Shown here: in pieces, positions 1 through 64,000 of the stretch
Numbering within the stretch: the first letter of the stretch is position 1
Layout: each line of letters opens with the position of its first letter
Source of the DNA: Candidatus Buchananbacteria bacterium
Lineage (GTDB): Bacteria > Patescibacteriota > Patescibacteriia > CAIXNZ01
Reading direction: 5' to 3'
Length of the DNA stretch: 64,000 nt
NCBI GenBank assembly: GCA_014729025.1
Contig: WJKP01000011.1
Coordinates: 6,500 to 70,499 of the forward strand
Notes under the pieces: model-generated
The model's input: the letters and a program-made list of their open reading frames with translations, nothing else
What the model was told of the DNA's origin: nothing
Databases searched by the model: none
Made by a program: the position numbers and the translations under genes

Positions 1-65
1 ATATTGGATTATTATCATGTCATGCCAGACGCTTTATAATATTTTAATAATATAATAAAAAAAAC

Positions 66-1382
66 ATGAAAAAAGTTTTAGAAAAGATTTTAACTTTCTT
101 TGCAAAATTAATTTTAAAAAAGTATCAGCCGGAAATAATTGGTATTACCGGCAGTGTCGGCAAAACTTCTGTGAAAGAGACGATTTTTTCTGTTTTGTCA
201 TTTGAATATAATGTTCGCCGTAATATCAAGAGTTATAATAATGAGCTGGGCGTGCCTTTAACTATTATTGGTTCAGAAACCGGTGGGAGGAATTTATTTA
301 AATGGCTAAAAGTTTTTTATCGAGCCGTTAAATTATTGTTTTTTAATGATAAAAAATATCCGGAGATTTTGGTTTTAGAACTGGGAGCTGATAAAAAAGG
401 TGATATAGAATATTTGTTAAAAATTATTAAGCCAAAAATCGGTGTTTTAACAGCAGTCAGCGAAGCTCATTTACATACGTTTAAGGATTTAAAAGGTGTT
501 TTAAAGGAAAAAGAAAAAATCATCACTACTTTGGATAAAAATTCTATTGCTGTTTTAAATTATGATGATGAAAACGTAATGAGTTTGCAGGATAAATTAA
601 AAACAAAATTTTTAAGTTTTGGTTTTCAGGCAGGCGCTGATATTACAGCCGGTGAATTGCTTTTTTCCGGTTTGGAACAGGATTTTTGTGAAAGCCAATA
701 CCAGTGGGAATGTAAAGTTTGGGGGACCAGTTTTAAAGTTAAGTATAAAGGTTCAATCGTGCCGGTTTTTTTACCGCATTGTTTTGGTAAACAGCAGGTT
801 TATGCTGCTTTGGCGGCGTTTGCCGTGGGCATTGCTTATAAAATGAATTTGGTTGATATTTCCGAAGCTTTGCGCCAATACCGTCCGCCTAAAGGCAGGA
901 TGAATTTAATTGCCGGAATCAAATACACTTTATTGATTGATGATACTTATAATTCTTCACCTTTGGCAGTCAAAGCTGCCCTGGAAGTAATGAAAATGAT
1001 TGATTTGCCAGAAGGCAAAAGAAAAATCGCGGTTTTGGCTGATATGCTGGAATTGGGCGAGCGTTCAGCTGAAGCGCATCGGGAAATAGGTTTTAATGTT
1101 TCTGAAGCAGAAATTGATTATTTAATTACAGTTGGTCCGGAATCAAAATTAACAGCTGAAGCAGCGATTGAAGCTGGTTTGGCTAAAGACAATGTGCATA
1201 AATTTGAAGATACAGAACGGGCAGGTAAATTTTTACAAGATATAATTCAACCTGGTGATTTGATTTTAATTAAAGGCTCACAGGGTATTAGAATGGAAAA
1301 AATAGTAAAAGAAGTTATGGCTGAACCTGAAAAAGCCAATGAACTATTAGTTCGGCAGACAGGGGAATGGGCAAATAGATGA
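66..1382 (+). CDS. murF: UDP-N-acetylmuramoyl-tripeptide--D-alanyl-D-alanine ligase (Mur ligase family, MurF-like)
   Basis: 438 aa. N-terminal Mur-ligase P-loop 'IGITGSVGKTS'. Central and C-terminal Mur ligase domain architecture. Good length for MurF. Confidence 0.75.
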   Translation: MKKVLEKILTFFAKLILKKYQPEIIGITGSVGKTSVKETIFSVLSFEYNVRRNIKSYNNELGVPLTIIGSETGGRNLFKWLKVFYRAVKLLFFNDKKYPEILVLELGADKKGDIEYLLKIIKPKIGVLTAVSEAHLHTFKDLKGVLKEKEKIITTLDKNSIAVLNYDDENVMSLQDKLKTKFLSFGFQAGADITAGELLFSGLEQDFCESQYQWECKVWGTSFKVKYKGSIVPVFLPHCFGKQQVYAALAAFAVGIAYKMNLVDISEALRQYRPPKGRMNLIAGIKYTLLIDDTYNSSPLAVKAALEVMKMIDLPEGKRKIAVLADMLELGERSAEAHREIGFNVSEAEIDYLITVGPESKLTAEAAIEAGLAKDNVHKFEDTERAGKFLQDIIQPGDLILIKGSQGIRMEKIVKEVMAEPEKANELLVRQTGEWANR

Positions 1383-1523
1383 ATTGGGCAATAGTAATTA
1401 GGTATTAGTAATTAACTGTTAGTATTTGAAAATTTTATTTTTTTATGGTAAAAATTAAATTATACTTTGATTATTGTCAAAAATTTATTGGCTAAAATCA
1501 GGTATGATTTTTTATTTTATCAC

Positions 1524-1595
1524 GGCCCCTTCGTCTAGTGGTTAGGACGCCAGGTTCTCATCCTGGTAACACGGGTTCGACTCCCGTAGGGGTCA
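1524..1595 (+). tRNA. tRNA-Glu (anticodon CUC)
   Basis: 72-nt cloverleaf read by hand. Acceptor GGCCCCT/AGGGGTC (one G-U pair). D-stem GTCT/GGAC. Anticodon stem CCAGG/CCTGG with loop TTCTCAT. T-arm ACGGG-TTCGACT-CCCGT. Discriminator A. CCA not encoded. Confidence 0.8.
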
Positions 1596-1705
1596 TAAAC
1601 AAAAAAGAACGCAAAACACTTTTTTTTATTGACATAAAAATTAGTTATGATAAAATCTAGGTATGAAAAATCATATTTTTCATATTATTGTTAATTTTAA
1701 TATAT

Positions 1706-1939
1706 ATGGCTAAGCAATTTAAAATGCCGGAAATAAAGAATTATGGCATGGCAACAATCGGTGAACGAGGCCAGATTGTTATTCCCAAGGAAATTAGAGA
1801 TGAAATGAAAATTAAGCCGGGTGATAAGTTTTTGGTTTTTTCCAAGGCTAATATGGTAATTGGCTTTGTAAAACCGGAAAATTTTGATAAACTTATTAAT
1901 GAGTTTATAAGTCAATTGCAAGACCTGAAATCAAATTAA
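1706..1939 (+). CDS. AbrB/MazE (SpoVT-AbrB) family DNA-binding protein
   Basis: Swapped-hairpin motif region 'GERGQIVIPKEIRDEMKIKPGDKFLV', typical of AbrB/MazE/SpoVT. Start chosen at internal Met MAKQF. Confidence 0.55.
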   Translation: MAKQFKMPEIKNYGMATIGERGQIVIPKEIRDEMKIKPGDKFLVFSKANMVIGFVKPENFDKLINEFISQLQDLKSN

Positions 1940-1955
1940 AAAATAATTTATTTTT

Positions 1956-3692
1956 ATGAAATGGTTATTAAATAACTTAAAAAAATTAACCAAAAGCAAA
2001 TTGTTTTGGCTAATTGTGATAATAATAGCTGTTGTTATTATTATTTTAATTACTCGAAGCGAAGAAAAGGACGAGTATATTACTGAAAAAGTGCAAAAAG
2101 GTACTTTAACGCAAACTGTTTCTGAAACAGGGGAATTGCAGGCAGCTTCAGAAATAGATTTGAATTTTAAAGGTAGCGGGACAATTACAGAGATTAATAT
2201 ACAAGAAGGCGATGAGGTATCGGCTGGCGATGTTTTAGCCAGAATGGATGCCGGCCCCTTAGAAGTTCAGGTTAGGCAGGCTAGAGCTAATTTAGAGATT
2301 GCCAGAGCTAATTTGAATCGTTTTTTGGCAGGAGCCAGTGAAGAGGATATTAAAGTTAGCCGGGAATCAGTTAATAATGCCAAAATCGCCTATGAAAATG
2401 CCAAACGTGATCATACTGCTTTGGTTGATAAGTTAGAATCAGATATTGAAACTTATAAAAAAGCAGTTTCAGATGCTAAAGATAATCTGTTAATTACCTT
2501 GGAAACTGTTATGACTTATCCTGACCATTCTCTTGATATTGTTAAAAAAATATTTGAAGATGATGATTTGGAACCAAGATTTAGTGTTAGAAATTTTCAA
2601 TATAAAGATAACGCCAGCCGTTATTTTGATTTGGCTGAGCCGGTAGTTGAACGAGCCAATATTGCGCTTGATAAGGCGCAACAAAGTTTAGAAGCTGATG
2701 ATATTGAAAAAGCAGTCGATGAAGTTTCTACTGCTTTGGATCATGTTAAAAAAACACTTGATAGCATTTTTTTAGCTTTAACCGCTTCGACTACCAGTTA
2801 TTATTTTCCAGAATCAGCTTTAGATGCTTATAAATCGAGTATCAGGGCAGAACAGACAACTATTGATAACGCGATTGCTTCACTAAATACGGCTGAACAA
2901 ACCTGGAATAATGCAAAAAATAATTTAGTAGCCGCTAAAAATAATAAAGAATTACAAATCGCCAATTCACGGTCGGCTGTTGACAGTGCTTTGGGATCTT
3001 ATAATTTAGCCCAGGCTCAGTTAGACTTAAAAAAAGCTGCACCTCGTCCGGTTGACGTGGCTTATTATCAGGCGCAGGTCGATCAAGCTCAAGCAGCTTT
3101 AGATTTGGCCTTGGTTAATCTGGATGATTATATTATTAGGGCGCCAACTGAAGGTAAGATTGTTTTTGTTAATTATGATGTGGGTGAACAATTCGGAGTT
3201 GGTTTAACTACTGCTGAAACCAAACCAGTTATTACTATTTTAAGTAAAGGTGATTTTGAAATTGAAGTTGATGTTCCGGAATCAGATATTGTTAAAATTC
3301 AGATCGGTAATCCGGCAGTAATTACTTTGGATGCTTATGGCGAAGATGTGAAATTTGATGGTCAGGTTGTTTTTGTTGATTTAGCTGAAACTAATATTCA
3401 GGATGTTGTTTATTATAAAGTTACTGTTACTTTGGAACCAACAGATAAAGAGATTAAATCAGGCATGACCGCTAATGTCGATATTTTAACCAAAGAAAAA
3501 CAAGATGCATTATTTGTACCGGTTAGAGCTGTTAAAGAAGATAATAAGGATAATAAATATGTAGAGATTTTAAGTCTGGGTGAGCCGCAAAGAGTTGATG
3601 TTAAAACAGGTTTGCGCGGTGATCAGGGGTTAGAGATTATTAGTGGTTTATCGGAAAACCAAGAAGTAATTACTTATAAAAGAGAAAATTAA
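1956..3692 (+). CDS. HlyD/MacA-type periplasmic adaptor (membrane fusion protein) of a tripartite efflux system
   Basis: N-terminal TM anchor, long coiled-coil-rich middle, C-terminal beta-barrel-like region. Immediately upstream of an ABC ATPase and two FtsX-type permeases. Confidence 0.65.
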   Translation: MKWLLNNLKKLTKSKLFWLIVIIIAVVIIILITRSEEKDEYITEKVQKGTLTQTVSETGELQAASEIDLNFKGSGTITEINIQEGDEVSAGDVLARMDAGPLEVQVRQARANLEIARANLNRFLAGASEEDIKVSRESVNNAKIAYENAKRDHTALVDKLESDIETYKKAVSDAKDNLLITLETVMTYPDHSLDIVKKIFEDDDLEPRFSVRNFQYKDNASRYFDLAEPVVERANIALDKAQQSLEADDIEKAVDEVSTALDHVKKTLDSIFLALTASTTSYYFPESALDAYKSSIRAEQTTIDNAIASLNTAEQTWNNAKNNLVAAKNNKELQIANSRSAVDSALGSYNLAQAQLDLKKAAPRPVDVAYYQAQVDQAQAALDLALVNLDDYIIRAPTEGKIVFVNYDVGEQFGVGLTTAETKPVITILSKGDFEIEVDVPESDIVKIQIGNPAVITLDAYGEDVKFDGQVVFVDLAETNIQDVVYYKVTVTLEPTDKEIKSGMTANVDILTKEKQDALFVPVRAVKEDNKDNKYVEILSLGEPQRVDVKTGLRGDQGLEIISGLSENQEVITYKREN

Positions 3693-3694
3693 AT

Positions 3695-4423
3695 ATGGCT
3701 AAAGAAAAAAAATTAATCAAATTAATTGATATTTGTAAACAATACGAGAACGAGGAAGTCGTGACTAAAGTTCTTTATGATATTAATTTGGAAGTTAATA
3801 AAGGTGAGTTTGTGGCAATCATGGGGCCGTCTGGTTCCGGTAAATCAACCCTGATGCATATAATGGGTTTTTTAGATAAACCAACTTCAGGCACTTATTA
3901 TTATAAGGGTAAAAAAGTTAGTGATTTTGATGAAGATAAATTGGCTGATATTCGTAATGAAGAAGTCGGGTTTGTTTTTCAAACTTTTAATTTATTACAG
4001 CGAACAAGTGTTTACGATAATGTTAATTTACCATTGACTTATTCAGATAAAAAAATTGGCGATCAAGATGTTATTCAGGCAATCAAATCCGTCGGCTTGT
4101 ATCATCGTAAAGATAATTTATCAAATCAGTTATCAGGCGGTGAAAAACAAAGAGTGGCGATTGCCAGAGCTTTGGTTAATCGGCCTGAAATTATTTTTGC
4201 TGACGAACCGACTGGGAATCTTGATTCCCAAAGTGGCAAACAGATCATGGAAATTTTGCAGGATCTTAATGAAAAAGGTAATACCATTATTCTGGTTACT
4301 CATGAAAAATATACGGCTGAGCATGCCCGGCGTATAGTTAGTATTATCGATGGCAAGATTGTTGATGATTATCAGGTGAAAAAGCGTTTGATAGCTAAAG
4401 ATGAAAAATATTTAACTAAATAA
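3695..4423 (+). CDS. ABC transporter ATP-binding protein (MacB/LolD-like)
   Basis: Walker A 'GPSGSGKSTL', ABC signature 'LSGGEKQRVAIARAL', Walker B 'IIFADEPTGNLD'. Confidence 0.9.
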   Translation: MAKEKKLIKLIDICKQYENEEVVTKVLYDINLEVNKGEFVAIMGPSGSGKSTLMHIMGFLDKPTSGTYYYKGKKVSDFDEDKLADIRNEEVGFVFQTFNLLQRTSVYDNVNLPLTYSDKKIGDQDVIQAIKSVGLYHRKDNLSNQLSGGEKQRVAIARALVNRPEIIFADEPTGNLDSQSGKQIMEILQDLNEKGNTIILVTHEKYTAEHARRIVSIIDGKIVDDYQVKKRLIAKDEKYLTK

Positions 4424-4425
4424 TT

Positions 4426-5667
4426 ATGGATGTGGCTAATTCTATCAGAATAGCCTTGATAGGTTTAAAGTCTAAAAAGACCCGAACATTTTTAACAATG
4501 CTCGGGATTATTGTTGGTATTGCTTCGGTTATTATTATTTTATCAGTCGGTGCCGGTGCGCAGAGTTTGATTTTAAATCAAATCAGGGGATTTGGCAGTA
4601 ATTTGATTTCTATTTTTCCGGGTGCTTCAGAAGAAGAAGGTCCGCCGCCCACGGTTTTTGGTACGGTTAATACTGATTTAAAAAATGAAGATATAGAGGC
4701 TCTAATGAATTCTAAAAGAGTGCCGCATGCAGTGGCAGCCACTTATTATATTCAAGGTTCAGAAACTTTCAGATGGCGCAGTCAGCAGTTTGACGGTACT
4801 TATATTGCTACGACAGCTTCTTATTTGGAAGTACATGATGAAATACCGGCTAAAGGCAGATTTATAAATAAGCAAGAAGAAAAAAATTTAGCCAGAGTAG
4901 CTGTTTTAGGCAGTAATGTCAAAAAAGAATTATTTGATAATTTAGATGCTATTGGTGAAAAAATTAAGATTGGTCGGCACCAGTTTAAAATAATTGGTGT
5001 CATGAAACCTAGGGGGGTAGAAGGTTTTCAAAATCAGGATAATTTGGTTTTTATTCCGATTTCTACGGGACAAAAAATAATTCAAGGTATAGATTATGTG
5101 ACTTTAGCCAGGGTTAAAGTTGATTCACCTGATAATATTGAACGAACAGTGGAAGATGTTCGCCAGGTTTTAAGAGAAGAGCATAGGTTGGAAGTGGGTG
5201 AAATTGATGATTTTTCGGTTCGTTCTCAGGCGCAGGCTATTGAAATTTTTTCCGCCGTGACTGATTCATTGACTTATTTTTTAGCTGCCATTGCCGCTAT
5301 TTCTTTATTGGTTGGCGGTATTGGTATTATGAATATTATGCTTATAAGTGTGACTGAAAGAACCAGGGAAATCGGTTTGCGTAAAGCGGTCGGGGCTAAA
5401 AATAAAAATATATTAAATCAATTTTTATTGGAATCAGTCGTGGTTACTTTGGGCGGCGGTGTTGTTGGTATAATTTTGGGTATTTCGATTTCTTGGTTAG
5501 TGGCTTATATTGCTCAATATTTAGGGTTTGATTGGGATTTTGTGATTTCTTTTCTATCAATAATTTTATCAACTACTATTGCAATTATAGTCGGTATTGT
5601 TTTTGGTTTATATCCGGCCTGGAAAGCTTCTCAGCTTAATCCGATTGAAGCTTTACGTTATGAATAG
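4426..5667 (+). CDS. ABC transporter permease, FtsX/MacB family
   Basis: N-terminal TM, large periplasmic domain, C-terminal 3-4 TM bundle with 'REIGLRKAVGA' motif typical of FtsX-like permeases. Confidence 0.75.
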   Translation: MDVANSIRIALIGLKSKKTRTFLTMLGIIVGIASVIIILSVGAGAQSLILNQIRGFGSNLISIFPGASEEEGPPPTVFGTVNTDLKNEDIEALMNSKRVPHAVAATYYIQGSETFRWRSQQFDGTYIATTASYLEVHDEIPAKGRFINKQEEKNLARVAVLGSNVKKELFDNLDAIGEKIKIGRHQFKIIGVMKPRGVEGFQNQDNLVFIPISTGQKIIQGIDYVTLARVKVDSPDNIERTVEDVRQVLREEHRLEVGEIDDFSVRSQAQAIEIFSAVTDSLTYFLAAIAAISLLVGGIGIMNIMLISVTERTREIGLRKAVGAKNKNILNQFLLESVVVTLGGGVVGIILGISISWLVAYIAQYLGFDWDFVISFLSIILSTTIAIIVGIVFGLYPAWKASQLNPIEALRYE

Positions 5668-5714
5668 GTCGGTCATTGGTAATTAGGCGAGAGGTAATTA
5701 GTTAAAATTTATTT

Positions 5715-6971
5715 ATGATAAAAAAACTAAAAAATTTATGTAAGATAGCTTGTGGTTCACTTTTGCGGCATAAATTAAGAAGTGTTTTGACTATTTTGGG
5801 GATTACAGTCGGTATTACGGTAGTGATAGTAGTACTTTCAGCCGGGCAGGCCATTGAAGATTTTATAACCGGTCAGGTAAATCAATTTGGCACTGACTGG
5901 ATTCAGGTTGAAGTTAAAGTCCCTTCGGCGGGCAAAACTTCACTTGAAAATGTCGGGGGACTGGCCCAAGGCGTTACAATTACTACTTTAAAATTGTCTG
6001 ACGCAGAGGAAATAAAAGAGCATCCCAATGTCCGTGATTATTATGCTGGTAATGTCAGTCAAGAAATAATTAGTTATGAGGCACAAAATAAATTGACAAT
6101 GATTTTTGGAGTAACTGCTGGTTTTATTGATATCGATCCCAGTGAATTGATTCAAGGGCGATTTTATACCGAGGCTGAAGATAAGGGATTGGATAAAGTA
6201 GCTGTTTTGGGTTTTGGCATCAAAGATGTTTTATTTGGTCAAAGAGATGCAATTGGCGAGAATGTGAAAATAAATAAACAAAATTATGAAGTAATAGGTG
6301 TAATGGAAGAGAAAGGTAGTGCCGGCATGTTTTCCATGGATGATGTTGTTTATATCCCGGCCAGAACAATGCAAAAAAGGATTTTAGGCATTGATTATAT
6401 CACTTTTATTTTTAATCGGATTTATGATACTTCTATTGCCAGGCAAACAGCTGATGATATTACTTTAATAATGCGTGATCTGCATAATATTACTGATCCT
6501 AATCGTGATGATTTTCATGCTACCAGTGCACAGGAAGCTTTGGAAATGCTAGATACCGTGACCGGCTCAATCCAAATACTTTTATTGGCGATTGCTTTGA
6601 TTTCTTTGGTGGTTGGTGGTGTGGGAATTATGAATGTGATGTATGTTTCAGTAGCTGAAAGAACTTTTGAAATCGGTTTACGTAAAGCTTTAGGCGCTAA
6701 ATATAATAATATTTTAAACCAATTTCTAACCGAAGCAGTGATTATAACTTTTATCGGCGGGATTGTCGGTATAATTTTGGGCATTATTCTTACCTGGTTA
6801 ATTAGTTTTGTTGCCACCAATTATTTGGGTTTTGATTGGCAGTTTTATTTTTCAATCCAATATATTTTATTGGCAGCCGGCATGTCTGTTTTGGTTGGTT
6901 TGGTTTCAGGACTTTATCCGGCACGCCAGGCAGCTAGCTTGGATCCGATGGTGGCTTTGAGAAAGGAATAG
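5715..6971 (+). CDS. ABC transporter permease, FtsX/MacB family (second paralog)
   Basis: Same architecture as the previous gene. Motif 'FEIGLRKALGA'. Confidence 0.75.
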   Translation: MIKKLKNLCKIACGSLLRHKLRSVLTILGITVGITVVIVVLSAGQAIEDFITGQVNQFGTDWIQVEVKVPSAGKTSLENVGGLAQGVTITTLKLSDAEEIKEHPNVRDYYAGNVSQEIISYEAQNKLTMIFGVTAGFIDIDPSELIQGRFYTEAEDKGLDKVAVLGFGIKDVLFGQRDAIGENVKINKQNYEVIGVMEEKGSAGMFSMDDVVYIPARTMQKRILGIDYITFIFNRIYDTSIARQTADDITLIMRDLHNITDPNRDDFHATSAQEALEMLDTVTGSIQILLLAIALISLVVGGVGIMNVMYVSVAERTFEIGLRKALGAKYNNILNQFLTEAVIITFIGGIVGIILGIILTWLISFVATNYLGFDWQFYFSIQYILLAAGMSVLVGLVSGLYPARQAASLDPMVALRKE

Positions 6972-7016
6972 CTTAGGCGTTAGACATCAGGCAATTAGTC
7001 ACTCTGGACATTAGTA
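6972..7016 (+). repeat. Copy of a dispersed AATTAG/TAATTAGG-rich intergenic motif, directly after a stop codon
   Basis: 'gcttaggcgttagacatcaggcaattagtcactctggacattagtattg'. Related to motifs at 1392-1427, 5665-5705 and 45171-45217. Confidence 0.4.
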
Positions 7017-7036
7017 TTGTTAATATTTAAAATAAA

Positions 7037-7063
7037 TTAGCACTCGCTCTTGACGAGTGCTAG
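7037..7063 (+). promoter_or_regulatory. CIRCE operator (HrcA binding site) overlapping a sigma-A type promoter
   Basis: TTAGCACTC-N9-GAGTGCTAG matches the CIRCE consensus TTAGCACTC-N9-GAGTGCTAA in 17 of 18 positions. -35 TTGACG (7050-7055), 17-nt spacer, -10 TATAAT (7073-7078). hrcA ATG at 7086 implies a leaderless or near-leaderless mRNA. Confidence 0.85.
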
Positions 7064-7085
7064 TTTATTTTTTATAATGTAAACA

Positions 7086-7775
7086 ATGAAAGACAGACAA
7101 AAGAATTTACTTAATTTATTAATTTCCGAACATATAAAAACTGCAGCGCCAATTGGCAGTAAGCTTTTAAGTTCACGGGAAAACGTGTCTCCGGCGACCA
7201 TTAGAAACGAAATGTTTGATTTGGAAAAACAAGGTTATATTTATCAGCCGCATACTTCAGCCGGACGCGTGCCGACTGAAAAGGGTTATCAGTTTTATGT
7301 TGATAATTTTTTGGAAAAACGTGAGATCAAGTCAACCTGGCGCAGTTCTTTTGAAAAGGTTTTAAAAGCAAAATTAAATAAAGATTTGGTTTTGAAAAAT
7401 TTAGCCAAAAATGTGGTTGATTTGGCTGATGAAACAGTTATAGTGGCTTTTGATAAGCATAATATTTATTATACCGGTTTATCAAATTTGTTTAAAAAAC
7501 CCGAGTTTGCCGAGCAAAATTTGATTTGTAATATGTCCAAAGTGATTGATCACTTGGATGAAGTGGTTAATCAGGTTTTTGACAGGATTAATAAAGTCGA
7601 AATTTTAATCGGTTCCCAAAATCCGTTTGGTGATGATTGTTCTTCTGTTTTGGGTAAATATCATTTGAAAAACAAGGATTCGGGCTTGTTTATTATTTTG
7701 GGTCCTCAACGAATGAATTATGATAAAAATTTGGCTTTAGTTGAATATATTAAAGATTCACTCAAAGAAATTTAA
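7086..7775 (+). CDS. hrcA: Heat-inducible transcription repressor HrcA (short form)
   Basis: N-terminal wHTH 'LISEHIKTAAPIGSKLL...PATIRNEMFDLEKQGYI...TSAGRVPTEKGYQFYV' is diagnostic for HrcA. CIRCE immediately upstream. 229 aa is shorter than the usual ~340 aa. Confidence 0.8.
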   Translation: MKDRQKNLLNLLISEHIKTAAPIGSKLLSSRENVSPATIRNEMFDLEKQGYIYQPHTSAGRVPTEKGYQFYVDNFLEKREIKSTWRSSFEKVLKAKLNKDLVLKNLAKNVVDLADETVIVAFDKHNIYYTGLSNLFKKPEFAEQNLICNMSKVIDHLDEVVNQVFDRINKVEILIGSQNPFGDDCSSVLGKYHLKNKDSGLFIILGPQRMNYDKNLALVEYIKDSLKEI

Positions 7776-7817
7776 TTCAGCTCTGGGCTTTGGGTCTGGA
7801 GTTTAAGTTTATAATTT

Positions 7818-8285
7818 ATGAAAGATAAAAAATCACAAAAAGCAAAAATAGATATTGAAGAATTAAAAGCTAAAAGTGAAGAATATTTGGCTGGCTGGCA
7901 AAGAGCCAAGGCCGATTATGAAAATTTAAAAAGGGAGATGGATCAAAAAGTTTCGGAAATCGGCAGTTTTTCAAAAATTAGTTTATTAACTGATTTAATT
8001 CCGATTATTGATAATTTTTGTAAAGCGATCGAGCATGTGCCAGAAGATCAAAAAGATAAAGATTGGGTAATCGGTGTTTTTCATATCAAAAAACAATTGG
8101 AAGATTTTATGGTCCAAAACGGGTTGGAAAAAATTGAAACAGTCGGCCAGCCGTTTGATCATAATTTGCATGAAGCGGTTGGTAAAGAAGAAGGTGAAAA
8201 AGATGTTGTTTTAAAAGAAGTTAGTTCAGGTTATAAATTAAATGGGCAGGTAATTATTCCGGCCAAAGTTATTGTCGGAGAGTAA
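7818..8285 (+). CDS. grpE: Nucleotide exchange factor GrpE
   Basis: N-terminal coiled coil 'RAKADYENLKRE' and C-terminal beta-domain of GrpE. Synteny hrcA-grpE-dnaK. Confidence 0.85.
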   Translation: MKDKKSQKAKIDIEELKAKSEEYLAGWQRAKADYENLKREMDQKVSEIGSFSKISLLTDLIPIIDNFCKAIEHVPEDQKDKDWVIGVFHIKKQLEDFMVQNGLEKIETVGQPFDHNLHEAVGKEEGEKDVVLKEVSSGYKLNGQVIIPAKVIVGE

Positions 8286-8416
8286 TATTGATTATTAAGC
8301 ATTTATTGACGGTTTTATAAAAAATTATTCATTTTCCTGATAAACAAATAACTAATAAATTAATTTATAATTAATTCTGCTAAAATTTTACTTTTGGCAG
8401 ATGGGGGAAGACAGAT

Positions 8417-8875
8417 ATGGCTTTAATAAAATGGAATCCATTTTTAGATGACTGGCAGGATTTGGAAAAAGCTTTTCGTGATTTTCAGGTACCCAGTGAA
8501 AAAACTTTTATACCTGCTATGGATGTCTATAAGAAAAAAGACAAATTGGTAGTTAACGCGCCGATCGCCAATTTTGATCCAAAAAATGTTGATATTGAAA
8601 TCAAGGATAATGTTTTGACAGTCAAAGGTAAAACCGAGAAAAAATCAGAAGTTGATGATAAAAATTATTATCGCAAGGAAATCAAATCAGGCAGTTTTCA
8701 AAGATCAGTCTTATTGCCGGCTGAAGTTCAGTCAGATAAAGCTAAATCAGAATATGAAGAAGGTGTTTTAAAAATCATTATTCCGATTGCCAAAGAAAGT
8801 CAAGCAACCAAAGTCAAAACCACTGTAAAAAAAAGCAAAGCTAAAAAAGTTGCCAGTAAAAAGAAAAAGCAATAA
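8417..8875 (+). CDS. Hsp20/alpha-crystallin family small heat-shock protein with Lys-rich C-terminal tail
   Basis: Alpha-crystallin domain 'PAMDVYKKKDKLVVNAPIANFDPKNVDIEIKDNVLTVKGK...YYRKEIKSGSFQRSVLLP...EGVLKIIIP'. Confidence 0.8.
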   Translation: MALIKWNPFLDDWQDLEKAFRDFQVPSEKTFIPAMDVYKKKDKLVVNAPIANFDPKNVDIEIKDNVLTVKGKTEKKSEVDDKNYYRKEIKSGSFQRSVLLPAEVQSDKAKSEYEEGVLKIIIPIAKESQATKVKTTVKKSKAKKVASKKKKQ

Positions 8876-9014
8876 TCAAATGAAAGCCCTTTTTAAAGGC
8901 TTTCCGGATAAGTCAATTAAATAATTTAATTGCTTTATCCGGGGAGAATTTTGAAAAATCAGCCAAAAGAAAAAGCCCAGCCAGAGCCGGGCTTTGATGA
9001 GGTGAGAATTAAGC

Positions 9015-9323
9015 TTATTTTAGCTTTTTCCCGTTTAAGAATAATGAATGGTGAGGCGGGTCTTTCATGATTATGACAGGTAGGCTGATTTTTTGGCCGC
9101 CAGGGGCATGGAAATTTGCCCGGGTTTCAATACCGTCATCAGTCGGACGATCCAGATCAAAAATTGGCACGCCATTGACTATTATTTGGGCTAGTTTGCG
9201 ATCAGTTCGCTCTGACCAGCCCGGTGCCAATTTTCTGACAGCTTGGATTAACCCGTCATTGACATTGAAAAATTGTCCACCGATTCGTAGACCACCATTA
9301 TTCCGCTTGACCATTTCGCACAT
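9015..9323 (-). CDS. Hypothetical protein, GC-rich relative to neighbours, antisense to the heat-shock genes
   Basis: 102-aa ORF on the minus strand. Strong RBS (AAGGAGG 5 nt before ATG) and TATAAT box upstream on the minus strand. The segment is visibly GC-enriched (about 45%) against a background of about 30%. Confidence 0.45.
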   Translation of the reverse strand: MCEMVKRNNGGLRIGGQFFNVNDGLIQAVRKLAPGWSERTDRKLAQIIVNGVPIFDLDRPTDDGIETRANFHAPGGQKISLPVIIMKDPPHHSLFLNGKKLK

Positions 9324-9470
9324 TTTTCCCCTCCTTAAAAGATTAGCATGTAAGGATTATAACAGTTATCGGTTTATTTTGTCAACTAAATAGCAAATAT
9401 GGCATATGGCAAATGGTTTATAGGAAAATTATAAGCTATTTGCAATTTGCTATAAGCAAAAAAATAATAA

Positions 9471-11489
<2,019 letters not shown>

Positions 11490-11503
11490 TTAAATCTCTT
11501 ATT

Positions 11504-11528
11504 CTGCCCGGTAATTTTTATCGGGCAG
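11504..11528 (+). terminator. Stem-loop downstream of dnaK (possible attenuator or weak terminator)
   Basis: CTGCCCG-N11-CGGGCAG, a 7-bp GC-rich stem. No strong U tract follows. Confidence 0.35.
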
Positions 11529-11560
11529 GGGGAAGTGATTTAAATAAATAAATAATTTAT

Positions 11561-11872
11561 ATGGAAAATCAAAATCAACCAAATCAACAAGGTGGGCAAA
11601 AACAAATTAATATTAAGATCACTGATGAGGTGCTGGAAGGTCGGTATGCCAATATGATGCAGGTAGCGCATACCAAAGAAGAGTTTATCCTGGATTTTGC
11701 TAACGTGGTCCCGCCTCAAGGAATCTTAACTTCTCGGGTGATTACCAGCCCGGGACACATTAAGCGGATTGTTAAGGCTTTACAGTCTAACATTGAAAAG
11801 TATGAACAGACTTTTGGGCCGATTAATGAAGCAGAACCGCCCAAAGAATTAAAGTTTCCTGACCTAGGCTAA
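11561..11872 (+). CDS. Small conserved hypothetical protein (DUF3467-like by recollection)
   Basis: 103 aa. Gln-rich N-terminus, then 'RYANMMQVAHTKEEFILDFANV'. Family assignment is from memory only. Confidence 0.4.
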   Translation: MENQNQPNQQGGQKQINIKITDEVLEGRYANMMQVAHTKEEFILDFANVVPPQGILTSRVITSPGHIKRIVKALQSNIEKYEQTFGPINEAEPPKELKFPDLG

Positions 11873-11910
11873 AAAAGTTTTAGCTAACCGTTTTGAAGAG
11901 GAATAAATTT

Positions 11911-12960
11911 ATGCCTAAAAAAACTAAAACAATTAAAGTTGGTGATGTTTTGATTGGCGGTGGCAACCCAATAGTTATCCAGTCAATGACCAAAACTTCA
12001 ACCAAAAACGCGCCAGCAACCATTAAACAGATTAACGAATTGAAAAAAGCCGGGTGCCAGCTGGTTCGTTTGGCAATTAAAGATATTATTGATACCAAAG
12101 CTTTACGCCAAATAAAAGCCAAAACCAAAATACCTTTGGTGGCTGATATTCATTTTGATTACCAGTTGGCTTTGGCAGCCATTGAATCCGGTGTTGATAA
12201 GATCAGGCTTAATCCCGGGAATATTAATGATAAACAACAATTAAAAGAAATTATTGAAGCCTGTAAGTCTAATAATGTAGCTGTTCGCATTGGTATTAAT
12301 GCCGGTTCTTTGGAAAAAGATATTTTAAAAAAATATAAAAAAGCCACAGCCAAAGCTTTAGTTGAATCAGGTTTGCGTAATATTAAACTGATTGAAAAAT
12401 TTAGTTTCAGGGATATTGTTGTTTCTTTAAAATCAAGTAGCGTACCAATCACGATTGAAGCTTACCAATTAATAAGCCAGAAAACAGATTATCCTTTGCA
12501 TGTCGGTATTACTGAAGCCGGGATTGGTGAACCAGGTATTATTAAATCAAGTGTGGGTATTGGCAGTTTGTTAAGCCAGGAGATTGGTGATACGATTCGG
12601 GTTTCCTTAACCGACGATCCGGTTAAAGAGGTTTGGGTGGCTAAAGAAATTTTAAAATCATTGGAATTAATTAAAGAGGGTGTGACAGTGATTGCTTGTC
12701 CCATGTGCGGACGTTGCCAAATTGATGTAGCAGCAATTGCCCAAGAAGTTTATGATAAAACCAGAAACATTAAAACACCAATGAAGGTAGCGATTATGGG
12801 TTGTGAAGTTAATGGTCCGGGTGAGGCTAGGGAAGCTGATATAGCCTTAATTGGCGGAGCCAAAGAAGCCGCTTTAATTATTAACGGTAAATTTGTTAAA
12901 AATATACCGTTCAAAAATATTGTTCAAGAACTAATTCAACAAATAAAAAATTATGCCTAA
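11911..12960 (+). CDS. ispG: 4-hydroxy-3-methylbut-2-enyl diphosphate synthase IspG (GcpE)
   Basis: TIM-barrel N-domain and C-terminal Fe-S domain with 'CPMCGRC...MGCEVNGPGE'. ATG at 11911 preceded by AGAGGA; the ORF track used an upstream TTG. Confidence 0.9.
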   Translation: MPKKTKTIKVGDVLIGGGNPIVIQSMTKTSTKNAPATIKQINELKKAGCQLVRLAIKDIIDTKALRQIKAKTKIPLVADIHFDYQLALAAIESGVDKIRLNPGNINDKQQLKEIIEACKSNNVAVRIGINAGSLEKDILKKYKKATAKALVESGLRNIKLIEKFSFRDIVVSLKSSSVPITIEAYQLISQKTDYPLHVGITEAGIGEPGIIKSSVGIGSLLSQEIGDTIRVSLTDDPVKEVWVAKEILKSLELIKEGVTVIACPMCGRCQIDVAAIAQEVYDKTRNIKTPMKVAIMGCEVNGPGEAREADIALIGGAKEAALIINGKFVKNIPFKNIVQELIQQIKNYA

Positions 12961-14041
12961 TTTTGAAAATTTTGAAGCAGAACAATCACCGGAAGAAAAA
13001 GTGGTTGAATTGGAAAAACAAATAACTGATTTACAGTCTGAAAAAGAATCTGCTGTTGAGGCTATTAAAATTGAAACCAAGAAAAAGAAAAAACATAAAA
13101 AAGTTGAAGAAGACGTTCGGCTTGAATTGCCTGATAATCCCCAAACCCGCCAGGTTGAATTTGAAAAAGATGATAAAGGTAAATTTTATTTTATTTATGA
13201 AGATGAACATGGCAATGAAACAATAGCTACTCCGGGTGATTTGGTTTCTGATATTGATTATGGTATTTATTATGATTTAAACCATGAAATAAAATCGCAG
13301 GAACATCGGAGTAAATATAATAAATTCAGGCGCCAGTATTTAGCAGCGGTTTATCAGGCCGAAATAGATAAATTGGAAACCGAATTATTGTTGATTAAAC
13401 GGTTAAAGATTGACAGAGTTGATTTGGACGATTATCATATAGGGCAAGTCTATCAAGAACTTTATGATGAATTAAAATTAGATCAACCGGATATAAAAGA
13501 ACAAGCTGGGTTTTTATTTGAAAAAATGATTAATGGTTTATTAACCAAACTGGCGATTGATTTGGGTGATAAATGGAGGTTTAGCGTGGAAAAAGCCAGT
13601 GTTATTGATGATGTTGAATTAAAAACCGATTTAATAGTTAAATTTTTAGAAAGTGAACAAGCCAATCGTGGTATTGGTGCTCAGGAAAATGCCAAAATAA
13701 AAGGTTTTCAATTAACTTTAATTGATAAAAACGATAAGAAATTTCAGCGTAAAAAAGAACAGGTTGCCAAAGTAAAAGCCCAGATTGCTGAATTAAAAAG
13801 ATTAGGCCGGCAAACTGATTTTGACGATTTGGCTTTATTGGAAACAGAAGTCGGGAATCAAGCAGTGATTTCCAGATACGATAAATGGAAAGATAAAGGC
13901 AAACCAGCTGGTGGGCCGGAAAAATTTTTTTCCGAAAACCAGATTATGGAATTTTTGGCTAAAATTTTTGAAGCAACTGATTTGGATTTTGAGCAAAATG
14001 AAAATTTTAAAACAGAAGTTTGGCAATATTTTAAAAAATAA
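12953..14041 (+). CDS. Hypothetical coiled-coil protein
   Basis: 362-aa ORF with charged, coiled-coil-like composition and no recognisable motif. Translationally coupled between ispG and dnaJ. Confidence 0.45.
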   Translation: MPNFENFEAEQSPEEKVVELEKQITDLQSEKESAVEAIKIETKKKKKHKKVEEDVRLELPDNPQTRQVEFEKDDKGKFYFIYEDEHGNETIATPGDLVSDIDYGIYYDLNHEIKSQEHRSKYNKFRRQYLAAVYQAEIDKLETELLLIKRLKIDRVDLDDYHIGQVYQELYDELKLDQPDIKEQAGFLFEKMINGLLTKLAIDLGDKWRFSVEKASVIDDVELKTDLIVKFLESEQANRGIGAQENAKIKGFQLTLIDKNDKKFQRKKEQVAKVKAQIAELKRLGRQTDFDDLALLETEVGNQAVISRYDKWKDKGKPAGGPEKFFSENQIMEFLAKIFEATDLDFEQNENFKTEVWQYFKK

Positions 14042-14053
14042 AATTTAAATACA

Positions 14054-15169
14054 ATGGGAAAAGATTATTACGAAATATTAGGCGTAGCAAAAAGTGCGTC
14101 AAAAGATGAAGTGAAAAAGGCTTTTAGGGAAAAGGCCCATCTTTATCATCCTGATAAAAAAGACGGTGATGAAAAAAAGTTTAAAGAAATTAATGAAGCT
14201 TATCAGGTTTTGGGTAATGAAGAAAAAAGAAAACAATATGATCAGTTTGGTTCAACATTTGATCAACAGGGCGGTTTTGGCGGTGGAATGAATTGGGATG
14301 ATTTTATGAAATATGCCAGACAAGGCGGTGGCGGTGCAACTTATAGTAATGTTGATTTTGGTGATTTGGGCGATATTTTAAGTGAAATGTTTGGCGGCGG
14401 GTTTGGCTTTGGCGGTAGCAAAAGCCGGGCTCAAACAAGGAGCCGAGGCCGTGATATTGAAGTTGATTTGCAATTGGATTTTAAAGAAGCTGTTTTTGGT
14501 ACGGAAAAAAATATTGAATTATATAAATTGGTTATTTGCGATCATTGCAAAGGCAATGGCGCAGAACCAGGTACTAAAATAACTGAATGTAAAACCTGTC
14601 AGGGTAAAGGCCAGGTTCAGCAGGTTCAGCAGACTTTTTTGGGTAGAATCCAGACTATGTCTGTTTGTCCTGATTGTCAAGGTGAAGGTAAAACTTATGA
14701 AACTCCTTGTTCCAAATGTGGCGGGCAAGGCAGAATTAAAGAAAAAAAACAAATCAAGATTAAAGTACCGGCCGGAGTTGATAACGGCATGACCATTAAA
14801 ATGTCAGGTGAAGGCGAGGCTGGTTTGCGCGGTGCCAGTAATAGTGATTTATATGTTCATTTGCGAGTGGTTTCAGACGATTATTTTAAACGTCAAGGCG
14901 ATGATATTATTACTCAAGAAGAAATCAGTTTTTCTCAGGCAGCTTTGGGTGATAAAATACCAATTAAAACTTTGGACGATGAAGTTAAATTAAAAATCCC
15001 GGCTGGTATTCAATCAGGCAAAGTTTTAAGCTTAAAAGGCAAGGGGATTCCTCGTTTTCAGCGTTCGGGTCGTGGCGATCATTTGGTTGAGATTATTGTA
15101 AAAACTCCGCAAAAACTTAATCGTCAGCAAAAAAAAATATTAGAAGAATTAAATAAAGCAGGCCTTTAA
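14054..15169 (+). CDS. dnaJ: Chaperone DnaJ
   Basis: J-domain with HPD ('YHPDKK'). G/F-rich linker. Four CxxCxGxG zinc-finger repeats (CDHCKGNG, CKTCQGKG, CPDCQGEG, CSKCGGQG). C-terminal peptide-binding domains. Confidence 0.95.
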   Translation: MGKDYYEILGVAKSASKDEVKKAFREKAHLYHPDKKDGDEKKFKEINEAYQVLGNEEKRKQYDQFGSTFDQQGGFGGGMNWDDFMKYARQGGGGATYSNVDFGDLGDILSEMFGGGFGFGGSKSRAQTRSRGRDIEVDLQLDFKEAVFGTEKNIELYKLVICDHCKGNGAEPGTKITECKTCQGKGQVQQVQQTFLGRIQTMSVCPDCQGEGKTYETPCSKCGGQGRIKEKKQIKIKVPAGVDNGMTIKMSGEGEAGLRGASNSDLYVHLRVVSDDYFKRQGDDIITQEEISFSQAALGDKIPIKTLDDEVKLKIPAGIQSGKVLSLKGKGIPRFQRSGRGDHLVEIIVKTPQKLNRQQKKILEELNKAGL

Positions 15170-15174
15170 AAAAA

Positions 15175-15210
15175 ACAACCCCAATTTAAGGGGTTGTTTT
15201 TGTTTTGTTT
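15175..15210 (+). terminator. Rho-independent terminator after dnaJ
   Basis: AACAACCCC-AATTTAA-GGGGTTGTT followed by TTTTGTTTTGTTT. Confidence 0.7.
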
Positions 15211-15261
15211 ATATTTTTATGGTATAATAAAAACAAGTAAAATAATAAATTATCCACAATC

Positions 15262-15780
15262 ATGGATTTTTTGGCAAATATAAATTGGGCTGCTCCCAGT
15301 TGGGATTTGTTTATAATCTTGTTTTTTGTAGTGGCTGCTTTTTTATACGGCTTATCTTTAGGCCGTGATCGTGTTATAGTTATATTAGTTAGTATTTATA
15401 TGGCTTTGGCTATTGTAAATACCGCACCTTATTTAAGCAGTTTTAATGCGGAAATCAGTTATAATAATGCTTCGATTTTTAATGTGACTGTTTTTGTAGG
15501 AATTTTTATTGTTTTGTTTTTTCTTTTATCAAGAGGCGCTTTGTTAAAAACACTTGGCGGGTCAGCCAGTAATGGCAGCTGGTGGCAGTCAATGATTTTT
15601 AGTTTTTTTCATGTCGGTTTGATTTTAAGTATTTTAATGTCATATTTACCTCAGGCCACTGTTAATCATGTGTCCGCGGGCATGCGTAATTTATTTATTT
15701 CTGATCCGGCCAGATTTTTCTGGCTGGTGGCTCCGATTATTATGATGGTTTTGATCAGAAAAAAGAAAGAAGAAGTTTAA
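15262..15780 (+). CDS. Small integral membrane protein (CvpA-like?)
   Basis: 172 aa, 4-5 predicted TM helices. Size and topology resemble the CvpA family. Weak. Confidence 0.35.
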   Translation: MDFLANINWAAPSWDLFIILFFVVAAFLYGLSLGRDRVIVILVSIYMALAIVNTAPYLSSFNAEISYNNASIFNVTVFVGIFIVLFFLLSRGALLKTLGGSASNGSWWQSMIFSFFHVGLILSILMSYLPQATVNHVSAGMRNLFISDPARFFWLVAPIIMMVLIRKKKEEV

Positions 15781-15790
15781 AATTATTTAT

Positions 15791-16435
15791 ATGAAATTAA
15801 ATTGGTTAACAAAATTTTGTTTAGTAGCAGCCGGTTTATTATTAGGCGGTGTTTTTATTGTCCAAGCAGCCGGCTTTGTCAGTTATGAAGATAATAATAA
15901 AATAATAATTTGGGATCCGGTAAAAATGACAGGTAAAGGCTTGAAAATGTCTGCGGCCGGCGTTAATGATTTGGAAGACGTGCCAGACGGCGTGATTAAG
16001 ATTGAAGATAAAGATTTGTATGTTAGAAATTTTATGGGATTTGATTGCCCGAATTACCCGCAATCAACATCCTGTACAACCACACTTGGTAATATTGGCG
16101 GTAATTCTTTTTTAACTATTGATACAGTAAAAGGTGAGAATTTATATTTAAATGCTAATGGAGGGATTGATTTGAATTTACAGGGTGATGGATTGAAAAT
16201 ACAAGGTAAAATAATTATGCCTGGTGGTACAAATTCTCCTAGTTTATTTGTAGTAGATGATGATGATATGCCATCACCTAATTCTACGGTAACAAGCAGT
16301 GTTTTTGTTGATGATTTACATACCGCGTATTTGGGTGGGTTAAATAATTTAGACATACCAGGTCTTAAATTTGAAGAAGCTGCTTATTTTGATCCAAAAC
16401 GGATGATTTTTCTTGATTTAACTCCTACTAATTAA
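15791..16435 (+). CDS. Secreted hypothetical protein
   Basis: N-terminal signal/anchor 'KFCLVAAGLLLGGVFIVQAAG', Gly/Asn-rich beta-like body. Confidence 0.45.
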   Translation: MKLNWLTKFCLVAAGLLLGGVFIVQAAGFVSYEDNNKIIIWDPVKMTGKGLKMSAAGVNDLEDVPDGVIKIEDKDLYVRNFMGFDCPNYPQSTSCTTTLGNIGGNSFLTIDTVKGENLYLNANGGIDLNLQGDGLKIQGKIIMPGGTNSPSLFVVDDDDMPSPNSTVTSSVFVDDLHTAYLGGLNNLDIPGLKFEEAAYFDPKRMIFLDLTPTN

Positions 16436-16442
16436 TTTTAAT

Positions 16443-17243
16443 ATGAATAAATTTTTTAAAATAGCCCTTGCATTAAGTTTTCTCATTTTATGTTTAATTC
16501 TTGGTGATTTTGTTTTGGCTCAGGGAGATGGTTATTTTTTGGAAAAAGGTAATGAGTTTTTTATCTTTGATAATTTATATGTCAATGGTTATTTAACTGT
16601 CGGTAATGATATGCTGGGAGAAACCGCCAATTTGGGTGATGTTTTGGTTGGTGATAGGTTAATTTTGGATGCTGATTCCTCTTTTACTTTTTGTAAAAAA
16701 GAATTACAATCCGGTACTAATGCGATTTTAAACAGAGATTGTGAAGATAAAATAATGGTTTGGCATTCAGTTGCTGATAAAGGTTTGGAAGTTCTTGATA
16801 CTAATTTTTATGAATTAAATACCAATAATATAGAAACTTGGCCTCATTCAATAATAATGCAGCCCAATAACCGCATTTATACTGAGGTGCCCGTAAAATT
16901 AATTGGTATGCAGGGTTGTTTTTCTAACCGGGATTCTGATTGTAATGATGATGAATTAGAAACTACAACAGTTAAATTAAACAGCATCGCTTTATTTGGC
17001 GATAATACAAATATTAAAATAAATTCTGCTAATATTAATTTGGGTAACATAGATCTAGGAAGTTTCGATGACTTTAAGCGGCATGATTTATGCTGGCTGG
17101 CTAGCAGTATAAATTCCTGCCCAAAGGGTTTTACTCATCCGGCATTTAAAGAGACACCGGAAGAAGGGAGTGTTACCGTTACCAGGAGTTTGGATAGAGT
17201 GGAGGGTAATGTGTTATGTTGTTATTTGAATATAGCTTTTTAG
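16443..17243 (+). CDS. Secreted Cys-containing hypothetical protein (paralog family with the next gene)
   Basis: Signal peptide 'ALALSFLILCLILGDFVLAQG'. C-terminal CC motif '...NVLCCYLNIAF'. Confidence 0.45.
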   Translation: MNKFFKIALALSFLILCLILGDFVLAQGDGYFLEKGNEFFIFDNLYVNGYLTVGNDMLGETANLGDVLVGDRLILDADSSFTFCKKELQSGTNAILNRDCEDKIMVWHSVADKGLEVLDTNFYELNTNNIETWPHSIIMQPNNRIYTEVPVKLIGMQGCFSNRDSDCNDDELETTTVKLNSIALFGDNTNIKINSANINLGNIDLGSFDDFKRHDLCWLASSINSCPKGFTHPAFKETPEEGSVTVTRSLDRVEGNVLCCYLNIAF

Positions 17244-17255
17244 TAATAAAATTAT

Positions 17256-18128
17256 ATGTCAAGAATTTTTAAAATTTGTTTTATTATAGCTTTATTTATT
17301 TTTTCCGGTTCAGTGGCCTGGGCTGCTTTTAATTATGATTCTGCTAATAATTATTTTTTAATTGATTCAATTCTAAAAACTGGTGGCGATTATGTTTTAA
17401 TTGGTGAAGGGTTGTCAGGTTATTGTGAGAATGATAATTATATTAGTCAGGCGCAATGTGAGGCCAATAATAGTACTTGGTATGAAGTTTTGAGCAAAAT
17501 AGCTGCCGATGGTACTGAAACCGAAAGTACTTCGTTTTTTGCAGTTTCCAATAATTTGATTTTTCCTGCTAACGCTAGATTTATAAGTGGTGTCAGATCA
17601 ATGAATATAGATGAATTTTCAACTAATGCTATTTCAGTAAATAGCAGCAATAATTTTACCATAAGGACACCGGGCAGTTCTGGCACTTTATCATTTTTTG
17701 CGGGAGTAATTGAAATGCAACAAAAGTTTAGAATAAAAAATGGTTTAAGTTTTCGTAGTGGAATTACTGCAAATAATTTTGAAATACATGTTCCCAAGGT
17801 TTTAACTGAAAAAATAGAGCTTTTGGATTCTGCTGAAGATAAATTAACCATTACTTCTGACGGGTTGTATTTGACTGCCGGCGGTACAGCTACGGCTGCT
17901 GACATTTATTTTGGAACAGCTGATTCTAATTTATGTAAGGTGAAAAGTATAAATACTGCAGGGACTGGTCATTATACTGAAAACGATCAAATCGGAGATT
18001 TTAATTTAACTCAGACTGATTGTGATTCTGGCTATTATATTTATGATATTTCAGCCGATACCAGTAATTATAAAATGGTTTGTTGCCGTATTGACAATTG
18101 TCCGGGGGGAGGCGGAAATTGTTTTTAG
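17256..18128 (+). CDS. Secreted Cys-containing hypothetical protein
   Basis: Signal peptide 'FIIALFIFSGSVAWA'. C-terminal '...MVCCRIDNCPGGGGNCF' similar to the previous gene. Confidence 0.45.
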   Translation: MSRIFKICFIIALFIFSGSVAWAAFNYDSANNYFLIDSILKTGGDYVLIGEGLSGYCENDNYISQAQCEANNSTWYEVLSKIAADGTETESTSFFAVSNNLIFPANARFISGVRSMNIDEFSTNAISVNSSNNFTIRTPGSSGTLSFFAGVIEMQQKFRIKNGLSFRSGITANNFEIHVPKVLTEKIELLDSAEDKLTITSDGLYLTAGGTATAADIYFGTADSNLCKVKSINTAGTGHYTENDQIGDFNLTQTDCDSGYYIYDISADTSNYKMVCCRIDNCPGGGGNCF

Positions 18129-18169
18129 TATTATATAAAGAAAATTCTAATAGTAATTTAAAATTTATA

Positions 18170-18646
18170 ATGAATAAAATAAATAATAATTTCAAGTTTG
18201 AATTTGATAAAAAAATACAGCAAATAGAATTTAAAATTAATTCTAAGATTTATCCATTAACAACAATTTATCAGGCAACTTATTTATTTTTGGATAAGGT
18301 TTATGTTTTTTTAGATGGTCAGCCTGAGAAGGAAATTAAGGCGTTTTTCAAGCTTAAAGAGCATGTTAATAAAGAACAATTAGAAAATTTAGTCGGCCAA
18401 TTTTATAATGAACTTTTAAATCAGGTGTTAAGAGAAAAAATTAGCCAAGCTAATGATAAAATTAGAGAATACATTGTTTCCCAAGCGCTTTATAGCGCTG
18501 TACCTAGTGAGGTTGACGAGCTTTTAAAAGAAGTAGAAGATGATTGGCAAAAAGACCCTTTGGGAATTGCTCAGCCTTGGCAGGAAAAAAAACAAGCAGC
18601 AAAAAAATCAAAGAAAAGTTCAAAAAAAGTAAAGTCTAAAAAATAA
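18170..18646 (+). CDS. Hypothetical protein with Lys-rich C-terminal tail
   Basis: Start set at internal ATG (MNKINNN) to avoid overlapping the upstream gene. No recognisable motif. Confidence 0.4.
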   Translation: MNKINNNFKFEFDKKIQQIEFKINSKIYPLTTIYQATYLFLDKVYVFLDGQPEKEIKAFFKLKEHVNKEQLENLVGQFYNELLNQVLREKISQANDKIREYIVSQALYSAVPSEVDELLKEVEDDWQKDPLGIAQPWQEKKQAAKKSKKSSKKVKSKK

Positions 18647-18650
18647 AATC

Positions 18651-18851
18651 ATGAGGATTATTAAGTTTAATAAAAAGATATACAGACCTGAAGCAATCAA
18701 ACAAGCGATTAATGATTTTAAAAATTTGGCCAATTTTAAATTAAAAGAAAACAGTGATTATATTGAAATAAAGATAAATAAAATAGATCAGGATTATAAA
18801 GATATTTTAAAAGATGAATTTGCCAATTATGCGCTTGGTTTAATGTCTTAA
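18651..18851 (+). CDS. Small protein, possible HxsD-like component of the His-Xaa-Ser system
   Basis: 66 aa, directly upstream of the SPASM rSAM. C-terminal 'ILKDEFANYALGL' loosely resembles the LLNDYxLRE signature I recall for the TIGRFAMs HxsD family. Weak. Confidence 0.35.
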   Translation: MRIIKFNKKIYRPEAIKQAINDFKNLANFKLKENSDYIEIKINKIDQDYKDILKDEFANYALGLMS

Positions 18852-18887
18852 CTTAAGTAATAAAGGGGTGAAGCAAATATTTAAGCT

Positions 18888-20372
18888 ATGTTGGATTTAC
18901 AAACGATTAAAAAATTAAATGATAAACAGGCCGGATTCTTCCGTTTTAAAAAATTTGAAAATGACAATTATTTATTGACCAATGACATCGGCCATTACAT
19001 TTTTTTGCCAGAAACAGATTTTAAAAAATATATTCATGGCCGACTGGATAAAAAAAGCAAGCTTTATCAAAAATTAAAACAAAAATTATTTATTAAAGAT
19101 GAGGATTACCTTAAAAATTTCATTTGGCAGTATCGTCAGCGCAATTCTTTTTTGAAATACGGGCCGTCTTTGCATATTGTGGTTGTAACTTTAAGATGCA
19201 ATCATCGCTGTATTTATTGTCATGCCAGCGCTGCAACATGTAAAGATAAGAAATACGATATGGATCTAAAAACAGCCAAACTGGTAGTTGATACTATTTT
19301 TAAATCCAATAATAATGCGATTTGCATAGAATTTCAGGGTGGTGAACCGCTTTTAAACTGGCCAGTAGTAGAATTTATTATCAATTATGCTCAGGAAAAA
19401 AACAAATTAGAGAAAAAAAATTTAATTTTTCGGTTAGTTTCCAATTTTACTTTATTAGACCAAAAGAAAATGAATTTTTTAATGACTAATGAAGTTAATT
19501 TTTGTACATCCTTGGACGGTGACGAATCGACTCATAATTATAATCGTATTTTTACTGACGGTAATAGTTATAAAGAAACAGTAAAATGGATTAAAAAAAT
19601 CAATCAGGCTTATAAAGATAAATATAAAGGCAAAAAGAAAAATTATTATCGGGTAGGCGCTTTGATTACAGTAACTCGTAAAACTTTGGCTAATTATAAA
19701 CAGGTTATTGATACTTATATAAAGTTGGGTTTTCGGAACATTTATTTGCGTTATTTAAATCCTTTTGGCTTTGCTTTGCAAGCCAAAGAAAAAATATGGT
19801 ACAATCCTAAAGAATATATTGATTTTTATAAAAAAGCTTTTGATTATATTTTGGAAAAAAATTATCAAGGCAGGCATTTTTATGAAAGCATGGCAGCGAC
19901 TTATTTAAGAAAGATACTAAATCAGGAAGAACCGAATAATTTGGATTTCCGTTCGCCTTGCGGGGCAGTGATCGGTCAATTGGCTTATAATTACAATGGC
20001 GATGTTTATACTTGTGATGAGGGGCGGATGATTGCCAGGATGGGCGGTGATGAGATGTTTAAATTGGGTAATATAAAAAAAAATTCATTGGAAGAATTAA
20101 TTAATAATGATTTGTGTAAATCCGTTTGTTTTGCTTCGTGTGTTGATGGTTTACCGGGGTTTAGTGAAAACGTTTATAAACCTTATTTGGGTATTTGTCC
20201 GGTTTATAATTATTCCGTGCACGGTAATATTTTTCCAGCAATGAAAAATAATTTCCGCTGGCAAATAGATGAAGCAATTGTAGAATATTTATTTACTAAG
20301 CTTCAAAATAGAAAAAATCAGGATATTTTCCAAGAATGGGTCAAAAAATCAAAACCCCCGATTCCCAAATAA
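18888..20372 (+). CDS. Radical SAM/SPASM-domain peptide-modifying enzyme (anSME-like; candidate HxsB-type maturase)
   Basis: 'TLRCNHRCIYCHA' (CxxxCxxC). 'FQGGEPLL'. C-terminal SPASM-like Cys cluster 'SPCGAVIGQLAYNYNGDVYTCDEG...CKSVCFASC...GICPV'. Directly upstream of the repeat peptide. Confidence 0.8.
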   Translation: MLDLQTIKKLNDKQAGFFRFKKFENDNYLLTNDIGHYIFLPETDFKKYIHGRLDKKSKLYQKLKQKLFIKDEDYLKNFIWQYRQRNSFLKYGPSLHIVVVTLRCNHRCIYCHASAATCKDKKYDMDLKTAKLVVDTIFKSNNNAICIEFQGGEPLLNWPVVEFIINYAQEKNKLEKKNLIFRLVSNFTLLDQKKMNFLMTNEVNFCTSLDGDESTHNYNRIFTDGNSYKETVKWIKKINQAYKDKYKGKKKNYYRVGALITVTRKTLANYKQVIDTYIKLGFRNIYLRYLNPFGFALQAKEKIWYNPKEYIDFYKKAFDYILEKNYQGRHFYESMAATYLRKILNQEEPNNLDFRSPCGAVIGQLAYNYNGDVYTCDEGRMIARMGGDEMFKLGNIKKNSLEELINNDLCKSVCFASCVDGLPGFSENVYKPYLGICPVYNYSVHGNIFPAMKNNFRWQIDEAIVEYLFTKLQNRKNQDIFQEWVKKSKPPIPK

Positions 20373-20386
20373 TAAAATATAAATAT

Positions 20387-20839
20387 ATGAAAAATAAACT
20401 TCCCAAATTAAAGAAAAAATTTCAAGAATTTTTAAATGATGAAGAAGGGCGCATTACTAAAAAAGATATTATTATGCTAGGTATTGGCGTGACTGCTTTG
20501 GGTATTTTAGCCGAAGAAGCCGAAGCTTATAATTGCGGGCAATTGCCAGGCGGTTTAAGTAATAAAACCCCCAATCCGTGCGGTTCTCAACCTATGAGGC
20601 CAAATTCGCATACGACTTGCTGTAATATTAAACATTGTGGTAACAATGGTTACGAAAATGACAACTATAATGAGTTAATCGGCGATGTTAATCATAGTTG
20701 GGATCATAATAATTATATTCATAATAATGCCGAGGTTGGTACTCATTGTTCACATGGTTCGCACGGTTCGCATGGCTCGCATGGTTCGCACGGTTCACAT
20801 GGCTCGCATGGTTCGCACGGTTCGCATGGCTCATATTAA
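20387..20839 (+). CDS. His-Xaa-Ser-type repeat peptide/protein (candidate RiPP-like precursor, HxsA-like)
   Basis: Start at MKNKLP (20387). Basic N-terminus, one TM helix '[15 protein letters not shown]', a Cys/Asn-rich middle (6 Cys) and a C-terminal '[28 protein letters not shown]' (nine SHG units). Encoded by a 9-bp tandem repeat with synonymous codon variation. Confidence 0.7.
20749..20835 (+). repeat. 9-bp tandem repeat (about 9.5 copies) encoding the (Ser-His-Gly)n tail
   Basis: tcRcaYggY units: cat/cac, ggt/ggc, tcg/tca alternate. Synonymous variation argues for maintained coding repeats, not an artefact. Confidence 0.9.
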
Positions 20840-20842
20840 TCT

Positions 20843-21808
20843 ATGTCTGAAAAATTTAAATTTTTAGAAATAGTTATTATTTTAACCCGTTCTTGTAATA
20901 AAAAAGAATGTAGTTATTGCCAGGTTAAAAAAGATTATAAAGTTAATAAACTGGAAAATAATTTATACCAATTAATTGAATTTTTGAAAAATAGTCCTGT
21001 AAAATCAGTTAGATTTTTAGGTGGTGAACCATTATTAAAATATAAGAAAATCAAGCAAATAATAAAAAATTTGCCCGATAAAAATTTTATAATCAATACG
21101 AATGGGTTGTTGTTAACTAAAGCCAAATCGGATTTTTTTAAAAAATACAATATCAAAATAATTTTAAGCCATGATGGTCAAGAACCCGATTTAAAAATTA
21201 ACAGATATTATACTGACAAGCAGATTGCGGTTATTAATGAAAATTTAATAAATTTAGAAAATTATCAAAAACAAACACAAATCAATTTAACCGTTTCACC
21301 GCAGACAATTGATAATTTATATAATAACCTGGCTTATATTTATAAGTTGGGTTTTAAAAAAATAAATATTTTGCCGGTTTTTTATCAGAACTGGCCACAG
21401 TCACAATTAAGACTATTAAAATTAGAGTTAAGTAAAATATTGGTTAATTTAAATAAATTCAAACAATTAGAATTGATTAATTTAAAATCATTCAGTTATT
21501 TGCCACTATTTAAAAATAGCTTATTAATAGATTGTGATGGTAATATTTTTTTCAGTACAGCCGTAATTGAAAAATTTTTCCACCAATACCGTAAGGAATT
21601 TATTAAGGCTAATATGATGATTTTATCAGAAAAAAAGAAAAATTATTCTGAGCTAAATTTTAAAGAAATTGAGGATTATAATAAGAAGATAGATAAATTG
21701 ATAATTAATGAGTTTTCTCACACAGTGATAACTTCTACGGAAAAAGTAAACAGGATTTTTGAAAATTTTATTAATAAATATTTAAAGATTAATAAAGCAA
21801 ATCTATGA
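20843..21808 (+). CDS. Radical SAM protein with non-canonical Cx4Cx2C cluster motif (candidate HxsC-type partner maturase)
   Basis: 'LTRSCNKKECSYC' (C-x4-C-x2-C). 'RFLGGEPLL'. 'INTNGLLL'. 4 nt downstream of the repeat peptide. Confidence 0.65.
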   Translation: MSEKFKFLEIVIILTRSCNKKECSYCQVKKDYKVNKLENNLYQLIEFLKNSPVKSVRFLGGEPLLKYKKIKQIIKNLPDKNFIINTNGLLLTKAKSDFFKKYNIKIILSHDGQEPDLKINRYYTDKQIAVINENLINLENYQKQTQINLTVSPQTIDNLYNNLAYIYKLGFKKINILPVFYQNWPQSQLRLLKLELSKILVNLNKFKQLELINLKSFSYLPLFKNSLLIDCDGNIFFSTAVIEKFFHQYRKEFIKANMMILSEKKKNYSELNFKEIEDYNKKIDKLIINEFSHTVITSTEKVNRIFENFINKYLKINKANL

Positions 21809-23304
21809 CACAAAAAATAAAAATTATTACATTGATCATAGTAATGATCATTTTAATTGTTGGCGGTTTATTATTATATTATTTTAAACCTGCTCCAAGT
21901 ATTAATCTGCCACCGCCAGTGGAAGAAGAAGAAAATTTGCAAACTAGATTGGAAAATGTCGTGGATTTTGGTTTTGTTAGTTCACCTTATACTTTGGATT
22001 CTATTTTAGAGTCAAGTGAATATCAGCAAATAAAACAAGAAGTTCATGATATTTGTTATGATGATAAAGGTAATTTGGGCTTGTATTTTTCTTGTTTAAG
22101 AGCTTTTGATACTTTTGCCGCCAATAAAATTAATAATCAATTACTTAATTTAAATCAGACGGATCAGCAGGATTTATTAACTAATTTGTATGAAATAGAT
22201 GAACGTTATGGGGTTCCAAGTCTGGATATTAGAACGCCTGAAATGATTTTTAGGACGCGAGAAGGTCAGGAATTAGTTAATTATTTTGAAGAAAACGCTA
22301 GTTTGGAGGATTTTAATTTTACCAATAATATTAATGAAATTTTTCAGCGCCAGTCTTTTAAAGAATGGTTAGATGATTTTCATGCTAAAAAACGTGAACT
22401 TTGTTATTTTCCTCCAGAAACTGATATTGCCAGAGATTGTGATTCTTTTACCACTCCTTATGCTAGTACTATTGTAATAAATTTTCTTTATCCGGAGAGA
22501 CAAGAAGAAGAAGTATTAAGTCTAGTTGGTGTTTTAGAACGAGGTATTTATAAAAGTGATGAAGATTTATTAGAAATATATAATAATTTATTGAGCCGTT
22601 ATTATAATGATTTTTTAGATAATTATGTTCAGGAAATGAAAAATAAATATCCGATTTTGGCTAGCGGACAAGTTACTGACTTGAATACTATTAATGATTT
22701 TCTCTTAGATCCTAACGATAGTTTAATTTATCAAGTCGGTAAATTATATTATTATGTGAATTATTTACATGTTGGTTCTAAAGGCAAGGTTAGGGATAAG
22801 CTCAACCAAAATTTAAATGATAAATTTGCAGAAGTAGCGGCTGATTTGGGTATTGACAATGACGATTTAAAGCAATATTTAATAGCAATTATTGGAGATG
22901 AAGAAGAAGTTATTGATCAATTAGTTAGTCAGTATAGAAACCTAAAAGTTAATTATCCAGCTAATGTTAATAAACTGGAAATCAATCCTACATTTATTTT
23001 TTGGGAAAGTATGGTCGAAGATCAGTATTATAATTATTTTACTGATGATTTTAATAATATTGATGCTTATTATGATGATTTGCGAACTTATAGATTGTAT
23101 ACTTATCTCTTGCTTTATTATAGCGATGACTATAAAAGTACTACTAATAGACAAGATGCTTTCGCTGAACGAGGTGAAGATGGCGGTCAAATGCAAAATG
23201 TATTTAAATTTAGCCGTTATATTGAAAGAGATGAATTGGATGAATTAATGAATTATTATAATAAAGAAAGAGGAACCATAATTGATTTGAGTGAAGGTCA
23301 TTAA
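21805..23304 (+). CDS. Membrane-anchored hypothetical protein
   Basis: N-terminal TM 'IITLIIVMIILIVGGLLLYYF', then a 470-aa soluble domain without recognisable motifs. Start overlaps the upstream stop (ATGA). Confidence 0.45.
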   Translation: MTQKIKIITLIIVMIILIVGGLLLYYFKPAPSINLPPPVEEEENLQTRLENVVDFGFVSSPYTLDSILESSEYQQIKQEVHDICYDDKGNLGLYFSCLRAFDTFAANKINNQLLNLNQTDQQDLLTNLYEIDERYGVPSLDIRTPEMIFRTREGQELVNYFEENASLEDFNFTNNINEIFQRQSFKEWLDDFHAKKRELCYFPPETDIARDCDSFTTPYASTIVINFLYPERQEEEVLSLVGVLERGIYKSDEDLLEIYNNLLSRYYNDFLDNYVQEMKNKYPILASGQVTDLNTINDFLLDPNDSLIYQVGKLYYYVNYLHVGSKGKVRDKLNQNLNDKFAEVAADLGIDNDDLKQYLIAIIGDEEEVIDQLVSQYRNLKVNYPANVNKLEINPTFIFWESMVEDQYYNYFTDDFNNIDAYYDDLRTYRLYTYLLLYYSDDYKSTTNRQDAFAERGEDGGQMQNVFKFSRYIERDELDELMNYYNKERGTIIDLSEGH

Positions 23305-23401
23305 AATTGATTAATTTCTAATATAAAAAACAGCCATAGATTATGGTTGTTTTTTATATTCAGATTGGGTATTATTATATATAGATTTGATTATTTTATT
23401 T

Positions 23402-24769
23402 ATGCCCCAAAATGAGAAAAAAATATTTAAGCAAAAATTTAAATTTTTAGATAAATATTTAGATTTATATAAAAAAGATTATTTGTCAGAATTTAAACTG
23501 GCCAAGGATTTTGTTTTTGAAAGGCTTAATCGCCGTAAAGAATGTACTTTTGATTATCCCCCTTATGTTTATTATAAAGAGGCAATAGATAAAGATCGTA
23601 ATCCTGATAACTTGTTTGACTTATGGCCGGATAAAACACCTTTTGTTATGTGTTTTTATTTTCCTTTCTGCACAAATAAATGCAGTTATTGTACTTTTAC
23701 AAATTTAAAGAAAAATATTGTCTCAGAATTTTCTGATTATTTGAAATATTATAAAAAAGAACTTTTGATGTATAAAGATTTGATTAAAAGAAATAAAATA
23801 AGCCATATTTATATTGGGGGTGGAACCCCGACTTTAATGACCGAGGAGCAATTAGAAGATTTATTAAAATTTATAAAAAAACATTTTTTACCTTATTTGC
23901 TTAAGCCTTTAGACGAGATAGAGTTTACCTGTGAAGCTTCTCCCCCGACTTTAACCGATAAAAAAATTAAAATATTAAAAAAATACGGTGTTAATACCAT
24001 TACTTTAGGTGTTCAGACACTAGATCCTAAGGTTTTAAAAACAATCGGCCGTTATCAGACAAAAGAACAGGTTATAAATGTTTTGCCTAAAATAATCAAG
24101 CTTTTTAAAGTCAATGTTGATATAATTGCCGGTTTACCAGCTAGTAATTTGCAGATTTTCGCTCAGGATTTAAATACGATAGTAAAATTAAAACCGCAGC
24201 ATTTAGGAGTTTATTTATTGACTTTATATGATCATTCTAAATTAGGTCAGTCTGATTATTATGTGCCACGTAAAGATTATCTGCAATATTATGATTTAGC
24301 TTATAAAACTTTATCAAAACAAGGTTATATTCATAGTACTTTTGAAGAATATTCATTGGATCATAAATATCGTTTAATGTATTTAGAAGATTTTCTGGAA
24401 AATAATCTGCATTTAACTACTGGTTTGGGTGACTCTGGTTTTACCGGAACTCATTGGTATAATAATACTGATGATATGGGTAAATATAAAAATTATATTA
24501 AAAATGGATTATTACCAATAGACAAGAAATATAAAATGACGATTGCGGATTTGCAAGTTAAATTTATTATTTATGGTCTTAGAAAATTAAATTTAAATAA
24601 AAAAGAATACCTTAAAATGTTTAATGAACCGATTGAAAAAAGATATTCTTTAGAAATAAACGCTTTAACTGATTTGGGTTTTTTGAAGCACGAGGGTAAT
24701 AAAATAGATTTAACCTATGAAGGCAAAAGAGATTTTGAGTTGATTATGCAGTTTTTTATGAGACTTTAG
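23402..24769 (+). CDS. HemN/HemW-like radical SAM protein
   Basis: 'FPFCTNKCSYCTF' CxxxCxxC. HemN-family 'IYIGGGTPTLM' (GGGTP) motif. C-terminal HemN_C-like region. Confidence 0.75.
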   Translation: MPQNEKKIFKQKFKFLDKYLDLYKKDYLSEFKLAKDFVFERLNRRKECTFDYPPYVYYKEAIDKDRNPDNLFDLWPDKTPFVMCFYFPFCTNKCSYCTFTNLKKNIVSEFSDYLKYYKKELLMYKDLIKRNKISHIYIGGGTPTLMTEEQLEDLLKFIKKHFLPYLLKPLDEIEFTCEASPPTLTDKKIKILKKYGVNTITLGVQTLDPKVLKTIGRYQTKEQVINVLPKIIKLFKVNVDIIAGLPASNLQIFAQDLNTIVKLKPQHLGVYLLTLYDHSKLGQSDYYVPRKDYLQYYDLAYKTLSKQGYIHSTFEEYSLDHKYRLMYLEDFLENNLHLTTGLGDSGFTGTHWYNNTDDMGKYKNYIKNGLLPIDKKYKMTIADLQVKFIIYGLRKLNLNKKEYLKMFNEPIEKRYSLEINALTDLGFLKHEGNKIDLTYEGKRDFELIMQFFMRL

Positions 24770-25553
24770 GCTCTAGTAAAAGCGAGTTATTAATAATTTT
24801 ATTGAAACGATTTTTTTCTATTTGTCGCGTTGATTTATAGGTTTGAAAATTCCCCTTATAAAATGAAGTATAATATTTATTTGTGAATTGCAATGGCTGA
24901 TTTTGTGGGTTTAGGCAATAATTGGGGCAATTTTTAATTATTTTTAAATAATTATTAGCTTGTTTGATTAAAGCTAGTGGACAAGTTCTACTTAAAGAAA
25001 AAATAATATAAGGTGTGTAAAGATTAATTTTAAGATTTTTAAGATTATCTAAAGCGATTCCTTGGCCCAGATTTTCAAGTTCAATTGTATCAATTTCATT
25101 TTTCAGTAACCAATCAGCAAATAAAGGATTATTAATTACATTATAAGTGCAAATTTTATCAAATTTAGTTTTAAAATGAGCATAATATGGATCTTTTTTT
25201 TGATTAGCAATAAAGATGCCGGCAATTAGTTTAATATTTTTATTTTTCAAATAATCCCACCCCCCCCAATCATTAAAAACTAATTCAAAAATATTTTCAG
25301 CTTGATTATTTTTTATGATTTTAATTATTTTATCTAAGTATTCAAAATAATTATTAGGTAATAAAGGCGTAAGTAAGGTTAGTCTTTTTTTATTTTTTTG
25401 GGATTTTTTTAAATATGATTGAAAAATTTCAGGTTGAGGTAATAAAAATGGGCAAGTATTTGAACCAATATAAAAATTATCATATTTCGGTAAATAAGTA
25501 TCAAATTGTTGAGGTGTTAAAATTTGAATAGCTTGGTTAGTCTTTTGGAGCAT
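24756..25553 (-). CDS. U32-family-like protein (possible UbiV/partner-type subunit)
   Basis: 265 aa. Overlaps the next U32 gene by 17 nt. N-terminal 'FYIGSNTCPF' resembles the start of the second U32 module in UbiU/UbiV-type pairs. Weak. Confidence 0.4.
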   Translation of the reverse strand: MLQKTNQAIQILTPQQFDTYLPKYDNFYIGSNTCPFLLPQPEIFQSYLKKSQKNKKRLTLLTPLLPNNYFEYLDKIIKIIKNNQAENIFELVFNDWGGWDYLKNKNIKLIAGIFIANQKKDPYYAHFKTKFDKICTYNVINNPLFADWLLKNEIDTIELENLGQGIALDNLKNLKINLYTPYIIFSLSRTCPLALIKQANNYLKIIKNCPNYCLNPQNQPLQFTNKYYTSFYKGNFQTYKSTRQIEKNRFNKIINNSLLLEPKVS

Positions 25554-26466
25554 AAGGGCAAATATGACAATAGTTTTTTTTAAAAATTATTTGATGTAAT
25601 AATTTAGCTTTTTTTTGAAATTGTAAATGATTAGGATAATTTTGAGCAATATTTTGAGCTTGCTTGATAAATAAAACCATCAGTCCTTTATCCCTGGCTG
25701 ATCTGTCACGGCCAACTATTTTTCCGCTAACAATATTTTTTTGTTCTTTAAAAAGTGATAAAAAACAGGCTCGGCATAGTGTTTTCTGACGAATAATTGT
25801 TTGGAAATTTTTTTCTAATTTTTTATCAATTGAAGTATAAAGCGGTTCTCTTTCACAAACAAATTCAATTCCGTCTGGTTTCATGAAATGGATTGATGAA
25901 CACAACCCATCAATATTAGAACAATTATCATCATAAATAAAAACTTCGAATTCAATTTGAGGCAGATTTTTAGCTAAATTACTAATCTCATTAATTGTCA
26001 GGTTGCGGGGAAGTATAATTCGGTTAATTTTAAAATTCTTACACCAAAATTGCGCTGATTTAGTATTTATAACTTGATCAAGCGAACTTAAATGAATGGG
26101 TAGACTTTTAGTTAATTTTCTTATAAGTTTAATAATAATAGGATCTTTGGCTATAATCGCGTCAGGCTTAATTTCTATGATTTTTTTTAGCTCATTATTT
26201 ATTTGATGTGTACCAGAAAAAATAGTATCAGTATTAAAAACAACATTAACTTTTTTATTATTTTTGCGAGCGGAATTAATGACTTGTTTGGCTTCTAAAA
26301 AAGAAGTAGTATTAGCCAAAATATTGTCCCGACGATTTAAATGGTTGTAAAATTGATTTTTTTTATGCCAATCTTGAGAAAAAATTCCCATATAAAATTC
26401 ATCTGCTCCGTTTTTTATTAAAGCAGGTAATTCAGTATAGCGTGAAATTGGGGCTAAGATTTTCAT
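25537..26466 (-). CDS. Peptidase U32 family protein (Fe-S RlhA/TrhP/UbiU-like)
   Basis: N-terminal 'MKILAPISRYTELPALIKNGADEFYMGIF' matches the U32 signature (M-x-LLAPAG-x-E-x-L-x-A-x-GADAVY-GG). Several downstream Cys could ligate a 4Fe-4S cluster. Confidence 0.65.
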   Translation of the reverse strand: MKILAPISRYTELPALIKNGADEFYMGIFSQDWHKKNQFYNHLNRRDNILANTTSFLEAKQVINSARKNNKKVNVVFNTDTIFSGTHQINNELKKIIEIKPDAIIAKDPIIIKLIRKLTKSLPIHLSSLDQVINTKSAQFWCKNFKINRIILPRNLTINEISNLAKNLPQIEFEVFIYDDNCSNIDGLCSSIHFMKPDGIEFVCEREPLYTSIDKKLEKNFQTIIRQKTLCRACFLSLFKEQKNIVSGKIVGRDRSARDKGLMVLFIKQAQNIAQNYPNHLQFQKKAKLLHQIIFKKNYCHICPYAPKD

Positions 26467-26524
26467 AAAATTTATAAGTTTATTATAATTAAATTACTTT
26501 ACTAAGGCAAATAAATTAATCATA

Positions 26525-27862
26525 ATGGTTAAAAATAATTTATTAATTAAGGAAAAAATAGCTAGTAAACCGAAGTATTGGCTTAGGTTGAGTTATGCTT
26601 GTAATAATAATTGTTTGTTTTGTTTAGATAAAGAGGCACAAAGTAATAATGAGCAATTTGTTTCAGAAAAAGATTTGCAATCAGAAATAAAGCAAGCTTT
26701 AAAAGAAGGATATCGGAAAATTATTTTAAGTGGAGGTGAACCAACAATTCATCCTCGTTTTTTGCATCTTGTGAAATTTTGTCAAAATTTAGGTTTTGAA
26801 AGAATTCAAATTATTACTAATGGCAGAATGTTAGCTTATCGTAAATTTGCCAGACAAACCTTGATAAGCGGGGTCAATGAAGTGACTTTTTCTTTGCATG
26901 GACTTGATGCACAAACCCACGATTATTTAGTCGGAGTTGAAGGAGCTTATGATCAATTAATTCAGGGGTTACATAATATTCGAGCGTCTAATTGCATTAT
27001 AAATATTGATATTGTACTTAATAAAAAAAATATTAAGCAGGTTCATGAGATTATTGATTTTTTTTCTAAAAATTATAGTATTTATGAATATGATCTTTTA
27101 CATTTAATACCTTTTGGTAATGCTTTTAAAAATTTATCAAATTTGGTTTTATCATATAAAGATTATCAGCAAAAAAGCTGGCAGAAAGTTTTGACTTTGG
27201 CAAAGAATGATAAGAGATATTTTATTTGGACTAACCGCTTGCCAGCCCAATATTTAGAAGACCATGAAGCTTTAATCCAAGACCCCCATAAATTATCGGA
27301 TGAATTAAAGGGGCGAAGGCATATGTTTGAAAATTATTTGCAAAATAACAAAGAGCTTGCTTGTAAAGATGGTCAACGTTGTGCTTTTTGTTTTTTGCAT
27401 GATTTTTGTTTGAAGTTATCTCAGTTTAAGGAGAATATTAATTATAAACCTAAATATAATATTAAATTTTTAACTCAAAAAAATTTAAATGAATTAAATT
27501 CTAATAATTTAATTGTAGCAATTAAAAATTTTGAGTTTTTGGAAAAGTTAAAAGACCAAACAGTTAATCTGGATGAGTTCAAGAATAAGACTAAAAACGG
27601 AAATTTAAAATTTATTAATTTACCTTATTGTCTAGCTGGCCAGAATAATCAAGTTGTTTATGATTTTTTGATTTATTTGCCAAAAGTTTTGAATAACAAA
27701 AAACAGATTGATTTGCATAAATTTGCCAAAATGTATATTAGCAATTTATATTATTTGAAATCAGTGAGGTGTGATGATTGTAAATACAATAATCAATGCG
27801 CTGGTTGGCATATTAATTATTTAAGATATTATGGTTTTAAAATTTTAAAACCAGTTAAATAG
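26525..27862 (+). CDS. Radical SAM protein, tandem paralog 1, with C-terminal Cx2Cx5C twitch-like motif and extra Cys-rich insert
   Basis: 'LRLSYACNNNCLFCLD'. 'LSGGEPTIHP'. 'ITNGRML'. C-terminal 'LPYCLAG...CDDCKYNNQCAGWHINYLRYYGF'. Confidence 0.8.
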   Translation: MVKNNLLIKEKIASKPKYWLRLSYACNNNCLFCLDKEAQSNNEQFVSEKDLQSEIKQALKEGYRKIILSGGEPTIHPRFLHLVKFCQNLGFERIQIITNGRMLAYRKFARQTLISGVNEVTFSLHGLDAQTHDYLVGVEGAYDQLIQGLHNIRASNCIINIDIVLNKKNIKQVHEIIDFFSKNYSIYEYDLLHLIPFGNAFKNLSNLVLSYKDYQQKSWQKVLTLAKNDKRYFIWTNRLPAQYLEDHEALIQDPHKLSDELKGRRHMFENYLQNNKELACKDGQRCAFCFLHDFCLKLSQFKENINYKPKYNIKFLTQKNLNELNSNNLIVAIKNFEFLEKLKDQTVNLDEFKNKTKNGNLKFINLPYCLAGQNNQVVYDFLIYLPKVLNNKKQIDLHKFAKMYISNLYYLKSVRCDDCKYNNQCAGWHINYLRYYGFKILKPVK

Positions 27863-27863
27863 T

Positions 27864-28751
27864 ATGAAAGAAAAAAGACTGGAAATTTTCATAACTTTTA
27901 AGTGTAATAACGATTGTCTTTTTTGCGTGGAAAAAACAAATAAGGATAAATATAAGGGTAAACAAATTTTTAGGGATAAACAGCATATTGAAGAAGAATT
28001 GAATAAATATCGCAAGCAAGGTTACACTTATTTGAATTTATTAGGCGGGGAACCTTTTTTAGCGAAAGATTTTTCGACTATTTTGCAGACCTCCAAATCC
28101 TTGGGTTTTGTTGTGGCCTTAGCGACAAATGCCAGTGTCTTATCTTCAGAAAAAATAGCCGAACAATATTTGCCATATATTGATGAATTAATTGTTTCAA
28201 TTCATGGCCATAATAAATTATTAATTAATCAGATTAGTCAAAATCCTAATTTGTATGATAAGTTAATTAAAGGTTTGAATAATATTAAAAAATATTTTAA
28301 AGGCCGGTTATTAAAAGCAAATTGCGTGATTAATAATTTAAATCATAAATATTTACTTGATATTTTAAAATTTATAAATAAATTCAATATAAAAGAAGTT
28401 AATTTAACTTATATGGATATTGATAAATATTGCCAAAATTATGTTGTTAAGATGGAAGATTTGCGTCCTTTGATTAAACCTTTGGTTGATTATAGTGAAC
28501 AACAAAATATGGTTTTGCGTTTTTCTGAATTACCATATTGTGTTTTAGGCGATTATTATTATCTGGCTAATGATTTGTATTTTCAAAATCGGGATAAGTA
28601 TTTTGTTGATGGCAAAAAAGACAAGGTTTATTTTTGGAAAAAATATAAAGGCAAAGTTTGTCAGGATTGCAATGTTACGGATATTTGTAAGGGGCTAAAC
28701 AAGGATTATTATAAACTTTATGGTGATAAAGAATTAATTGCTTTTCAATAA
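27864..28751 (+). CDS. Radical SAM protein, tandem paralog 2
   Basis: 'ITFKCNNDCLFCVEK'. 'LLGGEPFL'. C-terminal 'LPYCVLG...CQDCNVTDICKGLNKDYYKLYG'. Confidence 0.8.
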   Translation: MKEKRLEIFITFKCNNDCLFCVEKTNKDKYKGKQIFRDKQHIEEELNKYRKQGYTYLNLLGGEPFLAKDFSTILQTSKSLGFVVALATNASVLSSEKIAEQYLPYIDELIVSIHGHNKLLINQISQNPNLYDKLIKGLNNIKKYFKGRLLKANCVINNLNHKYLLDILKFINKFNIKEVNLTYMDIDKYCQNYVVKMEDLRPLIKPLVDYSEQQNMVLRFSELPYCVLGDYYYLANDLYFQNRDKYFVDGKKDKVYFWKKYKGKVCQDCNVTDICKGLNKDYYKLYGDKELIAFQ

Positions 28752-29700
28752 TATGAAAAATTTGGAAATAAATATTGGCAAGGCTTGTAATAATAAATGT
28801 AAATTTTGCATGAGTATAAATTCTATTCCTGAATTTTTGCGTTTTGCTGATTTTGCAGATTTAAAAAATGATTTAATTAAATACAAAAAACAAGGTTATG
28901 ATTCTTTGGGTTTTTTGGGCGGGGAAGTCACTTTGTACCCCAAATTAGTTGATTTGGTTAATTTAGCTAAAGAATTAGGATTTAAAGAAATTCATTTGAT
29001 TACTAATGGTCGGAATTTAAAAGACATGGCTTATACGCAGTCCTTGGTTGAAAATGGTATAACTCGTTTTTCTTTATCAATTCATAGTCATTGCGCCCAT
29101 GTAGAAGATGACTTGACTCAAGTTCCTGGTGGTTTTAAGGAAAAAATTCAAGGCCTTAAAAATTTATTAGAATTATCTAATCAAGGAATAATAAAAAAAG
29201 AGATTTGTTTGAATTTGGTTGTTAATAAAAAAAATTATCAAGATTTGGTAAAAACATTCAGTTTTTTTAGCAAATTAGGTGTTAAAAATTTTCGTTTTAA
29301 TTTTATGTGGCCCAGAGGTAATGCAAGTCAATATTTCAAAGAACTTTTGCTTTCTTATAAAGATTTTTTGCCTTATTTAAAGAAATTAATAAATTTAGCC
29401 AAAGTTTTAAGAGTACATTTAGTTTTTGAGGGATTGCCATTTTGTATTTTAAAAGATTTTGATCAAAAAGAAATTAAAAATTATATCGGTGAATTATTGG
29501 ATTTTAAAACTGATGTTTCTGATTTTAATTTTGATAAAAAAGAACGTTATGCTTTTAATTGGCAAGAACGCAAGAAAAACGAATTAAAAGAAAAAAGAGC
29601 AGAATGTGAGAAATGTTTTTATAATTCCATTTGTGAAGGTGTTTGGAAAGAATATATAAAATTTTATGGTTGGGAAGAATTTCAGCCAGTTATTAAATAA
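28738..29700 (+). CDS. Radical SAM protein, tandem paralog 3
   Basis: 'NIGKACNNKCKFCMS'. 'FLGGEVTLYP'. 'ITNGRNL'. C-terminal 'LPFCILKDF...CEKCFYNSICEGVWKEYIKFYGW'. Alternative start at 28753 (MKNLEI). Confidence 0.8.
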   Translation: MLFNNMKNLEINIGKACNNKCKFCMSINSIPEFLRFADFADLKNDLIKYKKQGYDSLGFLGGEVTLYPKLVDLVNLAKELGFKEIHLITNGRNLKDMAYTQSLVENGITRFSLSIHSHCAHVEDDLTQVPGGFKEKIQGLKNLLELSNQGIIKKEICLNLVVNKKNYQDLVKTFSFFSKLGVKNFRFNFMWPRGNASQYFKELLLSYKDFLPYLKKLINLAKVLRVHLVFEGLPFCILKDFDQKEIKNYIGELLDFKTDVSDFNFDKKERYAFNWQERKKNELKEKRAECEKCFYNSICEGVWKEYIKFYGWEEFQPVIK

Positions 29701-29702
29701 TT

Positions 29703-30632
29703 ATGGCAAATTTAGGTTATATTCAATTAAATAGAGTTTGTAATCAAGCCTGTCTTTTTTGTTCCAATCCTGATACTGGGGCAAGCTTAAATTTTATTGA
29801 ATTTAAGGATAAGGTTGCAGATTTGATTAAAAGAAATTATGATGGAGTTATTTTAACCGGCGGCGAGCCGACCTTGATAGATTATTTGCCAGAAGCAATT
29901 AAATTTTGCACTGAGAAGAAAATTAATTCTCGTTTAATTACTAATGGGCAAAATACAGCTAATTTTGAATATTTGAAAAAGTTAAAAGATTCTGGTTTGA
30001 ATCTGATGCATGTTTCTTTATATTCTTATAAAACTAAAATTCAAAATTATTTAAGTCAAAATAATGATTCTTATAATAATATTATTAAGACTTTAAAAAA
30101 TGCAACTAAATTAAATATCGTAATTAATATTAATACTGTAATTAATAAGTATAATGCTGATCATTTGGATAAAACCGTTTTTTTTATAATAAGAAATTTT
30201 CCGCAAATAAAGCATTTTGTTTTTAATAATCTTGACCCATATATGAATCGAGCTTCGCAGAATAAACATACCATACCAGGTTTATTTGATTTTGAAATAT
30301 CATTAAATAAAGCAATGCAAATATTATTTAAAAATAATAAAACTTTTCGGGTAGAACGAGTACCTTTATGTTATATGGGCGATTTTCCGCAGTTTAGCAC
30401 TGAAACAAGAAAAATTATTAAACAAGAAGAAAGAGTTGTTCATTTTTTGGATGAAAAGGGTCTGATTAGGCAGGATACCGATTCATTTAAATATAAAAAA
30501 GGTAAAGTTTGTAAAAGATGTAATTTAAATGATATTTGTGCCGGCTTATATTCTTTAGGTGAATATTTTGCGGAAAAAGAATTAAAGCCTGTCAAGAATG
30601 TTACTAAAGAACAAGTTAAAGCAAAATTATGA
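29703..30632 (+). CDS. Radical SAM protein, tandem paralog 4
   Basis: 'QLNRVCNQACLFCSN'. 'LTGGEPTL'. 'ITNGQN'. C-terminal 'VPLCYMGDF...CKRCNLNDICAGLYSLGEYF'. Confidence 0.8.
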   Translation: MANLGYIQLNRVCNQACLFCSNPDTGASLNFIEFKDKVADLIKRNYDGVILTGGEPTLIDYLPEAIKFCTEKKINSRLITNGQNTANFEYLKKLKDSGLNLMHVSLYSYKTKIQNYLSQNNDSYNNIIKTLKNATKLNIVININTVINKYNADHLDKTVFFIIRNFPQIKHFVFNNLDPYMNRASQNKHTIPGLFDFEISLNKAMQILFKNNKTFRVERVPLCYMGDFPQFSTETRKIIKQEERVVHFLDEKGLIRQDTDSFKYKKGKVCKRCNLNDICAGLYSLGEYFAEKELKPVKNVTKEQVKAKL

Positions 30633-31309
30633 ATATTGATTTATTAACAAAATGCGAATGTAATTGTGTTTTTTGTGATAAGCAGACTGTTAAGGGTGTT
30701 GAATCTATTAATGAACTAAAAGATATTTTGGAGGATTTTAATGAGTCAATAATTTTTTTAGGTGGACAAGAACCATTTAATTTTAAGGATTTAGATTTAT
30801 TAATTGCTTTTTTAAAAAATAAAGCGCCTGATAGCAAAATAATAATAAAATCTTCAGGTTGTTTTGATTATAAAAAATTGCCCCGGGTTTTATTTGAAAA
30901 AATCGAGATAATAGAATTGCCATTATATTCTTGCTCAAGTGAAATACACAATAAAATAATGGGGAATAATCAGGCTTGGGAACTGCTTTTTGCTTTTGTT
31001 GATTTTTTAAAAGAAAATAATTTACAGAATAAAATTTTGTTTCATACAATGGTTTTAAAGGATAATTTTAAAGAATTATTTGCTATTTATGATTTTGTTT
31101 TAGACAATTTACCTGATCAGCAGTATTTTAAGATTATTTACCCCTTGAAAAATATAAGTAAAATAGAATATGAAAAAATTATTGTACCGCAAGATTTAGT
31201 TATTAAGCAGCTATTTGCTGATTTCCCAGAAGATATATTGCAAAATAAAATTGAATTAATAAATTTCCAACCTTCTAAAGAACAAATTAAATTTAGAAAT
31301 GTTTTATAA
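30629..31309 (+). CDS. Small radical SAM-like protein (mini-rSAM, 226 aa)
   Basis: 'LTKCECNCVFCDK' contains CxxxCxxC. 'FLGGQEPF'. No C-terminal auxiliary Cys motif. Confidence 0.6.
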   Translation: MNIDLLTKCECNCVFCDKQTVKGVESINELKDILEDFNESIIFLGGQEPFNFKDLDLLIAFLKNKAPDSKIIIKSSGCFDYKKLPRVLFEKIEIIELPLYSCSSEIHNKIMGNNQAWELLFAFVDFLKENNLQNKILFHTMVLKDNFKELFAIYDFVLDNLPDQQYFKIIYPLKNISKIEYEKIIVPQDLVIKQLFADFPEDILQNKIELINFQPSKEQIKFRNVL

Positions 31310-31314
31310 ATTTT

Positions 31315-33105
31315 ATGAGTCGTGTTGATATAAAAATAGGTTTTGCTTGCAATAATATGTGCCAATTTTGTGTGCAAGGAGATAAAAGGTTTAAATTTAA
31401 AAACCGTACGCTTAATGAAATAAAAAAAGCGTTAAAAACAGCTAACGCGCAAGGCAGTCAGGGGGTTGTTTTTACTGGTGGTGAACCAACATTACATGAC
31501 AATATTTTAGAGGCAGTTAAGTATGCTAATGATTTAGGTTTTCAATCAATTCAGTTGCAAACTAATGGTCGGATGCTGGCTTATTTTGGTTTTTGTCAAA
31601 AATTAATAAAAGCCGGTATAAATGAATTTTCACCAGCCTTGCATGCTTCAATACCCCAAATTCATGATGAATTAACCAGTAGTCCTGGCGCTTGGGAACA
31701 AGTTGTACAGGGTATTAAAAATTTAAAATTATTAAATCAGTTTGTTTTAACAAATACTGTGATAACCAGCAAGAATTATAAAGATTTACCTGCTTTAGCC
31801 AAGTTATTTATTGATTTGGGCGTGGATCAATTCCAGTTTGCTTTTGTTCATATTTTGGGCAGCGCAGCTCAGCATAAAGACTGGCTGGTGCCTCAAAAAT
31901 CAGAGATTATGCCTTACGTAAAAAAGGGGTTAGATGTTGGCATTAAAGCAAACAAGAGGGTTATGACAGAAGCAATTCCGTATTGCTTAATGACTGGTTA
32001 TGAGGATTACATTGCAGAAAAGATAATGCCTGAAACACAAGTTGTTGATGCTGAAGGCGTGATCGCCAGTTATGCTAAATATCGGCATACAGAAGGTAAG
32101 GTTAAGAGCAAAGAATGTGAGACATGCAAATATTTTAAAATTTGCGAAGGTCCGTGGAAAGAATATCCGGAAATTTACGGTTGGAATGAATTTATACCAA
32201 TAAAGAAATTATCAATAAATAAAAAAAAACAAATAAATAATAATTTTAAAAAAAATAAAAATGATATAGCCTTTTTTAATTTTGTTGGTAAATTTAATTT
32301 AATTGATTTTAAGGAGTATTTGCCAAATTTAATCTCATTTAAAATAATAAAAAATGAAAAAAATAGTTATTGCGTATTATTAAAAAATGGCGATGATGAT
32401 GTTTTTTTAAAAACTTATCGATGGCAAGGGAATAAATTTTATAATTTTGTTAAAATTTATAATTCTTTATCAAAAGAAATCAATTTGCCACAGATAATCT
32501 CTATATCTGATTTTGTCGTGCCAGAAACAAATGAAAAAATTTTCCTTGTATTAACTGACTACCTGAAAGATTTGGTTAATAATAAAGATAAATTTAAAGA
32601 AGCAAATCTTAAATTAATAATTGATCAGGTCGTAAGATTGCATCAAATTGATAATGTTATTATTAAAAATAATATGTTTAATAATAAATTTTTTTTAGAT
32701 CAAATGATTATAAAAAATAATCCCATTGATATTAATAAAATCATTTATTATTTAAAAGATAAGCTTGATAAAATTTCAGCCCAGGGTTTGTGTCATTTTG
32801 TTTTAAAACCTGAACATTTTATTTTTAATAAAAATAAAGTATACATGATTGATCTTGATAATATAAGTTATGATTATTTGATATTCGATTTAGCTGCTTT
32901 AATTGAAAGATTTTTATATAAAGATAAATATTCTTATACAAGAAAATATCTAAAAGATTTTGTAACATTATATTTTAAAAAAAATAAAAAAGTTAAATTT
33001 AATAAGAATGTATTGTATCAAGCCTGTAAGTTGATGGCTTATTATCAAAATGGTAGAGCTTTTCAGGATTTTGGACCGCTTGATGAATTTTTCAATGAAT
33101 TATAA
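31315..33105 (+). CDS. Radical SAM (paralog 5) fused to a C-terminal kinase-like (APH/WaaP-like phosphotransferase fold) domain
   Basis: N-terminal domain: 'IGFACNNMCQFCVQG', 'FTGGEPTLH', 'QTNGRML', 'IPYCLM...CETCKYFKICEGPWKEYPEIYGW'. C-terminal 300 aa: 'GLCHFVLKPEHFIF...VYMIDLDNISYDYLIFDLA', paralogous to 34627-35901. The catalytic-loop Asp is replaced (HFV instead of HFD). Confidence 0.75.
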   Translation: MSRVDIKIGFACNNMCQFCVQGDKRFKFKNRTLNEIKKALKTANAQGSQGVVFTGGEPTLHDNILEAVKYANDLGFQSIQLQTNGRMLAYFGFCQKLIKAGINEFSPALHASIPQIHDELTSSPGAWEQVVQGIKNLKLLNQFVLTNTVITSKNYKDLPALAKLFIDLGVDQFQFAFVHILGSAAQHKDWLVPQKSEIMPYVKKGLDVGIKANKRVMTEAIPYCLMTGYEDYIAEKIMPETQVVDAEGVIASYAKYRHTEGKVKSKECETCKYFKICEGPWKEYPEIYGWNEFIPIKKLSINKKKQINNNFKKNKNDIAFFNFVGKFNLIDFKEYLPNLISFKIIKNEKNSYCVLLKNGDDDVFLKTYRWQGNKFYNFVKIYNSLSKEINLPQIISISDFVVPETNEKIFLVLTDYLKDLVNNKDKFKEANLKLIIDQVVRLHQIDNVIIKNNMFNNKFFLDQMIIKNNPIDINKIIYYLKDKLDKISAQGLCHFVLKPEHFIFNKNKVYMIDLDNISYDYLIFDLAALIERFLYKDKYSYTRKYLKDFVTLYFKKNKKVKFNKNVLYQACKLMAYYQNGRAFQDFGPLDEFFNEL

Positions 33106-33111
33106 TTATAT

Positions 33112-34623
33112 ATGATTGATATATATTATAAAAAAGAACTTCAGAGTATTATTGCACCCATGCAGATAGGGCGCCAATATTTTAATTGGGATTTTAAGAA
33201 AATCATTTTAAATCGTATCGGCCCCTATTTTTTACAGGAAATAATTTTTTATTTTTTAAAAGATAATAATAATGCGTTAATGATATATTTGAGAAAAAAT
33301 AATGAATATTATCAATTGGATTACCAAGTTTTAAATGATGAATTATCAGCAAAAAAAATTTTTATTTTATTTGATAATTTATTAATAAAAAAACAAATTA
33401 TTCTTGAAAGAAGTTTAGTTTTTGCAGCCTTGCAAAACAATGAAAAAAATTTTTTAAATCGATTATCTCAAATTGATGAGAAAGAATTAATCAAATTATT
33501 ATCATTACCAGAGATTAAATTTATAAATAATAATGTAGAAGATAGTGATATTAAAATTTTATTTGATTTTAATTTAAATAGTTTTGGCCTTGGCGATTAT
33601 TTGATGAGCGATAGGAGTTTAATTAAAAATGGTTCAAATAATTTTATAATAACTGATTTGTATTCAGTTTTTGAGGGTAATAAAAATTTCAATGCTATTT
33701 ATTCGGATTTGAATTTATGTTTTTCTGAAAATGGGTTATTAGATAAGACCGTTGAACTTATTGATTATAACACCAAGCTTGATTATTTGGATGAAAATTT
33801 AAAAAATACTTATCATTTATTTTTATATAATCAATTTTATAAATTAATAAAAAATTCTTTAAAATTATTTAATTTTAAAGAATACCAGATGAATCCTCAA
33901 AAAGGGATTGATTTGTTATTATCAGAAATTAATAAAATAAAGAAAATAAATATACATTCCTTAGATTCCATGAATGATGAGAAAAATGAATTATATTTAA
34001 ATAATAAAGAATTTATAAAAATTATTGGTAAGCAAATTAAAAAAAATAAAAAAATCATTGGGATTAGCGCAAATTATGCCGAAGGTTTTCCTGATAATGC
34101 GCCTAAAGGCTGGGCCTTGGCTAATTGGTTGGAATTAATTAATTTATTAAGTCAAAAATTTAATGATTTGCATTTTTTTTTATTGCCAGTTAATAATGAA
34201 GATATTTTAAATATAGAAATATCTGAAAATAATTATCATTTTAAAATATTTAATAATTTAAAAGATAAAGTTGATTTGGTTTTTATTGATGAATTGATTA
34301 AAAAATATATTTTTAAAAAAAGCATATTTGATAATATTTTATTAAAAAATACAAGTTTAGAATTTTTAAAAACAGCAATAAGTTTTTGTGATTTGGTAAT
34401 AGCTTTGGATAGTGCTCCGGCTCATATGGCTGCTTCGCTAGAAGTGCCTGTTGTTTCTTTGTTTAGTGAAAAAGGCGATATTAGAAAATTCAAGCCATTG
34501 GGTGATAAATCTTTTACCTTGCATAAAGAAAAAGAAGGGGAATATTTAAATATTAATAATATTTCAGCTCAAGAAGTTTTTGATCTATTAATTAAAGAAA
34601 ATTTAATTATCAAACGAAAATAA
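33112..34623 (+). CDS. Glycosyltransferase family 9-like protein (heptosyltransferase / BAHT-type GT-B fold)
   Basis: C-terminal domain 'KIIGISANYAEGFPDNAPKGWALANWLELINLL...LVIALDSAPAHMAASLEVPVVSLFS' matches the GT9 donor-binding motif (D-S/T-G-P-M-H-L-A-A-A...P-V-V-A-L-F-G). The N-terminal 300 aa are divergent. Confidence 0.55.
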   Translation: MIDIYYKKELQSIIAPMQIGRQYFNWDFKKIILNRIGPYFLQEIIFYFLKDNNNALMIYLRKNNEYYQLDYQVLNDELSAKKIFILFDNLLIKKQIILERSLVFAALQNNEKNFLNRLSQIDEKELIKLLSLPEIKFINNNVEDSDIKILFDFNLNSFGLGDYLMSDRSLIKNGSNNFIITDLYSVFEGNKNFNAIYSDLNLCFSENGLLDKTVELIDYNTKLDYLDENLKNTYHLFLYNQFYKLIKNSLKLFNFKEYQMNPQKGIDLLLSEINKIKKINIHSLDSMNDEKNELYLNNKEFIKIIGKQIKKNKKIIGISANYAEGFPDNAPKGWALANWLELINLLSQKFNDLHFFLLPVNNEDILNIEISENNYHFKIFNNLKDKVDLVFIDELIKKYIFKKSIFDNILLKNTSLEFLKTAISFCDLVIALDSAPAHMAASLEVPVVSLFSEKGDIRKFKPLGDKSFTLHKEKEGEYLNINNISAQEVFDLLIKENLIIKRK

Positions 34624-34626
34624 TTT

Positions 34627-35901
34627 ATGGAAATTGGGATTAGAGATAAAAATGAAAACGATTTAGTCAAAAAAATTATTAATTATAATAAAATTAATAA
34701 TTTAGTAAAACCGATAAAAAGATATGAAATTACGGCGATTGATTTGGTTAATAAAAATTTATATTTAAAAATAAAAAATAACGAGACAGGTGATGTTTTG
34801 CGAATAGTTTTAACTACCAATAAGAGGAAAGATTTATTAAGTATAGATAATAAATTGTTTTTTTACTATTACTCAGATTATTTGAATAAATTTGATAATT
34901 TGCTTTGTAAAAATATAATGAAAATCATGTATAGTAATATTAATAATAATCGAGAATTATTTAATACTGCCATTGATTTAATAAAAAATGAAAATATTTT
35001 TGATAGAGATTTTGAATATTTTGAGGATGAAGATACCGGGCGTAAATTACAAGTAAATAAAAAAAATATAGCGAAATTAGAAAAAAATATTAATTTAAAT
35101 TTAATAAAAAACAAATGGCCCAATATGAATGTTGCTAATGAAATATTTAGTTATGATGAAACAAGACTTCGTTATAAATTAATTGATAAAAATAATCAAG
35201 CTTATTTTTTGAAAATTTTTACCGGTGCCAATAATGATATTGATAATTTAATAAAAATAAATAAATTATTAGCTGATAAAATAAATGTGCCGAAGGTTAT
35301 TGATTTTCAAAAAGATGATAAGTTTTATTGGGTATTATATGAATTTTTAGATCCCGCCAAGATTCTTGATAAACAAAAAATAAATTTAGCAGTTAAAGAA
35401 ATAGTAAAATTTCATAATGTTAAGTTTGATATGGGAAATCAACCAGAAGGTAGTAAATTTAATAAAGTTAAAAATAATTATTATTTATATAAAGAAGAAA
35501 TTATTGATAAGGATATTTTAGAAAAAGCATTAAATTATTTGCAGAATAATCTTGGCCCAAAAGGTTGGTGCCATTTTGATTTAGAAATGAGGCATTTTAT
35601 TTATTCTAATGATAAAATGTATTTAACTGATATTGATTCTATTAAATATGATTATATAGTTTTAGATCTCGGTTTATTTATTCGCTATTTACTTAAAAAA
35701 AATCAGTCGCATTTCATAGCGCCATTAATTGAATTATATTTAAAAAATAATAAGTCTTATAAATTTGATAAAAAAATATTATTTTATGCCACTATTATTA
35801 TGGTATATTATAAAGAGGATGAAAATTTAATTAGTAATCATAATTTACATAAAAATTTGAATCAAGAAATTAATTTAATTAGAAATTATTTTAATATTTA
35901 A
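34627..35901 (+). CDS. Kinase-like protein (APH/WaaP/Kdo-kinase-like phosphotransferase fold)
   Basis: 'GWCHFDLEMRHFIYSNDKMYLTDIDSIKYDYIVLDLG' gives H-x-D catalytic loop plus a DID metal-binding motif. Paralogous to the C-terminal domain of the rSAM fusion. Confidence 0.5.
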   Translation: MEIGIRDKNENDLVKKIINYNKINNLVKPIKRYEITAIDLVNKNLYLKIKNNETGDVLRIVLTTNKRKDLLSIDNKLFFYYYSDYLNKFDNLLCKNIMKIMYSNINNNRELFNTAIDLIKNENIFDRDFEYFEDEDTGRKLQVNKKNIAKLEKNINLNLIKNKWPNMNVANEIFSYDETRLRYKLIDKNNQAYFLKIFTGANNDIDNLIKINKLLADKINVPKVIDFQKDDKFYWVLYEFLDPAKILDKQKINLAVKEIVKFHNVKFDMGNQPEGSKFNKVKNNYYLYKEEIIDKDILEKALNYLQNNLGPKGWCHFDLEMRHFIYSNDKMYLTDIDSIKYDYIVLDLGLFIRYLLKKNQSHFIAPLIELYLKNNKSYKFDKKILFYATIIMVYYKEDENLISNHNLHKNLNQEINLIRNYFNI

Positions 35902-35903
35902 AT

Positions 35904-37412
35904 ATGATACAATTAATTATAAATTATTCTATTGTTTCGCTTATTATTATAATAGGTTTGATAGTTACCCTTACTGATTTTCGAGAAAGCAGAATAAAGA
36001 ATAAATATATTAAATTAGGGATTTATATAGGGTTAATTTATTATATTATATTATTTTTCATTACTGTTTTGTCGCGTTTTTATGCTTTATCTTATTATTT
36101 CCCCCCTCAATATTATTTATTTATTTTAATTAATACTTTAATTGGTTTTATTTTGGCTTTTATTTTGTGGAATCTTAAATTATGGGCCGGAGGCGATGCC
36201 AAGCTTTTTACCCTTTATGTTTTTTTAATACCTTTATTTTTTTATTCAGAAGCATATTTGCCATTTTTCCCAGCTATTAATTTATTAATAAATATAATAA
36301 TTCCTATTTTTATTTATTTATTAATTAAGATGTTAATTTATCCAATCAGCTTATTTATTAGTCATTTGAAAAATCCCAAATTGGTCAAGGAATATTTTAA
36401 AAAACATAGAGAACAAAATAAGTTTGATAAATCAAAAATAAAAGAATATCTAAATAGTGGTCTTAGTTTTTTATTAATTTTAATTTTTTTCCAATTATTA
36501 AGAAATAAAGTTAATGAATTTTTAGATCCTTATTTGGGTAATATGGTTTATGCCACTTATTTTTTTATGGGTTTTGTTATTTTTAAACCATTGAGAGTTT
36601 TTTTAAAAGAAAAAGTTTTGCTTGTTTTAATTGGTGTATCGGCTTATTTTATTATTAGTTACTTTTATTTTCATGAACAGGTTTTTGCAGAATTGCATAA
36701 AGTTTTTGCCTTGCAAATGATTTTTATGATGTCTTATTTTTATATTTTTAAATATGGCCGAGCTTTGGGACAATTTTTATATAATTCAGCAGAAGTTAAA
36801 ATGGTTCCGGTTGAAGAATTAAGTTCTGGCAATTATATTAATAAAGGTTACATAAGAAAAATAATGGGGAATAGGAATAATTTAGATAATTTCAAACAAG
36901 ATATTGAAAATGTTTTGTCAGAAGAAGAACATAATAACTTAGCCCAATTGATTGAGGAAAAGGTGGGGCAAACTGGTAATGAAAAAAAACAATATAAGAT
37001 AATTTCTGTTTTCAGGAATTTACGTCCAGAGAGTGCTTTTAAAATTGCAAAACAGATATTTGAATATAAAAAACAAAAAAAACAAAGAAAAGAATTACTG
37101 GAAACAGTAAAAATAAAATTAAATGATAAGCAGAATAAGACCTTAGATAATATTTTAAATAACAATGATGATATTGATAATTTTTTAAAAAAAATTAAGG
37201 GGAAATTAAGCGAAGAACAAGCTCTAAGATTAAAAAGCATGATTGAAGAAAGGAATAAAGAGGTTGAGGATCAGGGCTTAGAGCCGATTAAACATATTAT
37301 ACTTCATAAAACATTTTCTTTTGCGCCTTTTATGTTATTGGGCGTTATAATTACTTTATTAACCAAAAGTTCAATTATTCATTTGATTTATGAATATATT
37401 TTGCACCGTTAG
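35904..37412 (+). CDS. A24-family (prepilin peptidase/TadV-like) aspartic peptidase homolog with long C-terminal Lys/Glu-rich coiled-coil domain
   Basis: First catalytic-Asp motif 'LTDFRESRIKN' (cf. D-L-R-x-R-R-I-P-N). Second 'LWAGGDAKLFTLYVFLIPL' (cf. GGGDVKLL). About 8 TM helices in the first 290 aa, then a 200-aa charged cytoplasmic tail and a final TM helix. Confidence 0.6.
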   Translation: MIQLIINYSIVSLIIIIGLIVTLTDFRESRIKNKYIKLGIYIGLIYYIILFFITVLSRFYALSYYFPPQYYLFILINTLIGFILAFILWNLKLWAGGDAKLFTLYVFLIPLFFYSEAYLPFFPAINLLINIIIPIFIYLLIKMLIYPISLFISHLKNPKLVKEYFKKHREQNKFDKSKIKEYLNSGLSFLLILIFFQLLRNKVNEFLDPYLGNMVYATYFFMGFVIFKPLRVFLKEKVLLVLIGVSAYFIISYFYFHEQVFAELHKVFALQMIFMMSYFYIFKYGRALGQFLYNSAEVKMVPVEELSSGNYINKGYIRKIMGNRNNLDNFKQDIENVLSEEEHNNLAQLIEEKVGQTGNEKKQYKIISVFRNLRPESAFKIAKQIFEYKKQKKQRKELLETVKIKLNDKQNKTLDNILNNNDDIDNFLKKIKGKLSEEQALRLKSMIEERNKEVEDQGLEPIKHIILHKTFSFAPFMLLGVIITLLTKSSIIHLIYEYILHR

Positions 37413-37434
37413 ATATTTTTGTTAAAATATAGTT

Positions 37435-38844
37435 ATGATAAAAATTTATAATACTTTAACTAAAAAGAAAGAGGAATTTGAGCCACTTAAAGATAAAGTG
37501 GTTAAATTTTATCATTGTGGCCCTACAGTTTACTGGACACAGCATATTGGTAATTTGCGTGGTATGGTAATGGCTGATTTAATTAATCGTTCATTACGTT
37601 ATTTGGGTTATAAAGTAAAACTGGCGCGTAATTATACTGATGTCGGTCATTTGACTTCTGATCAGGACGAAGGTGAAGATAAAATAGCTAAAGGGGCCCA
37701 ACGTGAAGGTTTAAGTCCGCAGCAGATCGCCCAAAAATATATTAAAATTTTTGAACAAGATGTTAAGAAATTAAATATTCTAGAACCAGAAGTAAAACCC
37801 TTGGCAACCAAGCATGTTAAAGAAATGATTGATATGGTTAAGAATTTATTGGCGAAAGGTTATGCATATACGACTGATTTGGCTGTTTATTTTGATGTTA
37901 GCAAAACGCCTAATTACAATCAGTTATCCGGTAAAAAATTGGAAGAACAAATTAAAGGCGCTGGTAAGGGGGATGTTGAAGATCCCGGTAAAAAACATGC
38001 AGCTGATTTTGCTTTATGGTTTTTTAAGGCAGGTAAACATAAAAACGCTTTGCAAACTTGGTTTTCACCTTTTGAATCTTCTTTGGTTAAAGATGGTGAG
38101 GGGTTTCCTGGCTGGCATATTGAATGTTCAGCCATGAGTAAAAAATATTTAGGCAAGACTATTGATATTCATCTGGGCGGAGTAGAACATATTCCGGTTC
38201 ATCATACTAATGAGATTGCTCAGAGTGAAGCAGCCAATGAGGTTAAATTCGTCAATTATTGGCTGCATAACGAACATTTAACAGTTGATAATGGTAAAAT
38301 GGCCAAATCAGAAGGTACTGGTTATTCTTTACAAGAAATAGAAGATAAAGGGTTCGAAGCCTTGGCTTTACGTTATTTTTTTCTGCAGGCTCATTATCGT
38401 TCCAAACAAAATTTCACCTGGCAAGCGTTAGAAGCTGCTCAAAATGGTTATGATCATTTAAAAAATCAAATATTGGGTTTGGGTAAGAAAAAAGGCAGAA
38501 TTAATGCTGAATTTAAGACAGACTTTATTCAAGCGATCAGTGATGATTTTAATATCCCGCAGGCTTTAGCCGTGGCACATGATGTTTTAAAATCAGATTT
38601 AAGTGAAGCCGATAAATTAGCCACTATTTTGGATTTTGACCAAGTACTAGGTTTGAATCTGGCAAAAGTGAAAAAAGAAAAAATTAAAATTCCAGCCAAA
38701 GTAATCAAATTGGTTGAACAGCGTGAAGCAGCTAGAGCAATCAAAGATTGGGATCAATCGGATAAATTAAGAGATAAGATAAATCAATTAGGTTATCAAG
38801 TTGAAGATACTAATCAAGGCCAAGTAATTAAAAAGATTAGGTAA
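37435..38844 (+). CDS. cysS: Cysteine--tRNA ligase
   Basis: Class I HIGH 'YHCGPTVYWTQHIGN'. Zn-binding Cys/His. KMSKS variant 'GKMAKSEG'. C-terminal DALR-like anticodon-binding domain. Confidence 0.92.
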   Translation: MIKIYNTLTKKKEEFEPLKDKVVKFYHCGPTVYWTQHIGNLRGMVMADLINRSLRYLGYKVKLARNYTDVGHLTSDQDEGEDKIAKGAQREGLSPQQIAQKYIKIFEQDVKKLNILEPEVKPLATKHVKEMIDMVKNLLAKGYAYTTDLAVYFDVSKTPNYNQLSGKKLEEQIKGAGKGDVEDPGKKHAADFALWFFKAGKHKNALQTWFSPFESSLVKDGEGFPGWHIECSAMSKKYLGKTIDIHLGGVEHIPVHHTNEIAQSEAANEVKFVNYWLHNEHLTVDNGKMAKSEGTGYSLQEIEDKGFEALALRYFFLQAHYRSKQNFTWQALEAAQNGYDHLKNQILGLGKKKGRINAEFKTDFIQAISDDFNIPQALAVAHDVLKSDLSEADKLATILDFDQVLGLNLAKVKKEKIKIPAKVIKLVEQREAARAIKDWDQSDKLRDKINQLGYQVEDTNQGQVIKKIR

Positions 38845-38848
38845 GCTT

Positions 38849-39391
38849 ATGACATTTTTATATTTGTTTTTAACACTTGCCTTACTTATTTTTTTGTATT
38901 TATTAATTTTTCGTTATAAAGTACCCTGGGTACCGATTTGGCAAAAAGATTTGGATCGTCTAAATGAATTAATTGAATTGTCAGATAATAAAGTTTTTTA
39001 TGATCTAGGTTGCGGGAATGGTCGGGTGCTTTTTTATTTTGCACAAAAATATCCACAGGTTAATTTTATTGGCATTGAACTATCATTGATTTTGTATTTT
39101 ATCTGTCAGTTTAGGAAATATTTAGGCAGATATGAAAATGTAAAAATAAAATTAGGTGATTATATGAAAACCGACTTGAATCAGGCTGATTATGTTTTTG
39201 TGTTTGCCAATCAGGAACCGATGCAGCAAATCGGCGCTAAGATAGAAAAAAAAGTGCATAAAAATTTAATTTTAATTTCTTATTGTTTTGAGATTAATAA
39301 TTGGCAGGATTTTTTAATCAAAAAAGATAAACCTTCGCCTGCTGATAATATTATTTATATTTATCAATATCAAAAGAAAAAAAAGTATTAA
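38849..39391 (+). CDS. Small class I SAM-dependent methyltransferase
   Basis: N-terminal TM-like stretch, then motif I 'FYDLGCGNGRVL' and motif II 'DYVFVF'. Confidence 0.55.
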   Translation: MTFLYLFLTLALLIFLYLLIFRYKVPWVPIWQKDLDRLNELIELSDNKVFYDLGCGNGRVLFYFAQKYPQVNFIGIELSLILYFICQFRKYLGRYENVKIKLGDYMKTDLNQADYVFVFANQEPMQQIGAKIEKKVHKNLILISYCFEINNWQDFLIKKDKPSPADNIIYIYQYQKKKKY

Positions 39392-39535
39392 TTTACTTAT
39401 TTTTTGTCTAAAATAATAATAAATTTTTAGTATATTATTTTTTTAAAATAATATAATTAGGTTTAGTAAATTTAGTTTAAATTTTTGATTAAATATGGTA
39501 TAATTTGAACTATAATAGAGTTAAATTTAAATCAA

Positions 39536-40066
39536 ATGCCGGATGTTAATAAAAAACAAGAACAACCTGATAATCAGGAAACTTTAAATCAGCCGGAGAA
39601 AAAAGAAGAAGCCCCGGCTCGTATTGAAGTTGAGAAAAAAGTTGAAGCCGAAAAACCAGGTGAAACTGTTGAAGTCAAGGAAATCGAAGAAGAAAAAGAA
39701 GTGCCGAGCATGACTGTACCGACTACAGCTGAACCGATTAAGCCACAAGCTCCCAGTCCTGCTTTGGAAAAAATTGAAGATATTTTGGAAGAAGATTTAG
39801 AAGAAATTTATTTTAAAATGACGCCAGAAAAACAAGCCAGGTTTAAACAAACCGGCGAGGTAACAGCTTCCAAAATCGTCACACTTTTAGGAGAAACAAA
39901 AATTAAAGTAAAAAAAATATTAGAATTGATTAAAGAATGGTTAAAAATAATACCAGGCATTAATAAATTTTTTTTAGAACAAGAAGCTAAAATTAAAACT
40001 GATAAAATTTTAGATATAAAAGAAGAGCGCAAATCAGTTTTGCCTGAAGACGAAAATAAAATTTAA
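39536..40066 (+). CDS. Hypothetical acidic/Lys-rich protein
   Basis: ORF only. Upstream extended -10 'tggtataat'. Confidence 0.4.
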   Translation: MPDVNKKQEQPDNQETLNQPEKKEEAPARIEVEKKVEAEKPGETVEVKEIEEEKEVPSMTVPTTAEPIKPQAPSPALEKIEDILEEDLEEIYFKMTPEKQARFKQTGEVTASKIVTLLGETKIKVKKILELIKEWLKIIPGINKFFLEQEAKIKTDKILDIKEERKSVLPEDENKI

Positions 40067-40068
40067 AA

Positions 40069-42669
40069 ATGGGGAATTTTTCTATTCAATTAGGTGAGTC
40101 TATTGTTTTAGGTCCCGAAGCTTTAATTATCGGCGGCTTGGTTTTATTTTTTATTATTTTAGCCTTAGTTGTTTTATATTGGTTATCACAAAAAATAACC
40201 CGACGTATTTATAAAAATCTAACAAGTTTTAAACAAACCGTTTTATTGGTAATGGTGCCCAAATACGAAGTTAGTGAGAGCGGGGAGAAAACCGGTCAGC
40301 CCAAGAGTCAGCAGGAGTTAGCTGAACGGGTTGCGATTATGGAGACTTTTTTTGCCAATTTGGCTGGGCTAAAAGCGCAAAAAGGTTTTAAATCCTCATT
40401 TTTGGGCCGAACCGATCATATCTCATTTGAAATAGTTTTGCGAGACGGTTTGATTTATTTTTACGTGGTTGTGCCGGAAACTTTAAGGGATTTTATTGAA
40501 GAACAGATTACTGCCCAGTTTCCCAAAGCAGTAGTTGAAGAAGTGGAAGATTATAATATTTTTAATCCCAAAGGCACTGTTTTGGGGTCTATGCTTAAAT
40601 TTAAAAAAGAATATATTTATCCTATTAAAACATATAAGAAATTAGAAGCTGATTCCTTGAATTCTTTGACCAATACATTAAGTAAATTAGATGAAAATTC
40701 AGGCGCGGCTATTCAGGTGATTGTTCGTTCAGCTACCCCGGCCTGGCATAAATGGGGCCAGCAAGCAGCTTCAGCCGCTTATCAGGGGAAAAAGATTAGT
40801 CAAGCTGTCAGTGAATCAAGTCAAGGGTTTTCTCTTAAAAAAATATCTAATTTTTTTCAGGATTGGGTAGGTACCGGTGAGAAAAAAAATGAAAAGCAAG
40901 AACCGGAAAAACCATATCAATTATCAGAGATGGAAAGGGAAATCGTCAAAGGTATAGAGGAAAAAGCAGCCAAAGGCGGTTTGGATGTTAATATCAGAAT
41001 AGTTGTTTCTGCTGATAATGAGTCAAAGGCTAAATCGTATTTGGAAAATATTTTAAATAGTTTTAGTCAGTTTAATATTTATGAATATGGTAATGCGTTT
41101 GCTCGTTATTCTTTAAAAAAAGAAAAATTGATCAGTGATTTTATTTTCAGGGAATTTAATGAAAAAGCTAAAATGATTATGAATACCGAAGAAATTACTT
41201 CGGTTTATCATTTTCCTTTAGGGCATACTGAAACCCCTAATATTGTCTGGTTGCAGGCTCAAAATGCGGCTGCTCCGACCAATGTTCCCGTGGAAGGTTT
41301 ATATTTGGGTGATAATTTTTATCGGGGCCAAAAAACACCGATTAGAATTAAAAAAGAGGATAGACGTCGACATATGTATATTATTGGTATGACCGGTACT
41401 GGTAAATCTAAATGGATGGATATGCTGGCGATTCAGGATATTCATAACGGTGAAGGTATGTGTTATATTGATCCGCATGGTGATGATGTTGATTTTATTT
41501 TATCTTGCGTGCCAAAAGAAAGAGCTGAAGATGTGGTAGTTTTTGATCCCTCTGACTTTGAAAGACCTTTGGCTTTGAACATGTTGGAATATAATCCGGC
41601 ACATCCTGAACAAAAGATTTTTGCGGTCAATGAAATGCTGGCTATTTTTGATAAATTATATGATTTAAAAGCAACCGGCGGTCCAATGTTTGAGCAATAT
41701 ATGAGAAATGCTTTACTTTTGATTATGGATGACCCTGAATCAGGCTCGACTTTATTGGAAATTTCCAAAGTTTTGGCCGATGAAGAATTTAGAAATTATA
41801 AATTATCAAAATGTAAAACTCCTGTAGTCAAAGATTTTTGGGAAAAAGAAGCGCAAAAAGCTGGTGGTGAAGCGGCTTTGGCCAATATAGTGCCTTATAT
41901 TACTTCTAAATTAACTCCGTTTATTGCCAATGATTTGATGCGTCCGATAGTTTCTCAGCAAAAAAGTTCCTTGAATTTCCGGGAAGCTATGGATCAGCAG
42001 AAAATAATTTTGGTTAAATTAGCCAAAGGTAAAATCGGTGATATTAACGCCAACTTGCTAGGCATGATAATTATCGGTAAGATATTAATGGCAGCCTTGG
42101 GCCGGTCTGATACGCCGGAAAGTCAAAGAAAAGATTTTTATTTATATATTGATGAGTTTCAAAACTTTTTGACTGAAAGCATTAATGTTATTTTGGCTGA
42201 AGCTCGTAAATATCGTTTGTGTTTGACAATTGCACATCAATTTTTAGGCCAGCTGGTTTTGACTGGGGGTGATGAGAAAACCAAAAAAGCTATTTTTGGT
42301 AATGTTGGGACAAAAGCTTGTTTTCGTATCGGTGTAGAAGATGCCGAAGAAATGGCTAAAGAATTTGCACCGGTTTTTAATAGTTATGATTTAGTTAATA
42401 ATCCGGCGTTTAATGCTTTTATGAAATTAATGATTGATAATGCCAATCCGCCGGCTTTTAATATAAAAATTCCTTGGGTTGGTGATTTGTATCAATCAAA
42501 TGAAGAATTAAAAAAGGCGATTATTGAATTATCGCGTTTGAAGTATGGGCGTGACCGCAATGTAGTTGAAGCAGAAGTAATGGAAAGATCACAAATGGGT
42601 ACCAGTCGTAATATTATTAAAGAAGCCAAACAAACTGAAGATGAATCAGACGAAGATATGTTTTTTTAA
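40069..42669 (+). CDS. VirD4/TraD/TrwB-like type IV coupling-protein-type ATPase (membrane-anchored P-loop NTPase)
   Basis: N-terminal TM. Walker A 'IIGMTGTGKSKWM'. 'YIDPHGD' motif typical of the TrwB/TraD AAD-binding domain. Walker B 'LYIDEFQNF'. 866 aa. Confidence 0.7.
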   Translation: MGNFSIQLGESIVLGPEALIIGGLVLFFIILALVVLYWLSQKITRRIYKNLTSFKQTVLLVMVPKYEVSESGEKTGQPKSQQELAERVAIMETFFANLAGLKAQKGFKSSFLGRTDHISFEIVLRDGLIYFYVVVPETLRDFIEEQITAQFPKAVVEEVEDYNIFNPKGTVLGSMLKFKKEYIYPIKTYKKLEADSLNSLTNTLSKLDENSGAAIQVIVRSATPAWHKWGQQAASAAYQGKKISQAVSESSQGFSLKKISNFFQDWVGTGEKKNEKQEPEKPYQLSEMEREIVKGIEEKAAKGGLDVNIRIVVSADNESKAKSYLENILNSFSQFNIYEYGNAFARYSLKKEKLISDFIFREFNEKAKMIMNTEEITSVYHFPLGHTETPNIVWLQAQNAAAPTNVPVEGLYLGDNFYRGQKTPIRIKKEDRRRHMYIIGMTGTGKSKWMDMLAIQDIHNGEGMCYIDPHGDDVDFILSCVPKERAEDVVVFDPSDFERPLALNMLEYNPAHPEQKIFAVNEMLAIFDKLYDLKATGGPMFEQYMRNALLLIMDDPESGSTLLEISKVLADEEFRNYKLSKCKTPVVKDFWEKEAQKAGGEAALANIVPYITSKLTPFIANDLMRPIVSQQKSSLNFREAMDQQKIILVKLAKGKIGDINANLLGMIIIGKILMAALGRSDTPESQRKDFYLYIDEFQNFLTESINVILAEARKYRLCLTIAHQFLGQLVLTGGDEKTKKAIFGNVGTKACFRIGVEDAEEMAKEFAPVFNSYDLVNNPAFNAFMKLMIDNANPPAFNIKIPWVGDLYQSNEELKKAIIELSRLKYGRDRNVVEAEVMERSQMGTSRNIIKEAKQTEDESDEDMFF

Positions 42670-42700
42670 ATTTTTATAAAAATTAAAATAAACAAAAAAT

Positions 42701-43282
42701 ATGGAAAACAAAAATAAAAATGACAATATTAGTTTGTCACAAAGTAAATATTTATTGATTCAAAAGATTTTGAAAAATATCCATGATAATTTAGGTAAAG
42801 TGATTGATGTTTTGGAGCAAGGGCCGGAAGAAGTTGATGATTTTGAGCAAACATTAACCGGTATGTCTCAGCAATTGAAAAATGTTGAAGATGAATTGGC
42901 GCTGGCCGGTGAGGAGAGGGTTATTGAAGGTGTTTTTGACGGTGAAAAAATGATTGCCCAGGACGGGCAGGAATATACTGTGCCCGCCAATTATGCTTCA
43001 AAGTCAAAATTGGTTGAAGGTGATATTTTAAAGTTAACAATAACTAAACAGGGTGATTTTTTGTACAAACAAATCGGTCCTGTGCAGCGTAAAAAAGTTG
43101 TCGGCCAATTGATTTTAGCTGATGATGACAATTATTACGTTGTAGCTGATAAAAAGAAATGGAAACTATTACCGGCCAGCGTGACTTATTTTAAAGGTGA
43201 TATCGGTGATGAAGTGGTTATTTTGGTGCCAAAAGATGCACAAAGTAAATGGGCGGCAGTTGAGAATATTGTGAAGAAATAA
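42701..43282 (+). CDS. Hypothetical protein
   Basis: 193-aa ORF. No motif recognised. Confidence 0.4.
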   Translation: MENKNKNDNISLSQSKYLLIQKILKNIHDNLGKVIDVLEQGPEEVDDFEQTLTGMSQQLKNVEDELALAGEERVIEGVFDGEKMIAQDGQEYTVPANYASKSKLVEGDILKLTITKQGDFLYKQIGPVQRKKVVGQLILADDDNYYVVADKKKWKLLPASVTYFKGDIGDEVVILVPKDAQSKWAAVENIVKK

Positions 43283-43399
43283 ATATAGAATGTTTAAATA
43301 CAGGCGGCTTGGCCTTTTTAGGCCGAGCCGCCCTTTAATTTGAACCTTAAATTTTTTAATAACTTGATTTTCTGAATCATTTCAATTAAAATAGACTAT

Positions 43400-45169
43400 A
43401 TGTCACTAACACTTTATCGTAAATATCGTCCGCAAACATGGGCTGACCTGACAGGGCAGAATCATATTAAAGTTACTTTGCAGCATGAAATTGAAAACAA
43501 CAAGGTTGCTCACGCTTATCTTTTTACTGGACCACGTGGAGTTGGTAAAACAACCACTGCCCGGCTTTTAGCCAAATCTTTAAATTGTCAGGATCGTAAA
43601 GACGGACAAAGCGAGCCTTGTAATAAATGCGAGTCTTGTTTGGAATTGGCTGGCGGTAATGATTTGGATATTTTGGAAGTTGACGCTGCTTCACATACCG
43701 GAGTTGATAATGTTAGGGAAAATATTATTGCTAATGCCAGGTTTACACCGGTTAAACGTAAATATAAAGTTTTTATTATCGATGAAGTTCATATGTTGTC
43801 AATTTCAGCTTTTAATGCGTTACTGAAAATATTGGAGGAACCGCCTGCTCATGCCATTTTTATTTTAGCCACAACCGAAGTTCATAAAGTGCCGGCAACT
43901 ATTATTTCCCGCTGTCAGCGGTTTGATTTTAAAAAAGTTAATGCTGATGATTTGATTAAACGTTTAACCTGGATTTGTCAGCAAGAAGACCTTAAAATCA
44001 GTAAAAAAGTTTTAAATAATATTGCCAGAGTCAGTGAAGGTTGTTTGCGTGATGCCGAAAGTTTATTGGGCCAGATTTTATCTTTAGGTGAAAAAGAAAT
44101 CAGTGAAGAAGAAGCCAGTTTAATTATCCCGGCGTCTAATTTTAATTTAATAGTTGAATTGATTGATAATTTGGTGTATAAAAATGCTGAAAAATCTATT
44201 AGTTTAATTAATAACCTGGTGACCGAAGGTTCTGATTTGGTGCAGTTTACTGATGAATTGATTGAATTTTTACGTAAAATGATTTTAAGTAAAATTACAT
44301 CAGGATTACAGGAATTTGCCACTGATTTAGATGATGAACAATCAAAAAAAATAATTGATTTAGCACAAAAATTTACGACCGAAGAATTAATTAAGTTGAT
44401 CAATCTTTTTACTGCTAAAAAATTTGAATTAAAAACAGCGGTTATTAGCCAGCTGCCTTTGGAAATTGCAATAATTGAATATTGCCAAGAAAAAAAATCA
44501 AATAATCAGTCTGATGATTCAGCCAACAGTGATAAGGGAACGGTTGGTCAAACTAAACCAGATATTGATAATAAACAATCTTTTGATGAGCCGCAACCAG
44601 TAAAATCTGAAATTTCGCTTGATTCGGGCCAAAATAATAATAATCAAGTCAATGATCCGCCCGATCAAGTTTTGGCGGATAAGTCGCAGGGGAATTTAAA
44701 AAATGGTGATAAAAGCACCATTTTAAAAAATGAAAATTTAGGTAAAACATCTAAAAAAGCGACTAAAGTAAAAATTAAGTTGTCAGAAATTAGACAAAAA
44801 TGGCATAGTTTTATTGTGGAAATGCAAAAACATAATGCTTCCTTAGTTTTTATTTTAAAAGTTGCAGAACCATTAGAACTAAACAATAATATTTTAAAAA
44901 TAGGTTTTCAGTATGAGTTTCATCAGCAACGGATTAACCAGCCCAAAGTTAGGGAATGTTTGGAAAATATTTTAGCTGATTTTTTTAAAGATAATTTAGT
45001 TGTTGAGACTTGTTTATTAGCTAAAGATTATCAAAGTGATTTTATTAAAGCTCAGACAGCTCAGGATGACGTTGAATTGGTTGATGAATTACCAACTGAA
45101 GAAGATCAGCAGCAAAAAGAATTAATTGACAACTTGGTTAAAACTTTTAATGGTAAAATAGTTGAATAA
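43400..45169 (+). CDS. dnaX: DNA polymerase III subunit gamma/tau
   Basis: 'QTWADLTGQNHIK...AHAYLFTGPRGVGKTTTARLLAKSLNC'. Zn module 'CNKCESC'. 'IIDEVHMLS' sensor motifs. Confidence 0.9.
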   Translation: MSLTLYRKYRPQTWADLTGQNHIKVTLQHEIENNKVAHAYLFTGPRGVGKTTTARLLAKSLNCQDRKDGQSEPCNKCESCLELAGGNDLDILEVDAASHTGVDNVRENIIANARFTPVKRKYKVFIIDEVHMLSISAFNALLKILEEPPAHAIFILATTEVHKVPATIISRCQRFDFKKVNADDLIKRLTWICQQEDLKISKKVLNNIARVSEGCLRDAESLLGQILSLGEKEISEEEASLIIPASNFNLIVELIDNLVYKNAEKSISLINNLVTEGSDLVQFTDELIEFLRKMILSKITSGLQEFATDLDDEQSKKIIDLAQKFTTEELIKLINLFTAKKFELKTAVISQLPLEIAIIEYCQEKKSNNQSDDSANSDKGTVGQTKPDIDNKQSFDEPQPVKSEISLDSGQNNNNQVNDPPDQVLADKSQGNLKNGDKSTILKNENLGKTSKKATKVKIKLSEIRQKWHSFIVEMQKHNASLVFILKVAEPLELNNNILKIGFQYEFHQQRINQPKVRECLENILADFFKDNLVVETCLLAKDYQSDFIKAQTAQDDVELVDELPTEEDQQQKELIDNLVKTFNGKIVE

Positions 45170-45178
45170 TATTAGTAA

Positions 45179-45325
45179 TTAGGTATTAGTCACTAGGCAT
45201 TGGTAATTAGTAATTAGAAAATTTAAAATCCCGCCTCTGGCCTCGTATTTGGCAGCGGCGCGTTTCGCGGTTTTGGCTGCGTTCTCTTTTTTTCTCAGTC
45301 CTTTTGCGTTGCGATGCTTGGCCAT
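45179..45325 (-). CDS. Small basic protein (hypothetical; ribosomal-protein-like composition)
   Basis: Minus-strand ATG at 45325 preceded by GGAGGAA. 'MAKHRNAKGLRKKENAAKTAKRAAAKYEARGG...'. No confident family. Confidence 0.3.
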   Translation of the reverse strand: MAKHRNAKGLRKKENAAKTAKRAAAKYEARGGILNFLITNYQCLVTNT

Positions 45326-45412
45326 GGCTAGTTCCTCCTTTTTTCTCGCTCTTGATTTTTTGAACACAATACGGTAATATATCAGATATTCGATTTTCGT
45401 AAAACTTAGAAC

Positions 45413-45487
45413 TATGGCGGGCAGGCAAGTGGTATTTAAAATTTTTATATTCTTGGGGAGTAGCCAAGTGGTAAGGCACCAGGTTCT
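45413..45487 (+). repeat. Direct repeat copy 1: duplicated tRNA-Gln promoter plus 5' half (to anticodon loop)
   Basis: 75 bp nearly identical (1 mismatch) to 45820-45894. Contains 'TGGGGAGTAGCCAAGTGGTAAGGCACCAGGTTCT', then diverges into tandem hairpins 'tcagccaaaggctga'/'tcagcctccggctga' flanked by a 'ttct' direct repeat. Confidence 0.85.
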
Positions 45488-45546
45488 TCAGCCAAAGGCT
45501 GATCAGCCTCCGGCTGAGGTTCTGGCTTAAAATAAAAATTAGAATT

Positions 45547-45787
45547 ATGTTTAAAACGTACGTAATTAAGAGTTTAACTCATAATACTAGATATATTGGT
45601 TCTTGTGAGTATTTAAATAAGCGAATTAAAGAACATAATGATGGGAAGTGTAGATACAAAAAGTAGACGTCCATGGGAATTGATATATTTTGAAGAGTTT
45701 AAAACTAGAACTGAAGCAATGAAAAGAGAGGATTTTTTGAAATCTGGTCAAGGCAGAAAATGGTTGGATGAGAAATTCAAAAAATAA
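45547..45787 (+). pseudogene. Small GIY-YIG nuclease family gene (UPF0213/YhbQ-like), frameshifted in an A5 run
   Basis: Frame 1: 'MFKTYVIKSLTHNTRYIGSCEYLNKRIKEHNDGKCRYKK*'. Frame +1 from 45656: 'TKSRRPWELIYFEEFKTRTEAMKREDFLKSGQGRKWLDEKFKK*'. Together these give a complete 80-aa GIY-YIG domain. The shift lies in aaaaa at 45658-45662. Confidence 0.75.
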
Positions 45788-45819
45788 ATAATGGGGAGTC
45801 GCCTCGCCTCCGCTAAAGT

Positions 45820-45894
45820 TATGGCGGGCAGGCAAGTGGTATTTAAAATTTTTATATTCTTGGGGAGTCGCCAAGTGGTAAGGCACCAGGTTCT
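45820..45894 (+). repeat. Direct repeat copy 2 (native tRNA-Gln promoter plus 5' half)
   Basis: See copy 1. An additional 12-nt fragment 'TGGGGAGTCGCC' (tRNA 5' end) occurs again at 45792-45803. Confidence 0.85.
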
Positions 45895-45935
45895 GGTCCT
45901 GGCATTCGCGGGTTCGAATCCTGCCTCCCCAGCCA
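45861..45935 (+). tRNA. tRNA-Gln (anticodon CUG), CCA encoded
   Basis: 75 nt. Acceptor TGGGGAG/CTCCCCA (U1-A72, as in bacterial tRNA-Gln). D-arm GCC-AAGTGGTAA-GGC. Anticodon stem CCAGG/CCTGG with loop TTCTGGT. T-arm GCGGG-TTCGAAT-CCTGC. Discriminator G, then CCA. Confidence 0.9.
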
Positions 45936-45954
45936 CAAGAACTTTTTATCGAGG

Positions 45955-45978
45955 AAGACCCGAGTGGGTCTTTTTTGA
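45955..45978 (+). terminator. Rho-independent terminator after tRNA-Gln
   Basis: AAGACCC-GAGT-GGGTCTT followed by TTTTTT. Confidence 0.75.
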
Positions 45979-46073
45979 TTTTTATTCAAATTGACTCTAA
46001 GCTATAATAAGGGTAAAATATAAGTAATTTAAGTAGCCCCAAAGGGGCCCCTTCGGGGCTAAAATTAAAATTT

Positions 46074-46652
46074 ATGAAAAAATTAACTCTTTTATTCTGT
46101 GCTTTATTAATTACTGTAATTTTTAGTGGTTGTACTAAAAAAGTGGAGCAAACCGAAGAAGGGACAAAAATAACAGAAGATAAAATCGTTACTGATGATG
46201 TAAGTTATGTAACCGACGATACAGAGGTCACCATACGAAGAAATAAGGTTACGAAACAAGCTTCTATTGAAATGGTATATAAAATAGCTGATGAGGATGA
46301 GTATGATGATTTTATGGGTGAACAAATGACTATGGTTCCGTTTTTAGTTAATACATCTTGTTCATTATTCACTACAGCGATTTTTGACCCAGATGCTTTT
46401 GCTGAATGGGAAGAAGATGAACAAGCTCAAAAGGATGATCAAATGGATAGTTATTTGGAAGGCTATAATACAAATAAAATTACAATAAAATTTGTTGACG
46501 CTGAAACGAATGATAAAATTGCTAATTGTGAATCAACTAAAGCTGGATTAGAAAATATTAAATTTGATATATTCAAGGACTATAGCGATGTTTCATCTCT
46601 TTTTGGGATTAAAATCGGTGAATACGATGATGAAGAATCCTCTCAAGAATAA
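46074..46652 (+). CDS. Lipoprotein (hypothetical)
   Basis: Signal peptide with lipobox 'IFSGC'. Acidic mature domain. Confidence 0.5.
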   Translation: MKKLTLLFCALLITVIFSGCTKKVEQTEEGTKITEDKIVTDDVSYVTDDTEVTIRRNKVTKQASIEMVYKIADEDEYDDFMGEQMTMVPFLVNTSCSLFTTAIFDPDAFAEWEEDEQAQKDDQMDSYLEGYNTNKITIKFVDAETNDKIANCESTKAGLENIKFDIFKDYSDVSSLFGIKIGEYDDEESSQE

Positions 46653-46671
46653 TTAGTTTAAATAATTTTTT

Positions 46672-49539
46672 ATGGATAAAAAGAAAATTATCTTAAATAC
46701 TCCTCAAGTTGAATTAGAACAAACTAAATTAAAAAAGAAACTTCAAGAATTAGTTAATAAATTCAAAGCCGAGGATGGTTGGTCAAAGTCTGAAGAGCAT
46801 ATTCAGACTAGTTTTACAGTTGAATTATTAAAAATACTGGGCTGGGATAGTTCTAACTGGATAATTAATACTGGGCAGGAAGTTAAAACAGGCAAAAAGC
46901 CAGATGTTATTATAAAATCAGATACAGGTGCAAAACTTTTAGTAATTGAATCAAAAGAAGCTTCTAATAAAGATAAATTGGATGGTTCTTATGGTAATAA
47001 AAAATTTACAGACCAACTGTTTAACTATTGCCATGGAGAAGGTTTGTCTTGGGGTGTCTTAACTAATTTTATTGAATGGCGTTTATACAGTGTTCACCAT
47101 GGTAGATTATACAAAGAACGAAAATACGCTTTCCATGAATTATTATGGAATAATGCTGAACAAAAATATTATATTGATTTATTATCAGAAGACGGAGTAA
47201 ATTTTTTAATGCAATTATCAAAATCAGAATTAACTAGAAAAAACGGAATTATTGATTCTGATCCTATTTATTATCCTGAGCAATTAGATCTTGAACAAGA
47301 TAAGATTAAAAAGGACTTTTTTAATAAAATCAAGGATTGGCGAGCTAGTTTGAAAAAATTTATTGCTAAAAATTATGCTAATTATGAAGTTGATAAAATA
47401 GATTTAATGGCTCAAAAGATAATCGACCGTATGATTTTTATTGACCTTTGCCATGACAAAAAAATATTAAGTTCAAATTATCTGGGTTCTGTTTTAGAAT
47501 CAAAACAATTAAAATATGAGGAGCTTAAGAATGTATTCAGTTCAATGGATGAAAAATTCAATACAGAACTTTTTGCTCATAATGATGCTGATGAACTAAA
47601 AATCAGTGATGACATTATTGTTAAAATTATCAAAGAGTTGGATGAGATTGATTTTAGTAAATTGAGTGTCCATATTATCGGTGAAGTTTATGAAAATTAC
47701 TTAGGTGAACTTTTACGTTCTAATGCCAGAAAAGAAGATACAATTAAACAAAAACAAAAATCCAAAAGGAAATCTCAAGGTATTTATTATACTCCAGCAT
47801 ATATTGTTGATTACATTGTTAAAAACACTGTTGGTGAATTATTAAAAAAATGCAAAACAGTTGAAGATATTGAAAAAGTAAAAGTATTAGACCCAGCATG
47901 CGGTTCAGGCTCATTTTTAATACGTGCCTTTGATGAATTTCATAACGCTTATTTGGAAAAACAAAAAGAAGGTGGCTTGTTTGGGTTTAATATTAGAAAA
48001 AAGATTTTACAAAAAAATCTTTTTGGTGTTGACCTTGATCCTAAGGCAATTGAAATTACAAAACTTAATTTAATGATTAAAGCCTTGGAAGGTGTTAACC
48101 CAAATGAATTAAAAGGAAAACATCTTTTACCGAATTTGAATTTAAACATTCGTTGTGGTAATTCATTGGTTGGTGGCGAGAAGCTTAAAGAAAAAGAGCA
48201 GAATCTTAATCTGTTTGATGATTATGAGACAGAAATCTCTAAATTAACGGAATTTAAAGAGAAATTTTATAAAGCCGAATTTAATGATGATAAGAAGCAA
48301 TTATTGGATGAAATTAATAAATTTGAAGCATTGATTAATGGAAAATTAAATGAGGGTCTGAAACAATATTTTAAAAATTTAGATAAAATAAAACCTTTTA
48401 ATTATTCAGTGGCTTTTTGTGAAATATTTAAAACTAGTGGTTTTGATGCTGTAATTGGTAATCCGCCGTATGGAGCAGAATTAAACCAAGATGAAAAGAA
48501 TTTTTATACTGAAAATTATAATATTGGCTCAACTGATACAGCTATTTTATTCATTAAAAATTCATATGACCTTATTAAGGATAATAGTAGATTTAGCTTT
48601 ATAGTTCCTAAAGCCTTTAGCTTCGCTTCTAACTATAAAAAAATCAGAAATTTTGTTTGGGATAATATTATTCAAATTATAGATTGCCGTAAAGTATGGA
48701 AAGAAGTTAAGTTAGAACAACTGGTCTTTGTTATCGATAAAAATAAAAAATCAACAAAATATTTATCCGCTAATTTTAAAAATCGACAATTAAATATTTT
48801 GGGAGAAATAAATAAAAAAGATGCAAAAGAATTTGGATTCTTTTTAAATAGTGTTACACCCGAAGAAGTTGAAATAGCTAAGAACATAAAAGATAATTCA
48901 ATAATGCTGAATGATATCGCAATTAATAGACGAGGCGCGATTTTACAAAAACATGTAACAGATAAAGGCGATTTGAAAGTTTTAGGCGGTGCCCAAATTC
49001 AAAAGTTTGGGGTAAGTGGGATTAAGGGGCAAATTGATAAGAATAAAATTAACTCAGATCAAGCTTATATCAAACCGAATTCCGTTCTAGCTCAAAATAT
49101 AGTTGCTCATATTGAAAATCCGAGTGATCATATAAAAATAATTGCTTGCGTTCCGGATAAAAATGACTTTATAATACTGGATACTATAAATCAAATAACC
49201 CTACAAAAAGAATATTTCCCTTATTTTGTTTGGGCAATATTAAATTCCAATTTATTAAACTGGTATGCTTATAGATTTATTTTTGGTAAGGCAATAAGGA
49301 CTATGCATTTTGATAACGCTGTTACGGCAAGATTGCCTATTCCTAAAGCAACTAAAGAACGACAAGAGGGTATTATTAAGAAAGCGAAAGAATTAATTAA
49401 ATTAAATAAGACTTCTGAATCACATGATAAAAATGCTGATAAGATAAGGGCAATTGATTATGAGATTGAAAAGGATTTGTGTAAGCTTTATGGTTTGAGA
49501 CTTGAAGATATTAATATTATAGAGAAAGTGAAAATATGA
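46672..49539 (+). CDS. Type IIG/IIL restriction-modification enzyme (MmeI/Eco57I-like fused endonuclease-methyltransferase-TRD)
   Basis: N-terminal PD-(D/E)xK-like 'KPDVIIKSDTGAKLLVIESKEASNK'. MTase motif I 'VLDPACGSGSFL'. Motif IV 'VIGNPPYGAE' (gamma-class N6-adenine MTase). 955 aa with C-terminal target-recognition region. Confidence 0.8.
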   Translation: MDKKKIILNTPQVELEQTKLKKKLQELVNKFKAEDGWSKSEEHIQTSFTVELLKILGWDSSNWIINTGQEVKTGKKPDVIIKSDTGAKLLVIESKEASNKDKLDGSYGNKKFTDQLFNYCHGEGLSWGVLTNFIEWRLYSVHHGRLYKERKYAFHELLWNNAEQKYYIDLLSEDGVNFLMQLSKSELTRKNGIIDSDPIYYPEQLDLEQDKIKKDFFNKIKDWRASLKKFIAKNYANYEVDKIDLMAQKIIDRMIFIDLCHDKKILSSNYLGSVLESKQLKYEELKNVFSSMDEKFNTELFAHNDADELKISDDIIVKIIKELDEIDFSKLSVHIIGEVYENYLGELLRSNARKEDTIKQKQKSKRKSQGIYYTPAYIVDYIVKNTVGELLKKCKTVEDIEKVKVLDPACGSGSFLIRAFDEFHNAYLEKQKEGGLFGFNIRKKILQKNLFGVDLDPKAIEITKLNLMIKALEGVNPNELKGKHLLPNLNLNIRCGNSLVGGEKLKEKEQNLNLFDDYETEISKLTEFKEKFYKAEFNDDKKQLLDEINKFEALINGKLNEGLKQYFKNLDKIKPFNYSVAFCEIFKTSGFDAVIGNPPYGAELNQDEKNFYTENYNIGSTDTAILFIKNSYDLIKDNSRFSFIVPKAFSFASNYKKIRNFVWDNIIQIIDCRKVWKEVKLEQLVFVIDKNKKSTKYLSANFKNRQLNILGEINKKDAKEFGFFLNSVTPEEVEIAKNIKDNSIMLNDIAINRRGAILQKHVTDKGDLKVLGGAQIQKFGVSGIKGQIDKNKINSDQAYIKPNSVLAQNIVAHIENPSDHIKIIACVPDKNDFIILDTINQITLQKEYFPYFVWAILNSNLLNWYAYRFIFGKAIRTMHFDNAVTARLPIPKATKERQEGIIKKAKELIKLNKTSESHDKNADKIRAIDYEIEKDLCKLYGLRLEDINIIEKVKI

Positions 49540-50294
49540 GCGTGATCACAAATTTTTTCATACAACAGAAAGAATGGATATTGCCATTAGTGGGTGCATT
49601 TGGAGGTGCTTTTTTCGCTTTTTGTTTTTTTATTTTAGGTGAACGTTGGAGATTGAAGAAAGAATGGCGCAAGAAGGTAATAAATGAGCATGCTTACTTA
49701 GATAGATATCTACAATTCATTAGGATCACCTTAGATAAAAATATTAAAAAATTTAATCTAATAAAAAATCATTATAAGGAGAAACAATTATCTCTAGTTA
49801 GACTTGTTAATTTCCCTATACGGGAAGATGCCTCCATGAGATTGAAGGATATGGATTACCTAAATAATGTGGAGAATTTTATTAATAGGTTAAAAGAGTT
49901 AAACTTAGATATTATAACATTTAATACTTTTATTAATGATATAAATGATGATATAAAAAATTTCATTATAGATAAGCAAAGAAAAGATTTGCAATCAATA
50001 ATAAGTACAAGTATAAATTTATTCTTGGAAGATAGTGACACAATAATAAATTTCCAAAAAATGTTAAAGGATGACTTGGACTTATTGTATGCTCAAAATA
50101 TGGTTTTATATGATTATTATAAATCGAATATTTTTAAAAAAATGCTATGGAATATAAATAAAAAAATAAACAAAGATTTTATGGAAAGTAAAGTTAATTT
50201 AAGAATGGATGAATTTGTTCAGGAAATCGAAAAATCAGTTACAAAAAATAAAGAAAAATTAGAAAAATATAATATTATTAAAAAGGAGCTTTAA
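49536..50294 (+). CDS. Hypothetical protein (N-terminal TM), translationally coupled to the Type IIG gene
   Basis: ATGA overlap with the upstream stop. 252 aa, Lys/Asn-rich. Confidence 0.4.
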   Translation: MSVITNFFIQQKEWILPLVGAFGGAFFAFCFFILGERWRLKKEWRKKVINEHAYLDRYLQFIRITLDKNIKKFNLIKNHYKEKQLSLVRLVNFPIREDASMRLKDMDYLNNVENFINRLKELNLDIITFNTFINDINDDIKNFIIDKQRKDLQSIISTSINLFLEDSDTIINFQKMLKDDLDLLYAQNMVLYDYYKSNIFKKMLWNINKKINKDFMESKVNLRMDEFVQEIEKSVTKNKEKLEKYNIIKKEL

Positions 50295-50298
50295 TAAT

Positions 50299-50991
50299 AT
50301 GCCTCCAAAAAAGATAAAACAAGAAGAAGTTGATAGAGCACTTCTAATACTTACAGATACTATTAGGAAATTAAATGATTATTTAAATACCTATGCCGAT
50401 GATTCAGCTAGTGATTTGTTTAATAAAATGTCTGAAGCAAGAAAGCAAGTTGATATAATTGCAAATGAAGCTCGGTTACTTTTTCAGGATTGTTTAAAGA
50501 GGTATGTTGAAAGCGAAGATGTACCTGAACCGACTGTAAAATGGGACAAAGATGAATACGGGAACTTACTTAAGATTAATGGTTATAAAAATCGACCACC
50601 ATGTGAAATTTGCAGAGAATCCAGGAAGGTCGAGTATTGTCATATAATCCCTAGACAAATAGGTGGATCTAATAGAGAAACAAATATTATTTATTTATGT
50701 TCAACCCATCATAGCTGTTTTGATAAGGGTGTTTTATCAAAACAAGAATGGGGTTCAATTGACTGGAAAGGAAGAAGTGAGCTGGTAAAATCTTTCGTGA
50801 ATGAGGTTTTGTTATCTAGACAGCAAGCATATTGGGATGGTGATAAAGTTGTTGCAGATATTGTTTATCATTCTTATAAGCCACTTACCGAGTGGGTCAA
50901 GAAACATCTTGGATGTAATTCAACAGATGAATGGAATAAGAAACGCAAGAGTGTTAAAATGATTAGAAGTGGAAACGCGTATTTAGGATAA
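50299..50991 (+). CDS. HNH endonuclease domain protein
   Basis: 'CEICRESRKVEYCHIIPRQIGGSNRETNIIYLCSTHHSCFDKG' gives the HNH CxxC...H...N...CxxHH signature. Confidence 0.7.
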   Translation: MPPKKIKQEEVDRALLILTDTIRKLNDYLNTYADDSASDLFNKMSEARKQVDIIANEARLLFQDCLKRYVESEDVPEPTVKWDKDEYGNLLKINGYKNRPPCEICRESRKVEYCHIIPRQIGGSNRETNIIYLCSTHHSCFDKGVLSKQEWGSIDWKGRSELVKSFVNEVLLSRQQAYWDGDKVVADIVYHSYKPLTEWVKKHLGCNSTDEWNKKRKSVKMIRSGNAYLG

Positions 50992-52299
50992 TTTTATCAG
51001 TTTATTAGCTAAAGCTACTTTGCTCCTCATACAACTCAATAATTCTCTTTTCTCAATAACCGTACCCTCGGTTAATATATACTTGGCATAATTTTTTACA
51101 TTTAGATTCTTGAGCTTTTTATCGTCCAGCTTCACGCCAAGTATTTTTTGTTGAAAATTACTAAACCTTTTCATCTCTTGTTCATATTTATGGGTTATTC
51201 CTAACTTATCTATGCTGATTTTATCAATTATATCCAGTAGCTGACTTACTAAGCTATCCTCATTAATATAGCCACATTTACAATTTATATCCTTAGCTCT
51301 TGTACATCCATAGTAAATGTATTTTTTTGTTGTCCCATCACTAAGTTTCTTATGCTTTTCCTCGGCAGATATACCAGAGCCACATAATCCGCAAGTCATT
51401 AAACGAGTGAATGCGAATTCTTTTAGGGCACCTCTTTTAATATGGTCTCTAGTTAATTGTTGTTGTACCTGATCAAATAGTTCTTGAGTGATTAAAGGCT
51501 GATGCTTACCAGCATACCAATTACCACTTTCTTTTGGGTATTCAAAGGTTCCCGTGTAAAATGGTGTTTTTAATATTCTTAACACATTACTTAACGCTAA
51601 AGGTTTACCACTAATAGTTTTGAAATCAATTTCGCGAAGCCACATGTATACTTTTCTACCACTCCATTTCTCTGTGGCAACTTTTTCAAACATTTGCTTA
51701 ACAATTGGTCCTCGTTTAGGATCTACAATAACTTCACATTTACGGTCAATTCTTTTTTCATTAAGATAGCCTGTTGGGGCTGTGGCTGGCCACAGCCCCA
51801 TTTCAACTCTGGTTCTCAGTCCGCGTTTTACATTAATCCCTCTGTTATCATTTTCCAGTTTAGCCTGACTACCTAAAATCATCAGTAGAAATTTTTCATT
51901 TGGTGAATTTGTGAAGCATTGGCTATATGTCTTTATTTCTACTAACAGCTTTTTATCCATAAGATCTACTATTTCTCCAAGATCTCCTGCATTACGGCTT
52001 AATCGATCAGGAGCCCATGTCAGAATACCATTGTATTTACCAGCGTTAACGTCTTTTAAGATTTCTCTAAACACGGGACGCTCCCCAGATTTTTTCGCCG
52101 AATGGCTTTCGCGTTTGATATTAACGACATTTAATTTTTCCTTATCAGCTACTCTTAGCATTTCCTTAATCTGAGAATCTATTGATAAAGCTTGTCGTTC
52201 CTCAGACTCCGTTGATTTTCTGGCATACAAACAATAATTGATTGTTTGTGTTTGTACTGCTTGGTTTGCTGATTCTAGTGTTTGCGTGTTTTGTTGCAT
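50983..52299 (-). CDS. Large serine recombinase (resolvase/integrase family)
   Basis: N-terminal catalytic domain 'YCLYARKSTESEERQALSIDSQ' (Ser nucleophile context) ...'DRLSRN'. Central recombinase domain. Zinc-ribbon 'CGLCGSG...YYGCTRAKDINCKCG'. 438 aa. Confidence 0.85.
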   Translation of the reverse strand: MQQNTQTLESANQAVQTQTINYCLYARKSTESEERQALSIDSQIKEMLRVADKEKLNVVNIKRESHSAKKSGERPVFREILKDVNAGKYNGILTWAPDRLSRNAGDLGEIVDLMDKKLLVEIKTYSQCFTNSPNEKFLLMILGSQAKLENDNRGINVKRGLRTRVEMGLWPATAPTGYLNEKRIDRKCEVIVDPKRGPIVKQMFEKVATEKWSGRKVYMWLREIDFKTISGKPLALSNVLRILKTPFYTGTFEYPKESGNWYAGKHQPLITQELFDQVQQQLTRDHIKRGALKEFAFTRLMTCGLCGSGISAEEKHKKLSDGTTKKYIYYGCTRAKDINCKCGYINEDSLVSQLLDIIDKISIDKLGITHKYEQEMKRFSNFQQKILGVKLDDKKLKNLNVKNYAKYILTEGTVIEKRELLSCMRSKVALANKLIKLS

Positions 52300-52303
52300 A
52301 TAA

Positions 52304-52341
52304 TTCCTTATTAATAGTTAATTACTCTCTACTATAAGGAA
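52304..52341 (+). repeat. Imperfect inverted repeat immediately upstream of the serine recombinase gene (candidate att core or operator)
   Basis: TTCCTTATTAATAG-N11-CTACTATAAGGAA. The arms are near reverse complements. Confidence 0.4.
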
Positions 52342-52395
52342 TGACGCAACCTTGCTAGGGAGTCCAGGCTGGTTAGTAGGCAAACTGTAGATAAC

Positions 52396-53940
52396 TTAAA
52401 AAAGGAATAAACCCTCGTCATTCATTTTTTGAAGTCGCCTATAAAATTCCAATTTTTCAGACCTATTCATGTTTCCCATCATATCTTCATGATTAGTATA
52501 ATAAGATAAGCATTTCACACCTATTGTTCGTTTTTTATGATCCATTTGCATCAAACCCAAAAGCATTACTACAAACGCATCTGCCAAATCATCATATTTA
52601 GTAATTTCCATATTAATGAGTTGTTCAATTAATTTTTCAGCCCCTTTGCGTGGAAATAATATTACACCTCGTTCTATAAGATGACTGACTGTATTAAGCC
52701 TTTCAATCTTAGTCCCACTGTTAACATTTACTGGCTCTGCTTTTAAGTTACTTCTTTGCAGTTCATCAACTAAGGTTTTCTGGAAAGCCACATTTTCAAT
52801 AAAAAACTTAACAGGTGCATTTTGATCAAGAACTTTATTCAAGTCTCCAGCAGTATTAATTATTTCATTAAAGGATAGTCGACGATTAATCGGATTAGCT
52901 AAAATATAGACTTTAAAATCATTATCATACCTAAATAACCTACCAGAAACCATACCTGTAAAATCAGCTGTTTCTTTTTTTGAACAAGCTGGATCTATAC
53001 CAGTCATAGTTAACCTGTATTCTTCTGCTTTATTAAGCGGTGGGATCTCATCGTAATATTTAATCGATTCATGAGTAATAATTTGACTATCTTCAGGTAC
53101 TATCTGTAATAAATATTCTCTTTGCCAAGCATTACCTTTGGCTCTACTTTTTACTATCTCAATATCTTTAATTGTTTTAAATTTGGCAGGCCAGGCAATT
53201 TGATCATCCTCATTCATTAATGGTACTTCCAATAAATGTCCGCTGATTTCTTTATTGGTAATTAAATCTTTTAACCGCATCAAAACAGAATCCTCATGCA
53301 GTTTGTTGCCAATAAAAACAAGTTTAGTATTTATATCACCGGCAGGTATAACGTCACCCATAATTGTATCCCATAATTTATCTCTATTTTCTTTTAGTCT
53401 AAGTGATCCGTAATCTTCTATGTCATCACAGATAATCAAATCGGGACGATAATTTAAATTTCTATTACCTCTGATTTGTTGTCCAACTGAAACCGCAGTT
53501 ATTCTAGCACCGTATTCTTTTAAGACTAGACTATAAGTACCCCAATCATCATCTACTGATTCAAAAGGTCCAAGGTCTGCTTTTAAAACTTGATTTACTT
53601 CCAGTTCTTTTTTTATATTACTCATGTGCAGTCTTGCTTGTTTTTCTGTGTTACTGACAATAATAATATTTTTCTTTTGGGGTTCACCAATTATTGACCA
53701 GATTGAATAACTGGTATTCATAATGGTTGATTTGCCTGAATTCCTAAAAGCCATGATTAATAATAAATCATCTGCGGTTTCCTGACTCAACCGAAACATT
53801 TCTTTTTGGAAATCAGCAGTACCAAATTGCACATAGTGGGAAAAATAAATATTGAAGAACCACTCGTGGCTTTTTTGAGCTAAGCTTCTTCTGACAATAT
53901 TGTCATTTATTAGTTCATTTAAAACTTTATTCGTTGACAT
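52396..53940 (-). CDS. Phage terminase large subunit-like protein
   Basis: N-terminal ATPase with P-loop-like 'AFRNSGKST' and Walker B-like 'LIICDDIEDYGS'. C-terminal RNase-H-like nuclease region with acidic residues. 514 aa, adjacent to an HTH small protein. Confidence 0.55.
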   Translation of the reverse strand: MSTNKVLNELINDNIVRRSLAQKSHEWFFNIYFSHYVQFGTADFQKEMFRLSQETADDLLLIMAFRNSGKSTIMNTSYSIWSIIGEPQKKNIIIVSNTEKQARLHMSNIKKELEVNQVLKADLGPFESVDDDWGTYSLVLKEYGARITAVSVGQQIRGNRNLNYRPDLIICDDIEDYGSLRLKENRDKLWDTIMGDVIPAGDINTKLVFIGNKLHEDSVLMRLKDLITNKEISGHLLEVPLMNEDDQIAWPAKFKTIKDIEIVKSRAKGNAWQREYLLQIVPEDSQIITHESIKYYDEIPPLNKAEEYRLTMTGIDPACSKKETADFTGMVSGRLFRYDNDFKVYILANPINRRLSFNEIINTAGDLNKVLDQNAPVKFFIENVAFQKTLVDELQRSNLKAEPVNVNSGTKIERLNTVSHLIERGVILFPRKGAEKLIEQLINMEITKYDDLADAFVVMLLGLMQMDHKKRTIGVKCLSYYTNHEDMMGNMNRSEKLEFYRRLQKMNDEGLFLF

Positions 53941-53951
53941 ATTTTTTAAAG

Positions 53952-54347
53952 TTATTTTTTAAGCTCTTCATCTTTGATTAAAGATGAAAGTTCTAAAGCT
54001 TTTTTAATGGTTTCTTTTTGATCTTCACTTAACTCAAAATTAGTTTTTAAACTACCCTGTATTTCGAGCTTATTACCATAAGCCTGTCTGTGGTTCTTTA
54101 ACCAAAAAATTATTGCTGTTAGATTTCTATCCTTAATAGCAGAAATCAATTGTGATTCTGCCATTTCAGATACTAGTTCTGTTCCTTCGTTTAAAGCTTT
54201 ATTTACTCTTTTAGCAAACTTTTTATCCGATTTACGCCAACGGTAAAATGTCGCCCGTGAAATCCCAGTTCTTTCACAGGCGATTTGGATAATCGGAGTT
54301 TTTTCTAACTGGGCAATTATTTTATCTTTTTTAATTTTACCTTTCAT
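53952..54347 (-). CDS. HTH protein, possible terminase small subunit
   Basis: 'ACERTGISRATFYRWRKSDKKF' HTH. 131 aa, directly upstream of the TerL-like gene. Confidence 0.45.
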   Translation of the reverse strand: MKGKIKKDKIIAQLEKTPIIQIACERTGISRATFYRWRKSDKKFAKRVNKALNEGTELVSEMAESQLISAIKDRNLTAIIFWLKNHRQAYGNKLEIQGSLKTNFELSEDQKETIKKALELSSLIKDEELKK

Positions 54348-54353
54348 ATAATT

Positions 54354-55679
54354 CTAATTAAGTTTCTTTCTTTTTTGACCAGTCAAATTTTCCCAGCGCT
54401 TCATAATAACTTCAGAATAAACTGGAGATTTTTCTACCAAGTAATAACGTCTTTTCATTTTTTCCGCAGCTATTAGTGTGCTCCCTGAACCTCCGAAAGG
54501 TTCAATAATTAGATCGTCGCGTTTTGTTAACACCTTGATGTATGGAATTAAGATCTCAATTGGTTTAGTGCCAAAGATAATGCCTTGTCCTGAACTTTTT
54601 TCATCTGAAGCAATAAACTCAATAAAGTCTGTTGGACAATACTTTTTATTCTTCCCATAAGATTCCCATTGCGGTTTACCTGATGTCGCATATAACGCGT
54701 TTTCGTATTCGTTTTGAAATAGTTCTTCTTCATCGTCCATGTTTAGTTCTACATTGCCTTTAGTTCCAACAAGGGCTATATCATGTTTGTTAAAGAATTT
54801 GTATTTAGAAGAGAATCCTTGAACTCTGTTTGGTAAATGCCAAGTAATGGTGTTGCGATATCTCCAATGTTTCTCAAGTTCATCCCAGATAGTCCTCAGG
54901 TTTTTAGGATTTTCAAAAATGATAATGGAAAAATCAGGTTTTTGAATCTTAGCTATATTAGCCATCCACTTTTCAGTGAAATCTGGAGGTAATACATCGG
55001 TTTCAAGATATTTGCGATCACGTTTAAGTCCAAAGCCCTCAGTCGGCTTACCATTTCTTTTTTTACCCATTAAGTAATTTAATATGTATGGGGGATCTGT
55101 GAAACACATGTCTGCATTTTCACCACCCATGAGTTTTAGCACATCTGCTTCAATAGTTGAGTCTCCGCAAATCATTTTACTGGCACCTAATTGATAGACA
55201 TCACCCTTTTTAACATTAACCTTGTCAATTTTTAATTTTTTAAGTTCCTTGTTGAGATCAAAAGCTTCAGGGTTCTCATCTATTCCAAAAACATTATCCA
55301 GTTCTTCGCTGGAAAACCCGACTTCGTTTAATAAATTTTCGCTGAATTCTGAAAGCAAGTTCCAGTCAAATTCACCGACGTTTTTATTTAGTCTTAAATT
55401 AAGCTCTACTTCACGTTCCTTATTTAGACAAACAAAAACCACGGGAACCTCTTTAAATCCAAGTTCCTTGGCTATAATCAATCTTTGGTGGCCCCCTATA
55501 ACGATGTTTTTACGACCTTTATAATTGTTGACAATAAACGGGTCAACAAGACCAAATTGCTGAATACTTTTTGTAAGTTCAGCTTTTTGTGAATCGCTCA
55601 TCCTGCGAGGATTGTATTTTGCGGGGATGAGCTGTTTGACAGGTACGTATTGCACCTGAAGATTACGAGGTTTAGTCAT
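54354..55679 (-). CDS. ParB-like nuclease domain fused to DNA methyltransferase (N6-adenine/N4-cytosine, beta class)
   Basis: N-terminal ParB/Srx motif 'IVIGGHQRLIIAKELG'. MTase motif IV 'CFTDPPY'. C-terminal motif I 'EPFGGSGSTLIAAEKMKRRYYLVE'. Confidence 0.8.
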   Translation of the reverse strand: MTKPRNLQVQYVPVKQLIPAKYNPRRMSDSQKAELTKSIQQFGLVDPFIVNNYKGRKNIVIGGHQRLIIAKELGFKEVPVVFVCLNKEREVELNLRLNKNVGEFDWNLLSEFSENLLNEVGFSSEELDNVFGIDENPEAFDLNKELKKLKIDKVNVKKGDVYQLGASKMICGDSTIEADVLKLMGGENADMCFTDPPYILNYLMGKKRNGKPTEGFGLKRDRKYLETDVLPPDFTEKWMANIAKIQKPDFSIIIFENPKNLRTIWDELEKHWRYRNTITWHLPNRVQGFSSKYKFFNKHDIALVGTKGNVELNMDDEEELFQNEYENALYATSGKPQWESYGKNKKYCPTDFIEFIASDEKSSGQGIIFGTKPIEILIPYIKVLTKRDDLIIEPFGGSGSTLIAAEKMKRRYYLVEKSPVYSEVIMKRWENLTGQKRKKLN

Positions 55680-55780
55680 AGCATTTAAAAATTAATTTTT
55701 AAAAATCTGGTTTCTAAGCTTTACGCTTACTTATGTACTAAACCTCAAACAAAAAAGAGTCCAAGGTTTAACACAATCAC

Positions 55781-55800
55781 TTAAGCCATGTATGGCTTAA
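55781..55800 (+). promoter_or_regulatory. Perfect palindrome in the divergent intergenic region (candidate operator)
   Basis: TTAAGCCAT-GT-ATGGCTTAA: 9-bp perfect arms with a 2-nt centre. Confidence 0.4.
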
Positions 55801-56057
55801 ACTGTTTCTTTCCCTTACGGGAAACTGTATTAAACTTTGTACTCTTTTATAAAGACTGTTTGCTATGGTTCTTGTAGAACCTAGTAATAGTATACCAAAT
55901 AGCCCTTTTTTATGTCAAGTTTTTCATTATAATAAGTAGATAAATTGTAGATTAAAACGCTTTACTTAAGCTTAAAAATATATTATAGTATTAACAAATT
56001 GAATATATGTATATAGACCTAAACCATTTGTATTTTACAGTTGGCATGGTCTCAAAA

Positions 56058-56165
56058 ACCTAACACATAAAGACGGCTTCATTGTCGGTCCTATGTGTTA
56101 GGTCCATACTCGAAAGGGTGTGGTGATACTCGCAAGAGTATCTCCGACGTGGAGCCTTTTTTGTT
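56058..56165 (+). ncRNA. Structured GC-enriched intergenic element (candidate small RNA or 5' leader) upstream of the GmrSD-like gene
   Basis: Perfect 12-bp inverted repeat ACCTAACACATA-N22-TATGTGTTAGGT. GNRA-tetraloop hairpin GATACTC-GCAA-GAGTATC. Short hairpin plus TTTTTTG at 56142-56163. Local GC is well above background. Confidence 0.3.
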
Positions 56166-56188
56166 TAAATAAAATTATAATATAAAAT

Positions 56189-58369
56189 ATGAAATTAAAA
56201 ACGCTTGTATCAAAAGAAATTAAAAGTTTAATGGGTGATCAAAATAGTTTTTATTATATCCCTGATTATCAGCGCCCTTATTCTTGGGAAACAGATAATA
56301 TTACAGATTTCTGGGAAGATATCAGCAAGGCGTATGACAATAAAGACGAGAATTATTTTCTCGGTTCTTTTATTTTAATAGAAAATGATGATCATAAAGG
56401 CTTTGAAGTAGTTGACGGTCAACAGCGTTTAACAACCATTACTTTGTTTTTAGCGGTTTTACGTGATATGTTTGCTGATAATAATAGAATGGATTTAGCT
56501 GAAAAGATCCAAAATGAATTCATTAAAAAAGAAAATCGTTTTCGCCTTTACGCCCGTTCAGAAGACAAATTAGCATTTGAAAATAATATATTAAATGATA
56601 TCAATAGTTTAGCTAATTATAATGGCAGTAAAATTAGAAAACAGTTTAAAAATACTATTGCTGTTTTTCATAATCTAATAGCCATGAGAAGTTCAGAAAT
56701 GAATGTCAGTACTGAAAAATTTATGGATTATCTGGCATCTATTTATGAATATTTGATGTCCAATGTTTTTGTGATTATTGTGGTTACTGAAGATATTGCT
56801 TCAGCTTATACGATTTTTGAAACAATTAATCAAAGAGGTAAAGAATTACGAACAGAAGATCTTTTAAAAAATTTCTTATTAAAAAAATTATTGGATGAAA
56901 TTAACAAGCATAACAATGAAAGTCCTAATTCACAGAAAAATTTTGATAAAGAAAAATTATCACTACTTTCTGTTTGGCAAAGGATTGAAGATACCAATAT
57001 CGGCATGGAGTCTTTGTTGAATTATCATCGTACGGCTATTTTAGGAACTAACCCCAAAAAAGATTTATTTAAAGAAATTACAAACTATATCAGAGATAAA
57101 AATATTACACCTTATGAATTTATGTCTGATTGGGATAAAACAGTGGATGCTTATTTATCTTTATATCAGGGAGATTTTTATAATCAGCTTAATGATAAAA
57201 CCAAAAAGATTCTTAGTTTATTATGGGAAATAAATCATAATCACTGGATACCTGTTTTAATAAGTGCTCGTAGAGCCAATTTACCAAAGGAGGATTTTCA
57301 AGAATTGGTTTTTGTTTTAGAAAGAATGTATGCCTTATTTTGGATAGCCGGCTATAATGCCGTTAAAATTAAATATCCAAGCTGGTATATTATCAGAGAA
57401 TTGATTAGTAAAAATAAAAGTTTGGATGATATTAAAGATTATATTGAAAAAATACTAGTTCAAAATCGTGTATACAACAGGTTCTATGAATCTTTAGAAC
57501 ATGATTGTTATGGCAATTCATGGTGTAAATATATTTTGGCTAAATATGAATATTCACTGGTTGATGATTCGGTAATTAAAAAAGTAAAATTTGATTCAAC
57601 TGTTCAAATTGAACATATCTTACCTCAAACAATGTCAGCCAAATATTGGAAGGAAAATTTTACCGAGGATGAACATGATAAGCTTGTAAGTACTTTGGGG
57701 AATTTAACATTACTAATTGGCGGGATTAAAGAAAAGAAAAAATCTAAGAATCAATCAGCTGCTAATAAACCGTTTGATGAGAAAATTAAAGTTTATATGG
57801 GCGAAGCCTTAAAAGACGGATTTAGTGCTTTTCAAATGACTCAGGATTTATCTAAATATGATGATTGGACTCCGAGTGTAATTAGAAAAAGAGGTAAAGC
57901 CATAATTAATAAATTGGAACAGTTGTGGGAAGTTTCCAGAGATAATGTTTCTAATCAATCAGAGGAAGATGAAGACGAGGATGAAGTTCAATCTGAAGGT
58001 GGTAGAAATAGTTTTTCATTAGAACCTGGTCAGTATAATAACATTGTTTTAAAAAAGAAATTAATTGATACTTTAAATATTGAAAGTGCGGTTATTCCTC
58101 GTTTAAAGGTTTTTTTGCAAATACTGGCAAGTGAAAATAAAGTTTTTAATAGAGAAGAAATCAAAGAGAAATTGCATCAGCACGGTATTGGTGATAATAT
58201 AGGAAAAACAGGACGATACTTAAGTAATATCTCTCAATTTTTAACCAAACGTAATAATTCCCATCTTCGGCAAGTGGTGAATTTTCAAACAGGTGGTGAA
58301 ATGGGAGAATTAAAAAATAATTATTCTCTTAATGAGAAGTATCGTGAATTAGTTAAAGAAGTATTATAG
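56189..58369 (+). CDS. GmrSD-like Type IV restriction/defence enzyme (DUF262 ParB-like NTPase domain plus DUF1524 HNH-like nuclease domain) with extra C-terminal domain
   Basis: DUF262 motifs 'YYIPDYQRPYSWE' and 'VVDGQQRLTTITLFL'. DUF1524 'QIEHILPQTMS'. Acidic linker 'EEDEDEDEVQSEGG', then a 140-aa extra domain. Confidence 0.8.
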   Translation: MKLKTLVSKEIKSLMGDQNSFYYIPDYQRPYSWETDNITDFWEDISKAYDNKDENYFLGSFILIENDDHKGFEVVDGQQRLTTITLFLAVLRDMFADNNRMDLAEKIQNEFIKKENRFRLYARSEDKLAFENNILNDINSLANYNGSKIRKQFKNTIAVFHNLIAMRSSEMNVSTEKFMDYLASIYEYLMSNVFVIIVVTEDIASAYTIFETINQRGKELRTEDLLKNFLLKKLLDEINKHNNESPNSQKNFDKEKLSLLSVWQRIEDTNIGMESLLNYHRTAILGTNPKKDLFKEITNYIRDKNITPYEFMSDWDKTVDAYLSLYQGDFYNQLNDKTKKILSLLWEINHNHWIPVLISARRANLPKEDFQELVFVLERMYALFWIAGYNAVKIKYPSWYIIRELISKNKSLDDIKDYIEKILVQNRVYNRFYESLEHDCYGNSWCKYILAKYEYSLVDDSVIKKVKFDSTVQIEHILPQTMSAKYWKENFTEDEHDKLVSTLGNLTLLIGGIKEKKKSKNQSAANKPFDEKIKVYMGEALKDGFSAFQMTQDLSKYDDWTPSVIRKRGKAIINKLEQLWEVSRDNVSNQSEEDEDEDEVQSEGGRNSFSLEPGQYNNIVLKKKLIDTLNIESAVIPRLKVFLQILASENKVFNREEIKEKLHQHGIGDNIGKTGRYLSNISQFLTKRNNSHLRQVVNFQTGGEMGELKNNYSLNEKYRELVKEVL

Positions 58370-58418
58370 AAAAATATTTTATAACCTCATTTTTTAAATA
58401 TTCAATAATATTAAATTT

Positions 58419-58856
58419 ATGGCATATCGAGACACGGCTTCATTCGGTAAAAGACAGGAATACGTTGTAATAGCAGAATTATTAAAAAGAGGATTTGATG
58501 TATATATGACATTGGTTGATGATCAGGGTATAGATTGTATTATTAGGATTAATGATAAAAAGTATATTGATATACAAATCAAAGCTCGCTCTAAAACCGC
58601 AAAACAAGGTAGCGTTTTTGCTGCAATGACAGTTAATCCTAGAAATAATTTTTATTGGATTTTCTACACTGAAATTGATAATAATTATTGGATAATTCCA
58701 TCAAAAGATTTAGTAAAGCTTTGCCAGATTAATAAATTAGGTAAAAATGTCGGCAAAATGCATTTATCATTACCCAAATCAGGTCTAGGGTCTAAAGCTT
58801 TGAAATATGAAAAATATAAAAATGATAATGGATTTAAATTGTTAAATAGTAAATAA
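58419..58856 (+). CDS. Hypothetical protein (possible PD-(D/E)xK nuclease fold)
   Basis: 'YVVIAELLKRGFDVYMTLVDDQGIDCIIR...YIDIQIKARSK' resembles a D...(D/E/Q)-x-K motif. Weak. Confidence 0.3.
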   Translation: MAYRDTASFGKRQEYVVIAELLKRGFDVYMTLVDDQGIDCIIRINDKKYIDIQIKARSKTAKQGSVFAAMTVNPRNNFYWIFYTEIDNNYWIIPSKDLVKLCQINKLGKNVGKMHLSLPKSGLGSKALKYEKYKNDNGFKLLNSK

Positions 58857-58860
58857 AAGC

Positions 58861-60327
58861 ATGATTTCAAAATCTCAATTTTTAAAATACATTCAATGTT
58901 ATAAATATCTTTGGTTATATAAATTCAGACGTGAATTATTACCTGAAGAAGTTGACGCCTCATTGCAGCGTATTTTTGATGAAGGTTATGAAATTGAAGA
59001 TTATGCTAAAAAGTTATTTCCTAAGGGAGTTGAAGTCGAAGGCTTATATGATAAAGCAGAAAAACACACTAAAAAATTAATCAAAGAAGGTAATAAATTA
59101 TTATTCCAAGCTACTGCCATGGCTAATAAATTATATTGTATGGCAGATATTTTTTCTTATAATCCCAAAACAAAAAAATGGGATATTTACGAAGTTAAAA
59201 GTTCAACTAAATTAAAAGATATTCATATTATTGATTTGGCTTTTCAGAAAACATGTTTTGAAGGAGCCGGTTATGAAATTGGTAAACTGCATTTAGTCCA
59301 TGTTAATAATCAATATGTACGTAAAGGTAAGATTGACCCTAAGAAATTGTTAAAAATAGAAGATTTAACTAGTGAAGTAAAAAATGTTATTAGTGGTGTC
59401 CATCTTGATATTGAAAATGCTTTAGAATTGATTACTAAAAAAGATGAACCTCAAGTTAAAATTTTAAAACAATGCAAAAACCCTTTTGGATGTAATTTTA
59501 TTGGTTATTGTTGGAAAGATATCCCTGAACATTCAATTTATAATATCGCCGGTAGCTTAACTGAGAAAAAATTAAATGAATTATTAGATCAAGGGATTAT
59601 CATGATAAAAGATATTCCTGATGATTATTTAACCAAACATAAATCAATTTTGCATCATAATGTTATAAAGCAGAATAAGATTCATATAGAAAAAGAAAAC
59701 ATTAAGTCTGAATTGAGTAAATTAAAATACCCATTATATTTTCTTGATTATGAAACATTCAGTCCAGCTATTCCTATGTTTGACGGTTATAAACCTTATC
59801 AAAGAATTGTTTTTCAGTTTTCTTTACATGTTCAAGAATCTAAAGGAGCTAAATTAAAACATTATGAGTTTTTAGCTAAAGACAAAAAAGACCCGACTAA
59901 TGATTTGTTGAAAGCCTTAAAAAGCTTTGTTAAAGGTATCGGTACATTTATTGCTTGGAATGATGTTTTTGAAAAAGGTTGTAATAGAGAAATGGCCAGA
60001 CGTGCACCCAAATATTCCGATTTTTTACAGGAAATTAATAATTCAATGTATGACCTGATGATGATATTTCGTAATGGTTATTATGTACACAAAAATTTTC
60101 ATGGCAGTGCTTCAATTAAAAAAGTTTTACCGGTAATAGTACCTAAATTATCTTATAAAGATTTAGAAATACAAGAAGGCGGTACTGCTTCTCAAAGCTG
60201 GTTAACTTTGATTGATGAATCAGTTAAAAAATCTGAACGTAATAAGTTAGCCACGGATATGCTTAAGTACTGTGAGCTGGATACTTTTGCTATGGTTGAG
60301 ATATTGAGGAAGTTGAAAGAAATATGA
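58861..60327 (+). CDS. DUF2779-like protein (RecB/Cas4-like PD-(D/E)xK nuclease N-domain plus RNase-H-like C-domain)
   Basis: N-terminal 'ISKSQFLKYIQCYKYLWL'. Cys cluster 'CKNPFGCNFIGYCW'. C-terminal 'YFLDYETFSPAIPMFDGYKPYQRIVFQFSLHV'. Family recall from memory. Confidence 0.45.
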   Translation: MISKSQFLKYIQCYKYLWLYKFRRELLPEEVDASLQRIFDEGYEIEDYAKKLFPKGVEVEGLYDKAEKHTKKLIKEGNKLLFQATAMANKLYCMADIFSYNPKTKKWDIYEVKSSTKLKDIHIIDLAFQKTCFEGAGYEIGKLHLVHVNNQYVRKGKIDPKKLLKIEDLTSEVKNVISGVHLDIENALELITKKDEPQVKILKQCKNPFGCNFIGYCWKDIPEHSIYNIAGSLTEKKLNELLDQGIIMIKDIPDDYLTKHKSILHHNVIKQNKIHIEKENIKSELSKLKYPLYFLDYETFSPAIPMFDGYKPYQRIVFQFSLHVQESKGAKLKHYEFLAKDKKDPTNDLLKALKSFVKGIGTFIAWNDVFEKGCNREMARRAPKYSDFLQEINNSMYDLMMIFRNGYYVHKNFHGSASIKKVLPVIVPKLSYKDLEIQEGGTASQSWLTLIDESVKKSERNKLATDMLKYCELDTFAMVEILRKLKEI

Positions 60328-60436
60328 AATATTATTCATAGCTCATAAAATTACTGGCTGGATGCCAGTTTTTTTATCTTGATTAAACAGCCTGAAAGTG
60401 GTAAGTTTTAACTATAAATATCTAAATTAGACACTT

Positions 60437-62536
60437 ATGTGGGTTAAAGAAAAACTAGAGAATCTAAATTATTTATTAAAGAATAGATTTGTTATTTTTA
60501 TTCTCTTTTTTATGTTGTTTATTTTAACTTCATTTTTATCATCAGGATCATTTCTGCCAAGTACGGAAACAAAAGATCTTTGGTTTTATTCTGGATTGTT
60601 TATGCTTTGTTTTTCAATTCTTTTTATTGAGCCATACTATACTTCACCTAAGAATGTAATTACTAATGTAGTTCCTCTAATATTAGTTTTTTTATCGATA
60701 AAAGATGTTTTTGTAAATATTATTTTTTGGTGGTTTGCTGTAATTATTTTTTTATTTCTCTTAATGATTTCTATTATAGCCATTGCTATAGAGGATAAGA
60801 ACAAAAGCCCTGAACACATTACAAATAAAATAGCTGATTTTTTGAAAAACATAGCGATTTTGATTGGTACAGGAAAGGTTCTTTATTCAGCAGTATTTAT
60901 TTATTTCCTTTTAACTTATTATTCAATCCAAAATTTTTATACTATATTATTATTCATCTTTTGGTTTTTTATAATAATAATAGACACTAAAAAAATACAT
61001 AACAAATTTTTAATAAGAGAAATAAAGGTTAATAACAACCAAATCGGGGAAATTTTTGGAGTTCAATCAAAAAAAATTTTTTTAGTTAAATTATTTGAAG
61101 ATAAAAAGAATGTAACCAAATTTGATATTGTTAAATTTAAATATTCGATGCAAGATACTAAAGACTTAGTAATTACTGGTATAATTTTTGACACCTATTT
61201 ATTAAATCAGGAAAAGTGGGCAAAAATATTACAGCTAAAAAATCCTCGAAAAGAGGATTTGAAGTTTAAAATGGATGAGAACTTCGTATATAAAGTATCC
61301 GATGAAGAAGAAATACAAAAAATTAGTTCTGAGATACGTGTTAAGGATTTTATTGGGGTAGTTATCGAAGGATCTAATATTGGCAAAATTAAATTCGAGT
61401 ATTCCAAAATGAAAGAAGATTTACAAATGGATGATTTAATTGAATTGGAGATTGGCAGTAAAAAATTGTATTATCAGGTGATTACTGGCACCACGCAAAA
61501 AGAAAAACTTGAAGCAAGGAATGAAATGGGATATATAGAAGGTGAGGCAATTCAATTGGGTGAATGGAGTGAAGAATTGTTATCTTTCCAAAAATTTGGA
61601 TGGGTTCCTTCTATTAACACCCCCATTTTTAAAGCAAACACAAATGAATTAACTACTAATGATTTTGCATATCCTCTTTATAAATTAGGTGTTATCCCAG
61701 GGACTTCGTTACCTTCAGTTATAAATTTAAGTGAAGCCGTTAGTCACCATATGGCATTACTTGGAGTTACAGGTGCTGGCAAATCATTTATTGCAAGAGA
61801 AATTATAAAACAACTAAAAAATGATACAAAAATTATCTGCATAGATTTAACGGGAGAATGGAAAGTTGAATTATCGGAACTTTCCCCAAAACAACTTATA
61901 GATTCTTCTGGGTTAGGTGAGGTAGAAGAAATAATTGCCAAAAAAGAAACAGCCACAAAAAATAAAAATTCAGAAGAAGTATTAAAATATAAAAAACAAA
62001 TTCAGGAAAAACTCAATATATATATTAAGGCTTTTGCTGATTCTGAGGACAATTTATCTATATTTGAATTGCCTGATTTATCAAATACTTCTTTTATTTT
62101 AGAATTTACTCAAATGTTTTTAGATAGTTTATTTCTTTATGCTAAATCAAATCAAGGAAATAAATTTTGTATTGTTTTAGAAGAAGCTCATACAATTATA
62201 CCTGAAACATCATTTCTTGGCGATTTAGGAGATTATTCAGCTAATAAAGGATTAGTAAGTAAAATGGGACAAATTGCATTGCAGGGTCGTAAATATGGCG
62301 TTGGATTTTTAGTTATAGCTCAAAGAACCGCCAATGTTTCAAAAACAGTATTAACACAATGTAATACCGTTGTGTGCTTTCAAGCATTTGATGAGACCAG
62401 TTTTTCTTTTTTGCAAAATTATGTGGGTAAAGATATGGTTCATGCTTTGCCAAATTTAAAGCAATACCATGCAATAGTTGCTGGAAAATCAATAAAATCT
62501 AATATGCCCATGATAGTTGACTTATCAAGAAATTAA
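60437..62536 (+). CDS. Membrane-anchored HerA/FtsK-like (DUF87-type) P-loop ATPase
   Basis: About 6 TM helices in the first 190 aa. Walker A 'LLGVTGAGKSFIAREI'. Walker B 'CIVLEEAHTIIPE'. Arginine-finger region 'ALQGRKYGVGFLVIAQR'. Confidence 0.65.
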   Translation: MWVKEKLENLNYLLKNRFVIFILFFMLFILTSFLSSGSFLPSTETKDLWFYSGLFMLCFSILFIEPYYTSPKNVITNVVPLILVFLSIKDVFVNIIFWWFAVIIFLFLLMISIIAIAIEDKNKSPEHITNKIADFLKNIAILIGTGKVLYSAVFIYFLLTYYSIQNFYTILLFIFWFFIIIIDTKKIHNKFLIREIKVNNNQIGEIFGVQSKKIFLVKLFEDKKNVTKFDIVKFKYSMQDTKDLVITGIIFDTYLLNQEKWAKILQLKNPRKEDLKFKMDENFVYKVSDEEEIQKISSEIRVKDFIGVVIEGSNIGKIKFEYSKMKEDLQMDDLIELEIGSKKLYYQVITGTTQKEKLEARNEMGYIEGEAIQLGEWSEELLSFQKFGWVPSINTPIFKANTNELTTNDFAYPLYKLGVIPGTSLPSVINLSEAVSHHMALLGVTGAGKSFIAREIIKQLKNDTKIICIDLTGEWKVELSELSPKQLIDSSGLGEVEEIIAKKETATKNKNSEEVLKYKKQIQEKLNIYIKAFADSEDNLSIFELPDLSNTSFILEFTQMFLDSLFLYAKSNQGNKFCIVLEEAHTIIPETSFLGDLGDYSANKGLVSKMGQIALQGRKYGVGFLVIAQRTANVSKTVLTQCNTVVCFQAFDETSFSFLQNYVGKDMVHALPNLKQYHAIVAGKSIKSNMPMIVDLSRN

Positions 62537-62553
62537 AAATATTAAAATTATTT

Positions 62554-63939
62554 ATGAAGCAAAGGGACGCCTTAAATATTTTAAAATTAGGATACAACGT
62601 TTTTTTAACAGGTGCCGCAGGTAGCGGTAAAACTTTTTTATTAAACAAATATATTAAATATTTAAGAAAAAATGATATAGCTGTTGCTATAACAGCGTCA
62701 ACTGGTATTGCTGCAACTCACATGAATGGGAGGACTATTCATTCATGGTGTGGAATGGGTATAAATTTAAAAATGAATAAATCCCAAATTAATGAGATTG
62801 TAAATAAAGATTATATTTATGATAATATCCTGAATACAAAAGTATTGATTATCGATGAAGTATCTATGCTTCATTCTTCTCAATTGGATTTAGTAGATAA
62901 AATTTGCAAAACAATTAAAAATAATGACGAACCTTTTGGTGGAATACAAGTTATATTATGCGGTGATTTTTTTCAATTACCTCCAGTTTCGAAAGAAAGT
63001 GATACAAGTGAATATGCATTTGAATCGGATATTTGGAATAATATGGATTTAAAAGTTTGTTATCTAACAGAACAATATCGTCAAAATGATAAAGATTTCT
63101 TAGGAATTTTAAAAAAAATAAGAGAAAACTCTGTGGATCAGGATGTGAAAAATAAGTTAATAAAAAGAATTAACGCCAAGGCAAAAAGTAAATTACATAT
63201 TACAAAATTATATTCTCATAATATCGACGTTGATAGGATAAATCACAACGAACTTAAAAAGATAAAAGGTAAAGAAATTGTTTATGAGATGCACTCCGAA
63301 GGGATTAGGACAATGGTTGATTCTTTAAAAAAATCCTGTCTAGCACCTGAAAGATTAACTATCAAAAAAGGAGCTATTATAATGTTTGTTAAAAATAATT
63401 TTAGAGAAGGATATGTTAATGGCACTCTTGGAGAAATTATTGATTTTGATGAGGATACTAATTACCCAATAGTAAAAACTATTTCAGATGATATTATTCA
63501 TGTTGTACCTGCAACTTGGTGCGTAGAGGAAAATAATAAAATTCTAGCTGAGATAACGCAACTACCTATACGTCTTGCTTGGGCGATTACAATACATAAA
63601 AGCCAAGGTATTAGTCTCGATTTTGCTGAAATTGATTTAAGTAAATCATTTTTATGTGGAATGGGATATGTCGCTTTATCAAGAGTTAAATCATTATCAG
63701 GTTTATTATTAAAAGGAATTAATGATATGGCTTTGAAAGTTGATGATGATTTATTACAAGTAGATAAGGATTTAATAAAAAGATCAATTTTAGATCTTAA
63801 AGCTTTCAAAGCATTATCTAAAAAAACATTAAAACAAAAACAAAATAAATTCATCGAAGATAATGCTGAACCAGAAGAAGAAATTGAAGTCGATGACGAT
63901 GATAATTATGAGGTTAGATTAGAAGATATACCATTTTAA
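62554..63939 (+). CDS. PIF1/RecD-like superfamily 1 DNA helicase
   Basis: 'NVFLTGAAGSGKTFLL'. 'ITASTGIAATHMNGRTIHSW'. 'LIIDEVSMLHS'. 'ILCGDFFQLPPV'. C-terminal 'LAWAITIHKSQGIS'. Acidic C-terminal tail. Confidence 0.8.
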   Translation: MKQRDALNILKLGYNVFLTGAAGSGKTFLLNKYIKYLRKNDIAVAITASTGIAATHMNGRTIHSWCGMGINLKMNKSQINEIVNKDYIYDNILNTKVLIIDEVSMLHSSQLDLVDKICKTIKNNDEPFGGIQVILCGDFFQLPPVSKESDTSEYAFESDIWNNMDLKVCYLTEQYRQNDKDFLGILKKIRENSVDQDVKNKLIKRINAKAKSKLHITKLYSHNIDVDRINHNELKKIKGKEIVYEMHSEGIRTMVDSLKKSCLAPERLTIKKGAIIMFVKNNFREGYVNGTLGEIIDFDEDTNYPIVKTISDDIIHVVPATWCVEENNKILAEITQLPIRLAWAITIHKSQGISLDFAEIDLSKSFLCGMGYVALSRVKSLSGLLLKGINDMALKVDDDLLQVDKDLIKRSILDLKAFKALSKKTLKQKQNKFIEDNAEPEEEIEVDDDDNYEVRLEDIPF

Positions 63940-64000
63940 ATCGTATGTTCACACATCTCCAACCTAAACAATATTACATTGACCGCTATGACCGTCTTAC

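Follow-up and report, generated by a model that had tools for sequence, protein, structure and literature searches.

How did a tRNA-Gln gene come to be partly duplicated around a broken nuclease gene? This question is raised by a locus of the window, by which we denote the whole stretch of DNA analyzed (64 kb); all features described below lie on its + strand. A preliminary description had seen here the footprints of a GIY-YIG-associated insertion or duplication that kept an intact tRNA, an interpretation that gains weight from the recurrence of the arrangement in dozens of independent assemblies. Judged by comparative sequence analysis, the region is a decaying copy of a widespread and, within the literature covered, undescribed cassette residing in tRNA-gene loops of ultra-small bacteria, where an intact tRNA copy is always retained next to it.

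The two 75-bp direct repeats reported earlier, located at 45413-45487 and 45820-45894, are identical in 74/75 positions, far beyond chance expectation, and lie 407 nt apart. Their single mismatch, A45462 versus C45869, corresponds to tRNA position 9. As had been claimed, the downstream copy belongs to an intact tRNA-Gln(CUG) at 45861-45935 (ARAGORN, ctg; Rfam tRNA, 59.3 bits), and an intrinsic-terminator-like hairpin with T run (45948-45979) closes the unit. The left portion of the upstream copy is a 41-mer (copy A, 45413-45453), composed of the 3' part of an old GC-rich D-loop insert (first 14 nt, 45413-45426, TATGGCGGGCAGGC), of AAGTGGTA equalling tRNA-Gln positions 13-20 (45427-45434), and of a 19-nt AT-rich spacer (45435-45453). 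The remainder is a displaced tRNA-Gln 5' part at 45454-45487 that comprises positions 1-34, carries A at position 9 and matches the intact tRNA in 33/34 positions. It breaks off after linear position 34, between anticodon bases 2 and 3, hence within the anticodon loop, where the preliminary description had placed its end. A tRNA-Gln 1-34 fragment followed by hairpins is likewise found in the related loci L081 and L084.

The displaced half runs directly into a double hairpin module, termed M (45488-45517), which is backed by covariation and DNA folding and consists of two 15-nt hairpins, TCAGCC-AAA-GGCTGA and TCAGCC-TCC-GGCTGA. Two hairpins at the anticodon had been correctly recognized before, but the insert measures 30 nt in total and not 32 nt. 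Behind M, the tRNA resumes with GGTTCTGGC (45518-45526), which equals tRNA positions 35-43 (GGTCCTGGC) save for a single C>T change, and both DNA folding and sequence comparison indicate that this segment closes the anticodon stem around M. The 'ttct' direct repeats described as flanks of the insert are physically present on both sides; the second one, however, lies inside GGTTCTGGC and therefore represents resumed tRNA homology, not a target-site duplication. The 3' anticodon-stem strand also resumes after the hairpins in L081 (GGTCCTAGC) and L084 (GGTCCAG). An AT-rich spacer (45527-45546) leads from here to the start codon of the GIY-YIG gene.

Downstream of this gene, the sequence contains remnants of a further tRNA copy. 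A fragment of tRNA-Gln positions 1-12 (TGGGGAGTCGCC, 45792-45803), whose existence had been noted previously, begins 4 nt past the GIY-YIG stop codon (45785-45787) in the canonical place of a tRNA right behind such a gene, has C at position 9 and ends at the D-stem/D-loop boundary. It is followed by a degenerate GC-rich D-loop insert of this old tRNA copy (30 nt, TCGCCTCCGCTAAAGTTATGGCGGGCAGGC, 45804-45833), the final 14 nt of which open repeat copy B, and by the remainder of the 41-mer copy B (45834-45860), that is, the D-loop resumption AAGTGGTA (45834-45841) and the 19-nt AT-rich spacer. The insert matches CTGCCTTCGCTAAAGCTTCGGCAGGCAGGC of L090 position for position, with 60-nt versions in L084 and L089, and copy A is homologous to L084 5096-5125 and to the succession of insert (...GGCAGGC) and AAGTGGT in L090 and L089. 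The 41-mer had been taken for a duplicated promoter, yet it contains no sigma-70-like site and is homologous to an older tRNA-derived layer (3' part of the D-loop insert, AAGTGGTA, AT spacer) that is present in the GIY-less loci L089-L091 as well. An exact 20-mer scan of metagenome contigs with the window 41-mer yielded 0 matches, hence no conspecific contigs there.

The gene between the repeats (45547-45787) is a pseudogene of a single-domain GIY-YIG nuclease, about 79 aa long once repaired. In line with the frameshift recognized earlier, its open reading frame is split (45547-45666 and 45638-45787), and the conceptually repaired translation matches Pfam PF01541 (53.8 bits, cutoff 22.6, E 2.4e-14). 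An A5 run adjoins the frameshift, and a miscounted homopolymer had been offered as one explanation. Against this, the gene is 2 nt short around 45651-45663 compared with its intact homologs in L081 (78 aa) and L084 (82 aa), the net loss bringing a TAG stop prematurely into frame (45664-45666), and no 1-nt repair preserves the near-invariant Thr/Gly of CRYTxGR. Read from its sequence, the gene is dead after this 2-nt loss. Except at the frameshift, all invariant residues are retained, and Y5, Y16, G18, R26, H30, N31, and E61, which are invariant or near-invariant in 46 sequences, are present.

Relatives of the nuclease are 77-85 aa in length, with GIY-YIG as sole Pfam domain; the closest homolog is that of L081 (82% identity). 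Thirteen columns are invariant in the family, including the C-terminal FLKSGQGRKW motif, and 5,310 clusters (50% identity) are found at E<=1e-10. NCBIfam assigns no family and returns just a sub-threshold group I intron endonuclease match, and a tblastn search against plasmids identified yazA-type genes only. A profile search of solved structures retrieved UPF0213 proteins (1ZG2, E 4e-11; 1YWL, 8e-10) and SLX1 (5e-5). The structure model (pLDDT 93) has Slx1 as top structural match, with UPF0213 and I-TevI also among the best. By both sequence and modeled fold, UPF0213/YazA-YhbQ and the Slx1 domain are the closest solved relatives of the cassette protein. Branched DNA and stem-loops are the substrates of Slx1, a structure-specific nuclease. 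YazA/YhbQ are not known to us to be associated with tRNAs or hairpins. The cassette family differs from these proteins by a distinct genomic context and by an invariant C-terminal motif of its own, RExFLKSGQGRKWL.

This context is highly recurrent. In 81 related loci, mostly from Patescibacteria, one common order is repeated: a tRNA 5' part ending in a loop, M, 6-9 nt, the GIY-YIG gene and an intact tRNA. The 6-9 nt behind M complete the interrupted stem, with the tRNA resuming only to the 3' foot of that stem. Left junctions are located in the T-loop (TTC|GAA), the anticodon loop (TTT|GAA or TTTT|AA) or the D-loop; that of the window, TTCT|GG, is in the anticodon loop. A same-strand tRNA lies -25 to +160 nt after the GIY-YIG stop codon in 57/82 loci, its start being -23 to +30 nt from the stop in relatives. 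An intact copy of the interrupted tRNA follows, its position +1 abutting the nuclease gene or even lying within it, which places the tRNA 5' part on both sides of the cassette. An upstream copy of this 5' part was identified in 50 loci and is 100% identical in 36 of them; upstream copies end in the T-loop (18 loci), D-arm (13) or anticodon loop (11), and a hairpin directly 3' of the copy is present in 35 loci. Units also occur as tandem arrays (L052, 4 x 326 nt; L020, 2 units), and partial GIY-YIG 3' ends lie upstream in L015, L019, L033, and L084. Our literature search, of incomplete coverage, did not find this architecture of tRNA loop, hairpins and GIY-YIG gene described.

The hairpins of M follow a common design, a 6-bp stem (NNNGCC paired to GGCNNN) with a 3-nt loop, AAA in the first and TCC in the second hairpin of the window. 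Over 42 distinct modules the stem positions are 99% paired, and they covary: 73 double-change cells were counted compared with 20.8+-3.2 in shuffles, a value reached by 0/500 shuffles. Folding of M as a single long hairpin was considered and rejected, as the stems covary as two separate hairpins. In 51 loci, a double hairpin precedes the start codon by no more than 150 nt, and the distance from M to ATG is 8-37 nt in most relatives. Hairpin-only copies without gene exist in the L052 array and in L084, where a copy of M lies in frame within dnaX.

The site of the window cassette, next to dnaX and tRNA-Gln, was compared across relatives with 64-88% DnaX identity, a series that reflects presence and absence between species and not polymorphism within one. 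The empty site sought by the preliminary description exists in L085/L086; L089, L090, and L091 lack the GIY-YIG gene but keep footprints, L084 is filled and has an intact 82-aa gene, and L082 harbors a decayed gene. A stable and ancient arrangement, raised earlier as a counter-scenario, applies by half, the locus having been occupied already in relatives. An insertion private to the window genome and recent does not agree with the occupied sites of relatives having 68-88% identical DnaX (L084 intact, L082 decayed); in the sequences compared, occupation of this locus is old in the clade and no fresh insertion. Only the 99%-identical 75-nt repeat must, to judge from its sequence, be recent, by duplication or gene conversion.

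Signs of movement may be read from two further observations. The L081 cassette resides at a different isoacceptor, tRNA-Gln(UUG), and in a different neighborhood, this tRNA having its first 26 nt in common with that of the window. Moreover, the displaced half has A at position 9 like the rest of the clade, while the functional tRNA and the 12-nt fragment share C there with L081. A probable history of the window copy would start with an older event that broke a tRNA-Gln copy in the D-loop (45792-45841), followed by a later one that brought M and GIY-YIG to the anticodon loop. The two 75-nt copies would then have become 99% identical through recent duplication or gene conversion, and the loss of 2 nt from the nuclease gene would come last.

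Taken together, we consider it probable that the cassette is a selfish combination of hairpins and nuclease, which breaks tRNA genes at their loops and uses recombination to spread or duplicate, with the window copy dying. The nuclease would act in analogy to the ssDNA nucleases of the Ssn type, whose binding sites are hairpin repeats flanking the gene that encodes them. It would break a tRNA gene at a loop, where single-stranded tDNA and M may fold into hairpins, and the broken 3' end, terminating in the tRNA 5' part, would be repaired by copying the left side of an M-GIY unit. The sister chromosome, incoming DNA or another tRNA gene with common 5' sequence might serve as template. As outcome, an order of tRNA 5' part, M, GIY-YIG gene and tRNA is expected; tandem arrays would arise as well, and deletions would leave nested remnants. 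With tRNA sequence on either side, the unit could in addition serve as transportable homology and spread from genome to genome among relatives (homing). GIY-YIG enzymes are hydrolases and not transposases, so that every insertion step would fall to host repair. We infer both the substrate of the nuclease (ssDNA, dsDNA or RNA) and its cut site; M is pseudo-symmetric on both strands, and a dimer on duplex or cruciform DNA would therefore fit too.

One close parallel is the Ssn family, GIY-YIG enzymes that cut ssDNA site-specifically and are accompanied by NTS/SRM hairpin repeats (Chenal et al. 2025, PMC11893778), a system likened by its authors to REP/RAYT and IS200/IS605 (PMC11893778). Both systems comprise a single-domain GIY-YIG protein of about 80-95 aa without DNA-binding domain, and a gene flanked by a conserved GC-rich hairpin motif; an IS-like hairpin-gene-hairpin layout, with M on the right as well, ahead of the remaining 3' part of the tRNA, is seen in 13/71 cassette loci. 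In contrast to the single 8-bp NTS hairpin of Ssn, the cassette has paired hairpins with 6-bp stems and 3-nt loops (NNNGCC N3 GGCNNN, twice), which sit in loops of tRNA copies instead of being dispersed in hundreds of copies, and neither partial tRNA duplication nor tRNA linkage is mentioned in PMC11893778, where the term 'tRNA' has 0 occurrences. The SRM motif HGTCWYN(0-2)YYVSBRHN(0-5)WNVSBRGN(0-2)RNCYNB has 0 matches in the window and 4 in 404 kb of related loci versus 1.15 in shuffles, showing no enrichment.

Other systems share single aspects of the cassette. SegB of phage T4 is a free-standing GIY-YIG homing endonuclease encoded in a tRNA gene cluster, and the T-psi-C stem-loop motif conserved in tRNA genes is part of its recognition site. 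SegB drives its own inheritance along with that of adjacent tRNA genes, and its presence varies among related genomes (PMC2330249). Here too, a GIY-YIG gene lies among tRNA genes and differs in presence or absence between relatives. SegB is, however, a phage-borne two-domain protein of about 220 aa that cuts duplex DNA, with no hairpin module or duplicated tRNA halves, whereas the chromosomal cassette encodes a catalytic domain of 79-82 aa only and lacks the C-terminal DNA-binding domain of Seg-type proteins (about 200-250 aa). REP/REPIN-RAYT (TnpA-REP) and IS200/IS605 elements resemble the cassette in that GC-rich palindromes, often paired, flank one small nuclease gene; their nuclease recognizes the palindromes as single-strand hairpins, and gene-less hairpin copies exist. 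These elements depend on an HUH/Y1 transposase and intergenic tetranucleotide targets, while the only cassette ORF is GIY-YIG, a hydrolase from which no strand transfer is expected, and the targets are tRNA loops. Mitochondria offer a further comparison with the double-hairpin elements (DHEs) of Allomyces, cited in PMC2800124. GC-rich double hairpins act there as mobile inserts, also inside genes. In addition, an endonuclease ORF inserted into a gene comes with a partial duplicate of that gene, which preserves its function and leaves a displaced fragment, as in the atp6 hybrid gene reportedly described by Paquin et al. (1994/2000). These cases differ by their location in fungal organelles and in protein or rRNA genes, by larger endonucleases and by unrelated hairpin sequences.

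Several observations are at odds with a selfish cassette. M is not dispersed, being present once only in the 64-kb window, and the locus is old in its clade; the published Ssn-related motif does not match M, and a search of 2.9 million viral contigs revealed a single distant relative. Most family members have intact GIY-YIG genes, and nuclease lineages track tRNA identity: the tRNA type is common to 54/70 nearest neighbors by protein similarity versus 18+-4 expected, a significant result that fits target specificity and vertical descent alike. This holds even for a genome with two copies, one at Gln (L046) and one at Asn (L071). A useful gene inherited vertically over long times would leave such a pattern, too. 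Furthermore, a selfish origin leaves the first duplication at a new tRNA type unexplained.

A domesticated and stably inherited operon, with the GIY-YIG protein as host factor co-transcribed with the tRNA and the window copy lost by mutation, is the alternative that survives best, although we regard it as rather unlikely. The protein could modulate recombination or transformation at hairpins like SsnA of Neisseria, for which a host-level role is described (PMC11893778), or resolve structures at highly transcribed tRNA genes; tRNA fragment and hairpins would be a structured leader or binding site, tRNA-like through gene conversion. Besides the intact members with their 13 invariant columns and the tracking of tRNA type, the occupied locus in relatives with 68-88% identical DnaX is compatible with such an operon, and so is the finding that at least 12 loci have the GIY-YIG stop codon within the tRNA, an overlap that implies co-transcription. 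On the other hand, sites that are empty or keep footprints without GIY-YIG gene, serial decayed layers, tandem arrays and two pseudogenes in the closest genome pair are unexpected for a fixed regulatory leader. Loops and tRNAs vary, M lies in frame within dnaX of L084, a promoter signal is lacking, and Rfam gave no match at M or the tRNA fragments at the gathering threshold or E<=1, recognizing the intact tRNA only.

Compared with this operon, an assembly or sequencing artifact is far less credible. Stitching of filled and empty strain haplotypes, or a homopolymer miscount, might be suspected as cassette-bearing contigs often end at the cassette, which implies that assemblers struggle there, and the frameshift adjoins the A5 run. 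The same architecture is nevertheless present in >40 independent assemblies, including a 2.17-Mb contig (L052), a 1.67-Mb curated complete genome (L070) and contigs of 0.2-0.5 Mb. The 75-nt repeat is below the usual final k-mer length, the deficit versus two homologs is 2 nt and not 1, and the nearest relative also carries a pseudogene at the site.

Integration into tRNA genes, also at the anticodon loop, is well known, and the preliminary description had drawn this analogy. A decayed integrase-mediated island or prophage with attL/attR in the tRNA-Gln anticodon loop would agree with a direct repeat that includes tRNA sequence, yet it is highly improbable: an integrase gene is absent within 43000-48500, both between and beside the closely spaced repeats, the duplicated portion is the tRNA 5' part plus upstream sequence instead of the 3' part, and the 0.3-0.4-kb unit recurs in dozens of genomes with GIY-YIG as its only ORF. 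GIY-YIG endonucleases are typical of group I introns, which sit in the anticodon loop of some bacterial tRNA genes. A functional split, permuted or intron-containing tRNA gene with GIY-YIG as intron-encoded homing endonuclease would suit the anticodon-loop interruption of the window but can practically be dismissed, given 9 nt of tRNA homology after the hairpins, a complete tRNA and not a 3' half past the ORF, no intron or ribozyme in Rfam even at E<=1, and junctions in D- and T-loops too.

If the proposed selfish cassette holds true, genes annotated as 'GIY-YIG nuclease family protein' beside tRNA genes of the candidate phyla radiation would form one coherent system with a DNA signature of tRNA fragment, paired GCC/GGC hairpins, nuclease gene and tRNA, explaining pseudo-tRNA fragments and contig breaks at tRNA loci of these metagenome-assembled genomes. 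The Ssn principle of a tiny GIY-YIG enzyme reading an ssDNA hairpin would extend to a new motif and a tRNA-gene-loop target, and an element without transposase or integrase could persist in essential single-copy genes. More speculatively, and with less confidence than in the cassette itself, M and the 80-aa GIY-YIG protein might represent a previously undescribed class of minimal selfish elements, in which a hairpin-guided, structure-specific ssDNA nuclease homes into folded tRNA-gene loops, always regenerates an intact tRNA via 5'-part duplication and uses universally conserved tRNA sequence as portable homology arms, in thousands of lineages of Patescibacteria, Omnitrophota, Margulisbacteria, and Ignavibacteria. 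Its hairpin and nuclease variants might then constitute a natural library of site-specific ssDNA cutters, with dozens of naturally co-varying pairs directly testable as ssDNA tools. For the window itself, the annotation comprises one functional tRNA-Gln, two tRNA-Gln pseudo-fragments and one nuclease pseudogene, with no duplicated promoter.

The 75-nt direct repeat at the tRNA-Gln locus (45413-45487 and 45820-45894) is present with one mismatch (74/75), and its downstream copy continues into an intact tRNA-Gln(CUG) at 45861-45935 (ARAGORN; Rfam tRNA 59.3 bits), with a terminator found at 45948-45979 by consensus scan. The upstream copy ends in the anticodon, past tRNA position 34 and between anticodon bases 2 and 3. 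Two adjacent 15-nt hairpins follow (TCAGCC-AAA-GGCTGA and TCAGCC-TCC-GGCTGA, 45488-45517), together spanning 30 nt and not the 32 nt of the preliminary description. This double hairpin, termed M, occurs once in the 64-kb window and is directly followed by GGTTCTGGC, a 20-nt AT-rich spacer and the ORF of a GIY-YIG nuclease, split by a frameshift into two pieces (45547-45666 and 45638-45787) whose repaired translation scores 53.8 bits against Pfam PF01541. Four nucleotides past its stop codon lies TGGGGAGTCGCC, a copy of tRNA positions 1-12. These parts had been recognized before; the flanking 'ttct' direct repeats are not a target-site duplication, because the window GGTTCTGGC is the stem-completing resumption of tRNA sequence seen in relatives, here with one C>T change. 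In a DNA fold of the window fragment (-14.2 kcal/mol, z = -2.2), the anticodon stem encloses the hairpin region.

Relatives of the repaired window protein are 77-85 aa long and mostly found in Patescibacteria (protein family alignment A1). Scanning a single genome for each species yielded 420 confirmed relatives, 80 loci of which were analyzed; L081, the locus of the closest homolog, was added by exact look-up, and counts over 82 loci include the window. The family comprises 5,310 clusters (50% identity, E<=1e-10), and NCBIfam holds no model for it. The A1 profile best matches the UPF0213 proteins BH0048 (E 4e-11) and EF2693 (8e-10), followed by SLX1, and a confident AlphaFold model of the nuclease (pLDDT 93) is structurally closest to Slx1, its 5'-flap complex included, and to UPF0213 and I-TevI. 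Compared with the intact genes of L081 and L084, a related dnaX-tRNA-Gln site, the window gene is 2 nt short (TGTAG--ATACAAAAAGT versus TGCAGGTACACAAAAGG and TGCAAGTATACAAATGG). A miscounted A5 run does not account for the frameshift, as removal of one A mends the frame but takes one codon out of the near-invariant CRYTxGRxPW stretch. Since all remaining invariant residues are kept, inactivation of the window nuclease is recent and probably real.

Association with tRNA genes is a recurrent property of these loci. A same-strand tRNA lies directly 3' of the nuclease gene in 57 of the 82 loci, window counted (ARAGORN; Gln 27, Asn 10, Tyr 7, Ser 5, Lys 3, also Ile, Thr, Cys and Met), and directly 5' of it in 11; the nuclease stop codon falls within the tRNA in at least 12. 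The 5' part of the same tRNA is duplicated upstream of the nuclease gene in 50 loci, 36 copies being 100% identical. Of these copies, 18 break off in the T-loop, 13 in the D-arm and 11 in the anticodon loop. Hairpins of the window type directly follow the copy in 35 loci, past which the tRNA resumes for 6-9 nt, just enough to close the stem that was broken (T-loop cases, GAATCC plus stem; L081, GGTCCTAGC; L084, GGTCCAG). Junctions sit at the center of TTYRAA-like sequences, TTC/GAA in the T-loop, TTT/GAA and TTTT/AA in anticodon loops and TTT/AAC in a Ser D-loop (slash, junction); that of the window is TTCT/GG. The sole relative from a viral collection (46% identity; L087, an IMG/VR contig, 2850-3300) is flanked by tRNA 3' fragments, in one of which a single TCCGCC-TCA-GGCGGA hairpin replaces the anticodon arm, and ARAGORN detected no intact tRNA there.

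M modules were picked solely by the fixed spacing GCC-N3-GGC-N6-GCC-N3-GGC, and lie within the 150 nt preceding the start codon in 51 loci, with 42 distinct 30-mers (alignment A3). In the two-hairpin structure 99% of alignment cells are paired, falling to 29-40% in slid controls. Each of the six outer stem pairs has double changes (UA/CG, CG/GC/UA, CG/AU), and double-change cells number 73 versus 20.8±3.2 in shuffles (0/500). Folding M as one long hairpin scores below shuffles. The two small hairpins are thus the conserved feature of M, as expected of a single-strand structure. M is also pseudo-symmetric, either strand presenting a purine-rich loop 1 (RRA) and a pyrimidine-rich loop 2 (TYY).

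Relatives in which to compare the orthologous site were found via DnaX, encoded upstream in the window. Empty sites do exist in related genomes: in L085 and L086 (DnaX 66% identity; 332- and 208-kb contigs), tRNA-Gln lies 27 nt past dnaX and nothing else is present. L090, L089 and L091 (DnaX 64-66%) harbor nuclease-free footprints composed of tRNA-Gln positions 1-12, an insert, AAGTGGT, about 20 nt and the intact tRNA; the insert is a 30- or 60-nt GC-rich hairpin with 3' end GGCAGGC, and L091 carries this layer in tandem (2 copies). L084 (DnaX 68%) is the canonical filled site, with tRNA positions 1-34, M, GGTCCAG, an intact 82-aa gene whose stop TAG is tRNA positions 7-9, and the tRNA; an older D-loop layer lies upstream. 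In the closest relative, L082 (DnaX 88%), a decayed nuclease pseudogene (MFKI*, 48% identity) abuts the tRNA, and this site has no M.

The window stretch 45792-45860 corresponds to the old layer of these relatives (site alignment A2 and L090): tRNA 1-12, a 30-nt insert aligning position for position with that of L090, AAGTGGTA (tRNA 13-20) and an AT-rich spacer. Thus, the distal part of this layer is what had been taken for a duplicated promoter, and the consensus scan shows no promoter there. The 75-nt repeat has an abrupt left edge (TATGG); sequence left of the upstream copy is L082-like, and that left of the downstream copy is L084- and L090-like. The 74/75 identity, together with the clear divergence of the L082 stretch homologous to the window 41-mer (A2), implies a recent duplication or gene-conversion tract over old occupancy of the site. 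The displaced 5' half has A at tRNA position 9 (45462), as do L084, L089, L090 and L091; the intact tRNA (45869) and the 12-nt fragment (45800) have C, as does L081. This single site hints that the functional tRNA 5' part arrived with the cassette.

Several loci are multiply occupied. L052, on a 2.17-Mb Ignavibacteriales contig (1376-1930 and 2919-4310), carries two kinds of tandem units: six 101-nt units of tRNA-Ser(cga) 1-20, M and spacer, without a nuclease gene, and four 326-nt units of tRNA-Ser(gga) 1-21, M and nuclease gene, then the intact tRNA. Two tandem units occur in L020, L015, L019 and L033 retain upstream only the 3' part of a second nuclease gene (L084 an AAATATT remnant), and pseudo-tRNAs bear hairpins in two or three loops in L012, L014, L020 and L031. 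In 13 of 71 loci (L022, L018, L008, L075 and others) the intact tRNA is followed by another M and then by the tRNA 3' remainder, a hairpin-cargo-hairpin layout. Contig ends often lie a few hundred nucleotides or less from the cassette or the dnaX-tRNA-Gln spacer (L088, L090, L091, many of L001-L080), an indication that metagenome assemblies break at these repeats. Arrays, empty sites, footprint-only sites and nested decay are at odds with a domesticated operon with a structured leader, an explanation with which conservation agrees, as does the tracking of lineage and tRNA (54 of 70 nearest neighbors share the tRNA type versus 18±4 expected). Direct tests contradict each of three further readings: an att site of an integrase, a split or intron-containing tRNA, and an artefact.

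The L084 dnaX gene (2912-4621) contains the exact 30-nt M of the window in frame at 4075-4104 (reading QPKADQPPAE), in the variable linker of DnaX between ...GGAAATTAA and AAAAGAAG, and without counterpart in the window DnaX. M can therefore land outside tRNA genes, and this in-frame landing resembles Rickettsia palindromic elements.

GIY-YIG enzymes are DNA hydrolases, and transposition is beyond them. We propose that the nuclease would break the tRNA gene in a loop while the gene is single-stranded and folded, and that a 3' end terminating in the tRNA 5' part would then prime repair synthesis starting at the left edge of an M-nuclease unit. A single priming step would yield the order tRNA 5' part, M, nuclease gene, tRNA; the same step could generate tandem arrays and upstream nuclease 3' remnants, and deletions between repeats would leave footprint-only sites. 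Flanked by tRNA sequence on both sides, the unit might also recombine into the same tRNA in related genomes. The L081 nuclease (82% identity) resides at a tRNA-Gln(UUG) in a different neighborhood, the first 26 nt of this tRNA being the same as in the window; its placement and the position-9 pattern point weakly to transfer between genomes.

Precedents exist for parts of this scheme. Ssn enzymes, 94-aa single-domain GIY-YIG proteins, bind and cut ssDNA beside a hairpin repeat flanking their own gene (PMC11893778), and T4 SegB, a GIY-YIG homing endonuclease within a tRNA cluster, drags neighboring tRNA genes along and has a recognition site including a T-psi-C stem-loop motif (PMC2330249). By analogy, the cassette would work like both Ssn/NTS and a Seg-type homing endonuclease, yet it lacks defining features of each: the published SRM pattern is absent from the window, and its nuclease has no DNA-binding domain. 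The literature covered, which is incomplete, does not describe tRNA fragments that are interrupted by hairpins and flank mini GIY-YIG genes, and the Ssn paper never mentions tRNA (PMC11893778).

Between dnaX and the tRNA locus, the window encodes a small, very basic ORF at 45179-45325 (-) (MAKHRNAKGLRKKENAAKTAKRAAAKYEARGG...), without a Pfam family; L084 and L088 have predicted minus-strand ORFs of 97 and 110 aa at this position, that of L084 with a similarly basic start. Just past the tRNA locus lies a 955-aa Eco57I/MmeI-like fused restriction-methylase (46672-49539 (+); Pfam PF07669, PF02384), preceded by a 192-aa lipoprotein-like ORF without family. LOOT RNA, an orphan structured RNA (Rfam RF03000), is found at 56016-56142 (+) with 79.6 bits versus a gathering score of 46.4. 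GC content is 21-22% at 32-36 kb (32001-36000) versus about 33% nearby, and GC skew, uniformly positive elsewhere in the window, is negative at 52-56 kb (within 50001-56000).

What the first reader, a model, noticed from the sequence alone, without database searches (positions are those of the whole stretch)
45936..64000. tRNA-Gln-adjacent island combining prophage remnants (serine recombinase, TerL/TerS-like, ParB-methylase) with a dense set of defence genes (Type IIG RM, HNH, GmrSD-like, nucleases, HerA-like ATPase plus PIF1 helicase)
Seen in sequence: the island starts immediately after the tRNA-Gln terminator. It has mixed strand orientation, which is atypical for this window. Each gene carries diagnostic motifs (NPPY and PD-ExK in the 955-aa fusion; HNH; resolvase Ser plus zinc ribbon; DPPY plus ParB; DUF262 DGQQR plus DUF1524). 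Inference: it is an integrated mobile element doubling as a defence island. It may be two juxtaposed elements, one ending at the inverted repeat at 52304-52341 beside the recombinase start. The right boundary lies beyond the window.
Basis: partly seen in the sequence, partly recalled or inferred. Interest (0 to 1): 0.55.

Follow-up and report, generated by a model that had tools for sequence, protein, structure and literature searches.

The report
Terminase-carrying tRNA island of Patescibacteria
The stretch after tRNA-Gln is one integrated mobile element from a widespread, apparently undescribed family in ultra-small (CPR) bacteria: a conserved methylase, small and large terminase and serine-integrase core with no capsid genes, which carries swappable anti-phage genes and an orphan structured RNA (LOOT).

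Summary

The "prophage remnant" reading does not hold. The co-directional block ParB-methylase, TerS, TerL and large serine recombinase (LSR) recurs in the same order in about 100 independent Patescibacteria loci. All four genes are under strong purifying selection (dN/dS 0.01-0.12), and no portal or capsid genes lie nearby.

- **Position:** the LSR end usually faces the 3' end of a tRNA gene, of eight different kinds.
- **Left end:** a conserved roughly 25-nt terminal motif abuts five different tRNAs, including the window's.
- **Size:** two relatives are bounded by direct repeats, at 14.5 and 17.3 kb.
- **Cargo:** it sits in three slots and is dominated by restriction-modification and other defence genes.
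- **LOOT RNA (RF03000):** found at 56016-56142. It heads the antisense cargo operon in 27 element loci and is absent from 1.36 Mb of controls.
- **Right end:** beyond the window.
- **PIF1:** probably a core host helicase rather than cargo.

Best reading: a phage-satellite-like, tRNA-targeting defence island. That it packages its own DNA into a helper phage's capsids is inferred, not shown.

The parts
45861..45935 (+). tRNA-Gln(CTG), the chromosomal integration target. The dnaX-tRNA-Gln linkage is conserved across Patescibacteria.
45936..45972 (-). Element terminal (att-like) motif, read on the minus strand as CTCGGGTCTTCCTCGATAAAAAGTTCTTG, directly abutting the tRNA 3' end. The same motif abuts tRNA-Ser, Arg, Asp and Glu in relatives whose LSRs are 59-64% identical. 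It overlaps a palindrome that looks like a terminator.
   Evidence: absent from 19 control tRNA-Gln flanks
46074..46652 (+). Cargo slot 2 (between the tRNA-proximal end and the LSR): predicted lipoprotein of 192 aa with a signal peptide and FSGC lipobox. No family match.
46672..49539 (+). Cargo: Type IIG restriction-modification fusion, 955 aa.
49536..50294 (+). Cargo: unknown 252-aa protein with an N-terminal membrane helix. Its start overlaps the IIG stop codon.
   Evidence: no matches
50299..50991 (+). Cargo: HNH endonuclease, 230 aa. Its 3' end overlaps the LSR 3' end by 9 bp (convergent).
50983..52299 (-). Core gene 4: large serine recombinase, 438 aa. Closest solved relative is the SPbeta integrase YokA/SprA.
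52300..52395 (-). Conserved LSR leader region and the (here empty) cargo slot 1. It holds two RGTTAYCWAC repeats (52395-52376), box A CTGGACT (52367-52361), box B TTGCGTCAT (52349-52341) and the imperfect inverted repeat (52340-52305), which covers the LSR ribosome-binding site.
52396..53940 (-). Core gene 3: terminase large subunit, 514 aa. Walker A/B and nuclease acidic residues are invariant across the family.
53952..54347 (-). Core gene 2: TerS-like HTH protein, 131 aa.
54354..55679 (-). Core gene 1: ParB_N-N6/N4 DNA methyltransferase, 441 aa.
55889..55989 (.). Divergent promoter-like sites. On the minus strand, TTGACA-18-TATACT (11/12) faces the core operon. On the plus strand, TTTACT-17-TATAGT lies 27 nt before LOOT.
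   Evidence: consensus matches only
56016..56165 (+). LOOT RNA (RF03000, 79.6 bits against a gathering score of 46.4) plus a conserved U-rich 3' tail. It heads the antisense cargo operon 47 nt before GmrSD.
56189..58369 (+). Distal-arm cargo: GmrSD-type (DUF262 + DUF1524) nuclease, 726 aa, with a roughly 150-aa C-terminal extension.
   Evidence: the same LOOT-to-GmrSD arrangement occurs in L097 and L156
58419..58856 (+). Distal-arm cargo: small PD-(D/E)XK-like protein, 145 aa. Weak call.
58861..60327 (+). Distal-arm cargo: Cas4-like N-terminus plus a DUF2779 protein, 488 aa. Recurs as cargo in 6 family loci.
60437..62536 (+). Distal-arm cargo: membrane-anchored DUF87/HerA-like ATPase, 699 aa. 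Homologs 60-70% identical occur across phyla, nested in type I RM operons.
62554..63939 (+). PIF1 helicase, 461 aa. Membership in the element is uncertain and it is probably a core Patescibacteria gene. In L089 the homolog sits just outside the element's distal repeat.

Best explanation
Window 45936 to at least 62536 (or beyond 64000) is one integrated copy of a Patescibacteria-wide family of tRNA-targeting mobile islands.

**Anatomy of the family**
- Core: a co-directional block of DNA methyltransferase(s), a TerS-like protein, TerL and a large serine recombinase (LSR).
- Position: the LSR end faces the 3' end of a tRNA gene.
- Cargo: three slots, namely tRNA end to LSR, TerL to LSR, and distal to the methylase. 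They hold exchangeable genes, mostly anti-phage.
- RNA: the antisense cargo operon is often headed by a LOOT RNA.

**Steps shown by the evidence**
- The core is conserved and under purifying selection.
- No capsid, portal or tail genes are present.
- The tRNA adjacency and a conserved terminal motif.
- Direct-repeat boundaries in two relatives.
- Cargo swapping at fixed junctions.
- The same element in unrelated chromosomal backgrounds.

**Steps inferred**
- The LSR integrates and excises the island at the tRNA 3' flank.
- On infection by a helper phage, the island's own TerS/TerL cut and package island DNA into the helper's procapsids, a satellite life style.
- The methylase pre-protects the transferred DNA.
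- The cargo, with LOOT as a leader or regulatory RNA, protects the host and so the island.
For: **Core order and conservation**
- The order is conserved in about 100 loci: TerL 106, TerS 101, MTase 99, LSR 67. No other protein cluster is found in more than 13 loci.
- 40 of 46 loci with at least 4 kb after TerL carry the LSR.
- dN/dS is 0.01-0.12 for all four genes.
- Walker A/B and nuclease residues are invariant in 29 TerLs.

**No structural genes**
- 242 ORFs that follow TerL in ordinary phage loci find no structural homolog in the family loci, apart from one borderline contig.
- The repeat-bounded L089 element holds XRE + ImmA-like regulators, a DGR and an Ltp lipoprotein, but nothing structural.

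**tRNA adjacency and ends**
- An opposite-strand tRNA follows the LSR in 26 loci, and the gap is 143-222 bp in 10 of them.
- The terminal motif is shared by the window and by four relatives that sit at different tRNAs. It is absent from the controls.
- Direct repeats: L091, 30 nt at 100% identity followed by a degenerate tRNA 3' fragment, giving 17.3 kb. L089, 190 bp at 86% identity, giving 14.5 kb.

**Mobility and cargo exchange**
- L104 and L105 share 82% nucleotide identity only from the MTase to the tRNA, with unrelated flanks.
- L129 and L127 swap cargo exactly between TerL and the LSR.
- Cargo is dominated by RM types I, IIG and III, SNF2-PLD, CBASS and DGR.

**LOOT**
- 27 hits in 1.27 Mb of family sequence against 0 in 1.36 Mb of controls, always at the 5' end of the cargo.

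**Host context**
- None of the island genes follows dnaX-tRNA-Gln in 80 other genomes.
Against: - No replication module was recognised in the core, unlike most satellites.
- No excised or circular form was found, and there is no particle-fraction evidence.
- No helper phage is known.
- Only one end is visible in the window, so this copy could be truncated or immobile.
- Long identity segments at att sites (30-190 bp) are unusual for serine recombinases. SCCmec has flanking repeats of about 18 bp (from my own knowledge).
- Distal repeats were found in only 2 of about 24 testable loci.
- The literature search covers open-access papers only, so prior description cannot be excluded.
Confidence: 0.6

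Rival explanations
1. First reader's view. The block is a decayed prophage (integrase, terminase and methylase left over after the structural genes were deleted) that happens to sit in a tRNA-linked defence island. It has no function of its own.
For: - Gene identities are phage-like.
- The closest ordinary phages, at 25-35% TerL identity, have TerL followed by portal-like genes.
Against: - The same four genes in the same order recur in about 100 loci with dN/dS of 0.12 or less.
- Independent deletions would not converge on the same junctions.
- The elements are bounded by repeats at 14.5 and 17.3 kb.
Confidence: 0.07
2. The methylase-TerS-TerL block is itself a defence or interference module. 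For example, it could cut or mis-package the DNA of an infecting phage, or protect self DNA by methylation. The LSR-mobilised island merely carries it, and the terminase does not serve the island's own transfer.
For: - It is always embedded among defence genes.
- No replication genes are present.
- Known satellites interfere with helper packaging (PICI literature; for the tycheposon discussion).
Against: - No such terminase-based defence system is in PADLOC (no hit for the MTase beyond generic MTase models).
- Strict linkage with an integrase and with tRNA-side ends fits a transfer function.
- The two roles are not mutually exclusive.
Confidence: 0.2
3. In-situ packaging platform. TerS/TerL start headful packaging from the integrated island, as in lateral transduction, and so export the adjacent tRNA-side chromosome and cargo rather than an excised island.
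For: - No replication module is present.
- Packaging would run from terS towards terL, the cargo, the LSR and the tRNA, which is the conserved orientation.
Against: - The methylase and the distal arm would not be co-transferred, yet they are conserved with the core.
- Repeat-bounded units and the same unit in different backgrounds argue for excision and integration.
Confidence: 0.08
4. Two or more separate elements are stacked at the tRNA: an RM islet, then a terminase/LSR element, then a GmrSD/HerA islet. Each arrived on its own.
For: - Tandem accretion at tRNA sites is common.
- The L089 repeat at 86% identity could be the trace of an older occupant.
- HerA-like genes roam on their own.
Against: - The family terminal motif is at the tRNA, outside the RM block.
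- The same three-slot layout recurs inside the repeat-bounded L091.
- Only one recombinase is present in the window.
Confidence: 0.05

Closest known systems
Phage-inducible chromosomal islands (PICI/SaPI) and other phage satellites (P4-like, PLE, cf-PICI, PICMI)
   Same: - Small integrated islands of about 5-20 kb with an integrase at one end.
- They carry phage-type packaging genes but not a full virion gene set.
- An XRE/ImmA-type switch occurs in some members (L089).
- They carry defence cargo.
   Different: - The integrase is a large serine recombinase, not a tyrosine integrase.
- The island carries both TerS and TerL plus a methylase, but no capsid, portal or capsid-remodelling genes. cf-PICIs carry capsid genes, and classic PICIs carry TerS only.
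- No recognisable primase or replicase module.
- The host phylum is Patescibacteria.
- It carries a LOOT RNA.
Tycheposons of Prochlorococcus (bioRxiv 10.1101/2020.12.28.424599)
   Same: - tRNA-flanking islands in streamlined genomes.
- Modular cargo next to a site-specific integrase.
- A minority use large serine recombinases.
- Some are PICI-like, with terS or a capsid gene.
   Different: - Tycheposons are defined by tyrosine recombinase and replication hallmark genes.
- PICI-like tycheposons were not seen with cargo.
- Here the hallmark genes are MTase, TerS, TerL and LSR, and the cargo is mostly defence genes.
SCCmec-type islands (CcrAB large serine recombinases)
   Same: - A large serine recombinase inserts a cargo island at the 3' end of a conserved housekeeping gene.
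- The island is flanked by short direct repeats that contain the integration site (from my own knowledge).
   Different: - The target is a tRNA 3' flank rather than rlmH.
- There is one recombinase gene, not a ccrA/ccrB pair.
- A terminase module is present.
SPbeta-type serine integrases (YokA/SprA)
   Same: Closest solved homolog of the window LSR (E=3e-14 over residues 17-398). The domain set is the same: Resolvase, Recombinase and zinc ribbon.
   Different: - SprA belongs to a complete prophage and targets a protein-coding gene.
- No recombination directionality factor was identified here.
LOOT RNA motif (Rfam RF03000; Weinberg et al. 2017, PMC5737381)
   Same: The window's 56016-56142 matches the full model at 79.6 bits.
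   Different: - Rfam lists it only as a candidate sRNA.
- Its fixed place here, at the head of cargo operons inside this element family, and its conserved 3' tail are not mentioned in the papers I could search.

Membership tests
Large serine recombinase (integrase type) | N-terminal resolvase catalytic domain with the serine nucleophile, plus a Recombinase domain and a zinc-ribbon domain | tested here: met
   - PF00239 at 80 bits, PF07508 at 58 bits and PF13408 at 32 bits, all above cut-off.
- YARKST motif.
- SPbeta YokA hit.
Terminase large subunit | N-terminal ATPase (Walker A/B) plus a C-terminal RNase-H-like nuclease | tested here: met
   - PHROG 38, E=8e-72, over residues 15-473.
- K70/S71, D172/D173/E175, D316 and D450/D451 are invariant in 29 sequences.
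- PDB TerL hits cover the ATPase part.
Complete (pro)phage | Portal, major capsid and tail genes linked to the terminase | tested here: not met
   - No such cluster in about 100 loci within 10 kb either side.
- None in the window.
- None inside the repeat-bounded L089.
PICI / SaPI | Tyrosine integrase, master repressor, pri-rep replication module, and terS or capsid-size genes, within about 10-15 kb flanked by att repeats | tested here: not met
   - The integrase is a serine recombinase.
- No primase or replicase was found in the core or the window.
- TerS is present.
- A repressor/antirepressor pair occurs only in a relative.
cf-PICI | Own capsid, portal and head-tail connector genes together with TerS/TerL | tested here: not met
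   TerS and TerL are present, but no capsid or portal genes.
Tycheposon | tRNA-adjacent, with the family's tyrosine recombinase and replication hallmark genes | tested here: not met
   The tRNA adjacency is met. The hallmark recombinase and replication genes are absent.
tRNA-targeting integrative element (generic) | Flanked by a full tRNA gene on one side and a repeat of the tRNA 3' end or flank on the other | tested here: inconclusive
   - Met in L091 (30 nt plus a tRNA-like fragment) and L089 (190 bp).
- In the window only the tRNA-side end is visible.
Type IIG restriction-modification enzyme | A single polypeptide with an N-terminal PD-(D/E)XK nuclease, a gamma-class N6-adenine methylase (NPPY) and a target-recognition domain | tested here: met
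   - PADLOC REase_MTase_IIG, E=5e-74.
- Eco57I, N6_Mtase and MmeI_Mtase domains.
- The motifs can be read directly.
GmrSD / type IV restriction | DUF262 (DGQQR NTPase) plus a DUF1524 His-Me nuclease | tested here: met
   PF03235 at 140 bits and PF07510 at 82 bits. PADLOC HEC-06, E=5e-81.
HerA-based defence systems (HerA-Sir2, HerA-DUF4297) | A HerA ATPase paired with a Sir2 or DUF4297 effector | tested here: not met
   - Only the C-terminal ATPase part matches HerA models.
- The N-terminus is a multi-pass membrane domain.
- Neighbours in other genomes are type I RM genes or PIF1, not Sir2 or DUF4297.
LOOT RNA (RF03000) | Score at or above Rfam's gathering threshold over the full model | tested here: met
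   79.6 bits against 46.4, model positions 1-121 of 121.

The most novel reading that the evidence does not exclude
These islands are the first phage-satellite lineage of the Candidate Phyla Radiation. They have no capsid genes and are self-sufficient for DNA packaging (own TerS and TerL). A family of serine integrases whose specificity has radiated over at least eight tRNA 3' flanks moves them. LOOT, an orphan RNA motif, is their dedicated regulator or leader for the exchangeable defence-gene operon.
Probability: 0.35. Interest if true: 0.85.

Novelty: new variant of a known kind. Interest (0 to 1): 0.72.

Why it matters
- **Gene exchange in CPR bacteria.** Patescibacteria have tiny genomes, few CRISPR systems and poorly understood gene exchange. 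A widespread, recognisable island family that ferries restriction, CBASS, DGR and other defence genes next to tRNA genes would explain how their defence repertoires turn over. It would also give a simple four-gene marker for finding such islands.
- **An orphan RNA.** The finding gives the LOOT RNA motif a concrete genomic setting and testable roles.
- **New integrases.** It points to a set of compact serine integrases with diverse, short, conserved target sites at tRNA flanks. These are of interest as genome-engineering tools.
- **Annotation.** 'Terminase plus integrase' in these genomes should not be read as a prophage or prophage remnant. Several of these loci are filed as viral contigs in IMG/VR.

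Tried and rejected
- **Extending the window.** The source record (TerL 100% identical to GF365_00825, Candidatus Buchananbacteria, contig of 83,332 bp) could not be fetched.
- **Single-protein scan.** A scan of the viral contigs with TerL alone found nothing. An alignment was needed.
- **Second att copy in the window.** None was found with repeats, BLAST or a motif regex.
- **Distal repeats in relatives.** Found in only 2 (perhaps 3) of 26 loci.
- **Circular contigs.** None.
- **Inverted repeat before the LSR.** RNAalifold found no shared hairpin on 10 sequences, because of indels. I therefore do not claim a conserved RNA structure there.
- **LOOT 3' tail.** The sequence is conserved, but no consensus pairing was found.
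- **HerA + PIF1 as a two-gene system.** Rejected. Close HerA-like homologs sit in type I RM operons without PIF1. A distant DUF87-PIF1 pair does exist in L253.
- **GIY-YIG insert upstream of the tRNA as an intron.** No Rfam intron hit, and the tRNA 5' half is duplicated, so it is not an intron.
- **Literature.** Searches on Patescibacteria with terminase and serine recombinase, on satellites with TerL, and on LOOT found no description of this family.

Full report
**1. What is in the window**

ARAGORN and Rfam place tRNA-Gln(CTG) at 45861-45935. Five lie on the + strand (46074-50991), four on the - strand (50983-55679) and five on the + strand (56189-63939). The strand switch shows as a GC-skew sign change at 51-56 kb, in a window otherwise almost wholly on the + strand.

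Pfam, PADLOC and PHROGs confirm the calls:
- Type IIG RM, 955 aa.
- HNH, 230 aa.
- Large serine recombinase (LSR), 438 aa, with all three diagnostic domains.
- TerL, 514 aa, PHROG 38 at E=8e-72.
- TerS-like, 131 aa.
- ParB_N-N6/N4 methylase, 441 aa.
- GmrSD, 726 aa.
- Weak PD-(D/E)XK, 145 aa.
- Cas4-like/DUF2779, 488 aa.
- Membrane DUF87/HerA-like, 699 aa.
- PIF1, 461 aa.

Two ORFs, of 192 and 252 aa, have no match.

**2. Whose genome this is**

The gene upstream of the tRNA is dnaX. Its relatives, and the 100%-identical database copies of TerL, HerA-like and PIF1, are from Patescibacteria ("Candidatus Buchananbacteria", contig of 83,332 bp).

The dnaX-tRNA-Gln(CTG) pair and the genes upstream of it are syntenic in many Patescibacteria. 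None of the island genes follows dnaX in 80 other genomes. The exceptions are a few LSR homologs, and a PIF1 that lies 1.4 kb after tRNA-Gln in L053. The region is therefore an insertion relative to the conserved backbone. No close relative (dnaX 50% identity or less) was available for a strict empty-site comparison.

**3. The "prophage remnant" is a conserved core**

TerL homologs at 42-50% identity are abundant in metagenomes. I fetched 80 metagenome loci and about 20 IMG/VR loci with 10-kb flanks.

In essentially all of them the order is the same. It runs methylase (either a ParB-MTase of about 445 aa or two MTases of about 425 and 255 aa), TerS-like, TerL, then 0-6 variable genes, then the LSR, with the core genes on one strand.

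Clustering all neighbours gives only four widespread families: TerL in 106 loci, TerS in 101, MTase in 99 and LSR in 67. Nothing else is found in more than 13 loci. Of 46 loci with at least 4 kb after TerL, 40 contain the LSR.

Portal, capsid and tail candidates, taken from ordinary phage loci (TerL 25-35% identity) where they follow TerL, find no counterpart in the family loci. The one exception is a borderline contig. The nearest deposited phage TerL is 28% identical or less.

In five closely related pairs, dN/dS of all four core genes is 0.01-0.12, with signs of module shuffling. ATPase and nuclease residues are invariant in a 29-sequence TerL alignment. These are working genes in a capsid-less unit, not debris.

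**4. Integration at tRNA genes and element ends**

With TerL oriented on the + strand, a tRNA on the - strand follows the LSR in 26 loci. The tRNAs are Gln-CTG, Gln-TTG, Ser, Arg, Glu, Tyr, Asn and Asp. In 10 loci the gap from the LSR stop codon to the tRNA 3' end is only 143-222 bp. In the others, cargo lies in between. L137, for example, has two genes of about 1,100 aa there, one of them Type IIG, much like the window.

The 25-30 nt that touch the tRNA 3' end carry a conserved motif. The window reads CTCGGGTCTTCCTCGATAAAAAGTTCTTG|tRNA on the minus strand (45936-45964). Near-identical motifs abut tRNA-Ser (L093), Arg (L091), Asp (L180) and Glu (L117), and these are the loci whose LSRs are 59-64% identical to the window's. 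Another LSR subgroup has a GGTCACC-type motif. Nineteen tRNA-Gln flanks without the element lack such motifs.

The sequence I first took for the tRNA terminator is therefore the element's own end. The RM block at 46074-50991 lies inside the element.

Two relatives show both ends:
- **L091** has a 30-nt perfect direct repeat, the motif plus TGG. At the distal copy it is followed by a degenerate tRNA 3' fragment. The element is 17.3 kb.
- **L089** has a 190-bp repeat at 86% identity that ends in the tRNA-Ser terminus. The element is 14.5 kb.

L104 and L105 share 82% nucleotide identity only from the methylase to the tRNA-Gln, in otherwise unrelated contigs. The window has only one copy of its motif, so its distal end lies past 64000 or has been lost.

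**5. Cargo slots and content**

L129, L127 and L135 are 84-88% identical across the core. They differ completely between 64 bp after the TerL stop codon and 42 bp before the LSR start codon. That is slot 1, which is empty in the window (52368-52395).

Slot 2 lies between the LSR and the tRNA-side end. In the window it holds the lipoprotein, IIG RM, the 252-aa ORF and HNH.

The third region lies distal to the methylase. In the window it holds LOOT, GmrSD, the PD-(D/E)XK-like protein, DUF2779, HerA-like, and possibly PIF1.

Ninety-four cargo ORFs from slots 1 and 2 are dominated by the following:
- ResIII helicase-nucleases.
- N6 and N4 methylases.
- Eco57I/MmeI-type IIG enzymes.
- SNF2-PLD proteins.
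- Type I HsdR.
- DGR reverse transcriptase with bAvd.
- DUF2779.
- Ltp-type exclusion lipoproteins.
- A few metabolic genes (RNR, Nramp).

The distal arms add CBASS (SMODS + SAVED), more IIG enzymes and small XRE regulators. The repeat-bounded L089 also has an XRE/ImmA-like (Peptidase_M78) pair, the classic induction switch of Firmicutes prophages, ICEs and PICIs.

**6. LOOT RNA**

Rfam finds a full-length LOOT RNA at 56016-56142 (+), at 79.6 bits against a gathering score of 46.4.

Five of 12 family loci scanned with Rfam also have one. A covariance model built from six copies finds 27 copies in 1.27 Mb of family loci. In 1.36 Mb of control loci, made up of Patescibacteria dnaX regions and ordinary phages, it finds none.

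With one exception LOOT is antisense to the core. It lies 16-104 nt upstream of the first gene of an antisense cargo operon. It is placed divergently either from the LSR or, as in the window, L097, L117, L119, L130 and L160, from the methylase. L097 and L156, like the window, have LOOT followed by a GmrSD.

A conserved tail, CTGGYGGSGGGCTTTKTGT, follows the Rfam boundary in 26 of 27 copies. Promoter-like hexamers lie back to back at 55889-55989.

The genes downstream of LOOT are unrelated to each other. LOOT therefore belongs to the element rather than to a metabolic function. A leader, attenuator or anti-terminator for the cargo transcript, or an element sRNA, are the readings I consider. None was tested.

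**7. The spacer and inverted repeat before the LSR**

The 96-bp TerL-LSR spacer in the window is made of four family-wide features: two RGTTAYCWAC repeats, box A (CTRGACT), box B (GCGKYAY), and then the inverted repeat that overlaps the ribosome-binding site.

The box A-N11-box B pattern occurs exactly once per locus, on the core strand. In most loci it lies 10-48 nt before the LSR start codon, and in a few about 157-182 nt before it. There were 40 hits in 1.35 Mb of family loci against 5 looser hits in 2 Mb of controls.

It travels with the LSR when cargo is inserted. It is therefore an LSR-linked control or binding region, not the border between two elements. I could not show a conserved RNA fold there.

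**8. HerA-like and PIF1**

The 699-aa membrane DUF87 protein has homologs 60-70% identical in Bacteroidota, Planctomycetota, Omnitrophota, Chloroflexota and Patescibacteria. In Bacteroidota these are nested between hsdS and hsdR of type I RM operons, next to integrases. It is a roaming single-gene passenger, defence-associated by context and not by test.

PIF1 has thousands of Patescibacteria homologs at 53-67% identity on chromosomal contigs. It often sits just after a tRNA, or beside a PD-(D/E)XK nuclease or a DUF87 protein. In L089 it sits 88 bp outside the element's distal repeat. It is most likely a core gene. Whether the window's element ends before it cannot be decided, because no att copy lies in the 17-bp gap.

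**9. How it most likely works**

*Shown by the evidence:* a compact, selected island with a four-gene core, tRNA-side ends and exchangeable defence cargo, present in many Patescibacteria.

*Inferred:*
- The LSR catalyses integration and excision at the tRNA 3' flank. Repeat-flanked LSR islands have a precedent in SCCmec (from my own knowledge).
- TerS and TerL recognise and package island DNA into a helper phage's procapsids.
- The methylase protects the DNA on arrival.
- The cargo, with LOOT, benefits the host.

Missing for a classical satellite are a replication module, a helper and particle evidence.

The main rival (confidence 0.2) is that the methylase-terminase block is itself an interference or defence device. 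A lateral-transduction-like role is a further variant. The remnant and stacked-elements readings are poorly supported.

**10. Comparison and novelty**

Closest in kind are PICIs and other satellites, the tycheposons of Prochlorococcus and SCCmec-type LSR islands. The element fails the defining tests of each (see the membership table).

I found no paper describing this family or LOOT's context. That search does not cover subscription journals.

I rate it a new variant of a known kind, namely satellite-like or defence-carrying integrative islands. It is of clear interest to people who work on CPR biology, phage satellites, serine integrases and orphan RNAs.

Noticed in passing
window 45413-45894: A 75-nt direct repeat (99% identical) duplicates about 40 nt of upstream sequence plus the 5' half of tRNA-Gln, up to the anticodon loop. 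Between the copies lies a frameshifted GIY-YIG nuclease gene (Pfam GIY-YIG, E=4e-15, after joining the two frames). It looks like a small insertion into the tRNA anticodon loop that brought its own replacement 5' half. It is not an intron, as there is no Rfam intron hit.
   Followed up: partly
window 18000-37400: This is the lowest-GC stretch of the window (21-30%). It encodes at least four radical-SAM enzymes, a U32 peptidase, a family-9 glycosyltransferase, a kinase-like protein and an A24-like peptidase. It may be a second acquired cluster for peptide or cell-envelope modification.
   Followed up: partly
L003 5388-6886 (Candidatus Buchananbacteria, GTDB representative): A different large serine recombinase, 39% identical to the window's, lies on the opposite strand directly after dnaX-tRNA-Gln. 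The 3' end of its ORF overlaps the tRNA gene by about 60 nt. The contig ends before one can see whether a terminase follows.
   Followed up: partly
L250-L252 (Bacteroidota) and L248: Homologs 60-67% identical to the window's membrane DUF87/HerA-like protein are inserted between hsdS and hsdR of type I RM operons next to tyrosine integrases. This suggests an unnamed accessory or stand-alone defence gene that moves between phyla.
   Followed up: partly
L253 7692-11389; L255 6671-9386; L053 11081-12714; L089 2206-4208: PIF1 helicase genes of Patescibacteria repeatedly lie just downstream of a tRNA gene and next to a nuclease or a DUF87 gene. Examples are DUF87-PIF1, PDDEXK_1-PIF1 with overlapping stop and start codons, and tRNA-Gln followed by PIF1. 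This may be a conserved helicase-nuclease repair pair that marks the far side of tRNA integration hot spots.
   Followed up: partly
L081 14400-15782; L089 11425-12810: Diversity-generating retroelement parts (a reverse transcriptase and a bAvd accessory protein) occur as cargo right after TerL in some family members.
   Followed up: no
L117 vs L160; L132 vs L159: The core shows module mosaicism. In one pair the LSR and MTase are nearly identical (dN 0.02-0.06) while TerL is very different (dN 0.35). In another pair it is the reverse. This indicates recombination between elements.
   Followed up: partly
window 56143-56165 and 26 related loci: LOOT RNAs carry a conserved 3' extension, CTGGYGGSGGGCTTTKTGT, that lies outside the 121-nt Rfam model. 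In several loci a downstream complement could enclose the U-rich stretch in a hairpin loop, but no consensus pairing was found.
   Followed up: partly
window 40069-42669: A VirD4/TraG-like coupling-protein homolog of 866 aa (DUF87, TrwB, TraG-D_C) lies in the conserved backbone upstream of dnaX. It is syntenic, at about 50% identity, in 40 other Patescibacteria loci, so it is a core gene and not part of the island.
   Followed up: no
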